Notes: a model not told the origin generated them from the letters alone. A DNA stretch of 64,000 bases from an uncultured Gemmatimonadales bacterium (GCA_963821525.1 CAWGED010000019.1:672001-736000), one strand, 5' to 3'. Shown: positions 1 to 64,000, counted from the first letter of the stretch. Program-made: numbers and translations.

Positions 1-903
1 TTCGCCCGGAAGGAGACGCCCGAGCCGGCCGGGGTGGACTTGAACACCGTGGTGGAACGCACCGCGTTGCTCGTGGCCTACGACCTCCGGCTCCGCGGCA
101 TCGAGCTGGACCAGAAGTTGAGCACCGAAGAGATCAGCGTGAAGGGAAACCGCTACGAGCTGCAGCAGGTGCTGCTGAACCTGCTGACCAATGCGACCCA
201 CGCGATCTCCAAGCTGCACCCTGACGCGGCGCGCCGAATCACCGTCGAGACATTGAGGGATGGCACCCAGGCGGTGCTCCGGGTACGGGATACCGGGCCC
301 GGCGTGCCGCAGCAGCTCGTCTCCCAGCTCTTTACCCCGTTCTTCACCACCAAGGACCCGGGCGAGGGAACCGGGTTGGGCCTCTCGATCAGTTACGGGA
401 TCGTCGAGTCACACGGCGGCCGCCTGAGCTATGCGCCTGCTGTTGGTGGGGGAGCCGAATTCACCGTCTCACTTCCCCACGTGCCTCATGGGGGAGAAGC
501 GCCGGCGGTTCAGCCCGCGGGCCTCGAAGGGCTGCCTCGGGGGAAGGCTGGGCGCTCCATTCTCGTCGTGGATTCGGACCGGGCAGTCCATCGCACGGCG
601 GTGGCACTCTTCGGCATGGCTGGTCATCGCGTGGTCAGCGTGCTGACCGGCGACGAAGCGATGCCGCTCGCGCAGGAAGGGGAGTATGACCTGGTGCTGG
701 CCGATTCTCGCGCGACGATGAAGGGGGAAGGATTCGTGACCCACCTGCTGGCCGCGCGACCCGGGTGGAAGAGCCGGGTGGTTCTCACCGTCCCGGCCGA
801 TACCAGTTCGGTCCAGCTGCAACGCGAGGGATTCAGAGTCGTGGAGCGGCCGATCACCGTCCGCCAGCTGAGCGCCGCGGCGCAGGCACTGCTCGAGGGC
901 TAG
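1..903 (+). CDS. Hybrid sensor histidine kinase, C-terminal part (HATPase + degenerate receiver domain); 5' end outside window
   Basis: N-box [11 protein letters not shown]1 DTGPG, F-box FTPFFTTK, G2 GTGLGL; C-terminal ILVVDSD...DLVLAD REC-like domain; frame open from base 1. Confidence 0.9.
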
Positions 904-2375
904 TAACCCGCCTCCTCAGCCCGGCGGAACGGCTGGAGAGTGATCCTGCCGTGCAGTTTCCGGGCGACCTGATCCGCGCTCGCCACCGCCCAGAAATTCC
1001 CGCCCGCGTCGAGCACCGGCGCATCGATGAACCACCGCCGAGCCGAGAGAAAGACGTTGCCGGTAAGCTGAAGGTCGGTGCTGACCGAATCGATCACGAC
1101 ACCGTCATCCACTCCGTCGAACAGATTGCCCCGGATCCTGATCCGGGTACTCCGTTCCACCAGGATCCCCTGCCCCACCTTGGCGATCGTGTTGTCGCCG
1201 ATCCGATAATCCCGGCTCGGCTCATCGCCATCCTTGGAGGTAAAGAGCCGGATACCGACCTTGCCGCCGATGATGATGTTGCCGTTCAGCTCGTTCTCGC
1301 CCCCGTGCTCGATGGCGATGCCGCCAGTACGGGAGCCCACGACGGAGTTCTTCTCCACCGTGTTCGCCCGGGAGTATCCCAGCCAGAACCCGTAGTCCGA
1401 ACTGTCGGCCCGATTCTCCAGGAAGGTGTTCCATTCGCTGAAGGTGGACTCGAACGCATTGTGATAGGCGAACGAGGCGTCGTTCCGGATCACGAGATTG
1501 CCGATCGAGCCCGAGACCTCCGGTCGCTGGCCACTCAGGAAGAACCCGTCTCCCGACCAGGTGAGGTCGTTGTCCGCGATGAAATTCGAATCGCTGCGCT
1601 GCCGGAGCAGGAGGGCCGCGCTATCGCAGCCGTGGCGATAGCCGGGACTCTCGCAGCGCACGTTGTGATCCGCCTTGTTACGGAGAATGGTATTGCGCGA
1701 TGAACGCCAGAGATGGATTCCCCAACCCGAGTTGCCGCTGACATCGTTGTCGGCGATGATCGCGTTCCGGCTCTCGAACAACCCGATGCCGTTCTGCGCC
1801 CCACGCGCGATAACCCCGGTTACCGAGGCGCCGCTGGTTCGCTTGAGATAGACGCCGTGGCCGTAGGTCTCAAACGTGTCGGGATGGAAGATGTCGAGCC
1901 AGTCGGCCTGATCGTAACGCTGCGGAGTCGAGCGCAACGTCTGGCTTCTCGATTGGGAGACATCCACCCCGCTGATCCGGTGTCCGCTTCCTCCATCGAG
2001 CTTGATGCCGTAGCGGTACCCCCGGATCCGGCCTCCGCGAACCGCGACACTGTCGACACCCGTGCTGGTGATTCCGATTCCTCGAAAGTCTGCCGGAACC
2101 GAGTCTCCGCTTTCGAGCGTGACACCGGTGAGGTCGATCCTGGTTCCCGGAGCAGAGGCGACGATGATGCCGCGCTCGTTGGGATCCGGGATGCGATAGC
2201 GGCCGGGACAGATCTTCACGTCCCCGCTCACTTGGGTACCCGGTTTCTGCAGTCGGGTGCAGGCGACGGCGTGAACCGGGAACGGGGAACGGGGAACAGG
2301 GGATCCCGTTGACTCGATAGGACCGATCGAGAGGGACAGCAGCAGGACTGTTGCGATGGCTAGACGAATCATCAT
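900..2375 (-). CDS. Secreted right-handed parallel beta-helix (NosD/CASH-like) protein
   Basis: Signal peptide [18 protein letters not shown]; repeated GIxL...N.I..N motifs; ATG at 2375 overlaps the reconstructed hisF stop (ATGA). Confidence 0.8.
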
Positions 2376-3146
2376 GGTCTCACAACATAGCCCCGCTCCC
2401 GCAGGTAGGCTCGCGCCTCGGGAAGAGAGGAACCTTGATAGTGGAAAATCGATGCGGCCAGAACTCCATGAGCCCCGGCCTCGAACGCCTCGGCGAGATG
2501 CGCCAGGCTTCCCGGCACCGCCCGACGCAATGACCGGAATGCTCACCCGGCGCGTAGTCTCTCGCAGCAGGTCGAGATCATAGCCTGAGCGGGTGCCGTC
2601 CCGGTCCATCGAGGTCAGCAGAATCTCGCCCGCCCCCAACTGCTCCAGCCTGACCATCCATTCGAGACCGTCGAGCCCGGTTGGCTCGCGTCCTCCATTC
2701 ACGTACACCGCCCAGCTCATCGGGTTGCCGTCTGTCGGGGATGGTGTCCGCTTTGCGTCAACCGCCGCCACGATGCATTGAGCGCCGAAGCTGTCCGAGA
2801 GTCGCCGTACCAGCTCGGGATCGCGCGCCGCCGCGGTATTCACCGCGATCTTGTCGGCTCCCGCCCGCAATACCGCCCCGGCGTCTTCCAGCGACCGGAT
2901 CCCGCCCCCCACGGTGAAGGGGATGAGGAGCCTCTCCGCCACGCGAGCGACCATGTCGAGCGTGGTCGCCCGGGACTCGTTGCTGGCGGAGATATCGAGT
3001 AACACCAGCTCATCCGCCCCTTCGGCGTCATACCGCGCGGCCTGTTCGACCGGATCACCGGCATCCCGGAGCGACTCGAAATGCACCCCTTTGACCACCC
3101 GTCCACCGGCGACGTCGAGACAGGGGATGATTCGACGGGCTAGCAT
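2372..3146 (-). CDS. hisF: Imidazole glycerol phosphate synthase cyclase subunit (frameshift near 2510)
   Basis: [12 protein letters not shown]...[13 protein letters not shown]...IASGGAG; the shifted frame continues [23 protein letters not shown]...VVRP-stop at 2372. Confidence 0.93.
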
Positions 3147-3160
3147 GGTAGAAAGGGAGG

Positions 3161-3277
3161 CAATTGAAGATTGAAGATTTTAGATCTCAGATTGAGAATT
3201 GAAAAATTGCAAATTGGCAATTGCAAATTGGTTGCTCGTTCAATCTGCAATCTAAAATCTTCAATCTTCAATCCTCA
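3161..3277. repeat. Inverted heptamer-array element, GATTGAA family
   Basis: (A/G)ATTGAA-like x~10, spacer, CAATCTT-like x5; hisF/NUDIX junction. Confidence 0.85.
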
Positions 3278-3728
3278 GCACGTCCTCCAGCTCCCCCGCA
3301 TTCCCCCGGCCCAACAACACTTCAATGTCCGTCAGCGCCCGCCGCTCGCGGGGCCAGGCGAGACGCTCGCGGGCCGCGGGAAAGGACAGCCACTCGAAGG
3401 CGTCGTGCTCACTGCTCAAGCGTACCGCTGCGTTCGGTACGAAGACCGCGAAGACCGGAATGAAGGCTACCTCGTCCACCCGGTGGCGATAGAACGTTTC
3501 CACCCGGCTCAGGTTGTAAAGTCGTTCCGGCGTGAGACCGGTTTCTTCCCGCAACTCGCGAAGCGCAGCCTGGAGCGGAGTCTCTCCCTCTTCGATGCTC
3601 CCATGCACTACTTCCCAGGCGCCGCTGCAGCGGCCTCCAGGAGCACGGCGAAGCGCCAGGACTTCAAGCGTCGAGCCCGCGCGTCGCAGCGGGTAGACAT
3701 CAACGAAGGTGACCCGGAACGTCGTCAC
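3261..3728 (-). CDS. NUDIX hydrolase (NudB-like)
   Basis: Nudix box GSIEEGETPLQAALRELREETGL and LSSEHDAFEW motif; GTG start overlaps hisH stop. Confidence 0.88.
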   Translation of the reverse strand: MTTFRVTFVDVYPLRRAGSTLEVLALRRAPGGRCSGAWEVVHGSIEEGETPLQAALRELREETGLTPERLYNLSRVETFYRHRVDEVAFIPVFAVFVPNAAVRLSSEHDAFEWLSFPAARERLAWPRERRALTDIEVLLGRGNAGELEDVLRIED

Positions 3729-4345
3729 GGATTCCAGCTGCCGAATCTCGCGAGCAAGGCGACTCCAGCCTGCTGCGATTTCTCCGGGTGGAATTGCACG
3801 CCGAGGACGTTTTCCCGCCCGACAATCGCAGGGAACGCTCCGCCGTAGTCGCCCAGAGCCAGCGCGGTGTCGGCCGCGAGATCGAAGGGATGGTAACTGT
3901 GGACGTGGTAGTAGAACGTGGCCCCATCCGGAAAGAGCGGCATGAGAACCGGATGGCGCCTGCCCTGCTCGGTCGGCCGAATCTCCGCCCATCCAACGTG
4001 AGGGAGTGGGAGGCCGGACCGGAACCGGATCACCCGTCCCTCGAGGATTCCCAGTCCCCTGGCCTCCGGGGCTTCCTCGCTCTCCGGAAACAGGAGCTGC
4101 AATCCGAGGCAGATGCCGAGCACGGGCCTGCCCGCTGCGGCGACGGCGCGGATCGCGTCGGGAAGGCCACGCTCCGCGAGATTGCGGGAACCTTGTCCGA
4201 AGTGGCCTACTCCGGGCACTACGAGCCGACCGGCCTTGCGCAGCTCATCTGGATCGGCCGAGAGCATGGCCTCGTGGCCGGCAGCGGCCAGGGCCCGGAC
4301 CACGCTGCTGAGATTGTTGACTCCGTAATCCACCACAGCGATCAC
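3725..4345 (-). CDS. hisH: Imidazole glycerol phosphate synthase glutamine amidotransferase subunit
   Basis: [38 protein letters not shown] overlaps hisB stop. Confidence 0.95.
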
Positions 4346-4933
4346 AGCACGCCCTTGGTAGACGGAACACCCTTGACTCGAGGATCCCGCGAGATCGCGG
4401 ATTCCAGGGCGCGAGCAAACGCCTTGAACGCGGCTTCCACGATGTGATGCGGGTTGTCTCCCCGGATCAGGTCCATGTGGGCCGTGAGACCGGCATGCTG
4501 TACCAGGGCGCGGAAGAACTCCGGAGTGAGGAAGACGTCGTAGTCTCCCAGCATCTGCCACTTGGGGATGTCCACGTGATACGCCAGGAAAGGGCGACCC
4601 GAGACGTCGATCACCACTCGCACCAGGGCGTCATCCAGCGGCACCAGCGCATCGGCGTAACGGCGGATTCCGGCGCGATCTCCCAGCGCCTTGGCGATGG
4701 CCTGGCCGAGTACGATGCCGGTGTCCTCCACCGTATGATGCCCGTCCACGTGGAGGTCGCCCTCGACCCTCGAGCTCGAGGTCGAGCAGCCCATGCCGGG
4801 CGAATGCCTCGAGCATGTGATCGAAGAAGCCCAGCCCGGTCTTGACCCGCGCCTCGCCGGTTCCGTCCAGGTTCACCCGGGCGCGGAGCGTGGTTTCTTT
4901 GGTTGTCCGGAAGACTTCGGCGGTGCGTATCAT
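4342..4933 (-). CDS. hisB: Imidazoleglycerol-phosphate dehydratase (frameshift near 4769)
   Basis: RTTKET...GFFDHML in one frame; [13 protein letters not shown]...[12 protein letters not shown]...PSTKGVL in the adjacent frame. Confidence 0.93.
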
Positions 4934-5048
4934 AGGGAGTAGGGAGTAGGTGTTGGGCAGTAGGGCGCGGGGGGCGGACTCATGGTGGGACGAAGCCTTG
5001 CAACCTCGGTGAAACGCCCTACCCCCTACTCCCCACTTCCTACAACCT
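4934..5048. repeat. Inverted heptamer-array element, AGGGAGT family
   Basis: AGGGAGT AGGGAGT AGGTGTT GGGCAGT ... ACTCCCC ACTTCCT ACAACCT; fills the hisB/hisC gap. Confidence 0.85.
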
Positions 5049-5049
5049 G

Positions 5050-6162
5050 TCAGTCCTTGAGAATTGCCGAAAGGCCCGCCACCACCGCCGCGGTGTCCTC
5101 CGCCGTCCCCACCGATATCCTCAAACACTCGGCCAGCCCAGCGCCGCTCGACACGTCCCGCACCAGAATCCCATGCTCCTCCACCAGCCGCCGGAACACG
5201 GTGCGGGCGGGAACCCGGTCGCAGCGGACCAGGACGAAATTGGCCTTGCTGGGGAACGGATGCAGCCCGGCGATGGAGCCCAGGAAGCCGAGGAAGCGGT
5301 CCCGCTCCTGGGCGATCGCCTTGGCCCGCGTGGCGAACTCCGCACTGTGCTTGAGCATCACCTCCGCCGCCACCAGCGTGATCGCATTCACGTTGTAGGG
5401 CAGCTTGGCCTTCGCTATCTCCCGGGCGACATCCGGATGAGCCAGCGCGTAGCCGAACCGGAGGCCCGCCATGCCCATCGCCTTCGACAGGGTTCGCAGC
5501 ACGACGATTCGGGGCGACTGGCGCAGCAGGGTAAGCGCCGTTGGGCCGCCGAAGTCCTGGTAGGCTTCGTCGCAGAGCAGAAGCGACTCGGTCCGCTCCA
5601 GCAACGTCGCCACACCGTCCTCCGGCAGGACGGACCCGGTGGGATTGTTGGGCGAGTTCAGCACCACGACCCGGGCCCGCTCGCGCCGTGCCACGGCGGC
5701 GAGCGCATCCACATCGTAGGCGTATTCCGCTCCGAGCGGCACTGGGAGATATCGCCCGCCCATCACTCCGGTCATGATCCGGTAGAGCGCGAAGGAAGGC
5801 TGGGGCACCACGACCGGATCGCCGGTATTCACCGCGACCGAAATCGAAGCCTGGATCACCTCGTTGGACCCGTTCCCAACCAGCACTCCCTCCGGATCCC
5901 AATCGTGCTTCGCCGCGATCTGCTCGACCAGCTTCCGCGGCACGAACTCAGGATAACGGTTCCACGGCGTAGCAAGCGCGCGCTCGATTACCTCCCGCTT
6001 GAGATGCTCGGGAACATCGAACGGCGATTCGTTCTGATTGAGCTTTCGCTCGGCGGAGAGGCCGGAGAGCGTGTAGGCGGAGAGGGAGAGGACGGTAGGC
6101 TTGATCAGTCCGGCAATTTCAGATTGCCGATTGCTGATTGCAGATTGGGAGGGGCTCGTCAT
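5050..6162 (-). CDS. hisC: Histidinol-phosphate aminotransferase
   Basis: [40 protein letters not shown]; his operon context. Confidence 0.93.
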
Positions 6163-6268
6163 TTCCGGCTCACGTTCAGTCGCCAACCAACCCGCAGAAT
6201 TCAATTACCAATTTTCAATTACCAATTACCAATTGTCAATCTTAAATCTTCAATCTTAAATCTCCAAT
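6121..6268. repeat. Inverted heptamer-array element, GATTG family, enclosing the hisC start
   Basis: AGATTGC CGATTGC TGATTGC AGATTGG ... CAATTAC / CAATCTT x~10. Confidence 0.8.
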
Positions 6269-6271
6269 CAC

Positions 6272-8533
6272 CTACTCCTTCCTCCTCGCCAGCACCACCT
6301 CCAGCCGTTTCGAAAGCGCCTTGGCTCGGAAGGGCTTGGTGAGGAAATCGTCGGCGCCCAGCTCGAAGACCCGGACTTCGTTGTCCTCGTCGCCTTTGGC
6401 GGTGAGAACGATGACTGGGGTCTTCCTGGTGGCGGGACGGGAGCGGAGCTGTGAAAGCACCGAGTATCCGTCCATGTCCGGCAGGTTCAAGTCGAGCACG
6501 ACCACATCGGGGGCGTGGCGGTCCACCTGGTCCAGCGCCTCGACCCCATTTCTTGCCTCGAGGACCGCGTATCCCTCGCGGGCCAGCAGATCCTTCATGA
6601 CCCGACGCAGCGAATCCTCGTCGTCCACCAGGAGGACCGATGCTCCGTGGACCGGCCGGACGACTTCGACGCTCGCGGCCTCATCGTCAATCAGGTCGAA
6701 GGCGGTCGTGAGATCGGCGACCGGAATATTGACCGCGGGGACGGGACCCGAGGGCGTGCCGTGGTGGGGACCGGGTGTGCTGCGCTTGGACGGAAGCGGC
6801 GTGTTGACGCTTGGCGTCGCCGGGCGGCCGGTGCTGCGCTCGTCCATCGGAACGTCCACCACGCGAAGCAGCTCCTCTACGCTGGTTTCGCCGCTCAATA
6901 CATGTTGCACACCGCTTTCGAACAGCGACTTCATCCCGTTGGCCCTGGCGGCTTCGGCGATCTTGTCCGCCTGACCGCCCGCTCCGATCCTCCGCTCCAG
7001 CTCGGCGTTCATCGTAAGAATCTCGACCACCGAGAATCGCCCGCGGTACCCGGTCATGGCGCAATCGGGGCAGCCGACGGCCCGATAGAGCGTCGTGCCC
7101 GGCGGGATGTAGCGCCGGATCCGGGTCGGGATATCTCCGTCGTTGACCTCGCGACAGCGGGGACAGATCCGCCGCATGAGGCGCTGGGCGATCACCCCGC
7201 GGAGGGCCGGGCCGATCTTGTACGGCTCCATCCCCATGTCCACCAGACGGGTGATGGCGTTGGGTGCGTCGTTGGTGTGCAGGGTCGAGAGCACCAGGTG
7301 GCCGGTCAGCGAGGCCTGCAGCGCGATCTGCGCCGTCTCCCGGTCGCGCACCTCACCCACCAGCACCACGTCGGGGTCCTGGCGGAGGATCGACCGGAGT
7401 GCCGCCGAGAAGGTGAGTCCCGCCTTCTCGTGCACCTGCACCTGGACGATGCCCTTGCCCAAGCGGTATTCGACCGGGTCCTCGACGGTGACGATGTTGA
7501 CGCCGTCGCTCTGAACCATGCGCAGCGCGGAGTAGAGCGTCGTGGTCTTGCCCGAGCCGGTCGGCCCGGTGACCAGGACGATGCCCTCCTTGTTGTTGAG
7601 CAGGTTCTTGATCGCTTCGCGCTCTTCCTCGCTCATGCCGAGCGAATCGAGCGAGAGCACCGTGGCCTTGGCGTTGAGAATCCGGATGACGACCTTCTCG
7701 CCGAGGGAGGCGGGGAGGGTCGAGACCCGCAGGTCCACGGGGGAGCCGTTCACCGCGACCCGGGCGCGGCCGTCCTGCGGGCGCAGCCGGTCAGCGATGT
7801 CCAGCCCGGACATGATCTTGATGCGCGAGATGAGTGGTGCGCCCGCGGTCCGCGGAATGTTCATGACCTGGCGCAAGACTCCGTCGATCCGGTAGCGAAC
7901 CGCAACGCCCGCTTCGCCCGGCTCGATGTGAATGTCGCTTGCCCGAGACAGGATTCCGTCCGAAAGCATCAGGTCGACCAATCGCACCACCGGCCGCTGA
8001 CTGGCCTCGTCGGCCGAGGCGCTGAGCTCGGCCAGCCCCTCGTTGTCATCCAGCTGGGTGACCTCGAGGCCCTCGTCCATATTCCCCAGCAGCTGGCTCA
8101 TTACCTCCGAGCTGCCGCGGTAGAGCTCATCCATCTTTTCGGCGATGCGGGACGGCGAGCACAGGTGCATCCGCACCTCGCGGCCGGTGGCGAAGGCGAG
8201 ATCCTTTTCCGCGTCGATGTCGTTGGGGTTCGCCGTCGCGATCTCGAGATACGAGTCGCTGATGCCGATGGGGATGATGTTGAAGCGACGGACCAGCGGT
8301 TCGGGTACCGCTTCGCGCGCTTTCTGATCGACCTGATTCAGGTCCGCGACGGGCAGTCGGAACCGTGCAGCGGCGGCCTTCAGGATGTCGTCGTCCTTCG
8401 CCTCTTTGCGCTGGACCAGCGTGGTCCAGAGCGAGACCGGCTCCTTGCCTGGTGCCTCGCGCAAACTATCGAGGACCCCGGGCTTCAGAATCTTCTCCAG
8501 GCTGGGGACGAGCCACTCATCCGTAAACTGCAT
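6272..8533 (-). CDS. GspE/PilB-family secretion/pilus ATPase with C-terminal response-regulator receiver domain
   Basis: ASDIHIEP, PQDGR, Walker A GPTGSGKTTT, LRQDPDVVLVGEVRD, GHLVLSTLHTN, CxxC pairs; C-terminal VLLVDD...DLNLP...TAK...KPF. Confidence 0.92.
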   Translation of the reverse strand: MQFTDEWLVPSLEKILKPGVLDSLREAPGKEPVSLWTTLVQRKEAKDDDILKAAAARFRLPVADLNQVDQKAREAVPEPLVRRFNIIPIGISDSYLEIATANPNDIDAEKDLAFATGREVRMHLCSPSRIAEKMDELYRGSSEVMSQLLGNMDEGLEVTQLDDNEGLAELSASADEASQRPVVRLVDLMLSDGILSRASDIHIEPGEAGVAVRYRIDGVLRQVMNIPRTAGAPLISRIKIMSGLDIADRLRPQDGRARVAVNGSPVDLRVSTLPASLGEKVVIRILNAKATVLSLDSLGMSEEEREAIKNLLNNKEGIVLVTGPTGSGKTTTLYSALRMVQSDGVNIVTVEDPVEYRLGKGIVQVQVHEKAGLTFSAALRSILRQDPDVVLVGEVRDRETAQIALQASLTGHLVLSTLHTNDAPNAITRLVDMGMEPYKIGPALRGVIAQRLMRRICPRCREVNDGDIPTRIRRYIPPGTTLYRAVGCPDCAMTGYRGRFSVVEILTMNAELERRIGAGGQADKIAEAARANGMKSLFESGVQHVLSGETSVEELLRVVDVPMDERSTGRPATPSVNTPLPSKRSTPGPHHGTPSGPVPAVNIPVADLTTAFDLIDDEAASVEVVRPVHGASVLLVDDEDSLRRVMKDLLAREGYAVLEARNGVEALDQVDRHAPDVVVLDLNLPDMDGYSVLSQLRSRPATRKTPVIVLTAKGDEDNEVRVFELGADDFLTKPFRAKALSKRLEVVLARRKE

Positions 8534-8625
8534 TTAACCTCAAGCCTGATAACTAATTAGGGGAGGACGGAGGGAGCCGGTTCGCCTCCTCAAAGGTAAG
8601 GTAGCTGACCCAGAGATTACAGGGG

Positions 8626-10686
8626 CTACAAAACGCCCCACCAATCCGGATTCACGTCCACCATCACGCCGACGTCCCCCGTCTTCAGTGCGACTCCTGC
8701 CTCTACTCGGAGGAGCCTCATAAGAAATTCCGCCGCCACACCAGCCACTGGACGGACTCCTGGTGTGTTATCCCAAGGGGTGTTGGGTACCTCGTCGCTG
8801 GTCCACCCGGCAGCGAGGAAGGGACCCACGCTAATGGTTTGCCCGGTCGATGCAAAGGAGCCCAGCGGAATCGCGACAAAGGGTACTGGAAAGTCCCACT
8901 CAAGCCTGCCCAAGGCGATAGCCCTGCCGCCATAGGCTCGAAACGGTTCTCCTGGCAGCGTTCCTCGTCCGCCCAGAACGAAGCTCCGATAGGCAGGAAG
9001 TCCTGCCGTCCCCCAACCCCCGTAGGCCGTGAAGCCCAGCGTCCCAGGGCCGAGCGGCATAGCCACCGTGCCCTCGCCGGTCGCCCTGAAATATTCGTTC
9101 CCCCCTGTGCTGGCCTCGACCGCGACAGATCCGCTGGTGAGTGCCAGTCCGCGCGAAGCGCCCAGCTCGCCCGCATTCCTGGACAAGGCGACTCCTCCCA
9201 CGAAGCTCGCGTCGGAGCCCAACGCAGGATTGGAGCGATAACTGCCGTGGGCGGGACTGGCTTCGACATCGAGAGAGGATGGGTCTTCATACCCCGCCGT
9301 CAGTGAAATCGCCGTGACTCCTGAGAGTGGGTATCGCACACCAATCCCGATCCGATCGACCATCACGTAATCGCCGTAATCCTCGCCGGCTTCCTGAGAC
9401 AGGATCGAATTCAATACGCCTGAGATGACGGGAACGTCACTGAAGTCATGGATCGACCTGCCGCCCTCCAGTGTTACGGTGGCCGGCCCCGTCGCTACGC
9501 TGATGGCAAGCCCTCCTGTGAATCGCTCGTCTGAAGTCCCGAAGGCGACCCGCGGTTTGAGCAGAATCCTCCGCTGGTCCAAGGCCAGCGTCGCGGCGGC
9601 ACCGAGCGTCAGCCCCTGTACTCGATTCACCCGGATAATGTCGCTGACTGAGGGGATGGCCAGGCCGCCGGAGCCCAGACCTGATAGAATCCGCCCCCCG
9701 GCGATGCGGCCGAATTCCACCCGGAGCGAGTCGAGGTCGCGCTGCGTGACTGGCGCGGCGACTTCGCCCAGAGACTGGGCAAGCGGTTGACTCCACTGGC
9801 CGCCAGTGTCGGAGGCCGCGAGCATCCCTCCAATGGCCGGGCCCCTCAGGACTTCGGGAGGTATCGCCACATCGAAATCGTAGTCCCCGATTTCCCAGCG
9901 ACCCCGGATGATTCCCCGCGCCGGGAAGTCGAGCCACTGACTGCGCCGCCGGATCTCGATCTCCTGCCGATAGGGAAGCCACCAGCGGTCTTCGAACCGG
10001 GCATTTTCGAGCATGATGGAAATGTCTTCCAGGCCCTTTTCCAGATACGCCGCCGGGGTAAACCCGAAGCGGAACCGCACCAGCTCGGCGCTCGTTGCAT
10101 CGAGAGAAAGCGTTCCCACCACGAGAGGCTGACTCCAGTCTTTGGGACGCACCTGGAGCTGGTAGACCAGCAGCTCGCCGCCCCGGGTCTCGATGCGAAG
10201 CGAATCGATCAGCGCGAAGTCGTAGCGAGTCAGGCCGTCGGGCGAGAGCGGGTGAACCACGTCTCTCACCTCGTCGCCCTCGCCGATCCGGATCCGGTTA
10301 CCGAAGTTGTTGGTGACGATGCCGAGGTGATCGCGATGATAGTTGATGTCGGTCGGCAGCCAGCGACCGTCCCGCCAACCGAGGATGATCTGCTTGCTCA
10401 GATCCGGGGCGCGCCAATAGACTTCGACGTCGAGCTCGTCGGCCTTGACCAGGCGTGGCGCCCCTTGCAGCGCGTCGCCCACTTGGGCAAGGAACAGCAC
10501 GAAACCGTGAGCCCGCGTTCGATAGCTGCGCAGGGAGGAGTCGCGCTGAACCTGTGCCCTCACTTCTGTGGCGCGAGCAGCCAGATCCAGGGCTTCCGGC
10601 GAGTTCCACTGCTGGGCGGCCAGGGTCGTCGAGAGACCGGGCAGCAGCAGGAGCGCGGCGTACCATCGTGAACGTCTAATCCCCAT
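8626..10686 (-). CDS. Exported protein with probable C-terminal outer-membrane beta-barrel (start uncertain)
   Basis: Signal-like YAALLLLPGLSTTLAAQ; C-terminal amphipathic strands, LGGRGTLPG loop resembling the Omp85-family motif, aromatic C-terminus. Confidence 0.6.
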   Translation of the reverse strand: MGIRRSRWYAALLLLPGLSTTLAAQQWNSPEALDLAARATEVRAQVQRDSSLRSYRTRAHGFVLFLAQVGDALQGAPRLVKADELDVEVYWRAPDLSKQIILGWRDGRWLPTDINYHRDHLGIVTNNFGNRIRIGEGDEVRDVVHPLSPDGLTRYDFALIDSLRIETRGGELLVYQLQVRPKDWSQPLVVGTLSLDATSAELVRFRFGFTPAAYLEKGLEDISIMLENARFEDRWWLPYRQEIEIRRRSQWLDFPARGIIRGRWEIGDYDFDVAIPPEVLRGPAIGGMLAASDTGGQWSQPLAQSLGEVAAPVTQRDLDSLRVEFGRIAGGRILSGLGSGGLAIPSVSDIIRVNRVQGLTLGAAATLALDQRRILLKPRVAFGTSDERFTGGLAISVATGPATVTLEGGRSIHDFSDVPVISGVLNSILSQEAGEDYGDYVMVDRIGIGVRYPLSGVTAISLTAGYEDPSSLDVEASPAHGSYRSNPALGSDASFVGGVALSRNAGELGASRGLALTSGSVAVEASTGGNEYFRATGEGTVAMPLGPGTLGFTAYGGWGTAGLPAYRSFVLGGRGTLPGEPFRAYGGRAIALGRLEWDFPVPFVAIPLGSFASTGQTISVGPFLAAGWTSDEVPNTPWDNTPGVRPVAGVAAEFLMRLLRVEAGVALKTGDVGVMVDVNPDWWGVL

Positions 10687-10708
10687 CGATCCCCCTGTCC
10701 CCTGTCTC

Positions 10709-11278
10709 GTGAGAATAACCTTCATCCTCTGCCTGGCCAGCGTCGCCGCCTGCGGCTCCAAAGGCGCCAACACGCCCCGACCCAAGAGCGTCATCACCCA
10801 GACTCTCCCGGTCGACCAGCTCTATCTCCTCGAGGCCGGCGGGATACCTCCCGCCGATACCTCGGTGATCTTCAAGACCGGCCAACCGCGCACCGTGATC
10901 ATGCGGCATCCCGCGCCCGACAACGGAGTCTTCGCGGAGCTGGTCTTCCCCGCCGACATGTTCGAGAACAAGGGACCGGACGATTCGGTGACGGTGAAAG
11001 CAAGTGTCCGGCCCGGCCTCTACGGGCTCGACGTCTCCTCGACCGTCGAAACCGACAAGACCGGCATCGTACGGTTCAAATATCCGGTGCACTTCTCGGC
11101 GCCACAGGGTGCCCTCGCGAAGTACGGGAGCGCGGTTCGTTACGAGCAGGTCCTGCAGATCGGACGGCAAACCGAGGATAGTCGTTACGCGCTCTACGTT
11201 TCGACCCGCCGCGCGTCCGACAATCTGGAGGCGCCCATGCTGCTGCCGGGCCGGTTTGTGGTGGGCGCACCCAGATAG
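10709..11278 (+). CDS. Hypothetical lipoprotein
   Basis: GTG start, lipobox-like LASVAAC; ends 15 nt before trpE. Confidence 0.65.
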   Translation: MRITFILCLASVAACGSKGANTPRPKSVITQTLPVDQLYLLEAGGIPPADTSVIFKTGQPRTVIMRHPAPDNGVFAELVFPADMFENKGPDDSVTVKASVRPGLYGLDVSSTVETDKTGIVRFKYPVHFSAPQGALAKYGSAVRYEQVLQIGRQTEDSRYALYVSTRRASDNLEAPMLLPGRFVVGAPR

Positions 11279-11293
11279 TACCCTTACCTCCCC

Positions 11294-12784
11294 ATGGATT
11301 CTCTCGAAGTCTTTCTGTCCCGGGCCAGGCCGGGGATGGTTCCGGTCACGCGTGAGGTAGTGCTGGACGGCGACACGCCCGTCTCCGCCTTCGCCAAACT
11401 GCACCGGGGTCCCTACGGCTTTTTACTCGAGTCCCTGGAAGGTGGGGAGAAGTGGGCCCGCTACACCTTTCTCTCGACCAATCCCCGTGAGGTCTACCGC
11501 TACCGAGGCCGGACCGCGGAACGCTGGCGCGAAGAAACCGGCTGGCAGGTGGTCGGGGAGGACGTGGCTCCTCTGGAACACCTTAGCGCCACGATGCGAC
11601 AACACCCCTCGGTTGAAGTTCCGGGCCTGCCCCGCTTCACCGGAGGCGCCGTCGGCTTCATCGGCTACGACATCGTCCGGACTCTGGAGCGGCTGCCTAA
11701 CGCGCCCCGGGACGACCGTTCGCTGCCCGATGCTGTACTGATGGTAGCGGATACCCTCCTCGTCCTCGACAACCTGTACAACCGCGCCACGGTCATCGCG
11801 AACGTCGAGGTCGTGGAGAACATGACGCGGGCCCAATTGGAAAGCCTTTATCGCGGAGCCGAAGAAAAGATCGGGGAATGGCTGGAGCGACTGGGACAAG
11901 CGTCCCCCATCGGGCCGCTTCACCTGCCGCCTGAAGCTCCGGTTCCAAAGGCGACTTCACCCTACGAAGACGGGAAATTCCAGGACGGAGTCCGGCGGAT
12001 CCAGGAATACATCACGGCGGGCGACACCTTTCAGACCGTCCTTTCCCGCCGGCTGGATCTGACGGCGCCGGACCCGATGTTGACCTACCGGTACCTTCGC
12101 GCGCTGAATCCCGCGCCCTATCTCTATTTCCTCCATTGCGACGAACTGCACATCGTGGGCAGCTCGCCCGAGGTTCTGGTTCGGGTGGAGAATGAGGAAG
12201 TCACCCTGCGCCCCATCGCCGGCACTCGGCCTCGGGGCGCTACCCCGCAGGCCGACGCGTTACTCGCCACCGAGCTGGAGGCCGACCCCAAGGAGCGGGC
12301 GGAGCACCTCATGCTGGTGGACCTGGGACGCAACGACGTTGGCCGGGTGGCGCGATACGGCACAGTTCGAATCACGACATTCATGGTGATCGAACGCTAC
12401 TCCCATGTGATGCACCTGGTGAGCGAGGTGCGCGGCACCCTGCGGGAAGGGCTCGATGCCCTCGACGCGCTCGCTGCCTGCTTCCCGGCCGGAACGGTTT
12501 CTGGAGCACCCAAGGTCCGGGCGATGGAAATCATCGACGAGCTGGAGCCGGTGAGGCGCGGTCCGTATGCTGGCGCTGTGGGCTACATCGGCTGGGGCGG
12601 GAAGAGTCTCGACACCGCGATCGCGATCCGGACCGTGGTGATGAAGGGGAATCGGGCATGGGTGCAGGCGGGTGCCGGCATAGTGGCCGATTCCGATCCG
12701 CAGGGTGAATGGAAGGAGACCGAGGCCAAGGCGCGGGCCGTCCTGGCAGCCATGGGGCTGGCGGGACTGCGGTGGGAGGAGTAG
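11294..12784 (+). CDS. trpE: Anthranilate synthase component I
   Basis: LLES...RYTF, GGAVGFIGYD, LNPAPY, SSPE, PIAGTRPRG, EHLMLVDLGRND, FPAGTVSGAPK, QAGAGIVADS. Confidence 0.93.
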   Translation: MDSLEVFLSRARPGMVPVTREVVLDGDTPVSAFAKLHRGPYGFLLESLEGGEKWARYTFLSTNPREVYRYRGRTAERWREETGWQVVGEDVAPLEHLSATMRQHPSVEVPGLPRFTGGAVGFIGYDIVRTLERLPNAPRDDRSLPDAVLMVADTLLVLDNLYNRATVIANVEVVENMTRAQLESLYRGAEEKIGEWLERLGQASPIGPLHLPPEAPVPKATSPYEDGKFQDGVRRIQEYITAGDTFQTVLSRRLDLTAPDPMLTYRYLRALNPAPYLYFLHCDELHIVGSSPEVLVRVENEEVTLRPIAGTRPRGATPQADALLATELEADPKERAEHLMLVDLGRNDVGRVARYGTVRITTFMVIERYSHVMHLVSEVRGTLREGLDALDALAACFPAGTVSGAPKVRAMEIIDELEPVRRGPYAGAVGYIGWGGKSLDTAIAIRTVVMKGNRAWVQAGAGIVADSDPQGEWKETEAKARAVLAAMGLAGLRWEE

Positions 12785-12792
12785 AAATCCCC

Positions 12793-14394
12793 ATGCCCTT
12801 CAAGCTCGTCCCGTTCACCGGCGATCAGGATTTCGACCTCTCCGCCAAGAACGCATATATCGTCGGGCGGGCGGTGACGAGCGACATTCCGATTTTCGAT
12901 CCTACGATCTCCCGCCGCCACGCCGAGCTGGTCCCCAACACGACCGGCGTCACGGTGAAGGACCTCGGCAGCTCGAACGGCACATTTATCAATGGCACGC
13001 GGGTCACCGAGGGGACGCTCGCCGCGAATGATTCGGTGACCTTCGGCAAAGTCGTCTTCCAGCTCAAGTCTCTCGAGGTCACACCGCTTCGTCCGCCGGC
13101 CAACCAGGCCCCGGCTCCCAACCAGACGATCGTTCGCCAGGTCTCGGTGAGCGGAGGGATGCCGGCGGTGATGTCGCCCTCGGCATCGGGAAGCCCGAGC
13201 GGTGTGGGACAACTGAAGGTGGCGGGAGTCTCGACCCAGGAGCGGCAAGCCAAGAAGCTCTCGCTGCTCCTGGAAGTGGCTCAGAAGCTCTCGGGCGAGC
13301 TGGACCTCGACAAGGTGTTGGGCCGGGTCGTGACCACGACGTTCGATGTGATGAACGTGGACCGGGTCTCGGTGCTGCTGCGCAACGACGGTACCGGGGA
13401 ACTCATTCCCCGAATGTCGAAGAGCCGCCTGGGCGATGCCTCGGCCCAGCACGTGCCCCGGTCGATCGCGCGCAAGGCGGTCGAGGAGCGGGTCGCGATT
13501 CTGTCCGACAACGCGGCAGCGGATGACCGGTTCAAGGGCGGTCAGTCCATCATGATCCAGAGCGTCCGCAGCGCCATGTGCATTCCGCTCATGGCCTCGG
13601 CGGAGCAGGTGCTGGGCATCCTTTACGTGGACAACCTCACCGCGACGAATTCGTTCAGTGACGAGGACCTGCAATTCCTGATCGCATTCGGAGGCCTCGC
13701 CGCGATCGCGATCAAGACCAGCCGCTTCGCCGAACAGATCCAGCGCGAAGCGATGGTCCGCTCCAACTTCGAGCGCTACTTCGCGCCCAACGTCGCCGCG
13801 GAGATCGCTCAGCAGCAGGGTGCCGTCAAGCTGGGCGGCGACAGGCGCCCGGTCACGATTCTGTTCAGCGACATCCGGGGCTTCACCAGCATGTCGGAAC
13901 ACATGAGCCCGGATGCGATCGCCGGGCTGCTCACCGACTACTTCACCGAGATGGTGGAGGTGGTCTTCAGCCACGGCGGGACGCTGGACAAATTCATCGG
14001 CGATGCAATCATGGCCCTCTGGGGTGCACCGATTCCCCACGCCGATGACCCTGACCGCGCGGTAGCGGCGGCGATCGGGATGCAGCGCGCGCTGGTCGCG
14101 CTCAACGAGAAGTGGAAAGAGGAAGGAAAGCCAGAAATCGGCGTGGGGATCGGCATCAACTATGGCGACACCTTCGCCGGCAACATCGGCAGCCACCTGC
14201 GGCTCGAATACACCGTGATCGGAGACGCCGTCAACGTCGCCTCACGGCTCTGCTCCAAGTCCTCGAAGGGAGAAATCCTGATCAGCGACCCGCTGTACCA
14301 GATGCTGAAGGCCAAGCCGGCCGTGGAACCGCTCGAACCCCTCGCGGTGAAGAACCGGGGGGCGCCGGTGCCGGTGTGGAAGGTGAAGATTTAG
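12793..14394 (+). CDS. FHA-GAF-class III adenylate cyclase
   Basis: FHA (VGR...SRRHA...DLGSSNGT), GAF (SAMCIPL...GILYVDN), cyclase (FSDIRGFT, DKFIGDAIMA, YTVIGDAVNVASRL); Lys/Thr specificity residues indicate ATP substrate. Confidence 0.92.
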   Translation: MPFKLVPFTGDQDFDLSAKNAYIVGRAVTSDIPIFDPTISRRHAELVPNTTGVTVKDLGSSNGTFINGTRVTEGTLAANDSVTFGKVVFQLKSLEVTPLRPPANQAPAPNQTIVRQVSVSGGMPAVMSPSASGSPSGVGQLKVAGVSTQERQAKKLSLLLEVAQKLSGELDLDKVLGRVVTTTFDVMNVDRVSVLLRNDGTGELIPRMSKSRLGDASAQHVPRSIARKAVEERVAILSDNAAADDRFKGGQSIMIQSVRSAMCIPLMASAEQVLGILYVDNLTATNSFSDEDLQFLIAFGGLAAIAIKTSRFAEQIQREAMVRSNFERYFAPNVAAEIAQQQGAVKLGGDRRPVTILFSDIRGFTSMSEHMSPDAIAGLLTDYFTEMVEVVFSHGGTLDKFIGDAIMALWGAPIPHADDPDRAVAAAIGMQRALVALNEKWKEEGKPEIGVGIGINYGDTFAGNIGSHLRLEYTVIGDAVNVASRLCSKSSKGEILISDPLYQMLKAKPAVEPLEPLAVKNRGAPVPVWKVKI

Positions 14395-14396
14395 TC

Positions 14397-14531
14397 GATT
14401 GAAGATTGAGGATTTCAGATTGAAGATTGGGAACTGCAATTTCAGATGGAAGATTTCAGATTGAAGATTTGAAGCCGATGCTCAAAACTGCAGTTCAAAT
14501 CTGAAATCTGACATCTTAAATCTGAAATCTG
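14397..14531. repeat. Inverted heptamer-array element, GATTGAA family
   Basis: GATTGAA GATTGAG GATTTCA ... AAATCTG x~5; between convergent cyclase and maf. Confidence 0.85.
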
Positions 14532-15085
14532 TACCCAACCCCAGCCTCACCCAACAGCTTCAGCACCAGTCGCACCGGCAACCCCATCACACCGAAAAAA
14601 TCGCCATCGATCCGCTCGACCAGCGCGGCGCCGTAGCCCTGGATGCCGTAGGCGCCGGCTTTGTCCATCGGTTCTCCGGTGGCGATGTACGCTCGGAGAA
14701 AGTCGTCGTTGCACGGAGAAAAGGTTACCGAGGTGATGTCGGTGGCCTGGCGAAGGGTCCCGTTCGAAACCAGGGCCACTGACGTGATCACCTGATGGGT
14801 CTGGCCCTGCAGCTTCCGGAGCATTGCAAGAGCCTCGTCGGAGTCCGCCGGCTTCTCCAGCAGATCATCACCCAGCAGTACGATGGTGTCGGCACCGAGG
14901 ACCAGGTCCCCCTTCACGCTGCGAGCCTTGTCCCGCGCCAGGCGTTCCGCATACTCCACCGGCGTTTCCCCCGCCGCTCGCTGCTCTTCGATGTGCGACG
15001 GCCGGACCTCGACCGGAATGCCGAGCATCTCGAGCAGCTGACGGCGCCGGGGAGAGGCGGAGGCGAGGATGAGGGGGTGGGGCAT
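14516..15085 (-). CDS. maf: Maf nucleotide pyrophosphatase
   Basis: LILASASPRRRQLL, GADTIV, KP, DKAGAYGIQG, GLP. Confidence 0.94.
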   Translation of the reverse strand: MPHPLILASASPRRRQLLEMLGIPVEVRPSHIEEQRAAGETPVEYAERLARDKARSVKGDLVLGADTIVLLGDDLLEKPADSDEALAMLRKLQGQTHQVITSVALVSNGTLRQATDITSVTFSPCNDDFLRAYIATGEPMDKAGAYGIQGYGAALVERIDGDFFGVMGLPVRLVLKLLGEAGVGYRFQI

Positions 15086-15090
15086 GAGGA

Positions 15091-15185
15091 AGGGATAGAG
15101 GGAGTAGGGATTGGGGAGTAGGGAGTAGGGCGAACCGATTGGGCGGAGGAAGTGGCCCACTCCCCACCCCCTACTCCCTACAACC
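15091..15185. repeat. Inverted heptamer-array element, AGGGAGT family
   Basis: AGGGAGT-like x6 ... CCCCACC CCCTACT CCCTACA; maf/dtd junction. Confidence 0.85.
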
Positions 15186-15187
15186 GG

Positions 15188-15631
15188 TCAGGGTGTCCGC
15201 TCCAGCACCAACGTCACCGGCCCGTCATTATGTATCTCGACCTGCATCATCGCCCCAAACTCTCCGGTCTCTACCTTGAGTCCCTTGGCGCGCAGGGCGG
15301 CGACGAAGCGTTCGTAGAGTGGGATCGCGACTTCGGGCCGCGCGGCATCGATGAATGACGGTCGGCGGCCCTTCGCGGCGTCGCCGTAGAGCGTGAACTG
15401 GGAGATCACCAGGATCGCCCCGCCCACCTCGTCCAGACCGAGGTTCATCTTGTCCTGGGCATCGCTGAATAGCCGAAGGCTCGCGACCTTCTCGGCCATC
15501 CAGTCCACCTCGGCCGGGGTGTCGGAATGGGTGAATCCCACGAGGAGGCAGAACCCGCGGTCGATCGCGCCAGCAATCCGGCCCTCGATCGTGACCGATG
15601 CGCGAGTAACGCGCTGCAGGACGACGCGCAC
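15188..15631 (-). CDS. dtd: D-aminoacyl-tRNA deacylase
   Basis: RVVLQRV, SQFTLY, KGRRPSF, FGAMMQV, NDGPVT. Confidence 0.96.
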
Positions 15632-15779
15632 CTGGGATCTCCGCTGTAGGCTGGGACTCGGATGGCTGAGAGTCGGCTTATTCTAATGTGCCAGGCGACT
15701 CGGCGGAGGAGGCCGGCGCCCGGCTCGCGACCCGGGGAGCCCCTCCGGCATCTCTCCCAGAACCGCAACTCAGGGATCC

Positions 15780-17072
15780 ATGACCGTCCGCCGCCGCCGT
15801 AACCGACTCGGGCTCTTCATCGCCTGCCTTTCACTCCAGGCAGCGATGGGTGCTGCTCAGGGGAGTCCACGCGATACCGCGCTCACCCGGCAGTACCTCC
15901 ATGAGGCCGACAGCATCGCGGACGGAGACGCGGGACTGCTCTGGGGCCTTTCCCTCGCCGGACCGATGATGCTGGTGGATCGGGACACCCGCGCCATCAT
16001 CGCCAACGTTGCCGATGGTGAAGGGCGATTGAAGCAGGCGGGATCGGTGTTCGTGGGAACTCTGCCCGCGGACCAGAACGTGAGCAACACCGGCTTCAAC
16101 TGGGCCGGCCGGCGATGGACCATGGTGGCGCTGCCGGTGCCCCAGGACCCGGTATCTCGTGCGGCACTCATGATGCACGAGCGCTGGCACCGGATCCAGG
16201 ACAGCCTCGGCTTTCCCGCCTCGAGCCCAACCAACGACCATCTCGATACTCGGGATGGCCGGCTCTGGCTGCGACTCGAAGGCCGCGCGCTACAGCGAGC
16301 CATGGTTACGAAAGGCGAGAAGCGCCGCACAGCGGCAAGCGACGCGGTGCTCTTCCGGCGCTATCGCCGTCAGCTGATCTCCGGCGCCGACAGCAGCGAG
16401 CGAGCACTCGAGATGAACGAGGGGCTGGCCGAGTATACCGGTTTGACGTTGGCCGGTTTCAGCGATTCCGCGATCGCGAGGCAGGTGGCGACGCTCGATA
16501 CCGCGTCGAGCCTGGGCCGCTCGTTCGCCTATTACACCGGACCCGCTTACGGACGACTGCTCGACGTGCTGGGGATGGTCTGGCGCCCTTCACTGAATCC
16601 GGCTCAGGATCTCGCGGCTCTGCTGGCAACCGCCCTCTTACCCACACCGATTCCGAATCTGACCGATGCGGTCCAACGGGCCGGAGCCTATGGCTATGAA
16701 CAGGTAAGGCAGCAGGAAGAGGCCCGAGCCATCGCACGAATCGCCCGTCAGGCCGAGCTGCGACAACGCTTCGTCAGCGGACCGGTGCTGCGCCTGCCGC
16801 TCCGCGACATGCGAGTCGGATTCGACCCCAACCGGGTCGAGCCGCTTGATTCGGTGGGACCGGTATATGCGGCTCTGCGGATCGTGGACAGCTGGGGTGT
16901 TTTGGACGTGACCGACGGCGGTGGACTGATCCGTGACTGGCAGGAGGCGATCGTCCCGGCCCCGGAGATTACCAAGGGCAAGATCTCAGGACCGGGCTGG
17001 ACGCTCGATCTCGCCAAGGGGTGGATTCTGGTTCCCGGGACGCGTCAGGGAGACTACACCGTAAGTCACTGA
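15780..17072 (+). CDS. Exported hypothetical protein, possible gluzincin-like metallopeptidase
   Basis: Signal peptide; HERWH (HExxH) and downstream NEGLAEY. Confidence 0.6.
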   Translation: MTVRRRRNRLGLFIACLSLQAAMGAAQGSPRDTALTRQYLHEADSIADGDAGLLWGLSLAGPMMLVDRDTRAIIANVADGEGRLKQAGSVFVGTLPADQNVSNTGFNWAGRRWTMVALPVPQDPVSRAALMMHERWHRIQDSLGFPASSPTNDHLDTRDGRLWLRLEGRALQRAMVTKGEKRRTAASDAVLFRRYRRQLISGADSSERALEMNEGLAEYTGLTLAGFSDSAIARQVATLDTASSLGRSFAYYTGPAYGRLLDVLGMVWRPSLNPAQDLAALLATALLPTPIPNLTDAVQRAGAYGYEQVRQQEEARAIARIARQAELRQRFVSGPVLRLPLRDMRVGFDPNRVEPLDSVGPVYAALRIVDSWGVLDVTDGGGLIRDWQEAIVPAPEITKGKISGPGWTLDLAKGWILVPGTRQGDYTVSH

Positions 17073-17120
17073 TCCTGCTCAAGCCGCCAGCCAAGCTGCG
17101 AGGGTGGTAGACTTAGGTGT

Positions 17121-17989
17121 ATGCCGTTGCGTCCCTTCCCCGGCACTCGGTGGATTCACCAGCGCCGGCGCGGTAGTCGTTCGCCCCACCGGCCCGACCC
17201 TCCACCTGGTCCAATGATCGGCTGACCACCGCCTGGCTCGGCCACGCGACGGTCCTTCTCAACCTGTTTGGACGCTGGATCCTCACCGACCCAGCCCTGC
17301 GCCGGCGGGTCGGCGTGCATTTTGGTTTGGGCACCATCGGACCTCGCCGGCTCATTCCCGCCGCTCTACGCCCCAGAGATATCCCTTCGCTGGATCTGCT
17401 GTTGATCTCTCATGCCCACATGGATCATCTCGACTACGGGACGCTGCGCTACTTGCCCAGGCGAACGCCGGTCGTCACCAGCCGCGGCAACGCCGACCTT
17501 CTGGGCCGGTTCACGCAGGTCGAGGAGCTGTCGTGGGGCGAAGAGGTGGAAGTCTCTGGCATCGGCGTGCGCGCGATTCCTGCCCGGCATTGGGGTGCCA
17601 GGGTGATGACCGCCAGGGTGATGACCGATCGCCATCGCGGCTACGGCGGATTTCTGCTGGAGTACCAAGGCATGCGAGTCGTGTTCGCGGGAGACACCGC
17701 GTACACCGACCGTTATCGCGAGATCGGCGCCGAGGCTCCAGTGGATCTGGCCATCGTCCCGATTGGCGCCTACGACCCGTGGATCGACAATCACGCGAGC
17801 CCGGAGCAGGCGTGGGCAATGACCCGAGATCTGCGGGCGCGGTATGTCATGCCGGTGCACCACTCCACGTTCCGCTTGAGCCGTGAACCCCCTGATGAGC
17901 CGATCCGCCGCTTCCTCGCCGCGGCGGGACCGGAGCGCGACAGGATCGTCGCCACAGAGGTCGGCGCGACCTGGAGCCTCCCCACGTGA
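17121..17989 (+). CDS. MBL-fold metallo-hydrolase (NAPE-PLD/RomA-like), frameshift near 17200
   Basis: WLGHATVLL...ILTDP, ISHAHMDHLD, PARHW, FAGDT, PIGAY, PVHHSTF; ATG at 17121 in the adjacent frame. Confidence 0.85.
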
Positions 17990-19792
17990 AACTGCATGTC
18001 ACTCGCAAACAGGTCGGCTGGTTTGGCGTTATCACGTTCCTGCTCACCGTCATCGCGATCTATGGCGGGGCCTGGCTGCTGGAGCGCGCGCTCATGCTGC
18101 CAGTCAATGCCTACATCAGAGACCGCACGCTCGCCTTTCTCCAGGAGAAGAACGTAGAAGGTCTGGTCATCACCTTCCCCAAACTCGACCTGAGCCTGGT
18201 CCGCCGACGGCTGGTCATCAACGATCTCAAGATCCGCTACGACAACAAGGACAGCACCCGCTACGAGCGCTTCCAGGCCACGGTACCGCGAATCACGCTG
18301 ACGGGCGTCGACCTCGGAGACGTGATCTGGCACCGGCATCTCCGGCTCGACGCCGTGCGGCTCTCCAGTCCGGTCCTGAGTCGGCTTCGCGAATCGATCG
18401 ATAGCGGCGCCAAGCCGCCGATCCCTGCCTCGGCGGCTGATGAAAATGAGGTAGTACCCGACTCACTCGCGGCCCAGATTCCGGCCCTCGACAGCGTGGT
18501 CTTTAACCTGGTCTCCAGCTGGCTGCCGGACGACTTTCGCAACGCCCGCATCGAGCTGATAGCGGTGGACGACGCCACGATCGTTTCTACGGCCCGAGAA
18601 GGGAGCAAGGCTTCCCGCGATTCGACCTCGCAGCCTGGCGCTCCGGATCCGAGGCATTCAGCTGGACAGTACGGAGCGGCGAGTGTTCGAATCGGCCCGA
18701 CTCTCTGCCGCTTCGCTTTTTCACCTCACCAGCGGCCTGCGCGGCTCGCTCCGCATTGACAGCCTGATCCTTCAGCTGGATCCCAACGACACCACCGTCG
18801 AGTTCACCTCGCTCCGCACCTTCCCCGCCGATAGCGGGCACTCACTTTACCTCGGCGGCTTCAAGCGGGGGCATCACGGACGGACCTTCTCGCTTGATAC
18901 CATCGCCTACGAGCCGCTCAAGACCGATTCGGCGTTCTTTGCCCACGGCCCCAGCCGGCGGACCAGGGTCCGGTTGTCCTTGAAGGGCATGAAAGGCAGC
19001 GGAGTCGAGGCGGCCGCATTGCCCCGGGGGCAGGCGGTGGTGCAGCGGGTCGGGATCGATTCGCTCCGAATCGATGCCATAGTCGATACCCGGACCGACC
19101 CGCACCCAAGGCCACGCCAGTTGTGGCCCCAGGTCCTGGCCCAGGCTTCCTGGCGCCTCGGGATCGACACCGTACAGTTGGAGCACGGTTACATCCACTA
19201 CGGCGAGCTCAAGGCCAACCGCCCGGAGCCGGCGGTGGTGTGGTTCTCGAACATTTCGGCCACCATCACAGGACTGGGCAACCATCCCGACAGCACCCGG
19301 ATTTCTACTCCGGCCGTGATGCTGGCCAAGGGACAGTTCATGGGTCAGGGATCGCTCGAGGCCCGGCTCGAGGTCCCAATCGTTCCGGATCATTTCGCCA
19401 TGAGGGCCGAGGGCAAAGCGGCGGATCTCCGTGCGGAGGTGTTGAACCGGTTTCTTCTTACCGCGATGGGGGTGCGGGTGACCAGCGGCCGAGCTCACCG
19501 GGCGACCTTTGCCTTTCGGGTGGCTAACGGTAAAGCGACCGGAGATATGACTCTGATCTACGACAGCCTGGCCGTCCAAATCGTGGATCGGACCACACGG
19601 AAGAAAGGGCTGGACGAGAAGCTGAAGACCTTCTTCGCCAACAAGTTTATGATGCGCAGCAGCAACATGCCGGACGACAAGGGCAAGCTCGACCCTGCAC
19701 CGATTTCCTACCGATACAAATTGGGGGAGACCTTCTGGGGCGGGATCTGGCGGTCCTTGAGGAGCGGCCTAACCAAGACGATCAAGAAGTAG
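17986..19792 (+). CDS. AsmA/DUF748-like membrane-anchored beta-strand-rich protein, copy 1 (frameshift near 18635)
   Basis: N-terminal TM helix, repeated beta-strand units, C-terminal amphipathic FWGGIWRSLRSGL; two overlapping ORFs. Confidence 0.65.
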
Positions 19793-19823
19793 TTAATTCC
19801 CGCTCTGCCTGGAGCCGCATCCA

Positions 19824-21623
19824 ATGAGCCGTAAAGCCAAAATTTGGCTGTTGGTACTACTCGTCTTCGTGGTGACCATCTCAGTCGCCTTGTGGATACT
19901 GCCAACCAAGTTCGAGGCCGCGCTTCGCGCCACGGTCAACGACTATCTCCGCGAGAAGACCCTCGCGATGCTCGACGAAACCGATGTCGCCGGGCTGAAT
20001 GTGGAGTTCGGGTCGCTGGACCTGAGTTTTGCCCAGCGCCATCTGATCATCAACGACATCCGCATCAGGTACGACCATCGCGACTCCACCAAATACGTGC
20101 GGTTCACGGCCGAAACGCCGCGGGTGGCCCTCATGGGGCTGGACCTCCTCGACATCATCAAGCACCAAAGTTTTCGGTTGAGCCGAGGTGCGCATCGACC
20201 GCCCGGTGCTGAGTCAACTTCAGGAACTGAGCGGAAAACCCAAGAAGCCTGAGAAGCAACCTCGTGCCGTCGCGGTAACCGAAGAAGACACGCTTCCGAT
20301 GGCGCCCCGGTCGAGCTGGATACCCTGCTCTACCATGCGGTGGCTGCCTGGCTTCCCGATGAAATACGCCAGGGGCGCATCGATCTCATCGCCCTCAATC
20401 ACGGCAGCGTCCTGTCGGTTACCAAACGGGGCAAGGATGTCACCCGGGACTCGCTCGGCAACATTGATCTGAAACTTCGAGGTCTGGGGCTCGACAGTCT
20501 CAAGCAGAAGGTCTTCGAGGGGATCTCCGTCGACCTGCAAATGGCGCTTCACGTGTCCGGACAAGCCGATTCGGTCCAGATAGACACGGTTGCGATGCGG
20601 CTCGATCCCAAGGATACGGTGCTTACCGTGCGAAGGGCTCGATCCACCCCGTCGAACCCCGAGAAGTCGGCCCTTTTCCTGGAAGGACTCAAACGCTCCA
20701 GCCGTGAGGGGCAGCTCAAGCTTGATACCTTGACGTTCGGCCCTCGTGCCAGTGATCAGAAATGGCTCGCGCGAGCCACCAAGCGGCGAAGTCGAATCCG
20801 GTTCAACCTGGGACAGCTCACGATCGACGGTACGCTGCTCCGTCGGGTCTTGGGTGAGCGGGTCGAGCTTCGTCGGATTGGCGTGGGAAGCATGACCCTC
20901 GACGTGCTTGCCGACCGGCGGGCCGAGAAAAACCCTCCGAAGCCGCGCACGATGTGGTCCCAGCGTCTGGCCGACCTGGATTGGGCGGTGCGAGTCGACA
21001 CCATCTCCCTGAAAAAGGGCACCATACGCTACGGGGAGATCAACGCGGGGCGTCCCGAGGTGGCACTGCTTTACTTCTCCGATGTCAACGCCATGGTGAC
21101 CAATCTCGGCAACAAGGAAGGCTACGGCGGAAAGACCGCCCCCGTTGCCAAGATTGACGCTACTGCCAAGCTGATGGGCAAGGGTGCCGTCAAAGCCCAC
21201 ATGGAGATACCCCAGACACCCGGCACTCACGTCTCCAGCGTCTCGGGGAGCCTTGGCACGTTCCAGGGTCCGGAGCTCAACTCGATGCTGCTCTATGCAG
21301 CGGGAGTGAAACTCAAGAGCGGGCGGATGGACTCCGTCAGCTTCAATTTCAAGGTGGCGAACGGATTGTCTGCCGGCAGCTTCTCCTCGACCTTCGACAG
21401 CCTGAGTCTCGAAATAGTGAACCGGGTGAGCCAGAAGCGCGGGCTCAAGGAAAAGCTGATGGGCAAGGCGGCGAACGCCCTGGTGCGGAACTCGAACCGT
21501 CCCGGCGAGAAGAGCTACCGGCCCGAGGTCCCGATCAAGTACGAGCTCAAGAACAGCGACAGCTTCTTCGGGATGGTATGGCAGTCGCTGAAGTCCGGGT
21601 TGCTGAAGATGATGAAGGACTAG
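19824..21623 (+). CDS. AsmA/DUF748-like protein, copy 2 (frameshifts near 20185 and 20325)
   Basis: Collinear with copy 1 (LDLS..R.L.IND..IRYD..DST; IDT..L..G.I.YGE; FFGMVWQSLKSGL). Confidence 0.65.
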
Positions 21624-21627
21624 AAAG

Positions 21628-21780
21628 CAGCCGTCAGCCATCAGCCGTCAGACAGCCAGCTGTTAGCTATTAGCTGTCATAGAGGCCGCAATGAGAGACC
21701 CTCCGACGGGTTGCGTCGGAGGGTCTCGTTATTGGCTGATCGCCAACAGCTAATAGCTGACGGCTCTGACGGCTGACGGC
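21628..21780. repeat. Inverted heptamer-array element, CAGCCGT family, with inner hairpin
   Basis: CAGCCGT CAGCCAT CAGCCGT..TAGCTAT TAGCTGT ... AGCTAAT AGCTGAC..GACGGCT GACGGC. Confidence 0.85.
21689..21734. terminator. Strong hairpin between convergent genes (probable bidirectional terminator)
   Basis: 14-bp perfect stem GAGACCCTCCGACG / CGTCGGAGGGTCTC with loop GGTTG, extended by CAATGA/TTATTG. Confidence 0.65.
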
Positions 21781-23607
21781 CTACTCGACCGTCACACTCT
21801 TCGCCAGGTTCCTCGGCTGGTCCACGTTGCAGCCGCGGCGGAGCGCCACGTAGTACGAGAAGAGCTGCAGCGGGACGATCGCGAGGATCGGCGTGAGCAG
21901 ATCGATCGTCTCCGGGATGGTGAAGGTTGCGGTGGCGAGACGGCTGATCTGGTCGTCCCCGTCGTTCTTGATGGCGATGACCTGGCCGCCGCGAGCCCGG
22001 ACTTCCTCGACGTTGGAAATGATCTTGCCGTGCACCGCGTCGCGCGGCGCGATGAACACGACCGGCATGTTCTCGTCGATCAGCGCGATGGGTCCGTGCT
22101 TCATCTCCGCCGCCGGGTACCCCTCGGCGTGGATGTAGGAGATTTCCTTGAGCTTGAGGGCACCCTCGAGCGCCACCGGGAAATTGACTCCCCGTCCCAG
22201 GTAGAGCGCGTTGTTGGTGCGCCAGAACCGCTCGGCGAGCGCTTCGACTTCGTCCGACCGATCCAGGATCGTCTGCACCTGCTCCGGCAGAGCCCGCAGC
22301 GCCTGGATGATCTGCCGGCCCTGCAGAATGCTCAGGTTGCGGAGCCGGGCGAAGCGCAGCGTGATCAGAGAGAGCGCGATCACCTGGCTGCTGAACGCCT
22401 TGGTGCTCGCGACACCCACCTCGGGACCGGCGTGCAGATAGATACCGCCGTCCACTTCGCGGGCGATGGTCGAACCCACCACGTTCACGACTCCGATGGT
22501 CCGGGCGCCGCGACGCTTGGCTTCGCGGATGGCGGCGAGCGTGTCCGCCGTCTCACCCGACTGCGAGATCCCGATGACCAGGGTGTGATCGTCCACCACC
22601 GGATTCCGGTAACGGAACTCGGAGGCGTATTCCACTTCGACCGGAATGCGGGCCAGCTCCTCCAGCATGTACTCGCCAATCAGGCCGGCGTGCCACGAAG
22701 TGCCGCAGGCGGTGATGACGATCCGGTTGATCCGCTTGATGTCGTCGTCGGTGAGGTTGAGGCCCGAGACCCGTGACGTCCCCTCTTCCTCGAGCAAGTG
22801 ACCCCGCATCGTGTTCCGAACGGTGTCGGGCTGCTCGAAGATCTCCTTCAGCATGAAATGGGAATACCCGCCACGTTCGATGGTGGCGATGTCCCACTCG
22901 ATGCGGTTGACCGTCTTCTCGATTCGGGTCGCGGCCAGGTCCCGCACGTGATAGCCCTTCCGGTTCAGCACCACCATCTCGCCGTCATCGAGATAGACGA
23001 CCGAGCGGGTGTGGGCCAGGATGGCGGAAGCATCGGAGGCGACGAACCACTCGTTCTCTCCCACTCCAACCAGGAGGGGAGATCCCTTCCGGGCGGCGAC
23101 CAGGACGTCGGGCTCTTCGGAGCAGATCACCGCGATGCCGTAGGCGCCGTCGACTTCTCTCAGCGCCTGGGCTACGGCTTCCTCGATGTTGCCGTTGTAG
23201 CACTCGCCAACCAGGTGGGCGAGCACTTCGGTATCGGTTTCGGACTTGAAGGTGTGACCGCGCTGCTCGAGCGCCCGGCGGATGGCGCCGGAGTTCTCGA
23301 TGATCCCGTTATGGATCAGCGCGATGCGGCCGGTCTGGTCGGTGTGAGGATGCGCGTTCGGCGTGGTCGGAGCACCATGCGTCGCCCAACGAGTGTGGCC
23401 GATGCCGAGGCTTCCCTTCGGCATGGCTCCTTCGAGCTGCTTCTCGAGTGCGGAGAGTTTCCCGGCCTGCTTCATGACCGTGAGGCCGGCCCCGTTCACC
23501 ACCGCGATTCCTGAAGAGTCGTACCCGCGGTACTCCAGCCTTCTCAGCCCCTCCAGCAACAGGCCCGCAGCCTGGCGGGGGCCCACATATCCCACAATGC
23601 CACACAT
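21781..23607 (-). CDS. glmS: Glutamine--fructose-6-phosphate transaminase
   Basis: MCGIVGY, LEYRGYDS, GHTRWATHG, SQSGETADT, EGALKLKEISY, NVDQPRNLAKSVTVE. Confidence 0.98.
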   Translation of the reverse strand: MCGIVGYVGPRQAAGLLLEGLRRLEYRGYDSSGIAVVNGAGLTVMKQAGKLSALEKQLEGAMPKGSLGIGHTRWATHGAPTTPNAHPHTDQTGRIALIHNGIIENSGAIRRALEQRGHTFKSETDTEVLAHLVGECYNGNIEEAVAQALREVDGAYGIAVICSEEPDVLVAARKGSPLLVGVGENEWFVASDASAILAHTRSVVYLDDGEMVVLNRKGYHVRDLAATRIEKTVNRIEWDIATIERGGYSHFMLKEIFEQPDTVRNTMRGHLLEEEGTSRVSGLNLTDDDIKRINRIVITACGTSWHAGLIGEYMLEELARIPVEVEYASEFRYRNPVVDDHTLVIGISQSGETADTLAAIREAKRRGARTIGVVNVVGSTIAREVDGGIYLHAGPEVGVASTKAFSSQVIALSLITLRFARLRNLSILQGRQIIQALRALPEQVQTILDRSDEVEALAERFWRTNNALYLGRGVNFPVALEGALKLKEISYIHAEGYPAAEMKHGPIALIDENMPVVFIAPRDAVHGKIISNVEEVRARGGQVIAIKNDGDDQISRLATATFTIPETIDLLTPILAIVPLQLFSYYVALRRGCNVDQPRNLAKSVTVE

Positions 23608-23621
23608 CCTGAGGAGCCTCG

Positions 23622-25001
23622 CTATACCATGAGTTCGCGGCAAGCCGACACCAGTTGTTCGGCTGCTTCGGCGGTTGGCGCTTCGGCGATGAACCGCACG
23701 ATCGGCTCAGTTCCCGAAGGCCGAATGTGTACCCATCGGTCCTCCCACGCGAGCCGCAGTCCATCGCGAGTGTCCGCTACCGCATCACTGAATCGCGCGG
23801 TCAGCTTCGCGTACACGGGAGCCAAGTCCTTGCCCCGCTGTCCCTTAGCCTTAACTATCCGGTACTGCGGCTGCCCGGCGACCAACCGGGAAACAGCCTG
23901 CCCGGATCGGGCGAGCAGGTGCAAAATTAGCGCCACACCCACTGGTGCGTCACGCCCAATGTGGAGTGCGGGCAGAATCACACCACCGTTGCCTTCACCC
24001 CCGATTACCGCCCCCTCATCCCGAATCGCGCGAGCGACGTTCGCCTCACCCACTGCGGCGCGGACGAAACGGGCGCCACACATCCGGGCGGCATCCTCGA
24101 CCACAAGACTGGTGGAGAGGTTGGCGACGACCACCGGCGGACCGGCGGACCGGCGGACCGGCGGAACAGCGGACCCATCGAGAACAGAGCGCACCGCGAA
24201 CGCCAAGGTGTAGTCCTCGCCGATCGGACGCCCCGTTTCATCCACCAGGGCCAGTCGGTCTACATCGGGATCCACCGCCAGACCAATCACCGCACCGCTC
24301 TCGCGAACCAGCCGGGAAAGCTCGCCCAGATTCTCGGGGAGTGGCTCGGGCGCCCGGGGAAATTTTCCGTCGGTCTCCAGATTGATTCCGGAGACTCGAC
24401 ATCCCAGCCGCTCCAACAGCTGGGGAATCGTGGTTCCACCAGCGCCGCGAACACAATCGAGCGCCACGGTGAACTTTTTCGCCCGGATCGCTTCGACATC
24501 CAGACCGGGAAGCGCCAAGACCTGTTCGAGATGCCGCTTGATAGCATCACGATCTTCGCGATACTGGCCAACTCCCTCCCATCCGGTGCGAGCCGGCCCC
24601 TGTTCGGCGAGGGCGCGGACCGCATTGCCGGCGGCGCCGTCGAGGAAGATCCCGTCGGGACCGACGAACTTGAGGGCGTTCCACTCGATCGGGTTGTGAC
24701 TCGCGGTGAGAATGAGCCCGGCCCCGGCGTGGTGATGCTCGACCGCGAGCTGCACGGTGGGCGTCGGTACTACGCCGACATCGATGACCTCGACGCCCAC
24801 CGACATGAGGCCCGCCGTGGCGGCTCGGGCGTACATCGGCCCGCTGGTGCGCGCATCCCGCCCCAGGACGACGACCGGCTTGCCGTTCTGCCGGGCCCAG
24901 TCACCAAGGGCCGCGGCATGGCGCGCGACGAGTTCGGGTGTCAGGTCCTTGCCGACAATGCCACGCATGCCGGAAACGCTGATCATCAATGTGTCGGACA
25001 T
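23622..25001 (-). CDS. glmM: Phosphoglucosamine mutase / alpha-phosphohexomutase
   Basis: TASHNP, DPDVDR, GGEGNGG, RPSGTEP; directly upstream of glmS. Confidence 0.85.
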   Translation of the reverse strand: MSDTLMISVSGMRGIVGKDLTPELVARHAAALGDWARQNGKPVVVLGRDARTSGPMYARAATAGLMSVGVEVIDVGVVPTPTVQLAVEHHHAGAGLILTASHNPIEWNALKFVGPDGIFLDGAAGNAVRALAEQGPARTGWEGVGQYREDRDAIKRHLEQVLALPGLDVEAIRAKKFTVALDCVRGAGGTTIPQLLERLGCRVSGINLETDGKFPRAPEPLPENLGELSRLVRESGAVIGLAVDPDVDRLALVDETGRPIGEDYTLAFAVRSVLDGSAVPPVRRSAGPPVVVANLSTSLVVEDAARMCGARFVRAAVGEANVARAIRDEGAVIGGEGNGGVILPALHIGRDAPVGVALILHLLARSGQAVSRLVAGQPQYRIVKAKGQRGKDLAPVYAKLTARFSDAVADTRDGLRLAWEDRWVHIRPSGTEPIVRFIAEAPTAEAAEQLVSACRELMV

Positions 25002-25166
25002 GGGCGGAAAGGTAGGAGGGGCGGCGGAGTGACGGTATGGTGCTAAGGTGGTATGGCTGGAGGGCGGACAGGGCGGACAGGCGGCAAGCGGACGGCGTAA
25101 GTCGCGGCTGCAAGTCCCTCACTACCACCATCCCGCCCTCCCGCCGTCCGCCCTACCGCCTACCTA
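25002..25166. repeat. Inverted 8-mer array element, GGCGGA family
   Basis: GGCGGACA-like and GGTATGG-like units ... CCGCCCTC CCGCCGT CCGCCCTA CCGCCTA. Confidence 0.65.
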
Positions 25167-26270
25167 CACGTCTATGGGCAACGCTGCCGGATCAGGAAAC
25201 GCGTTAATGAACGCCTCGACAACCGCGGGATCGAATTGGGTGCCGGAGCAGGTCCGGAGCTCGGTGTAGGCATCAGCAGGATTTCGCGAGGCCCGGTAGG
25301 CCCGGTTGGTAGTCATGGCGTCGAACGCGTCCACCACTCCAACGATGCGGGACTCGATCGGGATGAGGTCTCCCTTGAGCCCGTCGGGGAATCCTTTGCC
25401 ATCCATCCGCTCGTGGTGGGAGCGCACGATCCGCAGTACCACGCCCTTTTCCCGCGCCAGCGGCGCCAGGATCTTCTCGCCGAGGAGTGTGTGCTCGGTG
25501 ATGTGCTGGAATTCGTCGGGAGTGAGCGGACCGGGTTTGTTGAGCACCGCTTCGCGGGTACCGATTTTCCCGATGTCGTGCAGCTCCGCCCCCAGGCGAA
25601 TGTGCTCCAGCATTTCACCCGTGTAGCCGAGACGCAGTGCGGTCTTCACGGCATAGCGGCTGACCCGGCGAGAATGGCCCTGGGTGTAGGCGTCCTTCGC
25701 TTCGAGAGCGTGAGCCAGCGTCTGCACCGCCTCGAGGAACAGCTCGCTGATCCGGGTGGCCTGGCTCCGTACCCGCCGCTCGAGATTCTTCTGGTAGAAC
25801 CGCCGCTGGAGCAGCAGCTCACGCTTCTCGAGAGCCTTGAGCACCCGGGCCCGAACCTCCTCCAGCATCGCCGGCTTCTGGAGGTAATCGAGCGCCCCTT
25901 TTTCCAGACACGCGACCGCGGTCTTCACCTCGGCGACGCCGGAGAGCATGATGATCGCCGTGTCGGGATAGCGCGCGAGGACTCCCTCCAATAGGCCCAG
26001 CCCGTCCATTCCCGGCATGTTGATGTCGGAGATGACCAGCGGGACCTCACCTTCACTTTCGAGCAGGGCCAGAGCCTCCTCACCGTTCCCCGCTTCGAGG
26101 CAGGTGAAGCCGAGGCTCTGAATCATGCGGACCATGGTGCTGCGCACCTTGAGGTCGTCGTCGGCCACGAGCGCGCGGGGTGCAAGCACCCTGGGCTCCG
26201 GGGGCGTGACTCCCCGCAAATGCGCCCTGAACCCTCTAGCGGGCGATCGATCCACCGGTTTCTCTTTCAC
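25164..26270 (-). CDS. Response regulator with HD-GYP phosphodiesterase domain (start uncertain)
   Basis: REC (VADDD, SDINMP, KP); HS.RV, LHDIGKIG, HHERMDGKGFPDGL, DAFDAMT. Confidence 0.9.
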   Translation of the reverse strand: MKEKPVDRSPARGFRAHLRGVTPPEPRVLAPRALVADDDLKVRSTMVRMIQSLGFTCLEAGNGEEALALLESEGEVPLVISDINMPGMDGLGLLEGVLARYPDTAIIMLSGVAEVKTAVACLEKGALDYLQKPAMLEEVRARVLKALEKRELLLQRRFYQKNLERRVRSQATRISELFLEAVQTLAHALEAKDAYTQGHSRRVSRYAVKTALRLGYTGEMLEHIRLGAELHDIGKIGTREAVLNKPGPLTPDEFQHITEHTLLGEKILAPLAREKGVVLRIVRSHHERMDGKGFPDGLKGDLIPIESRIVGVVDAFDAMTTNRAYRASRNPADAYTELRTCSGTQFDPAVVEAFINAFPDPAALPIDV

Positions 26271-26324
26271 CTTGCCGCGCTTTGTTCAGGGCCATTAGGT
26301 TCCCGCCACCCTTTCTCCTCGGCA

Positions 26325-27488
26325 ATGACCAGGATTCGCTCGAACGATCTGGATCGGGGTTTCTCCACCCGTGCAGTGCACGCCGGCCAGCAGGAAGATC
26401 CGCTGGCCGGGGCCGTGATGACACCAATCTACCAGACCAGTACCTATGTCCAAGAGGGTCTGGGGCGCCATAAGGGCTACGAGTACGCCCGCACCCAGAA
26501 CCCCACCCGCGAGGCGCTGGAGCGCAATGTCGCGAGCCTGGAGGGCGGGCAATACGGCTTCGCGTTCGGCTCCGGTCTCGCCGCGACCGACACGGTACTC
26601 AAGCTGCTTTCCGCCGGAGACCACGTCGTCTGCGGCGAGAACGTCTACGGCGGAACCCACCGGCTGATGGAACGGGTCTACGCCCGGTTGGGACTCACCT
26701 TCACGTTCGTGGATTCGCGCGACATCCGGAATATCGAGCGGGCCGTAACACCCGCGACCCGGATGATCTACTGCGAGACGCCCACCAATCCGATGATGCA
26801 CCTCACGGATCTCGCCGCGGTGGGCGATCTCACTCAGGCGCGCGGGCTGCTCCTCACCGTCGACAATACCTTCGCGACACCGTTCTTCCAGCGGCCGCTC
26901 TCATCGGGCGCGGACATCGTCATTCATTCGACGACGAAGTACCTGAACGGCCACAGCGACATGGTGGGCGGTGTCGTCATCACGTCTCGCGACGACCTCG
27001 CGGAGCGGATCGGCTTTCTTCAGAACGGAGCAGGCGCGGTTCCCGGTCCCATGGATTGCTGGCTCGCGCTGCGCGGCATCAAGACGCTGCCGCTCCGCAT
27101 GCGCCGGCACGACGAAAATGGGCGCCGGATAGCGCAGTGGCTCAGCCAACATCGTGCCATCACCAGGATTTACTACCCCGGCCTGCCGTCTCATCCCCAG
27201 CACGACCTGGCCTGCCGGCAGATGAGCGGCTTCGGCGGGATGATCTCGATCGACCTGGGCGACCCGGAGAAGGCCCGGCGCATGGCCGAGCGCACGAAAA
27301 TCTTCGCGCTCGCCGAGTCCCTGGGCGGAGTGGAAAGCCTGATCGGTCATCCCGCGTCAATGACACACGCGTCAGTTCCGGTGGCGATGCGTCAGGCGAT
27401 GGGCCTCACCGACAGCTTGATTCGCCTGAGCTGCGGGATCGAGGATGCCGACGACCTGATGGCCGATCTGGAGCAGGCCCTGGGATAG
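26325..27488 (+). CDS. Cystathionine gamma-synthase/gamma-lyase family PLP enzyme
   Basis: PIYQTSTY, YARTQNPT, ETPTNP, VDNTF, HSTTKYLNGHSD, AESLGGVESL. Confidence 0.93.
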   Translation: MTRIRSNDLDRGFSTRAVHAGQQEDPLAGAVMTPIYQTSTYVQEGLGRHKGYEYARTQNPTREALERNVASLEGGQYGFAFGSGLAATDTVLKLLSAGDHVVCGENVYGGTHRLMERVYARLGLTFTFVDSRDIRNIERAVTPATRMIYCETPTNPMMHLTDLAAVGDLTQARGLLLTVDNTFATPFFQRPLSSGADIVIHSTTKYLNGHSDMVGGVVITSRDDLAERIGFLQNGAGAVPGPMDCWLALRGIKTLPLRMRRHDENGRRIAQWLSQHRAITRIYYPGLPSHPQHDLACRQMSGFGGMISIDLGDPEKARRMAERTKIFALAESLGGVESLIGHPASMTHASVPVAMRQAMGLTDSLIRLSCGIEDADDLMADLEQALG

Positions 27489-27509
27489 AACCGTCGTTCC
27501 GTATCAGAA

Positions 27510-27535
27510 TGAAACGAAGTAGAATTCCCGACGTA
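27510..27535 (+). promoter_or_regulatory. SigW-type ECF promoter motif upstream of the M48 peptidase
   Basis: TGAAAC-N16-CGTA exact match, 32 nt before ATG 27568. Confidence 0.6.
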
Positions 27536-27567
27536 GGGTCGCTCTCCTCACCACGGACGAGCCGTCT

Positions 27568-28584
27568 ATGAGCACCTCGGTTCCAAGCACCCGGCCGCGG
27601 CGTACCCTGCCCCAGATCGCCGCCGTTTCCTGGGAGCACCCTGCCGATCGCGCCGCCCTTCAGGCGATGCGGGCGATTCCCGGCTTCGACGAAGCGGTCC
27701 GCAAGATCGTGGCGATCCTGGGCGGAGAGCGGGGTATTCGCCTCCTCTTCCAGGCCAACGCCGTGAAGGCCGGGCCCTCTCAATTTCCCACGCTCTACAG
27801 CACTCATGTCGAGGTGTGCACCACCTTCGACTGGCCCAAGGTCCCCGAGCTTTTCGTTACCCAGACTCCGATCTTCAACGCCGGAGCGTACGGCGTGGAC
27901 GATCCCTTCATCGTCCTGCACTCCGCCGCGCTGGAGATGCTCGACGACGAGGAGATGCGAGCGCTCATCGCGCACGAGATGGGACACGTGATCAGCGGCC
28001 ATGCGCTCTATCGCACCATCGCCGAGATCCTGCTGCTGGTGAGTTTCTCGGCACTGCCCATTCTCGCGGGAATCGCGCTCCTTCCGATCCGCCTCGCCCT
28101 GCTGGAATGGATGCGGAAGTCGGAGCTCTCGAGCGATCGTGCCGGCCTGCTGGGGAGCCAGGATCCGCTCGCGTCGCAGCGGCTCTTCATGAAGATGTCG
28201 GGCGGGGTGCGGCCGCCGAACGTGGTGGGTCAGCTCAACCTCGACGCTTTCATGGCCCAGGCGCAGGAATACTCCCAGAGCAACGAGGGTCTCGATGTGA
28301 TCTACAAGATCCTCAATACCCTGGCACTGACCCATCCGATGCACACCGTGCGCGCCGGGGAGCTGCAGCAATGGATGGCCACCGGGGAGTACGACCGGAT
28401 TCTTCGGGGCGAGTACACCAAGCGCGGGCCGGAGACTGCCTCGCGGCCGCTCCGGGATGACTTCGCCGAGGCGGGAAGTCACTATGCCCGGGAGACCCGG
28501 GAGACGCTGGATCACGTTGTCGACGCCGCCAAGAAGGCAGCGAGCCGGATGGGAGACGCCTTCCGGAAAGCGCAGGAGAAATGA
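27568..28584 (+). CDS. M48 family zinc metallopeptidase
   Basis: NAGAYG, AHEMGH, ELSSDRAG, THP. Confidence 0.9.
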   Translation: MSTSVPSTRPRRTLPQIAAVSWEHPADRAALQAMRAIPGFDEAVRKIVAILGGERGIRLLFQANAVKAGPSQFPTLYSTHVEVCTTFDWPKVPELFVTQTPIFNAGAYGVDDPFIVLHSAALEMLDDEEMRALIAHEMGHVISGHALYRTIAEILLLVSFSALPILAGIALLPIRLALLEWMRKSELSSDRAGLLGSQDPLASQRLFMKMSGGVRPPNVVGQLNLDAFMAQAQEYSQSNEGLDVIYKILNTLALTHPMHTVRAGELQQWMATGEYDRILRGEYTKRGPETASRPLRDDFAEAGSHYARETRETLDHVVDAAKKAASRMGDAFRKAQEK

Positions 28585-29868
28585 GAGTACTGGTCGTCGG
28601 AGGTGGAGGACGGGAACACGCGCTTTGCTGGGCGCTTCGTCACGACCTTCCCTCAGCCGACATCTATTGTGCGCCGGGGAATCCCGGCACCGCGGAAATC
28701 GCCACCAATCTCGAAATCTCCGCCACCGACATCGATCGCCTCGCCGATGCGGCGGACGCCTACGGCGTCGATCTCACCGTCATAGGACCCGAGCAGCCCC
28801 TCGCGCTGGGACTCGCCGACCGGCTGCGGGCCGAGGGTCGTTCGGTGTTCGGACCCGGAGCTGCCGGGGCGGCGATCGAAGCATCGAAGGCCTTCGCGAA
28901 GGAAGTGATGAAGAAGGCGGGCGTCCCCACCGCGGCGAGCCGGTCGTTCGATCGCCTGGACGAGGCGCTTCAGTACGTGGACAGTCACGCCGAACCGCTG
29001 GTGGTGAAAGCCTCGGGTCTCGCGGGTGGCAAGGGTGCCGTGGTGTGCGCGACTCGCGCGGATGCGCGCAGCGCGGTTCGCACCATGCTGGGAGAAGGTC
29101 GATTCGGCTTGGCCGGCCGGGTCGTCGTCATCGAAGAGTTCATGGAAGGCGAGGAACTGTCGCTGCTCGCGATCACCGATGGACACGCGAGTCGAGCTGC
29201 TTCCAGCGGCGCAGGATCACAAGCGGTTGGGCGAGGGAGATGACGGACCCAACACCGGCGGTATGGGTGCCTACAGCCCGGTCTCCATCGGCACTCCCGC
29301 TCTCCTCGAGCGGGTGCAGCATGAAGTCCTGCTCCCGACGCTTCAGCAACTTGCCCGTGAAGGGGCACCTTTCTCCGGGGTGCTCTACGCCGGCCTGATG
29401 ATCGGACCCGACGGCAGCCCTCGCGTCGTCGAGTTCAATTGCCGGTTCGGAGACCCCGAGGCGCAGGTCATTCTCCCTCTACTCGCCGGCGGCCTCGCGG
29501 AGTGCATGGCCAGTGTGGCGCGGGGGCAGGCGCCGACTGCGTTGTCGCTCGAGCCTGGACTCTTTGCCGTCACGACGGTCCTCGCCGCTCGCGGCTACCC
29601 GGATGTTCCAGTGAAGGGAGCGGAAATCACCATTCCCGAATCGCTTCCTTCGGAGGTAACCGTTTTTCATGCCGGCACCGCGCGTGATGAAGACGGCACT
29701 CTGCGAGTGGCGGGAGGTCGAGTGCTGAATGTGACCGCCGTCGCCTCGAGCTTCGAAGAGGCCCAGGCGAAGAGCAGAGAAGCGGCCGAAGCAATTCAGT
29801 TCGATGGGAAAGTCTTCCGCAGAGACATCGGCTGGAGGGAGGCGGCGCGACTGACTTCCCGCGTGTGA
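28581..29868 (+). CDS. purD: Phosphoribosylamine--glycine ligase (frameshift near 29185)
   Basis: VGGGGREHAL, PGNPG, KASGLAGGKG; then QDHKR, GPNTGGMGAYSP, EFNCRFGDPE, GGRVL in the adjacent frame. Confidence 0.95.
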
Positions 29869-30044
29869 CGCAGATCCTGCCTTAATCGTCTTTCATCGGT
29901 TGTTATTTCGAACTTACCTGCAGTTGTAGGCGGAATTCCTACACGCCGACGCCCTCCCCGAGTGTGACGCAGATCCTGCCTCAGTTCGTACCTTCCTGTG
30001 TCATTATTTCGGCGTCGCCTGCTCTGGCAGGCGGGAATTCTTAC
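29857..30044 (+). repeat. Degenerate ~99-bp tandem duplication upstream of the cupredoxin gene
   Basis: GTGTGACGCAGATCCTGCCT at 29863 and 29962, each followed by TTATTTCG, CCTGC..AGGC and GGAATTC(C/T)TAC. Confidence 0.8.
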
Positions 30045-30053
30045 GGAGGATGT

Positions 30054-30476
30054 ATGTTTTCATCGCGCAGTCGCAGGATCTCGGCCCTCCTCTCACTGTC
30101 CCTCGTGGGGCTGGCGGGCATGGCATGTGGTAGTTCGACAAGTTACGGCGGCGGTGGTGGTGGTGGAAGTAACTTCCCGACTCCCACCGGCGCACAGGTG
30201 ATCATGGTGCACGGTGCGCAGACCAAGAACAACACGGCGTTCAGCCCGAACCCGTTCACGGTTTCGTTGAACGGCGCGGCTTCGGTCAGCGTCGAATTCG
30301 GCAATGACGACAATGTGACCCATACGGTCACCGAAAGCGTCGCGAACCCGACCTTCAACAGCGGCAATCTGGCCAAGGGGACGACGTTCACCCACAACTT
30401 CACAACGGCCGGCACGTACAACTACCACTGCAGCATCCACCCGAACATGGTGGGAACGATTCAGGTAAACCCGTAG
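30054..30476 (+). CDS. Cupredoxin (plastocyanin/azurin-like) lipoprotein
   Basis: GGAGG RBS, lipobox LAGMAC, type-1 Cu ligands H(TVT)...YHCSIHPNM. Confidence 0.88.
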   Translation: MFSSRSRRISALLSLSLVGLAGMACGSSTSYGGGGGGGSNFPTPTGAQVIMVHGAQTKNNTAFSPNPFTVSLNGAASVSVEFGNDDNVTHTVTESVANPTFNSGNLAKGTTFTHNFTTAGTYNYHCSIHPNMVGTIQVNP

Positions 30477-30502
30477 CACCGGTTTGCCGGAGCTTTCGAG
30501 CG

Positions 30503-30529
30503 GGGCGCCCTTGCCGGCGCCCTTTTTTT
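30503..30529 (+). terminator. Rho-independent terminator
   Basis: GGGCGCC-cttgcc-GGCGCCC followed by T7. Confidence 0.8.
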
Positions 30530-30568
30530 CTCCACCTTCAACCTCTCCAGGACTCCAGAGAGGCCACC

Positions 30569-31111
30569 GTGCCGGAAACACCCCTCGCAGGGTGGGAAAG
30601 CTTCTACGTCATTCTCGGCTCGTCGGCCGCCGCGCTGACCGGGCTCCAGTTCGTCGTCATGGCGCTGGTGGCTGATGTGCCTCGGGCGGGCTCGATCCAC
30701 GACATCGCGACCTACGGAACCCCCTCGGTGGTGCATTTCTGCTCCGCGCTGCTCGTCTCGGCCATTCTGAGCGCGCCCTGGCCTGATCTCGAGGCAGTCC
30801 ATATCCCGCTGGTTCTCACGGCGGCCGCAGGGCTCGTCTACATGGTGGTCGTCATTCGGCGAGCGCGCTCGCGGGGCCAGTACCAGCCAGTGCTGGAGGA
30901 CTGGATCTGGCACACCATGCTCCCCTTCACAGGGTACGCCGTCCTCTGCGGCGCTGCTCTGAAGCTGCAGACTCACCCCACCGGCGCACTCTTCCTGATC
31001 GGCGGCGCGACGCTCCTGCTTGTGTTCATCGGGATTCACAACGCGTGGGACACGGTAGTCTGGATCGCGACCCAGGGGACCCAGCGGAACAAGGCGGAGA
31101 GCAAGGAGTAG
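30569..31111 (+). CDS. Hypothetical integral membrane protein (~5-6 TM)
   Basis: WESFYVILGSSAAALTGLQFV, IGIHNAWD; multiple hydrophobic segments. Confidence 0.8.
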   Translation: MPETPLAGWESFYVILGSSAAALTGLQFVVMALVADVPRAGSIHDIATYGTPSVVHFCSALLVSAILSAPWPDLEAVHIPLVLTAAAGLVYMVVVIRRARSRGQYQPVLEDWIWHTMLPFTGYAVLCGAALKLQTHPTGALFLIGGATLLLVFIGIHNAWDTVVWIATQGTQRNKAESKE

Positions 31112-31540
31112 CTACTGCGGTTCCTCGGCGGGCAGGTTGCCAAGGGCGGCAGGGACGGCTCGTTGGATGGCCGCGAGGAGCTGGTCGCCGGCGATCGGCT
31201 TATGCAGATAGCCGCTCACTCCGGAGGCTCTGTAGCGCGCTTCGACTTCGGGGGCATCGTCAGCGGTGTAGATGAGGGTGGGCACCAGCACCCCGCTTTC
31301 CACCAGATGCTGGTGCACCTCCAGCCCCGTCATCTGCGGCATGTGCGCGTCGAGCAGCAGGCAGTCGGGGGGATCTCCTCCCACCGCCAGCGAGTCGATG
31401 AACTCCGGGCCGGAAGCGTAGACCGTCGCCTTCAGCCCCAGCGACTCGCAGAGCCGTCGCAGGCCCACCCGAACCGATGCCTCGTCCTCGACGATCGCGA
31501 CTGCGATCGGATGACCGGATCTCGAATCCTCGAGAGGCAT
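31112..31540 (-). CDS. Single-domain response regulator (FixJ-like receiver)
   Basis: IVEDE, LLDAHMPQMTG, YT, HKP. Confidence 0.85.
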   Translation of the reverse strand: MPLEDSRSGHPIAVAIVEDEASVRVGLRRLCESLGLKATVYASGPEFIDSLAVGGDPPDCLLLDAHMPQMTGLEVHQHLVESGVLVPTLIYTADDAPEVEARYRASGVSGYLHKPIAGDQLLAAIQRAVPAALGNLPAEEPQ

Positions 31541-33675
31541 CAGGGTGGCAAGGAGTGGTGAGCGGGCGCAGTGAGTGAGGCCGGCGATGACTCCAGTGTA
31601 AGCGCCTGAGTCGGGGTGTCGCCGTCGCGCCTCAAGAGGCCGGAGGAGAGCAGGCAGTACATGGTCGCGCCCCGATCGGCGTTATTCTCGGCCCAGAGCC
31701 TGCCCCCGTGCGCGGCGACAATCGTTCGGGAAATCGACAGACCCAGCCCAAGTCCCTCGGGCTTGGTAGTGACAAACGGCTCGAAGAGACGGTCCAGCAG
31801 GGTCGACGGAATCCCGGTTCCACAGTCCCGAATCGAGATCAGGATGTTGTTCCGGGTATCGGCATTGGCGATAAGCGTCAATCGCCGATCCGACGCCGCC
31901 GTGGTGTTCATCGCCTCGCAGGCATTGATGATCAGGTTGAGTAACACCTGCTGGAGCTGCACCCGGTCCCCAAGCACCGGCGGAAGATCCCGGGCCACGA
32001 GGGCGGTGGAGGTGACCCGCCGGGTAATCAGCTCCGCGTGAGCCAGCTCGAGCACTTCGGACAGGAGCTCCCGGATATCCATCGGCTGAAGGTGAGTGTC
32101 GCCCCGCTTGAGCAGGGCCCGCAGGCGTCGGATGACCTGGGCGGCGCGTTGGTCCTCGGAGGCGATGTCTGCCAGAATCGCGTCCAGTTCGTCCAGGTCG
32201 GCAGGCTGCCGCTTGAGGAGCCGTCTGGCGGCCTCCGCGTTACTGGAGATCGAAGTGAGCGGTTGATTCAGCTCGTGCGCCAGCGCGCCGGAGAGCTGAC
32301 CCAATACCGCGACGCGCGCGAGGTGGGAGAGCTCACGCCGCTGCTCCTCAATTTGCATCTGAGCTCTGGCGGCGGGCCGTCACATTCGCCCGCGTCACGA
32401 CCACGCCGCCGTCCGGTCGCGCCAGCGCTTCAAGGCTCAAGGCGTAGCGCTCCCGGTGGCCGTCCTGTTCGTCATCGTACTCCATCTCAAAACGGCGACT
32501 TTCGTGGTGAAGCACCCCCTGGATACCCGCCAACGTGCGTATCGCCGTCGTATCCCCCCGTTCGGCGGCGAAACGACAGGCCGCCACGTAATCGTCTCCC
32601 ACGCCCACCCGGTGGAACCGCTCGACGAGGGCGTTGTCGGCGAAGCGCCGCCAGGAATCGTTGACCTCCAGCACTATCCCGCGGGCGTCGAGGATGGCGA
32701 CATGGTCGTGAAGGGATGCCAGTAGCGCGTGATAGAGCTGCACGACCTTGTGGCGCCCGCTGTTCACCGCGGCGATGCAAAGCACCGGAAGCGTCGTCAG
32801 CAGCAGAAAGACCTGCAACAGCAGGACGTTGGTATCGGTTGGGGTCGCCATGAAAGGGCCGGTGCCGCGATCGGCGGCCCAGATCGCACCAAACGCCACG
32901 AGGGTCAAGGCCAGACTGGCTCCTGCGGGGCCAAAGCGCAGCGCGGCCCAGATCAACACTGGCAGCGGGGAGTAAAGCGGCAGAGCGACGTGCCAGGGGT
33001 GACGGTCGCGCCACAGGAGCGCCACGGCACAGGTCACGACGAGTGCCACCGTCAGCAGGATGGCCTCGAGGATCCGTCGGCCGTTCGATCCGACGAGACC
33101 ACAGGCTCGGGGCGCCGGCAATGGTGAGCACCAGTGCCGGCAGAAGGGTCAGGCCGGTGAGCGCGTTCGACATGAACCAACCGCGCCAGGGATCCCAGTA
33201 CGTCGTGGCCCCTCCATGCAGCACCACGTCCGCCGCCCCGAGCGTCGCCCCCACCGCCGGCGCGATGATCACCGCGCCGAGGACGAAGAGACCCAGCGCC
33301 CGAACGCTTTCCAGCCGGGGCGGGCCGCCGAACGCCCAATGCAGCAACAGGGCAGCGGTGAGGGCACGCGCGATATTGGCAACATCGGCCAGCACCACCC
33401 ACGTGAGGCTCCACTGGGGCCAGTGGGTGATGAAGTGCGCGATGGCACCGACGAGGATGTACCAGACCCAATCGCGCCGGGCCGAGAGGATGAGAGCCGC
33501 CAGTGAGGATGGCGTAGGGTGGGAACATGACGGCAGCGCCCACTTCCGGGTACTGCAAGAGGGCGCCCGCGGCATTGCCGAGCAGGATGGCCGGCGCGAA
33601 CAACAGGAGACCAGGCGCAAGGGGGATGATCCCTGCGTCGGCCTTGGGAGCATAGCCGGGCCGTGGTTCGCTCAT
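31540..33675 (-). CDS. MASE1-PAS sensor histidine kinase (frameshifts near 33500, 33090 and 32360)
   Basis: MASE1-like TM region (WFMSNALTGL, WAALRFG), PAS-like (VAILDARG..LEVN..W), H-box LAHELNQPL, HATPase EPFVTTK/GLGLGL. Confidence 0.8.
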
Positions 33676-33888
33676 GAAGGTGCCGCTTGTTCCAGGGGAG
33701 CACGGAGCCGTCGGTGCTCCGACCAACTCCGCACTGAATATGACTGAACACTACGCTACCGGCTACCGCCTCTTGTCACGAGGTGCTGTCGGCAGGTTCA
33801 GCCACGGCGCCGGTCAGCCAGTTCAAGACGTAACGCGCCGTCGTGCAGACCATGGATGCCGTTCCTAACGACTATACATTTAGAGAGA

Positions 33889-34713
33889 ATGCCTGAACTG
33901 CCCGAAGTCGAAACCATCGTCCAGGATATTCGGCCGGACCTGGTTGGCCGGACCATCCGGCGAGCCTCTCTGTCCCACGTCGATGTGTTGCGGGGAGTCA
34001 CTCGACCAAAGCTGCTCGCGGCCCTGAAGGGGGCCGCCATTCGCAGCGTGACCCGGCGAGCGAAGCACGCCGTCATCGCGCTCGGAGAGCGGCGTCTGGT
34101 GATCCAGCCGGGGATGACCGGATCGCTCACCGTTCGAAGAGATCCACTGAGCCGGGACGAGGCGAAATACGCCGTTCTCCGGGCTCCGCTCGATTCCGGT
34201 CGCGAACTGGTCTACCAGGATGTACGGCGACTCGGCACCCTGTTGCTCCTCAACGAGCGGCAATGGGCGGCATACGACGCCGCCATCGGGCCCGAGCCGC
34301 TGGAGCCGGGTTTCACGGCCGGGGCATTTCAGGCCTCACTCAAACGCACCCGGCAGGCCATCAAGAAGGCGCTGATGGACCAGAAGCTCATCGCCGGCGT
34401 GGGAAACATCTACGCGAACGAGGCGCTCTTCGCGGCGGGCATTGATCCGTCCCGCTCCGCGTCGTCGTTAAGCAAGGATGAATATGGCCGGCTCTTCGTC
34501 GAGCTCCGGCGCATCCTGAGCGCCGCCATCGAGGCCGAGGGCACAACGTTTCGGGACTATCGCACCGGCACCGGTGAACCCGGGAATTTCCAGCTCGAGT
34601 TGCTGGTCTACGGCCGGGAAGGTGAACCCTGCCGTCGCTGCGGGACGCGACTGGTGGGGACGCACACGATTGATGCGCGGATTACCGTGTTCTGCTATAG
34701 GTGTCAGCGGTGA
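33889..34713 (+). CDS. mutM: Formamidopyrimidine-DNA glycosylase
   Basis: MPELPEVET, GMTG, DVRRLG, GVGNIYANE, C-terminal zinc finger. Confidence 0.96.
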   Translation: MPELPEVETIVQDIRPDLVGRTIRRASLSHVDVLRGVTRPKLLAALKGAAIRSVTRRAKHAVIALGERRLVIQPGMTGSLTVRRDPLSRDEAKYAVLRAPLDSGRELVYQDVRRLGTLLLLNERQWAAYDAAIGPEPLEPGFTAGAFQASLKRTRQAIKKALMDQKLIAGVGNIYANEALFAAGIDPSRSASSLSKDEYGRLFVELRRILSAAIEAEGTTFRDYRTGTGEPGNFQLELLVYGREGEPCRRCGTRLVGTHTIDARITVFCYRCQR

Positions 34714-34716
34714 AAT

Positions 34717-34860
34717 AGGCAGGGAGTAGGTTGTAGGGTGGTGGGGAGTGGGGCGTGTACCTGTCGCTCGACTTGTGACCACAGGCTCCAGACTCCAGAC
34801 TCCAGACTCCGACTCCCTACTCCCTACTCCCTACTCCCTACTCCCCACTCACCCACAACC
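34717..34860. repeat. Inverted heptamer-array element, AGGGAGT family plus CTCCAGA units
   Basis: AGGGAGT AGGTTGT.. ... CTCCAGA x3 then TCCCTAC x4. Confidence 0.88.
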
Positions 34861-34861
34861 T

Positions 34862-35955
34862 GTGACCCGTTCACCCACGCTCGCCCTTCCAACCACCGAC
34901 CTCGTTCGGCTCAAGGAACGGGTGCGTCGATTGGCGGAGGATCGGCCCGGGGTCTATCGGATGCTCGACCCGCGCGGCCGGGTGATCTACGTGGGCAAAG
35001 CGAAGCAGGTCCGGACTCGGCTGCTCTCCTATTTCCGGGCCGACCATCCTGACGAGAAGGCCGCGCGCATTCTCCACGCCGCCGCCGACATCGCCTGGGA
35101 TTATGTGCCGAGCGAGTTCGCGGCCTATCTGGGCGAGCTGCGGCAGATCGTTCGCCACCGGCCGATGTTCAACCAGCGGATGAACCGGACGCGAAAGACC
35201 TTGTTCATCCGAGTCCAGGGAGGTTCCGCGCCCAAGGTGTCGGCAGGAGGTCCTCTGGATGAGAGTGCCCGGTGCTACGGCCCATTCATCAGCGCGGAAC
35301 GGGTGCGGGATGCCGTCCGGGGCATCAATGACCTTCTCGGTCTCCGGGACTGCGCGCCGAACATGCCCATGGTCTTCGCCGGGCAGACCGATCTGTTCGA
35401 CGTGGAAAGGCGCGCCGCCTGCATGCGTCACGATTTCGGCTTCTGCACCGGTCCATGCGCCGGCTTCGTGACCGAGAGGGAATATCTCCGTCGGGTGGAC
35501 ACGGCCGTCGCCTTCCTCGAGGGGCGTACCATCCAGCCGCTCGACCGGGTGATCAACGAGATGCAGCAGGCGGCCGATGCCGGCGAGTTCGAGCGCGCGA
35601 CAGTGTGGCGGGAGCGATTCGAGCGGCTGGAATGGCTGCTGGCGGCGATCGCGCGAGCACGTACCGCGGTAGATGGGCTGAGCTTTGTCTATCGCGATCC
35701 GGGACTCAAGGGAGACGATCGCGCCTACCTGATCCGCCAAGGGCGTAGTGCTCGCGTCGTATCCTTTTCCCTCAACACCGATAGAGCAGGAAGCCTTCCG
35801 CGCGGTGGTGAAGGATGCGTTGTCCAGCTCCGGCGCCCTCTGCCGGTCCCCTGCCCTCATGCCACCTGGATGAGATCCTGCTCGTGATGTCGTGGTTCCG
35901 TCGCCATCCGCAGGCGTTCCGCCGTACCACGCCCCTCAATTCCTGGGTGGCCTGA
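34862..35955 (+). CDS. UvrC/Cho-like GIY-YIG nuclease with UVR domain (C-terminal frameshifts)
   Basis: PGVYRM...IYVGKAK..R.RL.SYF, Cys cluster C..C.....C.GPC, UVR motif MQQAA...EFERA; no RNase H/HhH part. Confidence 0.8.
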
Positions 35956-38131
35956 ATGCGTGGCCGGCTGCTGCTCGCGGCCCTTGCCGGCATCCCCTTC
36001 GTGCTCGGCGCGCAGGAAGCACCCGAGCGGGCAGCGCTCCAGCGCCTCCAGGATTCCCTTGCCTCGGTTCGTGATACCCTCGCTCTCCGCCGCCTCGACC
36101 GCTGGCTGGAGGCTGGCGCAGGGGGAACCGTTCGAGGGGGAGGACTCCTCCTCAGGCGCAGCCTCGTCCGAATCAGGATGGGTCAGCTCGGCGATGGCTG
36201 GAATCTCGGCGCCGCCCAACGACTCGCCCGCCAGGCGACAAAATCGCAGCCCGATTGGCCCGCGGCCTGGTACCTGAGCGGTCTCGCCTCCCAGGAGATG
36301 GGGCGTTGGCGCGCCGAGACAGGATCCAATCTCGGAACCCGAGTGGGATTCAGCGCCCTCGAGGGACGCGGCCCGGCAATACCTCCAGGCACTCGCGATC
36401 GATCCTGGGTACCTCCCCGCGCTGCGCGCCTTGAACGAGGTCGCCTCCGTCCTCGAGGACACGACCCTGATCCGCTCGACGGTACTGCCCGCGCTCCGCC
36501 GCGCTGGAGCGACGGATACCGGAAACGACGCCGTCATCCTGCTTGCGCGAGGCCGGTACGAGCGGCTGATGGGAGACGCCGATTCTTCTCTGCCGCGCTG
36601 CGGGTGTACGCCGAGCCTGGAGAAGAGAAACGGCGCGGCATTACATGAGCTGGCATGGAGTGCGGCCCTGGCCGGAGACAGCAACGCCGTGCGGGTCTAC
36701 TACGAGGGCGCTTCCTCCGACGACTCGGCCGCGGTTGTGGCCTACCGTTCGGACCTTGAGCTGCTGGCCGACGACAGTACACTCGCAGCCTTCGACTCGA
36801 CGAACGGAGAAGCGCGCACCGAATTCCTCCGTCGCTTCTGGACTCTGCGCGACCGCCGGGACCTCCGCACCGAAGGCCAGCGTCTGCTGGAGCACTTCCG
36901 CCGTCGCACCTACGCCGAGCGCCATTTCGCATTGCTCACCAATCGGCGATTGAGCTCCATCGACGATATCTACCGGTCAGCGGGTCTGCCTTTCGACGAC
37001 CGCGGCATGGTCTACCTGCGCCAAGGAGAGCCCGACGAAATCATCCATCCCGTTCTTGCCGGGATGATGCCTAACGAGACATGGGTCTATCGCCGCGGCG
37101 AAGGAGACCTGCTGCTCCACTTCAAGGGCGGCGGCGCCTACACGGTCGGCGGGGATATCCAGGACTACCGCCTGGTGAGGAGCATCTTCGAATTGGGCGC
37201 CGGGTCCGATGCGCAGATCGAAATGCTGCTGGCCTCTCGGGCCGACCTCCTGGATGTCTACGCCAAGTTCCTCAACTGGGGCCAGTACGCCCGAGCTCGC
37301 GCGGCGGACCGGGAGCAGGAGATCGTGGAGGGCAGCATCGAGGTGGCGACAGTTACCGATGCCAACGTGCGGCATTATCGGAGGAGCATCGCGTCAGAGG
37401 CCGACGCCGTGGCGATGGGTGAACTCGACGGGTCTCCGCTGGTACACCTCGTGCATCGCCGTTCCGCTGGAAGACGAGCAGCGTAGATGCGGACCAGGTT
37501 CGGTTGCCCGTCAGGATTCGGGTGGGCTTCTACGATGCGTCGGGCGTTCCCGGTCCGGCCTTCGATCGCGACACGGTGCTCAAGGTGCGGAGGACGGAGG
37601 ACGGTCTCGAAGCCCAGGGCCACCTGGAGTTCGCACTCCCGCCCGGCGCGTGGCTGTACCGAGTCAGTGTCGAAACCAGCGACTCGACCGGGAGGATTCT
37701 GCCGGAGGATTCCGTTCGAGTCGAGCCGGTCAGCGGATCTCCGCTCTCGTTGAGCGGCATCGCCCTGGGGACCCGGTCGAAGGGAGTGGAATGGGTTTCG
37801 GCGCCGGGAGATACCGCGGTCTTCAACCCCCGTGCGACATTCGATCCCGCGGATCAAGTCGAGCTGTATTTCGAGGCGTACGGCCTGGAGACCACGCAGC
37901 CGGTTCGGACCGAAGTCCGGATCGCTCAAGGCAAGCGCGATGCACTGCGATTGAGTTACGAGCAACCGGTCTCCGGCACCCCACTCCGAGTTCGTCGCTC
38001 CCTCGACATCGCGAATGTGAAGCCGGGTAGGTACCGGCTCGAGGTGCGAGTGAGTGACACAGAGCGGAGAGGAAGCGACGACTGCGAGGGAAATCGAAGT
38101 GAAGCGACGGACGGCGCGAGACTCGAAGTAG
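35956..38131 (+). CDS. GWxTD-domain exported protein (several frameshifts)
   Basis: Signal peptide, TPR-like helices, FW..RD....EHFRR..YA...F, DDRGMVYLRQGEPD, ETWVY; C-terminal Ig-like PGRYRLEVRVSD. Confidence 0.7.
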
Positions 38132-38133
38132 TC

Positions 38134-38775
38134 TCAGGGCCCGCCCTCGAGTCGAACCGGCGCCCACCAGTCAGGACGCCGCTCGAGCATGGTGGGTTGA
38201 ACAGCACCGGCCGCCTGAGGCCAGATGTACCAACCCTGCGGTGAGTCGTCGAAGACTCGGAATGCCATTCGAGGCAAGTCTCCCGCCTTCGCCTCGCGGA
38301 AATACGCCTGATCCAGCTTGAGTTCGAGCGACCACCCGGTCGGACGATTCTCCGTCCGAACTTCCCACCCGCCACCTTCCCGATCCTTTCCCAGTCGCCA
38401 ATCCGGATCATCCCTCGGCGGCTGCCATTTTCCGTTCTTTCCTCGGAAGACGACACTGCTATCGATCATGCGGCGGAAATACCACTGGAAGTCGTCGTGG
38501 TCCGGAGCTGGCGAGGCGTCGCCCTGGGTGTCCATGCTGATGACGAGATCATCCCCCCAGTAATAGGTCGAGTCCTCGATTTCCGCAGCGAGGTACACAC
38601 TTTCCTCCCACCGGGCGAGCCAGAGACGTACGACGCCTCCCGGACGCTGGATCAGGCAGGATGGGGTTCCCCACTCTCCTGCTGTCGCACGACCGTCGAA
38701 GACCGGAGCGGTACTCGCGGTGGTCACCCGGAGCGTATCGGCAACGAGACCCAGAACCAGCAGCGCGGGGATCAT
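38134..38775 (-). CDS. Exported DOMON/CBM9-like protein
   Basis: Signal-like start; APVFDG...EW, YLAAEIED, GDDL.I..D, WSLELK. Confidence 0.55.
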   Translation of the reverse strand: MIPALLVLGLVADTLRVTTASTAPVFDGRATAGEWGTPSCLIQRPGGVVRLWLARWEESVYLAAEIEDSTYYWGDDLVISMDTQGDASPAPDHDDFQWYFRRMIDSSVVFRGKNGKWQPPRDDPDWRLGKDREGGGWEVRTENRPTGWSLELKLDQAYFREAKAGDLPRMAFRVFDDSPQGWYIWPQAAGAVQPTMLERRPDWWAPVRLEGGP

Positions 38776-38781
38776 CCGATT

Positions 38782-39273
38782 TCAGTCTTCGTCCAGGCCG
38801 AGTAAAGGCACGAGACGCGCGCGCGGCGGGAGGCCGGCCTCGAGCTCCATGATGCCGACAGTCGGAGGGAGATTGAACCGCCGCCGGCCGGCGCCTCCCG
38901 GGTTCATCACGGTGACGACCACATCGAGTGTTACCAGGAGCGGCTTGTGGGTGTGGCCGAAGACGATCACTTCGGCCTCGGGGTAGGCCTCGTACAGCAA
39001 TTCCGGAGTGGGAGAGCCGAACTGATCTCCGTGGGTAACCACGAAGTCGAGCCCTTCTATCCTGGCCTGGACCACGTCCGGTAATCGGCTCCGAAGCTCG
39101 GATCCGTCAGTGTTGCCGTAGACCGCGGTGACCGGCGCAATCGCCTCGAGCTCATCAAGGAGTGCCGCCGGACCGATGTCCCCCGCGTGAAGAATATGGT
39201 CAACCTCGCGGAAGACCTCGAAGACCTCGGGCCGGAGAAGCCCATGAGTATCAGAGATGATGCCGAGGCGCAT
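38782..39273 (-). CDS. YfcE/MJ0936-family metallophosphoesterase
   Basis: SDTH, HAGD, GNTD, THG, GHTH, NPG. Confidence 0.92.
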   Translation of the reverse strand: MRLGIISDTHGLLRPEVFEVFREVDHILHAGDIGPAALLDELEAIAPVTAVYGNTDGSELRSRLPDVVQARIEGLDFVVTHGDQFGSPTPELLYEAYPEAEVIVFGHTHKPLLVTLDVVVTVMNPGGAGRRRFNLPPTVGIMELEAGLPPRARLVPLLGLDED

Positions 39274-39279
39274 CGTGGG

Positions 39280-39385
39280 GATTGAAGATTCGAAAGATTT
39301 AAGATTTCAAATTGAACAGCCTCTAGGTCGCATATCCCTTCTGATGCGCCCAAATCTTCAATCTGAAATCTTAAATCTTCAATTC
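39280..39385. repeat. Inverted heptamer-array element, GATTGAA family
   Basis: GATTGAA GATTCGA AAGATTT AAGATTT ... AAATCTT CAATCTG AAATCTT AAATCTT. Confidence 0.85.
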
Positions 39386-39963
39386 TCTCCCTTCCAACTT
39401 TTCCCAACGTCCACCTCCACCCCCAGCTGATCGATGACTCGCTGCACCACAAAATCCACCAGCTCGCCGATCTGGGTCGGGCGGTGATAGAAGCCGGGTG
39501 CCGCGGGGATTACGACGGCGCCGGCTTCGGTGACCGAGACGAGGTTGCGGAGATGAATCAGGGAGAGAGGAGTCTCCCGGGGGACCAGGATCAGCTTGCG
39601 CCGTTCCTTGAGCACCACGTCCGCGGCACGCTCGACCAGTGAACGGCTGGTGCCGCCCGCGATCGCCGCCACGGTGCCCATCGAACAGGGACAGATGACC
39701 ATCCCGGCGGTCTTGACCGAGCCCGATGCCGGTTTGGCGCCGCGATCGTCGTCGGGGTAGACCGTGACACTGGACCAGTCTCCTCCCGTTACCGCGCGGA
39801 GCCCCGCCTCATCGTTGATGCCGCACTCGGCGTGGAGCAGCCTCCACCCATGACTGGTTACGATCAGCCAGACGGGGAGTCGGTGACGCGCCAGAAGCTC
39901 CAGCAACCGCACGGCGTATGGCGCCCCCGAGGCACCGGTGATCGCGAGGACGATCGGCAGCAC
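39379..39963 (-). CDS. ubiX: Flavin prenyltransferase
   Basis: ITGASGA, ASGS, PCSMGT, RAADVVLKERR, PRETPL, PGFY. Confidence 0.95.
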   Translation of the reverse strand: MLPIVLAITGASGAPYAVRLLELLARHRLPVWLIVTSHGWRLLHAECGINDEAGLRAVTGGDWSSVTVYPDDDRGAKPASGSVKTAGMVICPCSMGTVAAIAGGTSRSLVERAADVVLKERRKLILVPRETPLSLIHLRNLVSVTEAGAVVIPAAPGFYHRPTQIGELVDFVVQRVIDQLGVEVDVGKSWKGEN

Positions 39964-39966
39964 AGC

Positions 39967-40144
39967 TCAGCGTCCGCGGCGATTTGCCGTAGGGTTCCTC
40001 ACCGGGTGGCTTGGCGGGGGTGGCGGGGGTAGCTGGTCGCCGGGGAGCGACTCCTTAGTTCCTCGCTTGCCCTTCTGCGGATTGGGAGTCGTCCGCCTCC
40101 AGAATATGGGACTCCTGTTCTGTCTTCTTTCTTCGCCTGCTCAT
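39967..40144 (-). CDS. Small basic/Pro-rich ORF (29 aa to 40055, or ~58 aa to 39967 if one indel)
   Basis: GAGGAG RBS before ATG 40144; fills the ubiA-ubiX gap. Confidence 0.4.
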
Positions 40145-40163
40145 GGCTCTCCTCTCAGAGTGT

Positions 40164-41096
40164 TCATACCAGCCTGTCCACCAACGCGAATCCAAACACC
40201 GTGAGGCTCATGATGCCGTTCATCGTGAAGAAGGCGGCATCGAGCCGCGACAAATCGCCGGGCCTTACCAGCCGGTGCTCGTACGCCAGAATCAACGCCG
40301 CTGCACCCACACCGACATAGAACCAGGCGCCGAACCCCGCCCCCAGCCCGAACAGCACCAGGGCGGGAATGGTGATCCCGTGCAAGAGCTTCGCGAAGAG
40401 AATACTTCGCTTTTCACCGAGTCGCACGACCGCGCTGCGGAGTCCTTCACCCTTGTCGAACGCCTGATCAGGCAACGCGTAGAAGATGTCGAACCCAGCG
40501 ACCCAGGTGGCGACCGCGAGACTGACCGCGATCAAGGTCCACCAGGGGCTGCTCCAGGCCCCGGTGATCGCCAGATATCCTCCCACCGGAGCAATTGCCA
40601 GACTCATTCCCAGCCACAGGTGTGGCCACCAGGTGAATCTCTTGCTCAGGCTGTACAGCATGACCCAGCCGAGTGCGAGCGGGCTCAGGTAGAGACAGAG
40701 ACGGTTGAGACCGGCTGCAGAAGCGACGAAGAGCGCGGCAGCGATGACGACGGAGACCCAGGCCTGAGCAACACTCAGCGCCCCGCGGGGAAGCTCCCGG
40801 TTTTGAGTCCGCGGATTTCGCGCGTCGAACTCCCGGTCCACGATCCGATTGAAGGCCATCGCCACCCAGCGCGCCGCCGAGAACGCAATGACCACGAGGC
40901 CTACCTGCCGCCAGGTGACGCCACGCTGAAACGATGCTTCGAGAACACCGAGCAGGGCGAAGGGGAGCGCGAAGAGGGTGTGGGGCAGCTTGACCAGGTT
41001 GGCATAGCGAACCAGCAGGGACTCGCCGGCGAAGGTCTGGCCTTCCCGCCCGACCGGCAGTCGATGGTCAATAGTCGATGGTCGATGGTCTTTCAT
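40164..41096 (-). CDS. UbiA-family prenyltransferase (MqnP-like)
   Basis: KLPHTLFALPFA, FNRIVDREFDARNPRT..RELP, YSLSKRFT, GFDIFYALPD, AFFTMNG. Confidence 0.9.
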   Translation of the reverse strand: MKDHRPSTIDHRLPVGREGQTFAGESLLVRYANLVKLPHTLFALPFALLGVLEASFQRGVTWRQVGLVVIAFSAARWVAMAFNRIVDREFDARNPRTQNRELPRGALSVAQAWVSVVIAAALFVASAAGLNRLCLYLSPLALGWVMLYSLSKRFTWWPHLWLGMSLAIAPVGGYLAITGAWSSPWWTLIAVSLAVATWVAGFDIFYALPDQAFDKGEGLRSAVVRLGEKRSILFAKLLHGITIPALVLFGLGAGFGAWFYVGVGAAALILAYEHRLVRPGDLSRLDAAFFTMNGIMSLTVFGFALVDRLV

Positions 41097-41180
41097 CGCG
41101 ATGCCGACCTGCGCTCCTGTTTCCGGATCAAGGGACCATCGACCATTGACCACCGACCATTGACGATCGACCACCGACCG
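41060..41180. repeat. Inverted heptamer-array element, GTCGATG family, enclosing the ubiA start
   Basis: GTCGATG GTCAATA GTCGATG GTCGATG ... GACCATC GACCATT GACCACC GACCATT GACGATC GACCACC. Confidence 0.88.
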
Positions 41181-41181
41181 C

Positions 41182-41910
41182 TCATTTCCGGGTTCCGACG
41201 TGAATCGCGGCGATGCCGCCCAGGACGAGGCGGTAGTTCACGTCGCAGAATCCCTGAGTCGCAATTCGGGCTGAAAGCTCATCCGGTCCTGGAAACGCGA
41301 GCACCGAATCAGGCAGATAGGTATACGCGTCGCGATGTCGTGAGATGAGCCGGCCGATCAGCGGAAGCACTCGCCTGAAATAGAAGAAGTACAAGGAACG
41401 CATCGGTTCTCGCGGCGGGGTCGTGAATTCCAGGATCACGAACCTTGCACCCTTCTTGAGCACCCGCGCCGCCTCCGCCAGGCCCTGGTCCAGATCTGCC
41501 AGGTTGCGCACACCGAATCCGACGGTCGCTCCGTCAAACACCCCGCTATTGAATGGAAGCTCCAGGGCATCGGCGTTGAGAGGCAGGACCCGGTCGGATT
41601 TCTCGCGACCCAGCTGGAGCATGGGGAGGACGAAGTCCGCCCCGATCACCCGGCCGTCAAATCCCCGTTGACCGCCGAGGGCCGCCGCCAGGTCCAGAGT
41701 CCCCGCGCACAAATCGAGGAACAAGCCCTTGGGTGCCCGTCGCCAGTCCAGCCTCGCCACGGCTTGTCGCCGCCAGGTGGTATCCACGTTGAGACTGAGC
41801 AAGTGATTGAGAAAGTCGTAGCGGGGGGCGATGGAAGTGAACATCGCGCGGACGTACGACCGCTTCTCAGCGCCGGGCTGGAGGGGTAACTTACTATCTG
41901 TGGCTAACAT
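41182..41910 (-). CDS. ubiE: Ubiquinone/menaquinone biosynthesis methyltransferase (UbiE/MenG)
   Basis: MF.SIAPRYDFLNHLLS, LDLCAGT, FGVRN, AYTYLPDSV. Confidence 0.9.
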   Translation of the reverse strand: MLATDSKLPLQPGAEKRSYVRAMFTSIAPRYDFLNHLLSLNVDTTWRRQAVARLDWRRAPKGLFLDLCAGTLDLAAALGGQRGFDGRVIGADFVLPMLQLGREKSDRVLPLNADALELPFNSGVFDGATVGFGVRNLADLDQGLAEAARVLKKGARFVILEFTTPPREPMRSLYFFYFRRVLPLIGRLISRHRDAYTYLPDSVLAFPGPDELSARIATQGFCDVNYRLVLGGIAAIHVGTRK

Positions 41911-41963
41911 AGGCGCGCAATGTAGTCCCCGGCGAACCGGCTCCGCAAGCCGACGGCTGGCCC

Positions 41964-42566
41964 ATGGCTGAGCCGCGGGAACTCGTCACTCTCACCGATC
42001 AGGAAGTCGTTGCCCTCGCCCGGGACGGCCGCGAAGCCGCCTACCGCGAGTTGATCCGCAGATACGAGCGCCCGGTGTTCTCGCTGGTCCTTCGGATGGT
42101 GCGTGATCGGCAACTCGCGGAAGACCTTTCTCAAGAAACCTTCATCAAAGCGCTCAACGCGATTGGATCGTACCGGCCGGAGTACAAATTCTCCAGCTGG
42201 ATCTTCAAGATCGCGAACAATGCCGCGATCGATCATCTGAGACGTCGCGAGCTGGACACCCTGTCGCTCGACGGGGCGCCGCACGCTGCGACACCGGAAG
42301 AAATCGAAGCCACGGCCCTCCAGGTGGGAGACAAGGGGGAAACGCCTCTCGAAGAACTCGAGGCTCGTGAGCTGGGCAGCGCCATCGAGCGTGCCATCGC
42401 GCAACTCCGACCGGAGTATCGCGCCTGCATTCTGCTGCGTCATGTCGAGGGTCTGGCGTATGAAGAAATCGCCCAATCGCTCGACCTGCCGCTCGGTACT
42501 GTGAAGACCTATATCCATCGTGCTCGACACGAACTCAGAGACCTTCTCGCACATCTGAAACAGTGA
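41964..42566 (+). CDS. ECF RNA polymerase sigma factor (SigW-like)
   Basis: AEDLSQETFIKA, FSSWIFKIANN, YEEIA..L.LPLGTVKTYIHRAR. Confidence 0.93.
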   Translation: MAEPRELVTLTDQEVVALARDGREAAYRELIRRYERPVFSLVLRMVRDRQLAEDLSQETFIKALNAIGSYRPEYKFSSWIFKIANNAAIDHLRRRELDTLSLDGAPHAATPEEIEATALQVGDKGETPLEELEARELGSAIERAIAQLRPEYRACILLRHVEGLAYEEIAQSLDLPLGTVKTYIHRARHELRDLLAHLKQ

Positions 42567-42590
42567 AACCCATGTCCACACCCCGCCGTA
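42564..42590 (+). promoter_or_regulatory. SigW-type promoter motif between sigma and anti-sigma genes
   Basis: TGAAAC-N17-CGTA; the -35 element overlaps the sigma stop codon. Confidence 0.5.
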
Positions 42591-42603
42591 AAGCCACGCG
42601 TCT

Positions 42604-43398
42604 ATGACCGATCACACCTTGCACTTGCGCCCCGACGAGCTGGACCTGCTTCTGGAAGGCAGGCTCCCTACTGATCGGACGTCACACATCGAAACGTGCG
42701 AGGAATGCCGCTCTGCTTTGGATGAATTGCGGGACGTAGTGGCGCAGTTGAATGCCCTCCCGGCGCTGGAGCCGCCTGCGGGATTTTCCGAACTCGTGAT
42801 GGCCTCGGTGCGAGTCACACCGCTTGCGGTTGGACAGCACCTCACTGCCGATGATCTCGACGCGTGGCTCGCCGGGGCGTTGCACCAGGAGGGACGGAAT
42901 CACCTTTGGGCCTGCACCGAATGCCGGCAACTGGCGGACGCTGAGCGCGCCCTGGTTTATCGGCTGGAACAGCTCCCGCTTTTCCAGCCTGGAGCGCGTT
43001 TCGAAGAGCGTGTGATGGCCAAGGTGGCGATCCCGAAGAGTTGGCGCTCGCGGATCTTCGCCAGCCGGCGTTCGGTTGCCTTGGCGGCGGGACTGGGCAG
43101 TCTGGTCGTTGGATCGATGGGTGCAAGCGTGGCATGGAGTCTTACCCACCAGGATACTCTGGCCGCGCTGGGTACCTGGGCCACTACGGTTGCGACCCAA
43201 TGGACCCTGGCAGCAGCACAGGGCATTGGCTCCCGCATCCTCGCGCAGCCCTGGGTCCTGGAGCTTCGCTCCGCGGCGAGCCCGGGCCGGATAGCAGCGC
43301 TCACCGCGGGAGCGACCGCTCTTTATACTGGCGGTCTCTTCGCGATGCGCCGGCTCCTGGCCTTGCCCGCTCCGCGAGTGGCTCGTGCCCTTCCATAA
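42604..43398 (+). CDS. Membrane anti-sigma factor with two tandem ZAS (zf-HC2) domains
   Basis: HIETCEEC and HLWACTEC each in an HL..D.LD repeat; two TM segments; follows the ECF gene. Confidence 0.82.
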   Translation: MTDHTLHLRPDELDLLLEGRLPTDRTSHIETCEECRSALDELRDVVAQLNALPALEPPAGFSELVMASVRVTPLAVGQHLTADDLDAWLAGALHQEGRNHLWACTECRQLADAERALVYRLEQLPLFQPGARFEERVMAKVAIPKSWRSRIFASRRSVALAAGLGSLVVGSMGASVAWSLTHQDTLAALGTWATTVATQWTLAAAQGIGSRILAQPWVLELRSAASPGRIAALTAGATALYTGGLFAMRRLLALPAPRVARALP

Positions 43399-44974
43399 GA
43401 GAGCGCTGATTCTTGGTCTCGGGTGGGCGCTGGTCCTGGCCCGCCCGGTTCATGCTGCGTGCGACCCTGACGACAGATTCACCGACACGTTCTCCGCCTC
43501 AATCACATTCTTCCGCCAGTTGTTCCACGACGAACCCCCTCGGGTGGTTCGGGATCACATCGTCTCGATTTCTTCGCAGGCCAGCTCCCTCACCTTCGAG
43601 TACGAGGATGGAGGAACCCTGCGCATCTCCCTGCACGACGGGCAGCTGCAGATCGATGATCGGGTGGTGGGCCGGTTCCCTCAGGGTGGTGCGCTGGAGA
43701 CGAGTTGGCGGCAGTTCGTCCTCGAAGCAGCGCGGATCGGGACGGGAGAAGTTCTGACCCTCGCCAGAGACTGGCAGCCGGATGGACTGAGTCGCGATGA
43801 GCAGGGTCTCGTCTCACTGGTGCAGGAGCGGCTCGCCGCGCTGAGCGCGCCAGAAGCCGGAGCCGGGCTGCCACAGGCCGTGCCGCCAGCCGACGCCGGC
43901 GGTCTGGTCATCGATATCTCGGACCTGAGCGATCCTGATCATCTCGAGCCGCTCTTCCGCCGGGCAGCGGGACTCGAGGGCACTGGGTTGCGGGTGACCG
44001 TGCCGGGAGGCCAGGCCCGCGCCGGTCACTTCAGCATCGGCTCCGGCGAGACCGTGAAGGGACCGTTGCTGGTGATCCGGGGCGACGCGGATGTATTCGG
44101 AACGCTCGAGGGAAATCTCGCCACCGTAGACGGCAACGTGACAGTGTATCCCGGGGCGGTCGTAACCGGAGACGTCCTCGCCGTAGCCGGTGACGTGCGC
44201 GATCGTGGCGGGGAAATCCGTGGGGAGATTCGAACCCTCCGAGCCCAACCCACTCCCCCTCAGCCTACTCCGCCTCCCGAACCCGCACCAAGCCGTCTCG
44301 GGCTCACCGCGCGCAATGCCGCAGGGCTCGCCGGTGTCTTCATCACTCTGCTGCTGATCGGGACCGGCATGGTGATGTTCGCGAGACCGCCGCTGGAAGT
44401 GGTCTCGGATACCGTGGCGCACTCCTTCGGGCGGGCATTCCTGGTGGGGCTGCTCGGCCAGATCCTGCTGCTCCCGACCTTCGGCATGCTGGTGGTCGGG
44501 CTGATCTTGAGCGTCGCGGGGATCCTCCTGCTCCCCTTCGCGGTCATCGTGTACGGCCTACTGGTCGTGGTCGCGGTCCTGGGCGGCTTCCTCGCCGTGG
44601 CTCACGCCATGGGAGAGCGCTATACCAGGCGCCAGTTGGCGCTCGGCGCTTCAATGACAAGCGCGAACAGCTATCGCTACGTCACGGTCGGGCTGGTCGG
44701 CATCCTGACACTCTGGGCCGTCTGGGTCTTCTTCGGCTGGGTGCCGGTTGCCGGGACCTTGCTGCTCGCCGCGGCGGCGCTGGTGACCTGGTTGCTGGCG
44801 ACGGTCGGATTCGGTGCAGCGTTGCTGAGCCGCGCCGGGTATCGCGAAGAGTTTGCCGGACGCCTGCTACCGGCCGAAGCGCTCACCGACGAATTCCTGT
44901 GGGCGACACCGCAGTTTGGAGTCCCTGCCCAGAGCAGGCCCGGCACTCGCACTCCACCACCTCCTTACCGCTAG
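43385..44974 (+). CDS. Membrane protein with bactofilin-like beta-solenoid and C-terminal TM bundle
   Basis: Signal peptide; repeats GDADVFGTLEGNL..VDGNVTV..GAVVTGDV..VAGDV; ~5 TM helices. Confidence 0.75.
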   Translation: MPFHKRALILGLGWALVLARPVHAACDPDDRFTDTFSASITFFRQLFHDEPPRVVRDHIVSISSQASSLTFEYEDGGTLRISLHDGQLQIDDRVVGRFPQGGALETSWRQFVLEAARIGTGEVLTLARDWQPDGLSRDEQGLVSLVQERLAALSAPEAGAGLPQAVPPADAGGLVIDISDLSDPDHLEPLFRRAAGLEGTGLRVTVPGGQARAGHFSIGSGETVKGPLLVIRGDADVFGTLEGNLATVDGNVTVYPGAVVTGDVLAVAGDVRDRGGEIRGEIRTLRAQPTPPQPTPPPEPAPSRLGLTARNAAGLAGVFITLLLIGTGMVMFARPPLEVVSDTVAHSFGRAFLVGLLGQILLLPTFGMLVVGLILSVAGILLLPFAVIVYGLLVVVAVLGGFLAVAHAMGERYTRRQLALGASMTSANSYRYVTVGLVGILTLWAVWVFFGWVPVAGTLLLAAAALVTWLLATVGFGAALLSRAGYREEFAGRLLPAEALTDEFLWATPQFGVPAQSRPGTRTPPPPYR

Positions 44975-44977
44975 ACC

Positions 44978-45835
44978 ATGCGCCGTGCTTCCGGGGCATT
45001 CGCCGTGCTTCTTCTGCTTTGGCTGATCGCACCCAGTACGCCGCTCTCCGCGCAGGACTACCGCACCGTGACCCTGTCCAAGCAGTACCGGGGACAGGAC
45101 AGCCTGCAGGCCGAGATCGAATTTGCCGCCGGGGTATTGAAGGTCCGGCCGGGATCGCCGGGGTCGCTCTATCGCATGGAGCTTTCCTATGATCCCCAGC
45201 GTTTCGCGCCGCTCAGCAAGGTGGACAGCAGCGGGACCGATCTCCGCCTCGGCATCAAGAGCAGCGGACAGGCGGGAATCAGTGTGGGACTCAAGAACGA
45301 TCGCCCGCAGGATGGGCTGATCGAGCTCAACCCCCGCACGATTCTTTCTCTGGACGTCTCCCTTGGCGCCGCCCAAGCCGATCTGGATCTCGGTGGACTC
45401 CGCGTCTCTCAGGCCGAGATCCGGACCGGGGCCAGCGAGACCACGCTGCGGTTCAGCTCACCCAACCGGGTGCAGTGCGAGCAGATGAGCATCAGCGTTG
45501 GAGCCGCGGAATTCTCGGCTTACCAGCTGGGCAACAGCGATTGCAAGACGATCAGCGTGGATGGAGGCGTGGGTGGCGTGCTGGTTGACCTGACTGGCGC
45601 CTGGAAGCGCGACGCGACGATAACTCTGGCGGTGGCCCTGGGCGACATCTCGTTGGTTCTGCCCAAGGAAGTCGGTGTCGAGCTGACGCTGGACCGCTTC
45701 CTCTCGAACTTCAATCCCGAGGGATTCGTCCATGAGGGCAGGGTCTACCGCTCGCTGAACTATTCCACTGCCGGGCGCAGACTTTCCCTGTCTCTCACCA
45801 GCACGGTTGGAGTGGTGAAAGTGGAGTGGAAGTGA
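44978..45835 (+). CDS. Exported toast-rack / LiaF-like beta-repeat protein
   Basis: Signal peptide; repeats of L.V..GA....LDL..L, GGVG.V.VDL. Confidence 0.65.
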   Translation: MRRASGAFAVLLLLWLIAPSTPLSAQDYRTVTLSKQYRGQDSLQAEIEFAAGVLKVRPGSPGSLYRMELSYDPQRFAPLSKVDSSGTDLRLGIKSSGQAGISVGLKNDRPQDGLIELNPRTILSLDVSLGAAQADLDLGGLRVSQAEIRTGASETTLRFSSPNRVQCEQMSISVGAAEFSAYQLGNSDCKTISVDGGVGGVLVDLTGAWKRDATITLAVALGDISLVLPKEVGVELTLDRFLSNFNPEGFVHEGRVYRSLNYSTAGRRLSLSLTSTVGVVKVEWK

Positions 45836-45882
45836 ACATCGCTCAGCGGGATGGCGATACTGTTTGAGACTATCGTCCTGCA

Positions 45883-47776
45883 TCACTTCCGAACCACATC
45901 GAGGATACGCTTGCGTTGCCCCGGCGTGACCATATCCCGGGCAACCACATCTCTGGAGATTCGCGCCACGAAGGAATATCCGCGCGGTTCCGCAATCAGC
46001 CACCGTTGCCATTCCAGCTCGTCCAGAGCTTCGTGGAGCGCCTGGCCATCGACTCCGCTGCCCAGGCTCAGATCCGTGCTGTTCACGCGGTCCCCCAGCA
46101 CGGCCGCCGCCCCAAGCACGCGCTGAGCCGTCGTCGTCAGCTTCCGAAATCCAATTCGTATGGCCGCCACGACAGCATCGGGAAGATCCCCGGGGAGCGT
46201 TTCACTGAGCGTCCGGAGCGGGCTGGGCCAGGCACCATCGCTCTGACGCAGATCCAGTCCCAATGCCACCGCGTGTAGTAGTTCAACGACCAGCAGCGGC
46301 AGGCCGGCGGAGTCCATCGCCACCCGCCGTGCGACCCGATCCAGCTCCGTCTCGGTGAACCGGGGAAGCGCCCAGCGAGCCAGTTCGTGAATGGCCGCGA
46401 CCTTCAACGGTTCCACCTGCACGACCGTTCCGGGAACATCTCTCGGGATCCGGACGCGAATGGCATCGACCTCGGGCCGCGCCTCCTGCAGGGTAGTAGT
46501 GAACACCACGAAAAGGGGAGCGGCGCGACCGTCACGGAGGACCGCGCCCAAGGCGAGAATCGATTCCCGGTCGGAACTCTGAACGTCATCCACCGCGAGC
46601 AACACTGGCTGTTCCTGGCTGATGGCAGCGAAGACCTCGATGAAGGCTCGACCAACGGTGAGACCAGCGGCCTCGGATGGCGAGTAACGATCGGCCCATT
46701 CAGGAATCCGTGCCTGCCAGGACGCCAAGACTCTGCGGGGTGGCCGAGGAGAGGCCTGGCATGTCCAGCATGCCTCCTCGAGCGAGGCCAATCAGAGTCG
46801 CGAAGGGCTCGGTCGAGTCTGCTTGCACCGCGCGGACAGCGGCGACCGAGGCTCGATCAAGCCGGGCGCGCTCCAGCAACTCTTCGAGTAGGCGGGTCTT
46901 GCCGGTACCGGAGTCACCCTCGATGATGGCGATGGTCCCGCGCTTCTGTTCCCGGCACGTCGTCCATGCCTCGAGCAGGCGGCCAAGATCTTCACCCCGC
47001 GCCACGAGCGGCGCGCGGCGCGAATAGGCACTCGCCGATTCGAGGGCATCCGGGGCCAGATTCCATCCCCGCCCTCGGCGGATCCGCTCCGCCAGAGCAA
47101 CGGTCTCCTGCTCGGGAGCGACTCCGTTCGACTGGGACAGCCCGGCGCTCAGCCGCTCGAATTCCGCCAGAGCGCCCGCCCGATCTCCGCTGATCGCCAG
47201 TCCCTTCATGAGGGCCCGGGCTGCGCCTTCGGCGAGCGGATCGAGCCCCAGTGCCCGGCGGGCCAACTCGATCCCCTTTAGCATGCTGCCACTTCCCAGG
47301 CTTTCCCCGGCTGCACGACTCAGGGCCTGGGTCCCGAGCCGGCGCCACGCCTCGCGTTCGTGTCGCAGCCAATCTTCGAAGTCGGAAGCTCCCGGAACTC
47401 CGAATCCCTCGAGGAACTCGCCTCCTACCAGATCGGCGGCCTCGCTCCACTTTCCAGCGGCGACCAGCGTCTCGAACCATTCGGTGTCCAGCTCCAACGA
47501 ATTGGCCACGATGTGCACCTGACGGGCATCACTCTGTACCGCGTCTTCACCGACGGCGCGGCGCAGCACTCTGAGCGCTTCGTTGAGCGAATGGCGCGCC
47601 TGGGTTTCCTGTTTCTCCGGCCACAACAATCCCACGAGGTGGTCGCGGGTGCGGCCCCGGGGTGAGCGTGCCAGATAGACCAGGAGTGCCAGGTTCTTCC
47701 GCCAGAGGAGTTCCTGCGGAGCGGGACCTCCGTCGGCAGTGACTTCGACCGGGCCCAACAGTCGGCAGCGAATCAC
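45883..47776 (-). CDS. BTAD + AAA (STAND-like) ATPase regulator (frameshift near 46730)
   Basis: RLLGPV, LALLVYLA, FEDWL...RE, DPLAE, GDRAGAL; Walker A GDSGTGKT, Walker B LAVDDVQ, GLPLLVVEL. Confidence 0.82.
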
Positions 47777-50661
47777 GAGGAACAATCCTTCAGCTGCCCG
47801 ATCCGCGCCTGCTTGAGGTCGGTAAAGGAGGGCTCGGCGTTGCTCCACAGCTCACGGACCCGCCGCGCCAGATCGCAGGCGCTGCAGGTGCGCCCCGCCG
47901 CGCGATCGACTTCGGCTTGAAGCAGCCGGCCGTAAACCGCCCATCATGCCGTCTACGTCCCTTGCCTCCAGATCGTGCTGCGGCCAGCCCTCGATATCCT
48001 CGGAATTGTGGAACCAGAGGCGTGTGCATCCGCCGGCAGTGTCTCCGAGCAGGCAGCTGCCAGTTGATCCGCGCAGGTACAGTACCGAGCGGGCAAAGGG
48101 ATCCTGCACCACGTCCTGCCGTGAGCGTAGGAGATCAGTGCATCCGGATGGCGCAGCGCATCTTCCGCTCCGTCCCCGAGCCGCCAATTGCAATGCAGCG
48201 GTTACCAATGCGCGAAGCCTCGCGGCAGCCGGGCATCGTCATCCGGGTCGCGAACTATAGCGCCGCCACAGTATCCCCGCTGCTCTCTGCGTCCACCGCG
48301 AGGGCCCAGAGCGCGCGGGTCCCCATGGCATCCGTATGGCCGGCGACTGTCCTGAGCCAGAGCCAGGCCGCTACTCGCGCTGCGCGACCGAAACCCCGGG
48401 AGACCAAGATCGCCGGGATCACTCTCCACTCGGCACGCTCGACCAGGCCGTCGGGCCGATTCCACATGAACGCTGCCGTGTCGAGCTGAGGAAGCGCAGC
48501 CAAAGGACGGCCGAGGGACATCGAGCGCCAGTCCCTGCGCCCGGTGACCATTCGCCCGCGCGTGTCTCGAATCCAGCCCGTTCCGCGCCAGGATCTTGCC
48601 GAGGGCCAGTTGTGCATCCGGGAATATCGAAGGAGATAGCCCAGTCGGCAGAAGCGATTCATGCTTTCCATGGTGGTGGAATCGGCAGTCAGGCCGACGT
48701 ACCAGCGCTTGACGCTGGCGCGCCAGGGGCGGAACCGCTCGTCGTAGGCAAACTTGAGAAATCTGCCGACGCTGCAGTATCCTCCTGCTCCCCCGAGAGC
48801 GGTAATACTGAGCCTGGTACCGAGGGTGGAGTCGGCTTGGGCCCGGCGGCCCAGACGCAGATAGCCATAGAAGAGATGATCGTAGGCCGGCATCTGCTCG
48901 AGGTCCGGATCGATAGCCACCGCGGAGTCGAACTGGGCCAGTGGCCGAATCAAGCGGATAACCGACCAGCGGGCCACGGTGGAAGAGCTCGTCGGCATAC
49001 ACGAAGCGGACATAGCCGTCCTGCGGGAAGGCGCGGCAGTAGTGCGATAGAGCTCGAAACTCCGGTGCAGGTCGGATCCAGCAGGGCTGCGGATCAGAGC
49101 GCGATACTGTTCGGGAAGCTCCGGGCCCGGGTCCTTCATAGAGATTCTTCAGGTGTGCGCCAACGGCAGGCGGAGGAAGCGATAGACGATGCCGAGCCGC
49201 CATGAGGCGTGGAGGAACGTCGAGTCGGCAGCCAGGGCTGCTTCGTAATGGTGGCGGGCGGAGTTGTAGGCATCACGCTGAAAATCCGTTCTCGCCCGCG
49301 AAAATTGGGCGTAGGCCGCCCGGTCCGAGTTGGGATTCGCCCGCTTTCTCAGCCCCAGTAGTAATCCCAGTATGCGGGAAGACAGCTGATGGACGATCGA
49401 GTCGGCTGCGGAACGACTCCAGCGATGGGATCGGTCGGGTCGCCAGGCCACAGTCAGGACATGGAGGGCTCCGGCTCACTTGTCCCGAACCGTCATGCGC
49501 AACACCCATCCCTCGGCTGGCGGAGCAGTAGCCCGGATACCACCTGTCGGGCGCGGAGATCTCTGCGAGCCCGCACCTCGCGCAGTAGCGGAGGAACGGA
49601 ATCGATCCAACAGGCGACCGTGCGCCTCTGGCGTCACCCGCAGGCGACCAAACCAGTCGACCTCGAACTGGACCATTCGAGCGAAATCGTCTGCCGCCCA
49701 CTCCGGGAGATCCCCCACTCACAGTAAACGGCAGAAACGCCAGGTCCGAACGCCCGGCGGCGGCAGGACGAAGGCTGAGGCTTTGGGCCAGAAAAACATG
49801 GCGCCTACGATCAGACCCGCGGCCAATGCGAAGGCGAGCGGGAGTCGTCCGAGTTCGGCTTCCGCTCCAGGGAGGCCAGCGCGTTCTCGAAGGCCGAGTC
49901 GCGGTGGGCCAACGGTCGGCTGGGCAGGCTGCAGTGCACGCTTGAGAACCTTGGCCATGCCGGAGGGCACACCGGTCCAGTCGCCCAGGCGCGGCGGAGT
50001 GTGCATCCGCCAGTGCCGTCCCGTCATCGCCTCATACAACACGAGTCCCGCGGAATAGAGATCGGACCGCCCGTCGACCGGCTCCCCGCTCGCCTGCTCC
50101 GGGCTCATGTAGACGACGGTACCGATCTGTTGACCTGGAGTCGTCAGTTCGGTCTCCGAATCGGTCCGCGCGGAGTGGGCAATGCCGAAGTCACTGATCA
50201 GGGCCCGGCCTTCGACCATGAAAATGTTCGAGGGCTTGATGTCGCGATGAACGACGTCGATACGGTGCGCCGCGGCAAGGCCATTCAGGACTCCCATGCC
50301 CATGCGGCGGGCCTCATCGGGAGTAAACCGGCCCCGCTTCAGCTGGGTGGCGAGCGTTTCGTCACCCAGATAGTCCATGACTGTAGTAAGAGAGGCCGCC
50401 CTTTTCCTGGACGTTGTGGATCGAGACTACATGAGGATGGGGTGCCAGCCGGGCGAGGTGCCGTGCTTCGTTGAGGAACCGCTTCTGCAATACGGCGATG
50501 GCAAGCTCGGGATTGAGAACCTTGATCGCGATGGGACGGTCGAGGGCAGGATCGTAGCCCAGATATACCAATCCCATTCCACCGCTGCCGAGCAGCCGTA
50601 GAAGGGAATAGTCGGGCGCCAGGACCTTCCCCAGCCGATCCATCAGCAAGGCGGGATCCAC
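47773..50661 (-). CDS. Ser/Thr protein kinase with TM and TPR-like C-terminus, heavily frameshifted (error-rich or pseudogene)
   Basis: LGSGGMG, AIKVL, HRDIKPSN, DFG, YMSPEQ, SDLYS; TPR-like fragments in several frames; reconstructed stop overlaps the BTAD GTG. Confidence 0.7.
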
Positions 50662-50723
50662 GGTCCCCCTGCAGGGATAGCGTGAACCTACAGTGCGATC
50701 TTCCTGCGGACCAGCGTGCGTGC

Positions 50724-51482
50724 TTAACCCAGTCTGGCGCGCACCCTTCCTCCTACTCCGAGACCCAGCCGTCGGGCAGCCGAGCCGTCCCGCACCGCAA
50801 TTTCGACGGTTCCTCCCGATCCCAGATAAGCCACGAGTCCACCGGTCGGCACATCGCCGAAGGTGCGACGCAGCGGCCCAATAGAAAGTTCCTCGGCCTC
50901 GAGCACCGCGTAAGGGGGAACCAGGTCCGGGGTGAGGTTGGTGATCAGATTGCCGTAGCGGTCGATGAAGATGACTTCCCCGATCACACTCTTGCCCTGG
51001 TATTGGGGGTGCGCGCCCGATAACCGGACCGGAACCCTGCTGTAGGGCTGACCCAGAGACGAAACTGGTTCACCTCGAGCGAGCGCCGCCGCGGCGGGAG
51101 CGAACACATCTCGACCATGGAAAGTCGCCGAGGCAGCTTCAGGCAGCGGCAGGCTGACTGTCTCCACTTCGGTTCCGTGCAGAACTGCGCTGAAGACTCC
51201 GTTGTCCGGTCCCACAAAGCCGTGACCCTTCGCTGTGAACGCAAGCGCGCCTCTCGCCGTGCCCACGCCGGGATCCACCACCACCAGATGAACCGTTCCC
51301 GAGGGAAAGCGGGACCAGGTCCGTCCCAGGACATATGAGGCTGCCGGGAGGTCTCCCGGAGCAATTGAGTGGGTGATGTCAACCAGAGTGGACCCAGGGG
51401 CCAGGGAGAGGAGCACCCCCTTCATTTCACCGACGTAGGGGTCCGAGGTGCCGTAGTCTGTAAGGAGAGTTATCAGGGTCAC
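50724..51482 (-). CDS. SAM hydroxide adenosyltransferase family (DUF62; chlorinase/fluorinase superfamily)
   Basis: TLLTDYG..DPYVGEMKGV, VVDPGVGT.R, GPDNG, TFHGRDVFAP, IDRYGNLITN. Confidence 0.92.
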   Translation of the reverse strand: MTLITLLTDYGTSDPYVGEMKGVLLSLAPGSTLVDITHSIAPGDLPAASYVLGRTWSRFPSGTVHLVVVDPGVGTARGALAFTAKGHGFVGPDNGVFSAVLHGTEVETVSLPLPEAASATFHGRDVFAPAAAALARGEPVSSLGQPYSRVPVRLSGAHPQYQGKSVIGEVIFIDRYGNLITNLTPDLVPPYAVLEAEELSIGPLRRTFGDVPTGGLVAYLGSGGTVEIAVRDGSAARRLGLGVGGRVRARLG

Positions 51483-51503
51483 CGGGATTGCGCCGCCGGC
51501 GCA

Positions 51504-52615
51504 TCACCCGCGCATGAATGGGCAGGGCGAACGTCTTCCCTCCAACCTGACGGTGCAGCACGTCGGCCAGTCCGGCGAGTGCGACGGCGGCGGGACTGGA
51601 GGGAGAGCCCACGATGACCGGGACGCCGCGATCGGCCTGCTCAGCCAGACCCGGCTGGAGCGGTATCGACCCCAGCAGCGGCACGCCAAGCTCCTCGGCG
51701 AGACGCTCGCCACCTCCGGAGGAGAAGAAGGCTATCCGCTTGCCGGTCTCAGGATCGATCGTAGGCTCCCATGTTTTCGACGACGCCGGCCACCGGGACC
51801 CCGACCCGCTCGAACATCTTGGCGCCACGCAACGCGTCACCCACCGCGACTTCCTGCGGGGTGGTGACGATCACCGCCGTCGCGACGTGGCAGGACTGGA
51901 CCAGCGAGAGTTGGGCATCGCCGGTGCCGGGCGGCAGGTCCACGATGAAGTAGTCGAGATCGCCCCAGTCCACGTCGCGCAGGAACTGCTGCACGATTTT
52001 CATGATGATCGGGCCGCGCCAGATCGCGGGCGCATCCCGGTCCACCAGGAAGCCGAGCGACATGAGCCGGACTCCATGGGCCACGTGCGGCTCGATTTTC
52101 CCGCCGACGACAGGCGGTTTTTCGAAGACCCCAAACATGCGGGGGATGTTGGGACCGTAGACATCCGCGTCCATGAGCCCGACCTGGTGCCCGGCCTGCG
52201 CCAGCGCGACGGCAAGGTTGGCCGACACTGTGGACTTGCCCACCCCGCCCTTCCCCGAGGAGATCGCGATGATCTTGCCGAGGTTGGGGAAGTCGCTGGC
52301 CGGCGGCGGGGCCGGCATTCCGGCGCTCTGCGGCGCCCCTGGTGGCGGATGGGTGGACTTGGCGGGACCACCGGGGTCCACGACGCTGATCCGGACCTCG
52401 GCGGGATTCACTCCCTCGACGGCGCGGACTGCGGCACGTGCCTCCCGGACCAGAGTCGCCGGATCCTCACGACCCAGCAAAAAGGTGAACGAGACCTTGC
52501 CGTTATCCTCGACGACCAGATCGCGCACCATGCCGGAGGACAGCAGATCGTTTTCGAGACGGGGGTTCTGGATCCGCGAAAGCGCCGCGGCGACTCTCGC
52601 GCTCAGTTCGGACAT
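51504..52615 (-). CDS. mrp: Mrp/ApbC/NBP35 Fe-S carrier ATPase (frameshifts near 51761 and 51516)
   Basis: N-terminal DUF59-like domain, SGKGGVGKST, DADVYGPNIP, WRGP, DLPPGTGD, TTPQ, VENM. Confidence 0.9.
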
Positions 52616-52656
52616 GTCCTGGGACCTCGGCACTGGCGGCTCGGCGGGTAAAGTGC

Positions 52657-52908
52657 TCAGATCGCCTCTACTTTGAGCACCTCGGGCACCAGCTCCTTCA
52701 GCCTGACCTCGATCCCCTGCTTGAGGGTAACGGTTGAAGCGGAGCAGCCATGACAGGTTCCGCCCAGGCGCAGAAGCAGGATCCCCTGGGCTTCATCGAA
52801 GTCCACCACTTCGACGCTACCCCGGTGGGAGGCAATGTAGGGACGCATCGAATCGAGCGTTTGCTCGATCCGAGCCAACAGATCGGGCTCAGTGTAGTTG
52901 CTGGTCAT
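52657..52908 (-). CDS. NifU/NfuA C-terminal domain protein
   Basis: RPYIASHRGSVE, LGGTCHGC, TLKQGIE. Confidence 0.92.
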   Translation of the reverse strand: MTSNYTEPDLLARIEQTLDSMRPYIASHRGSVEVVDFDEAQGILLLRLGGTCHGCSASTVTLKQGIEVRLKELVPEVLKVEAI

Positions 52909-52976
52909 CCTCTCAAATCCTTACGTCTCCACGTCTCAACTTACGATATCCCCACTTCCCAGAAAGGTAATCCCCC

Positions 52977-53996
52977 TCAGCGACTCCCATTTCCCGACAG
53001 GTAGGCCCGGGCCTCGGCCAGGACCCGGGATTGCACCTCGGCCATAGACCCTTCGACCGAAAGGCCTGAGGCCTTGGTATGGCCGCCACCGCCGAATGGC
53101 CTGGCAAAGCCCGCGACATCAACGTCGCCGACGGAACGGAGTGAAACCTTCACCCTGCCGGCAGCGATTTCACGGAACAGGAGCGCCATCCGGACGCCCG
53201 CGATGCTCCGGGGGAACTCGACGATGCCATCGAGATCATCGGGTGTGGCCCCAAAGCGTTCCATCGCACCCGGGGGCACGGTGACCCATGCCAGTCCGTG
53301 CTCCCGTTCAACGACCATGGTCTGGAGCGTCTCGGCCAGGAGACGCGCCCGGCCCTCCGGCGCGTTGGCGTAGACGTCGAGATAGATCTGTTCCGGGTCG
53401 AGACCGACTTCGAGAAGAGCCGCAGCTACACGCAGGACGTGGGGGCGGGTATTGCTGAAGCGGAACGCTCCGGTATCGGTGAGAATCGCGACGTAGAGCG
53501 CGCGGGCCGCGAGTGGGGTGAGCTTCCAGCCGTTGGCCGCTGCGATTTCGTAGACCAGCTCACCCGTGGCGGATGCCTCGGGATTCACATAGCGCGGGCC
53601 GGGGGGAAGCAGTCCCGGGCTCACGTGATGATCGATGCAGGCGACCGGCACTCCCCGGTCCCGAACCAACCCGCCGAGCATGCCGAGGCGACCCAAATCG
53701 GAGATGTCGAGGACGACGATCAGGTCGGACTTGCGGAGTTCCTTCACCGCCGCGTCGCTGCGATCGACGCCCGGGAGATCATGAAAGAGGAAGCTGTAGC
53801 GTTCCGGAGTCGGCGACGGATTGGTGACCGTCACCTCGCAGCCCTTGGCGCGCAGCAGATGCGCGAGGCCTACCTCGCTGCCCAGTCCATCTCCGTCCGG
53901 ATTGACGTGGGTGGTGAGACAGACCCGTTGGCCGGGTGAGAAAACCCCGGCCAATTCCCGTGCGGCGTCGATACGATCGGGAGAAAGCGTTGTCAT
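52977..53996 (-). CDS. DHH/DHHA1 phosphoesterase (NrnA-like)
   Basis: HVNPDGD, IDHH, TDTG.F, SLRS, GGGGH. Confidence 0.92.
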   Translation of the reverse strand: MTTLSPDRIDAARELAGVFSPGQRVCLTTHVNPDGDGLGSEVGLAHLLRAKGCEVTVTNPSPTPERYSFLFHDLPGVDRSDAAVKELRKSDLIVVLDISDLGRLGMLGGLVRDRGVPVACIDHHVSPGLLPPGPRYVNPEASATGELVYEIAAANGWKLTPLAARALYVAILTDTGAFRFSNTRPHVLRVAAALLEVGLDPEQIYLDVYANAPEGRARLLAETLQTMVVEREHGLAWVTVPPGAMERFGATPDDLDGIVEFPRSIAGVRMALLFREIAAGRVKVSLRSVGDVDVAGFARPFGGGGHTKASGLSVEGSMAEVQSRVLAEARAYLSGNGSR

Positions 53997-54017
53997 ACCG
54001 CGAAATCTAACGACACT

Positions 54018-55497
54018 TCACTTCCGGTTCAGTACCGAATGCCTGCGTCCATAGGTGAAATAGATCAACAATCCGATGAGCATCCAGACCACGAGACGGG
54101 CCCAGGTGTCTTTGGGAAGCGAAATCATCAGGTACCCGCAGAACAGGATTCCGAGCACAGGCACCCAAGGCACCAGTGGAGTCTTGAACGGCCGCGGGAT
54201 GTTCGGGTCGGTGTAGCGCAGCACCAGCACGCCGCCGCAGACGATCACGAAGGCGAGGAGAGTGCCGATCGAAACCAGCTCGCCCAGCAGCCCGATCGGG
54301 AAGAAGCCCGCGATCAGCATCGCGACGATACCGGTCAGGATGCTCGCGATCCAGGGGGTCTGAAACTTGGGATGCACCTTTGCGAACAACGGCGGGAGCA
54401 ACCCGTCCTTCGACATGGTGTAGAAAATCCGGGGCTGCCCCAGCAACATCACCAGGATCACCGACGAGAGGCCGGCGATTGCACCGATCTTGACGATCGG
54501 GCGGAGCCAGGCCAGCCCCGGTCCGGCTGCGTTGATGCCGACCGCGATCGGATCGGGAACGTTGAGCTGGTCGTACTTGACGATGCCGGTGAGCACGAGT
54601 GCCACCGTGATATACAGCACGGTGCAGATGGCGAGCGAGCCCAGGATGCCGATCGGCATGTCCTTTTGGGGATTCTTCGCCTCCTGGGCCGCAGTACTCA
54701 CCGCGTCGAATCCGATGTAGGCGAAGAAGATCACCGCCGCGCCCCGCGCGATGCCCGCCGATGCCGAAATGGCCCGGGTCGGTGGCCGGCGGGATGAAGG
54801 GCACCCAGTTCTCCCGGTTGATGTAGGCCATCCCGAAGGCGATGAAGGCCAGGATCACCGTCATCTTGATGCCGACGATGACGTTGTTGAAGTTGGCTGA
54901 CTCCTTGATGCCGATCACCAGCAGGACCGTTATGAAGAACACGATAAACATCGCTGGGACGTTGATCACGTTTCCCGTCTTGCTCCATCCATGCGCGAAG
55001 AGGCTCCAGAAGTTCCACCACGGCACGTCCGCCGCCACGGTGTGCGTATAGGGCGCTCCGGTGTATTCCGCGGGAATGTTGATCCCCATGTCCTTAAGCA
55101 GCGAGACCGTATAGCCGGACCACCCCACCGCGACCGTGCTGGCCGCGAAGAGGTATTCCAGGATGAGGTCCCAGCCGATGATCCAGGCCACGAATTCCCC
55201 GAGGGTGGCGTAGCCGTAGGTGTACGCCGACCCGGAGATTGGGATCATTGCCGCGAATTCCGCGTAGCACAGTCCGGCGAATCCGCAGGCAACGCCTGCC
55301 AGAATGAACGAGAACACGATGGCCGGACCGGCGTAGGCGGCTGCGGCCTGACCGGTCAGCACGAAAATGCCGGCACCGATGATGGCGCCGATACCCAGCA
55401 GCGTGAGGTTGCCCGCGCCGAGGGCTCGCTTGAGGCTGTGATCGGCCGCGATCGCCTCCTGCAGCGAGGCCACAGTCTTGCGACGGAAGAGGCTCAT
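54018..55497 (-). CDS. APC amino acid permease, copy A (frameshift near 54757)
   Basis: LGIGAIIGAGIF, YAEFA, GSAYTY, FFAYIGFDAVST, GTLLAF. Confidence 0.9.
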
Positions 55498-55527
55498 CGA
55501 CGCTCCGTTAGGAGAGGGTGAAGGACC

Positions 55528-56988
55528 TCAGGCCTGGCGGCGGCCGAGGCGGGAATGGCGGTAACCAAACGTTCCGTACAGTACGAGCCCGATGACGAAC
55601 CAGATGATCAGCCGTTCCCAGGTCCGCCACGGCAGGGAAACCATCAGGTAGAGCGCGGAGAGCGCGCCGGCCGGGGCGGTGAACCAGATGATGGGAGCCT
55701 TGAAGGGTCGGGCCAGTCCGGGCTCCCGGACACGGAGCACCAGAATGCCGATCGAGACGATCACGAAGGCAAGAAGAGTGCCGATCGAGACCAGGCTGCC
55801 CGCTTCCCGAACAGTGAACCAGCCGGCGGGAATCGCGACGGCGAGGCCGGTCACGATCGAAGTGATCCAGGGAGTCTGGAACCTGGGATGCACCTTGTTG
55901 ACCCATTCCGGGAGCAGCCCGTCCCGCGCCATGCTGTAGAACACGCGAGACTGCCCCAGCAACATCACCAGGATGACCGACGAGAGGCCGGCGATCGCGC
56001 CGAGCTTGATGAAGCTCGAGATCCAGCCCAGCCCGGCCCGATCGGCGACGACCGCGATGGGATCGGGCACGTTGAGCTCGGTGTACGGCACGACGCCGGT
56101 CGCGATACCGGAGACCAGGATGTAGAGAACGGTGCAGACGAGGAGCGAGCCGATGATGCCGATCGGCATGTCCCGCTGCGGATTTCGCGCCTCCTGCGCC
56201 GCCGTACTCACCGCATCGAAGCCGATGTACGCGAAGAACACGACGGCGGCCCCGGTCATCACCCCGCTCCAGCCGAAGGCGCCCTTGATGGGAAGACCGT
56301 CGGGACCCACCGTCTGCGGCGGAATGAACGGGTGCCAGTTGGCCGGGTTCACCGCGTGGATCGTGCCGACGATGAAGACCAGCACCACCGCGACTTTCAC
56401 GAAGACGATCACGTTGTTGACGTTGGCCGACTCCTTGATGCCGACCACGAGCAGCGCGGTAATGATCGCGATGATGATGACGGCGGGGAGGTTGAAGACC
56501 GCGGTGACCGTGGTGCCATCTGCCAGCGTGACCGGACTCCCGTGCGCCGCGCTGAGCCTAGCCGGTATATCGATGCCGATGTCATGGAGAAACGACACCA
56601 CGTAGCCCGACCAGCCGATCGCCACGGTCACCGCACCCAGCGCGTACTCCAGGACCAGGTCCCATCCGATGATCCACGCAATGAACTCGCCGAGCGTCGC
56701 GTAGCCGTAGGTGTAGGCGCTTCCCGCCATCGGGACCAGCGACGCGAATTCCGCGTAGCACAAGGCCGCGAACACCGAGGCGAGGCCCGCGATCACGAAG
56801 GAGAGCACGACGGCCGGCCCGGAATTCTGGGCGGCGACGGTGCCGGTCAGCACGAAGATTCCTGTGCCGATGATGGCCCCGATCCCCAACGCCGTCAGGT
56901 TCCAGGGTCCCAACGCCCGCTTGAGACTGTGGTCCGTGGCGGCTTCGGCCTGCAGGTCGGTGACACTCTTGCGGCGGAAGAGGTCCAT
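55528..56988 (-). CDS. APC amino acid permease, copy B
   Basis: Same motifs as copy A; intact 486 aa. Confidence 0.93.
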   Translation of the reverse strand: MDLFRRKSVTDLQAEAATDHSLKRALGPWNLTALGIGAIIGTGIFVLTGTVAAQNSGPAVVLSFVIAGLASVFAALCYAEFASLVPMAGSAYTYGYATLGEFIAWIIGWDLVLEYALGAVTVAIGWSGYVVSFLHDIGIDIPARLSAAHGSPVTLADGTTVTAVFNLPAVIIIAIITALLVVGIKESANVNNVIVFVKVAVVLVFIVGTIHAVNPANWHPFIPPQTVGPDGLPIKGAFGWSGVMTGAAVVFFAYIGFDAVSTAAQEARNPQRDMPIGIIGSLLVCTVLYILVSGIATGVVPYTELNVPDPIAVVADRAGLGWISSFIKLGAIAGLSSVILVMLLGQSRVFYSMARDGLLPEWVNKVHPRFQTPWITSIVTGLAVAIPAGWFTVREAGSLVSIGTLLAFVIVSIGILVLRVREPGLARPFKAPIIWFTAPAGALSALYLMVSLPWRTWERLIIWFVIGLVLYGTFGYRHSRLGRRQA

Positions 56989-57014
56989 GGTTTGCCTCAG
57001 TAGGTGGAGGGAGG

Positions 57015-57100
57015 GCCGTAAGCCGTAAGCCGTCAGGCCGTCAGCTGAAGCCGCCGGCGATCGGCTTATGCCTTTCGCTGACGGCTGATAGCTGACCGGC
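57015..57100. repeat. Inverted heptamer-array element, GCCGTCA family
   Basis: GCCGTAA GCCGTAA GCCGTCA ... GCTGACG GCTGATA GCTGACC. Confidence 0.8.
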
Positions 57101-57105
57101 GCTCC

Positions 57106-58563
57106 TCACACGTTGTAGTTCGGCGCTTCCCGGGTAATCGTCACGTCGTGGGGATGGGACTCTCGCAACCCGGCGCTGGTGATCTGAATCATCTCGACCT
57201 CGCGCTGTAGCTGCTCGATAGTTGCAGCACCACAGTAGCCCATCCCGCTGCGGAGCCCTCCTACCATCTGGAACAGCACGTCGGCCGCCGGGCCCCTGTA
57301 GGGCACTCGGCCCTCGATGCCTTCCGGCACCATCTTGGAAGACGACAGCTCTCCTTCCTGGAAATAGCGGTCCGCGGAACCGTCCTGCATGGCAGAGAGG
57401 CTGCCCATTCCGCGGATCATCTTGAAGCGGCGGCCTTCGGCGAGCACCGACTCGCCGGGACTCTCTTCGGTGCCGGCCAGCATCGAGCCCATCATGACCG
57501 AGGCGGCCCCGGCGGCGAGCGCCTTCACCACGTCGCCCGAGTACTTGATACCGCCGTCGGCGATGACCGGCACGTCGCCCGCCGCCCGGACCGCGTCCAT
57601 CACGGCGGTGACCTGCGGAACGCCCACGCCGGTCACGACCCGGGTGGTACAAATGCTCCCGGGGCCGACTCCGACCTTCACGGCATCGGCGCCGCGCCGA
57701 ATCAGCTCCTTGGCGCCACTCTCGCTCGCCACGTTGCCGGCGATGAGCTGGGCGTCGGGGAAGGCCTGCCGCATGAGATCCAGCGTCTTGAGGACCCCCT
57801 CGCTGTGGCCGTGCGCCGAATCGATCACCAGCACGTCGGCGCCGGCAGCGAGCAGCTCCTTCGCGCGGTCGATTGCCTCGGGAGTTCCGCCCACCGCGGC
57901 GGCGACCCGAAGCCGCCCGTGCTGATCCTTGTTCGAGTCGGGATACTGGCTGCGCTTGAAAATGTCCTTGACCGTGATCAATCCCCGGAGCACACCCTGC
58001 TGGTCCACCACGGGAAGCTTCTCGATCCGGTGCTTGGCCAGAATCCGTTCCGCCTCGTCGAGCCCGGTGCCAACCGGTGCGGTGACCAGCTTGTCCTTGG
58101 TCATCACCTCGCGGACCGGCTGATCGAGATTCCGCTCGAACTGGAGATCGCGATTGGTGATGATGCCGACCAGCTTCCCCGCGGGATCCACGATCGGGAC
58201 GCCGGAAATCCGGAACCGGTTCATCAGCGTGGCGGCTTCGCGCAGGGGACGATCGGGACCCAGCGTGATCGGGTTCATGATCATCCCGCTCTCGCTGCGC
58301 TTTACCCGATCCACCTCCGCCGCCTGGCGGTCGATCGCCATGTTCTTGTGAAGCACGCCGATCCCGCCCGCCCGCGCCATCGCGATGGCCATCTCCGCCT
58401 CGGTGACGGTGTCCATCGCGGCCGAAACCAGCGGAATGTTGAGCGCGATCTTTCGGGTGAGACGACTCGCGACCGAGACTTGCCGCGGGTGAACTGTGGA
58501 GTGCCGGGGGACCAGCAAAACGTCGTCGAAGGTGAGCGCCAGACCAGGACGAATGGTGCTCAT
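57106..58563 (-). CDS. guaB: IMP dehydrogenase
   Basis: [20 protein letters not shown] pair, [26 protein letters not shown]. Confidence 0.98.
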
Positions 58564-58637
58564 GCCTTACACGTTCCGAAATGGGTCGGGGGTTCCATCC
58601 TTAAGTCTAGAGGCTGGTTACGGGGTGGGTCAAGGTA

Positions 58638-58723
58638 AGGCGGACGGGAGGCGGATTGGCGGAAGGGGGGATAGGCGGATAGGCGGACACTCCAGTCTCA
58701 CCAGTCCTCCTTCAATCCGCTCC
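58638..58723. repeat. 8-mer array (AGGCGGAT) with weak inverted arm
   Basis: AGGCGGAC, AGGCGGAT, TGGCGGAA, AGGCGGAT, AGGCGGAC ... ATCCGC. Confidence 0.6.
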
Positions 58724-60196
58724 CCTCACGATGTTCTTCCGCCACGCCAGGTAGATCGGAATGCCGAGCGCCACAATCAGAAGACCGAACGCGGAATACT
58801 TCCGTTGCACCGGATCGACCAGCAGAACCACAAGCAGGAAAGCGACCGCGGCCATGTACAGCGCTGGCAGCACCGGATATCCGAAGGCTTTGACCGGCCG
58901 GGGTAGATCAGGCTGGATGACTCGAAAGCGAAACAATGCCAGCGTCGTAAAGAAGTAGAAGAGCAGCGACGCAAAGATGACGTAGGTCAGGAGCTCGCTG
59001 TAGGTGCCGCTCAAACAGAGCAGCATGGCCCAGACCGCCTGGGCTCCAAGCCCGAATACGGGGGTGCGGAAGGTCGGGTGCAGCTCACCAGCCTTCCGGA
59101 AGAAGAGCCCGTCCTTCGCCATGGCGTAATAGACCCGAGGCCCCGCGAGAACCAGCCCGTTCACGCAGCCGAAGGTGGAGAGCATGATCGCGATCGCCAT
59201 GAGCACCGCGCCGATCGGACCGAACATCACCTCGGCCGCCGCGACACCTACCCGATCCTGCGCAGCGTGCTGGATGCCACGCGCGATGGTGTCGACGCCG
59301 TTCGGGTCTCCGTGGAAGGGAAGCAGGTTCAGGTACGCCACATTGGCGAGCACATAGAGCAGCGATACCGTGGCGGTCCCGACCCCGAGAGCCAGCGGCA
59401 GATTTCGCCGCGGATTCTGCACCTCGGCTGCGGCGAAGGTGACGTTGTTCCAGGCATCAGCCGAGAAGAGGCTGCCGACCATGGCGGCGCCCAGCACCGG
59501 GAGCACCGCGAGAGACCAGGAGCCTGTCCCCCAGAAGTTGCTGAAGTTCAACGCCGCGATTTCCGGCCGGCGAAGCACCGTGAGGCCGAGCAGGATCAGC
59601 ACGCTCAACGCACCGACCTTGGCCACGGCGAAGACGGTCTGGATCTGCGCCCCGAGTGTCACTCCGCGAGCATTGAGCACGGTCAGGACCAGAACCACAC
59701 CCACCGCCACGAGCCGCTGGTAGGACACACCGATCTCAATCGGCCCCCCGGGCATCTGCAGGTGACCGAGCGAGAGGAAGACATCGGGGGTAACACCGGG
59801 AATCAGCACGCTCAGGAACTTGCCGAACGCGACGGCGACCGCGGCGATGGTGCCGGTCTGGATTACCGCAAACAGCGTCCACCCGAACAGGAATCCGATC
59901 AGCGGGGAGAGCCCGTCTCGCAGGAAGATGTATTGCCCTCCCGCCTTAGGGATCATCGCCGCGAGCTCGGCATAGGCCAGCGCTCCGGTGACGGTCATGA
60001 GACCGGTGACGACCCAGACGATCATCAGGGCGCCCGGACCCCACGCATCTACCTGCCGCCCGATGTCGGCCGAGACGATGAAGATGCCCGAGCCGATCAT
60101 GGTCCCCACGACAAGCGAGACTGCCGCGAGCGGTCCGATGCCTTCGATGAATTGCTTGGGACCGCGCTCGGTGGCGGGTTCGGCCGTGGTGGTCAT
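58712..60196 (-). CDS. APC amino acid permease (LAT/SteT-like)
   Basis: VGTMIGSGIF, YAELAAMIPKAGGQY, DAWNNVTF, GYPVLP. Confidence 0.9.
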   Translation of the reverse strand: MTTTAEPATERGPKQFIEGIGPLAAVSLVVGTMIGSGIFIVSADIGRQVDAWGPGALMIVWVVTGLMTVTGALAYAELAAMIPKAGGQYIFLRDGLSPLIGFLFGWTLFAVIQTGTIAAVAVAFGKFLSVLIPGVTPDVFLSLGHLQMPGGPIEIGVSYQRLVAVGVVLVLTVLNARGVTLGAQIQTVFAVAKVGALSVLILLGLTVLRRPEIAALNFSNFWGTGSWSLAVLPVLGAAMVGSLFSADAWNNVTFAAAEVQNPRRNLPLALGVGTATVSLLYVLANVAYLNLLPFHGDPNGVDTIARGIQHAAQDRVGVAAAEVMFGPIGAVLMAIAIMLSTFGCVNGLVLAGPRVYYAMAKDGLFFRKAGELHPTFRTPVFGLGAQAVWAMLLCLSGTYSELLTYVIFASLLFYFFTTLALFRFRVIQPDLPRPVKAFGYPVLPALYMAAVAFLLVVLLVDPVQRKYSAFGLLIVALGIPIYLAWRKNIVRGAD

Positions 60197-60204
60197 GGGT
60201 GAAG

Positions 60205-60327
60205 GGGTAGTAGGTGGTAGGTGGTGGGTTGTAGGGAGTCTGGAGCAGGAATTAGGGAGTACGGAGCCAGGCAAGACGACGGACCTCGCCCTTGGCCCCA
60301 CTCCCTACTCCCTACCACCTACTACCT
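60205..60327. repeat. Inverted heptamer-array element, AGGGAGT/AGGTGGT family
   Basis: AGGTGGT AGGTGGT GGGTTGT AGGGAGT CTGGAGC.. ... CCCCACT CCCTACT CCCTACC ACCTACT. Confidence 0.88.
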
Positions 60328-60664
60328 ATTTGGATTTTTCGACCTTCTGCCCGGTCTGCTGCGACGATTCCGCCGCCTTGACCGCTTCGTCTACGACCGC
60401 CTGACCCGCGGCCGCCAGTCCCTTCATGATCCGCGAGGCACTATCCATCACACTGGCGGTACCGCTGATGGCCTGCACCGGCAGCTTGGCGGCGCGCATC
60501 GTGTCTTCCACCGTTTCGGTGATCTTCGCCAGGATGCCTCCCGGCGCCGCGCGCTCCGCGTATTTGCTCTCCAGGAATTCGATGAAATCGAGGATCTGAT
60601 ACGCGCGCTCGTCCGGCAGCGACTCGAGGCGTCGCATGATGCGCTGGCGGAGGAGATCGTTCAT
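60326..60664 (-). CDS. Small helical hypothetical protein (DUF2281-like N-terminus)
   Basis: LESLPDERAYQILDFIEFLESKY. Confidence 0.7.
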   Translation of the reverse strand: MNDLLRQRIMRRLESLPDERAYQILDFIEFLESKYAERAAPGGILAKITETVEDTMRAAKLPVQAISGTASVMDSASRIMKGLAAAGQAVVDEAVKAAESSQQTGQKVEKSK

Positions 60665-60666
60665 GG

Positions 60667-60786
60667 GGTGAACGGTGAACAGTGAACGGTGAACAGGTCG
60701 GAAATCACCGTTGCGCACTCAGCAATTTACTAGCGATTGAACTGGTGGCGTGAGCAGGATCCCGTTCCACCGTTCACCGTCCCCGT
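60667..60786. repeat. Inverted heptamer-array element, GGTGAAC family
   Basis: GGTGAAC GGTGAAC AGTGAAC GGTGAAC ... CCGTTCCA CCGTTCA CCGTCCC. Confidence 0.8.
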
Positions 60787-61783
60787 CTAGCTCCCCAGCC
60801 CCTTCACCACACCGAGCAGCTCAACCACCGGTGTCGGGAGATACTTGCTGGTCGCCGCCTTGATCGTGGCGCGGATGGTCAGCTCCTGCAGCGCATCCAC
60901 GGCGCGGAACTGGTCGAGCTTGCTCTGCGGCACGATGACGTAGACGAAGCCGGGCTCCGGTAGCGGTCCCCGGGTGAGCAGGTAGGACTGGCCCGCGGGA
61001 ATCTCCGGCCTCAGCTCGTCGGCCTTCTGAATGGCGACGAACTGGACCCTCCACTCCACCACCTTGCCGACGAAGCGTGAGGGATTGGCCCGCACTTCCG
61101 CCTGAGAAACGCCGATCAGGATGTCGTTGGTTGCGGGGCGCAGGGCGCTGTCTTTGACCCAAGCCTCGACTTGAATCCTGGTCCACTCCCCTGCTCTGCC
61201 CAGTACCTTCGCCTGCATTCCGGAATCGAGCGAGCCGAGTTCGGCACCTCCTGCAACCGCGGCGAGTGGAATGTTCGCGGGTAACCTCGACCCGATCAGC
61301 GGGAGCCGGGCCACTCGATGGATCCGAGGTGGAGGCCGCCGTGGTTGGCGACAGGCTCTTGCGCGGCACCCACCCCGTCCGCTTCACCCTGGTCCACCCG
61401 CCCTGAGTTCCGACCTTATTGAGCAGAACGCCGGAGGAAAGGCGCGCGATCACAGCGCCGTTCGGGGCCTGCCGGAGATTCTCGCTGGGTTTCTCGGTGA
61501 CGATGAGGTCGAATCCGTCTCGCTTGGTCGGGTCGAGGGAACTGGAGATGACCCATCCATCTATGGTGACTTCGACGGATTCTCCGTCCACTCGTCCGGT
61601 TGCGACCTGAGCCCCGGGCAGCAAGGTACCAATTACCTGACCGCCCGGTGTTTTCGCGAAGCGCAGCTCCGCCGGAACCCGTTGCGTCTGGGCGAAAACC
61701 GGTGTTGCGGCGAGCACGAAAGCGACAACGAGCGAGGCTGGTAGCCGGCCGAGGGCAGGACTAGATTGCGGCGCGTCAAGCAC
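60787..61783 (-). CDS. Exported SH3-like repeat protein (frameshift near 61272; start uncertain)
   Basis: Signal-like FVLAATPVFAQ; three repeats ending DGWV / TGWV / EAWV; C-terminal OB-like segment. Confidence 0.65.
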
Positions 61784-61811
61784 GATCCGATTGTAGAAAC
61801 GATGGAGGGCC

Positions 61812-63374
61812 ATGTCAAACCGACCGGCGCCAAAGGCACCGGTGGTCCTGGTGGTTTTGGACGGCTGGGGGTATCGCCAGGCCCGGGACGGAAACGCGAT
61901 CGAGCTGTCCCGCACTCCCGTATGGCATCGCCTGTGGGAGTCCTATCCCCGTACCCTGCTCGAAGCGAGTGGCCTCGCCGTCGGCCTTCCTGAGGGCCAG
62001 ATGGGAAACAGCGAGGTGGGCCACCTGAACCTCGGAGCCGGCAGGGTAGTGCCGCAGGACCTGGTCCGAATCTCTCAAAGCATTCAGCGCGGGGAGTTCT
62101 TTTCGCTGCCGCCTCTGGTCGAGCTCTGCGCTTCGTTGCGCCAGAGCGGCGGGACCCTGCACATCATGGGTCTGCTGGGCCCGGGCGGAGTCCACGCGAT
62201 TGATCAGCATCTGCTCGCCTGCGTGGAGCTGGGGGTGCGGCACCGGGTTTCCCGCATTGTCATCCACGGGTTCCTCGACGGCCGCGACACTCTTCCCACG
62301 ATCGGCGAGCAGGTCGTTGCCAAGTTGCAGGACGATCTGAAGCGCATCGCTCCCGGCCAGGCCGTCATCGCGACGCTGATCGGGCGCTACTACGCGATGG
62401 ACCGGGACCGGAGATGGGATCGCACCCGGATGGCCTACGACGCCATGGTGCGCGGCATCGGGGTTCGGGCGCAGGATCCGGTGGCCGCGGTGAAGGCCGC
62501 CCTTGCGCGTGGCGAGACCGACGAGTTCGTGAAGCCCATCGTGCTCGAGAAAGACGGGCAACCCGTTGCGACGATCAAGGACAACGACGGGGTGCTGTGT
62601 TTCAACTACCGCAGCGATCGGATGCGCCAGATCGTCCGGGCCCTCATCACCGACCGGTTCGACGGCTTCGATGTCCACGACCGTCCCCGAGTCTCCATGG
62701 TCACGATGACGCAGTACGATCGCACCTTCGCGGTTCCCCAGGCCTTTCCTCCCTTCACCATGGCGAAGATCGTCGCCGAGGTCCTGGCCGACTGCGGGCG
62801 CACCCAGCTGCGTACCGCGGAGACCGAGAAGTATCCCCACGTCACCTACTTCTTCAACGGGGGATACGAGCCGCCGTACAAAGGAGAAGAACGCTCGCTG
62901 GTGCCGTCCCAGAAGGTGGCGACCTACGATCTCGCTCCGGAGATGAGCGCCGCGGGGATCACCGATGTACTGTGCGGCGCCATCGCGAAGAAGAGCCACG
63001 ATTTCATGCTCTGCAATTTCGCCAACGCGGATATGGTGGGACACACCGGAGTGCTGCCCGCGGTCATCAAGGCGGTGGAAACCGTGGACCAGTGCCTGGA
63101 CCGGGTCCTGGCGACCGCGGACTCCGCCGGAGCCACGGTGCTGGTTACGGCCGATCACGGGAACTGCGAGTTGATGATCGACCCCGAGACCGGTGGTCCC
63201 CATACCGCTCACACCACGAATCCCGTGCCCTTCGTTGCCGTGCGGGCCGGGAACAACCCGCTCCGCTCGGGGGGCGCCCTGTGCGATGTCGGACCGACCG
63301 TGCTCGGCCTCCTCGGCCTCGAACAACCCCCTGAAATGACGGGACGAGATCTGCGCCTGAACAGTGCGAAGTAG
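61812..63374 (+). CDS. gpmI: 2,3-bisphosphoglycerate-independent phosphoglycerate mutase
   Basis: LDGWG, GQMGNSEVGH, GRYYAMDRD, AETEKYPHVT, NADMVGHTG, TADHGN. Confidence 0.97.
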   Translation: MSNRPAPKAPVVLVVLDGWGYRQARDGNAIELSRTPVWHRLWESYPRTLLEASGLAVGLPEGQMGNSEVGHLNLGAGRVVPQDLVRISQSIQRGEFFSLPPLVELCASLRQSGGTLHIMGLLGPGGVHAIDQHLLACVELGVRHRVSRIVIHGFLDGRDTLPTIGEQVVAKLQDDLKRIAPGQAVIATLIGRYYAMDRDRRWDRTRMAYDAMVRGIGVRAQDPVAAVKAALARGETDEFVKPIVLEKDGQPVATIKDNDGVLCFNYRSDRMRQIVRALITDRFDGFDVHDRPRVSMVTMTQYDRTFAVPQAFPPFTMAKIVAEVLADCGRTQLRTAETEKYPHVTYFFNGGYEPPYKGEERSLVPSQKVATYDLAPEMSAAGITDVLCGAIAKKSHDFMLCNFANADMVGHTGVLPAVIKAVETVDQCLDRVLATADSAGATVLVTADHGNCELMIDPETGGPHTAHTTNPVPFVAVRAGNNPLRSGGALCDVGPTVLGLLGLEQPPEMTGRDLRLNSAK

Positions 63375-63420
63375 GCGCGCTCGACCCTCAATGCCTCGAG
63401 TCCCCCACTACATTTCGCCG

Positions 63421-64000
63421 ATGCGATTTCGCCTCAGCCTCACGTTTGCGCTGCTGTCCCTGGCGGTCCGACTGGACGCCCAGGTCGGCCATCCGCCCTC
63501 GTCTTCTCCCTACCGCGACATCCTCTACAATATTTCGTTCACGCCTTATGTGGGCTGGATCGGCGGCGACGGGGGAGATATCGGTGTCGGGCCACACGAC
63601 GGCGTCGTATACGGAGCACGCGTCGACTACCGGCTGAGCAACACGCTCTCGCTTGGCGCGAACTTCGAGACCGGAGTGCTCGACCGGTTGATCGTGGACG
63701 CCGACGACCCGGTGGATTCACGGGTGACGGGCCCCGTCTCGCAGCGGCTCAACATGCTTGAGGGAACAGTCCAACTGAACATTACCGGCAAGAAGAGCTG
63801 GCATGGCTTCGCGCCCTTCGTCGGCGGGACTGCCGGTGTGGCCTGGGCGGAGGAGACACCGGCAGATACCAGCGGTTACCGTTTCGGCACCCGGGCGGTG
63901 CTGGCTCCGCTTTTCGGATTCCGGTTCTTCCCGGGCCAGCGCATTCACTTCCGGGTCGACGGGCGCTGGCTCTTCTGGCAGCTCAAGTATCCCAGCTCCT
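63421..64000 (+). CDS. Probable outer-membrane beta-barrel protein, runs off the window end
   Basis: ATG 63421, MRFRLSLTFALLSLAVRLDAQ signal, alternating beta-strands (YGARVDYRL, PFVGGTAGV, FRVDGRW); no stop before 64000. Confidence 0.7.
   Translation, partial: MRFRLSLTFALLSLAVRLDAQVGHPPSSSPYRDILYNISFTPYVGWIGGDGGDIGVGPHDGVVYGARVDYRLSNTLSLGANFETGVLDRLIVDADDPVDSRVTGPVSQRLNMLEGTVQLNITGKKSWHGFAPFVGGTAGVAWAEETPADTSGYRFGTRAVLAPLFGFRFFPGQRIHFRVDGRWLFWQLKYPSS

Follow-up and report, generated by a model that had tools for sequence, protein, structure and literature searches.

The window, a 64,000-nt stretch of one contig from an uncultured Gemmatimonadales bacterium (GCA_963821525.1, CAWGED010000019.1:672001-736000; genome G000), carries protein genes, among them hisC, hisB, glmS, glmM and guaB, whose junctions are occupied by palindromic elements made of a tandem array of 7- or 8-nt units, a spacer and a reverse-complementary array (Table 1). 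All 14 elements listed in an earlier note on this DNA were recovered, with a period-7 or period-8 array detected by TRF at every start given there; their size was about 80-160 bp rather than 85-165 bp. Inverted arm pairs from nine of the 14 were among the best (longest) 25 listed, and the remaining elements were read directly. When folding was compared with 200 shuffles per element, eight of the 14 beat all shuffles, two were matched by one, three by five to eight and the element at 25002 by 27; those at 6116 and 25002 had been trimmed to 150 nt, and the right arm at 58638 is weak. Four elements (6116, 58638, 60205 and 60667) are spanned by contigs from other soil runs whose indels lie in the arms, and are therefore not assembly artefacts. 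Two single arms had been overlooked in the earlier note. Rfam and ARAGORN searches of the window gave no matches.

Table 1. Repeat elements and isolated arms of the window, with observations on the corresponding slots in related genomes
Feature	Position	Junction and arms	Observations
Element 1	3162-3277	Nudix hydrolase stop / hisF-fusion start; left arm 3163-3203, inner pair 3204-3230, right arm 3239-3277	Nudix stop codon (3261-3263) within arm; period-8 unit in G001 and G004; element absent in G009, G010 and G011
Element 2	4934-5048	hisC stop / hisB start; arms 4934-4967, 5015-5048	Other unit in G001 and G004; head-to-head without spacer in G002 and G003; none in G009, G011 and G016
Element 3	6116-6269	GspE/PilB-like ATPase stop / hisC; arms 6116-6147, 6200-6269	Called hisC ATG (6162) inside spacer, one arm thus predicted to be translated as N-terminus; bridged by independent contig
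Element 4	14397-14531	Convergent, FHA-domain gene / Maf-like gene (presumed from its motif); arms 14397-14474, 14494-14531	Inner part inverted in G003; two different units in G001 and G004
Element 5	15091-15187	dtd stop / Maf-like start; arms 15091-15130, 15156-15181	Different units in G001 and G016
Element 6	21628-21780	Convergent, unknown gene / glmS; arms 21628-21677, 21745-21780	Outer and inner units nested on both arms, enclosing terminator-like hairpin (about 21690-21733); fold z -10.7
Element 7	25002-25163	HD-GYP-type response regulator stop / glmM start; degenerate period-8/9 arms	Weak fold; in G004 a period-8 pair encloses a nested period-7 pair
Element 8	34717-34861	fpg stop / UvrC-like start; arms 34721-34756, 34782-34861	Two graded units
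Element 9	39280-39383	ubiX stop / YfcE phosphodiesterase start; arms 39280-39316, 39352-39383	
Element 10	41060-41179	ubiE/menG stop / ubiA-like gene; arms 41060-41090, 41134-41179	Called ATG (41096) within spacer, one arm predicted to be translated; spacer inverted in G001 (by eye)
Element 11	57015-57107	guaB stop / amino-acid permease start; arms 57015-57053, about 57078-57100	
Element 12	58638-58720	APC permease stop / guaB 5' region; period-8 left arm 58638-58687, right arm eroded	26 gap letters in contigs of two other runs
Element 13	60205-60328	Small ORF stop / APC permease start; arms 60205-60245, 60296-60328	Bridged in runs X1 and X2
Element 14	60667-60786	Stop at 60787 / start at 60664; arms 60667-60696, 60762-60786	Bridged in run X8
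Single arm	2273-2303	In fused hisF-NosD-like ORF, directly past HisF domain	Related array in G004; none in weaker alignments to five other relatives
Single period-8 arm	24133-24175	Inside glmM	Related degenerate arrays in G001, G003 and G004
Remnant right-form arm	10692-10706	Divergent junction	

The same architecture recurs throughout G000, where 344 elements were counted. Arrays numbered 1009 at period 7 and 235 at period 8 versus 41-59 at periods 4, 5, 10 and 11, and at a score of at least 18 there were 263 and 60, respectively, versus at most 14 at any other period. An inverted partner within 1.2 kb was found for 528 of 943 strong arrays versus 18 of 943 random 2.4-kb regions. Arm polarity proved constant within families, as the earlier note had claimed: 309 cases agreed and one did not in the 17 unit classes with at least ten cases each (504 versus 7 overall, a count that takes in singleton classes, which agree by construction). 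The supposedly unrelated units are indeed diverse but fall, by eye, into about 15 graded families. The median arm contains 4.6 units, and left arms are composed of 39% G and 14% C. Conservation of outer versus inner units across the arms gave a shallow slope only and was uninformative.

Strong predicted hairpins of this kind could reflect selection for arm pairing in mRNA, comparable to the stem of the 23S rRNA intervening sequence (IVS), with the stems acting as RNase III sites or bridging stop and start codons; in Coxiella, heptamers and a four-helix-bundle (FHB) ORF occur together in an IVS that RNase III cleaves (Warrier et al. 2016, PMC4990558, as far as the text available to us goes). 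Arms also pair slightly better with their own partner than with arms of the same family (18.6 versus 17.6), but this gain is biased by arm delimitation. G·U pairs showed no excess over A·C on the sense strand (152 versus 163), which speaks against the selected RNA hairpin that the earlier note had allowed for. About 200 unpaired arms persist in the genome, and at hisC and the ubiA-like gene the predicted reading frame runs through an arm. Locus-specific mirroring of variants was weak, shared variant words occurring in 57 of 169 elements versus 48 expected. Selection for pairing in mRNA is thus very unlikely.

The filled copies that the earlier note had predicted were found: genes of the FHB family (PF05635/TIGR02436) lie inside such arms. 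Of 67 FHB genes in this family, 58 had arms on both sides, and these were mirrored at 55 of the 67 (15% for cross pairs). The unit follows the protein, being shared in all 21 pairs with at least 80% amino acid identity and in 2% of 1196 pairs below 40%, and the period-8/9 units form one supported clade on the FHB protein tree; part of this tree signal stems from co-inheritance of gene and arms, and the independent-pairs test comprised four pairs. Among 294 gene-less elements, 63% carried an FHB-flanking unit in the same polarity, versus 0% after reversal and 6% after shuffling; exact matches to the FHB genes of G000 itself, which is 81% complete, amounted to only 30%. Because the repeat types match those that bracket FHB genes, each FHB protein likely recognises its own repeat. 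A residue-to-unit code was discarded, since the strong raw associations in 9196 tests were confounded by phylogeny and the independent-pairs test was underpowered.

Across about 13 phyla, mirrored arms were found at 43 of 80 FHB loci, and an inverted-repeat score of at least 14 was reached at 61 of the 80 versus 3 of 66 control flanks, in a sample obtained with a single query from one FHB subgroup. On the cross-phylum tree, two core trimers needed 10 and 13 changes, versus shuffled means of 20. No arms were detected in 339 kb from seven genomes without an FHB match; in a set chosen without synteny bias, three of six FHB-rich genomes, whose kin are not independent, had no arms in the 20-40 kb searched in each, and FHB genes are thus not sufficient for arms. 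Blastn of plasmids with an FHB gene gave no match. To our knowledge, the family has two solved structures, no assigned function and no catalytic site. The structures 2GSC and 2RLD contain five chains each, and the FHB model matches both as well as Avd (TM about 0.8 for Avd).

Comparison of same-genus genomes revealed that junction slots are kept and that their unit, spacer, orientation and gene content are exchanged. When 41 same-genus FHB loci were mapped to G000, 24 fell on an FHB slot (often with another paralogue), one on a decayed gene and ten on empty elements at seven slots; six could not be mapped. Together with the filled copies, this alternation supports the dedicated system suspected in the earlier note. 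Spacers were inverted versus in the same orientation in 4 versus 13 cases in G003 and in 2 versus 7 in G004. With units computed from the sequences and strict counting, a switch of unit was accompanied by a new spacer in seven of eight informative pairs, and the single switch with a kept spacer was at C19:164568; rewriting of arms around kept spacers, suggested by eye, was therefore no longer taken for the main mode. Spacers were replaced with the unit unchanged in 22 of 40 cases. Donors for new spacers were sought in other slots, with matches in 0 of 48 and 1 of 59 cases. No match elsewhere was found for 172 of 209 spacers, and about 20 of the other 37 belong to a separate nested palindrome family, so that slot content also includes a nested MITE-like palindrome; a near-identical multicopy interior of the MITE type was not seen among the 209.

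The empty elements could also be remnants of whole FHB cassettes that had entered at stop codons and from which the gene was later deleted, with the action of the protein limited to movement of the filled cassette. Their units and polarity match those of the cassettes, the seven shared slots occur in both states, decayed FHB genes are present, and one clean pair of filled and no-insert junctions, found between genera (locus L083 of G011), places the insertion at a stop codon with no clear target-site duplication. Yet none of the 209 spacers matched any of 67 cassette interiors, a comparison of limited power because spacers turn over fast, as the replacements under an unchanged unit demonstrate; this turnover could have wiped out the trace. 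In addition, most filled/empty slots differ in unit (by eye), and within the genus most FHB genes keep their slot (24 of the 35 mapped). We regard an origin of the empty elements by gene loss alone as unlikely.

With respect to placement, the claim that elements abut a stop on one side held (of 313 ends next to a stop, 215 lay no more than 12 nt from it, and in 80 the stop was in the arm), whereas abutment on a start did not: at co-oriented junctions the start-side spacing is loose (median 37 nt, from our own crude gene caller, whose start positions are unreliable). Only 10 of 339 placed elements lie inside genes. Elements were present at 89 of 571 convergent versus 29 of 572 divergent junctions, and two of the 14 in the window (14397 and 21628) lie between convergent genes. 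Unpaired arms obey the same stop rule, 90 of 124 being within 15 nt of a stop on the outer side versus 9 of 106 on the inner side.

This placement would also fit a post-transcriptional regulon in which FHB rings bind the purine-rich array after stops in mRNA, by analogy with TRAP, and affect termination, decay or downstream translation, slot turnover being secondary. RNA is bound by Avd, and a translational role has been proposed for another heptamer (MacGregor 2015, PMC4679880, in the part accessible to us). We nevertheless judge such a regulon quite unlikely: units switch freely between close species at the same housekeeping junction, 29 elements occupy divergent junctions, and the same operons are kept in relatives without arrays.

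The reading that we place slightly on the probable side is that the elements of the window are gene-less members of a repeat system whose filled form is an FHB gene between two facing arrays of four to five heptamer or octamer units each, and in which each FHB paralogue probably recognises a unit of its own and probably promotes the exchange of arm-bounded DNA at fixed junctions. It builds on what was observed: the architecture, the polarity, units that agree with the FHB clade, and slots that persist while their content is swapped between species; the binding and exchange chemistry that we infer for the FHB proteins would run as follows. On the purine-rich single strand, each subunit of a pentameric ring may read about one unit. 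Exchange would be a replacement at an occupied slot, for which host recombination or repair is proposed because no catalytic partner was found. Arms may extend in the outward direction and come to a halt at a stop codon or a start signal, which would account for the tight stop-side and loose start-side spacing. Alternatively, arms might be written de novo in a telomere-like manner by a reverse transcriptase (RT) with an FHB partner, as Avd acts with the RT of a DGR; head-to-head polarity, nested and graded units, spacer-less fusions and the Avd-like fold would suit such writing. We find it barely credible: RVT_1 (PF00078) was absent from G000, the element-rich G001 (98% complete), G003, G004 and G011, only G002 having two matches, and no template RNA was evident from the Rfam search of the window. 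The templated addition considered in the earlier note thus found no recognisable RT.

The arrays themselves are less unprecedented than the earlier note implied: convergent heptamer pairs of about four units are on record for Xanthomonas (Rehm et al. 2015, PMC4692102) and for Geobacter (Aklujkar et al. 2009, PMC2700814), and a link to FHB was not found in the literature searched. According to the sections available to us, the GGGNATC heptamers of Xanthomonas and Nostoc form 70-75 convergent pairs per genome and share with the present elements period 7, a four-unit preference, intergenic location, a G-rich strand after stops and slots kept across species (PMC4692102). They have one unit per genome and were interpreted as G-quadruplexes, whereas about 15 unit families, unit swaps per slot and a cognate gene are found here; many units here have no G-tract, and G-quadruplex formation therefore cannot be general. 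Those sections contain no link to XCC0516-like FHB proteins. Geobacter metallireducens has several classes of three to five tandem 7/8-mers that form pairs on opposite strands at variable distance, read as sites of a global regulator, with no protein named in the part available (PMC2700814). The traits common to these types, period 7 (8), about four units, intergenic and dispersed location and convergent arrays with the G-rich strand after stops, are all present here.

In a blind search of metagenomes for facing Xanthomonas heptamers, 28 of 39 loci enclosed an FHB gene, in a design without a reversed-polarity control, with the gap set for an FHB-sized gene and at least four locus pairs being duplicates. 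Twenty-two of the 28 genes were of the XCC0516 type (PDB 2GSC), one scoring 143 bits to 2GSC; Rfam searches of eight of the 11 non-FHB loci gave no matches. XCC0516, with its solved structure, is a candidate protein for the published heptamer. Intergenic heptamer arrays are known in several phyla without a cause; the evidence joins such arrays to the FHB family and offers XCC0516 and the Xanthomonas heptamer as a concrete pair. A doubtful though quite possible extension is that FHB proteins (23S-IVP/S23p) are widespread tandem-repeat readers, one paralogue per 7/8-base word, which rely on host enzymes alone to place and exchange arm-bounded DNA at the ends of genes, as selfish systems that encode no nuclease, transposase or RT, and that they are the source of the Xanthomonas, Geobacter, Beggiatoaceae and cyanobacterial arrays. 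If the link between FHB proteins and heptamer arrays holds, a small ring protein would come with a natural code for reading tandem words, many pairs of paralogue and word would already be available, and bacteria would have a further route for reshaping gene junctions and even N-termini.

Other known systems share parts of this layout. Cyanobacterial STRR are intergenic heptamer sets like those of Beggiatoaceae, and in REP/RAYT systems a small gene is flanked by its own repeat, with many gene-less copies, and encodes an HUH transposase reading a conserved hairpin. The Beggiatoaceae heptamers are unexplained intergenic direct repeats of two to six copies in fixed orientation with stops in three frames; they differ in being mostly unpaired and beside start codons, and no cognate gene is named in the portion consulted (MacGregor 2015, PMC4679880). 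The Coxiella 23S rRNA IVS has an FHB family protein in terminal inverted repeats with heptamers before the ORF, but it lies in rRNA and is excised by RNase III (PMC4990558, in part), whereas the present elements are flanked by protein genes, are mostly gene-less and give no sign of selection for RNA pairing. Avd of DGRs is a pentameric four-helix barrel binding nucleic acid, a fold that the FHB proteins share by model; it acts with an RT on stem-loop RNA (bioRxiv 10.1101/2023.10.23.563531, in part), and here RVT_1 was absent from five of six genomes searched. In Ssn/SRM, too, a small gene lies between copies of its own repeat, gene-less copies number in the hundreds, and motifs are specific to subfamilies, but the protein is a nuclease that reads a conserved hairpin instead of a tandem array (Chenal et al. 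2025, PMC11893778, in part). The present system has the REP/RAYT or Ssn/SRM layout of a gene flanked by its cognate repeat with many gene-less copies; the cognate protein is by family and fold a four-helix bundle, not an HUH or GIY-YIG nuclease. Four Y1_Tnp genes are present in G000.

All 14 elements that the earlier note had described in the window, each with two facing arms of tandem 7- or 8-base units around a spacer, were found. When predicted hairpins were compared with 200 shuffles each, eight of the 14 beat all shuffles, five were matched by 1–8, and one by 27. Four of the elements were spanned by contigs from other runs; the runs with the best coverage of the window were soil and rhizosphere metagenomes. 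In the source genome (G000, of which the window is C19:672001–736000; 4.33 Mb, 64% GC, 81% complete), strong arrays numbered 263 at period 7 and 60 at period 8, with ≤14 at every other period from 4 to 12. An inverted partner was present for 528 of 943 arrays versus 18 in random regions, arm polarity was 309 versus 1 for the 17 commonest unit classes, and pairing of arms gave 344 elements, mostly of 60–200 bp. The element family observed is real.

Using a crude in-house gene caller, 339 elements of G000 were placed at 211 co-oriented, 89 convergent, and 29 divergent junctions and within genes (10 cases); the corresponding junction totals were 3344, 571, and 572. Stop-adjacent ends lay ≤12 nt from the stop codon in 215 of 313 cases, and in 80 the stop was within the arm. 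Unpaired arms obeyed the same rule (90/124 on the outer side versus 9/106 on the inner side, a classing that left out 158 arms of rarer units). Start-side spacing was loose, unlike that on the stop side; at hisC and a ubiA-like gene the called start lies inside the spacer, so that one arm would be translated. The simplest reading of the stop-tight placement would be an outward spread stopped by a stop codon or start signal.

The predicted filled copies carrying a four-helix-bundle (FHB) gene were indeed present: nearly all 13 PF05635 matches in G000 lie between facing arrays, with units differing among loci. In seven genomes of the family (67 FHB loci, 13 from G000 and 54 of 65 matches in six relatives), arms were on both sides in 58 loci and mirrored in 55, compared with 15% mirrored among cross pairs. 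The cassette protein belongs to TIGR02436, and its structure model matched 2GSC (XCC0516) and 2RLD, with a weaker match to the DGR accessory protein Avd. The unit was common to 21 of 21 FHB protein pairs at ≥80% identity, to 35% at 60–80%, and to 2% below 40%. Among 294 short empty (gene-less) elements of G000, 63% had a left-arm unit identical to an FHB-flanking unit of the genus (reversed polarity, 0; shuffled, 6%), and 30% matched units of G000's own FHB genes alone. That the empty elements are deletion remnants of cassettes seems unlikely; no spacer matched a cassette interior (0/209), a comparison of limited power because spacers turn over. One FHB cassette occurs in two copies with the same leader, one frame-broken (G000 contigs C9:151–441 and C4:415158–415727).

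The association was also recovered blindly. In Xanthomonas, 70 to 75 convergent heptamer pairs per genome are described in the available text of Rehm 2015 (PMC4692102). We searched metagenomes for facing Xanthomonas heptamers 391–451 nt apart, a gap sized for an FHB-length gene, with facing polarity alone searched and protein information unused. An FHB gene was enclosed in 28 of 39 loci (27 at ≥73 bits and one 25-bit fragment; at least four locus pairs are duplicates), and 22 of these 28 carried an XCC0516-type signature by eye. One of the proteins scored 143 bits to 2GSC, a Xanthomonas campestris protein, versus 76 bits for an FHB protein from another genome (G048); the candidate XCC0516–heptamer pairing was seen in metagenomic loci. 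Loci L327/L330 and L336/L342 have Xanthomonas-type facing arms around about 400 bp without an FHB match, and the interiors of L327 and L336, both scanned, gave no Rfam match.

Among 80 FHB loci from about 13 phyla, retrieved with one query, mirrored arms were found in 43 (41 of period 7, two of period 8) and an inverted repeat in 61, versus 3 of 66 control flanks. In the 70 armed loci, two core trimers required 10 and 13 changes on the tree versus shuffled means near 20, but independent pairs numbered only four, too few for specificity to follow from these counts. Within the phylum, PF05635 was present in 83 of 121 genomes. Arms were absent from 339 kb sampled in seven genomes without a PF05635 match; six FHB-rich genomes had 12 arms in a total of 200 kb sampled, three of the six having none.

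Together with the architecture and the cognate units, exchange at fixed slots (gene junctions) was demonstrated. At the window junctions, same-genus genomes nearly always had an element, often with a different unit, and several family-level relatives had none. Clear cases of gain or loss between G000 and same-genus genomes G003 or G004 were rare among 556 mapped junctions, most of the 14 listed candidates being eroded or off-centre arms. Across 45 slots, eight informative pairs showed a clear unit switch, and in seven of them the spacer was new as well; where the unit was unchanged, the spacer had been replaced in 22 of 40. BLAST of spacers at the compared slots gave no match for 27 of 48 and 44 of 59, and one alone matched another slot. 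Spacers were inverted versus in the same orientation at 4 versus 13 slots (G003) and 2 versus 7 (G004). FHB genes keep fixed slots at which the paralogue, and sometimes the orientation (by mapped strand), changes; 10 of 41 same-genus FHB loci stand opposite an empty element in G000. Exchange between neighbouring elements (G000 C19:251650 and 253581) is suggested by the G003 element at the first slot, because its left half resembles, by eye, the G000 element of the second slot 2 kb away.

About 20 spacers contain a separate multicopy palindrome. This REP/SRM-like sequence (about 60 G000 copies) is nested in about 20 heptamer elements, e.g. at C7:66481, C18:14783, and C19:628199, and stands in place of the FHB gene at some slots; G000 has four Y1_Tnp genes.

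On balance, we lean towards an FHB pentamer that binds its own word and promotes exchange by host recombination. The pentamer would bind 4–5 units of its word and, once bound, would promote replacement or inversion of the arm-bounded DNA. The 2GSC structure has five chains, the median number of units per arm is 4.6, and Avd binds nucleic acid according to the available text of a preprint (bioRxiv 10.1101/2023.10.23.563531). A structural RNA signal, as proposed earlier, found no support: G·U and A·C mismatches on the sense strand were equal (152 versus 163), and partner arms shared variants only slightly. Arrays acting as an mRNA regulon are improbable, and arms as stems like those of 23S rRNA intervening sequences (IVS) very improbable. 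Templated repeat addition, also raised in the earlier note, fared no better, since the reverse transcriptase profile RVT_1 was not found in five of six genomes searched, including the element-rich G001; that such an enzyme wrote the arms is hardly credible.

The logic of a gene with its own repeat is shared by REP/RAYT systems. As far as the available text of Chenal 2025 (PMC11893778) goes, it is also that of Ssn/SRM, and the FHB–array system is a real further case of this repeat-plus-cognate-gene kind. The arrays themselves were already published, as the accessible parts of Rehm 2015, Aklujkar 2009 (PMC2700814), and MacGregor 2015 (PMC4679880) indicate; the supplementary alignments of Aklujkar 2009 may include enclosed genes. 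Heptamers adjoin an FHB ORF in one rRNA IVS in the available portion of Warrier 2016 (PMC4990558). In the literature searched, mostly at the level of listed entries and with subscription journals thinly covered, no publication was found that connects FHB genes with intergenic arrays.

The hisB frame break in the window is probably an assembly error, because three other runs yield contigs that lack one base at 4765 and only profile positions 56–195 are matched by the called ORF.

Further features of the window
Feature	Position	Strand	Remark
hisB	4342–4933	minus	called ORF out of frame with likely start
HisF fused to NosD-like parallel beta-helix domain	900–3146	minus	single repeat arm just after HisF domain
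GspE/PilB-type ATPase with C-terminal response-regulator receiver domain	6272–8533	minus	directly upstream of hisC

Elsewhere in G000, a parallel cassette family is seen in the GxxExxY (PF13366) genes at C5:948723, C4:251119, and C8:120644, which carry inverted arms of their own with a period judged by eye to be about 9.
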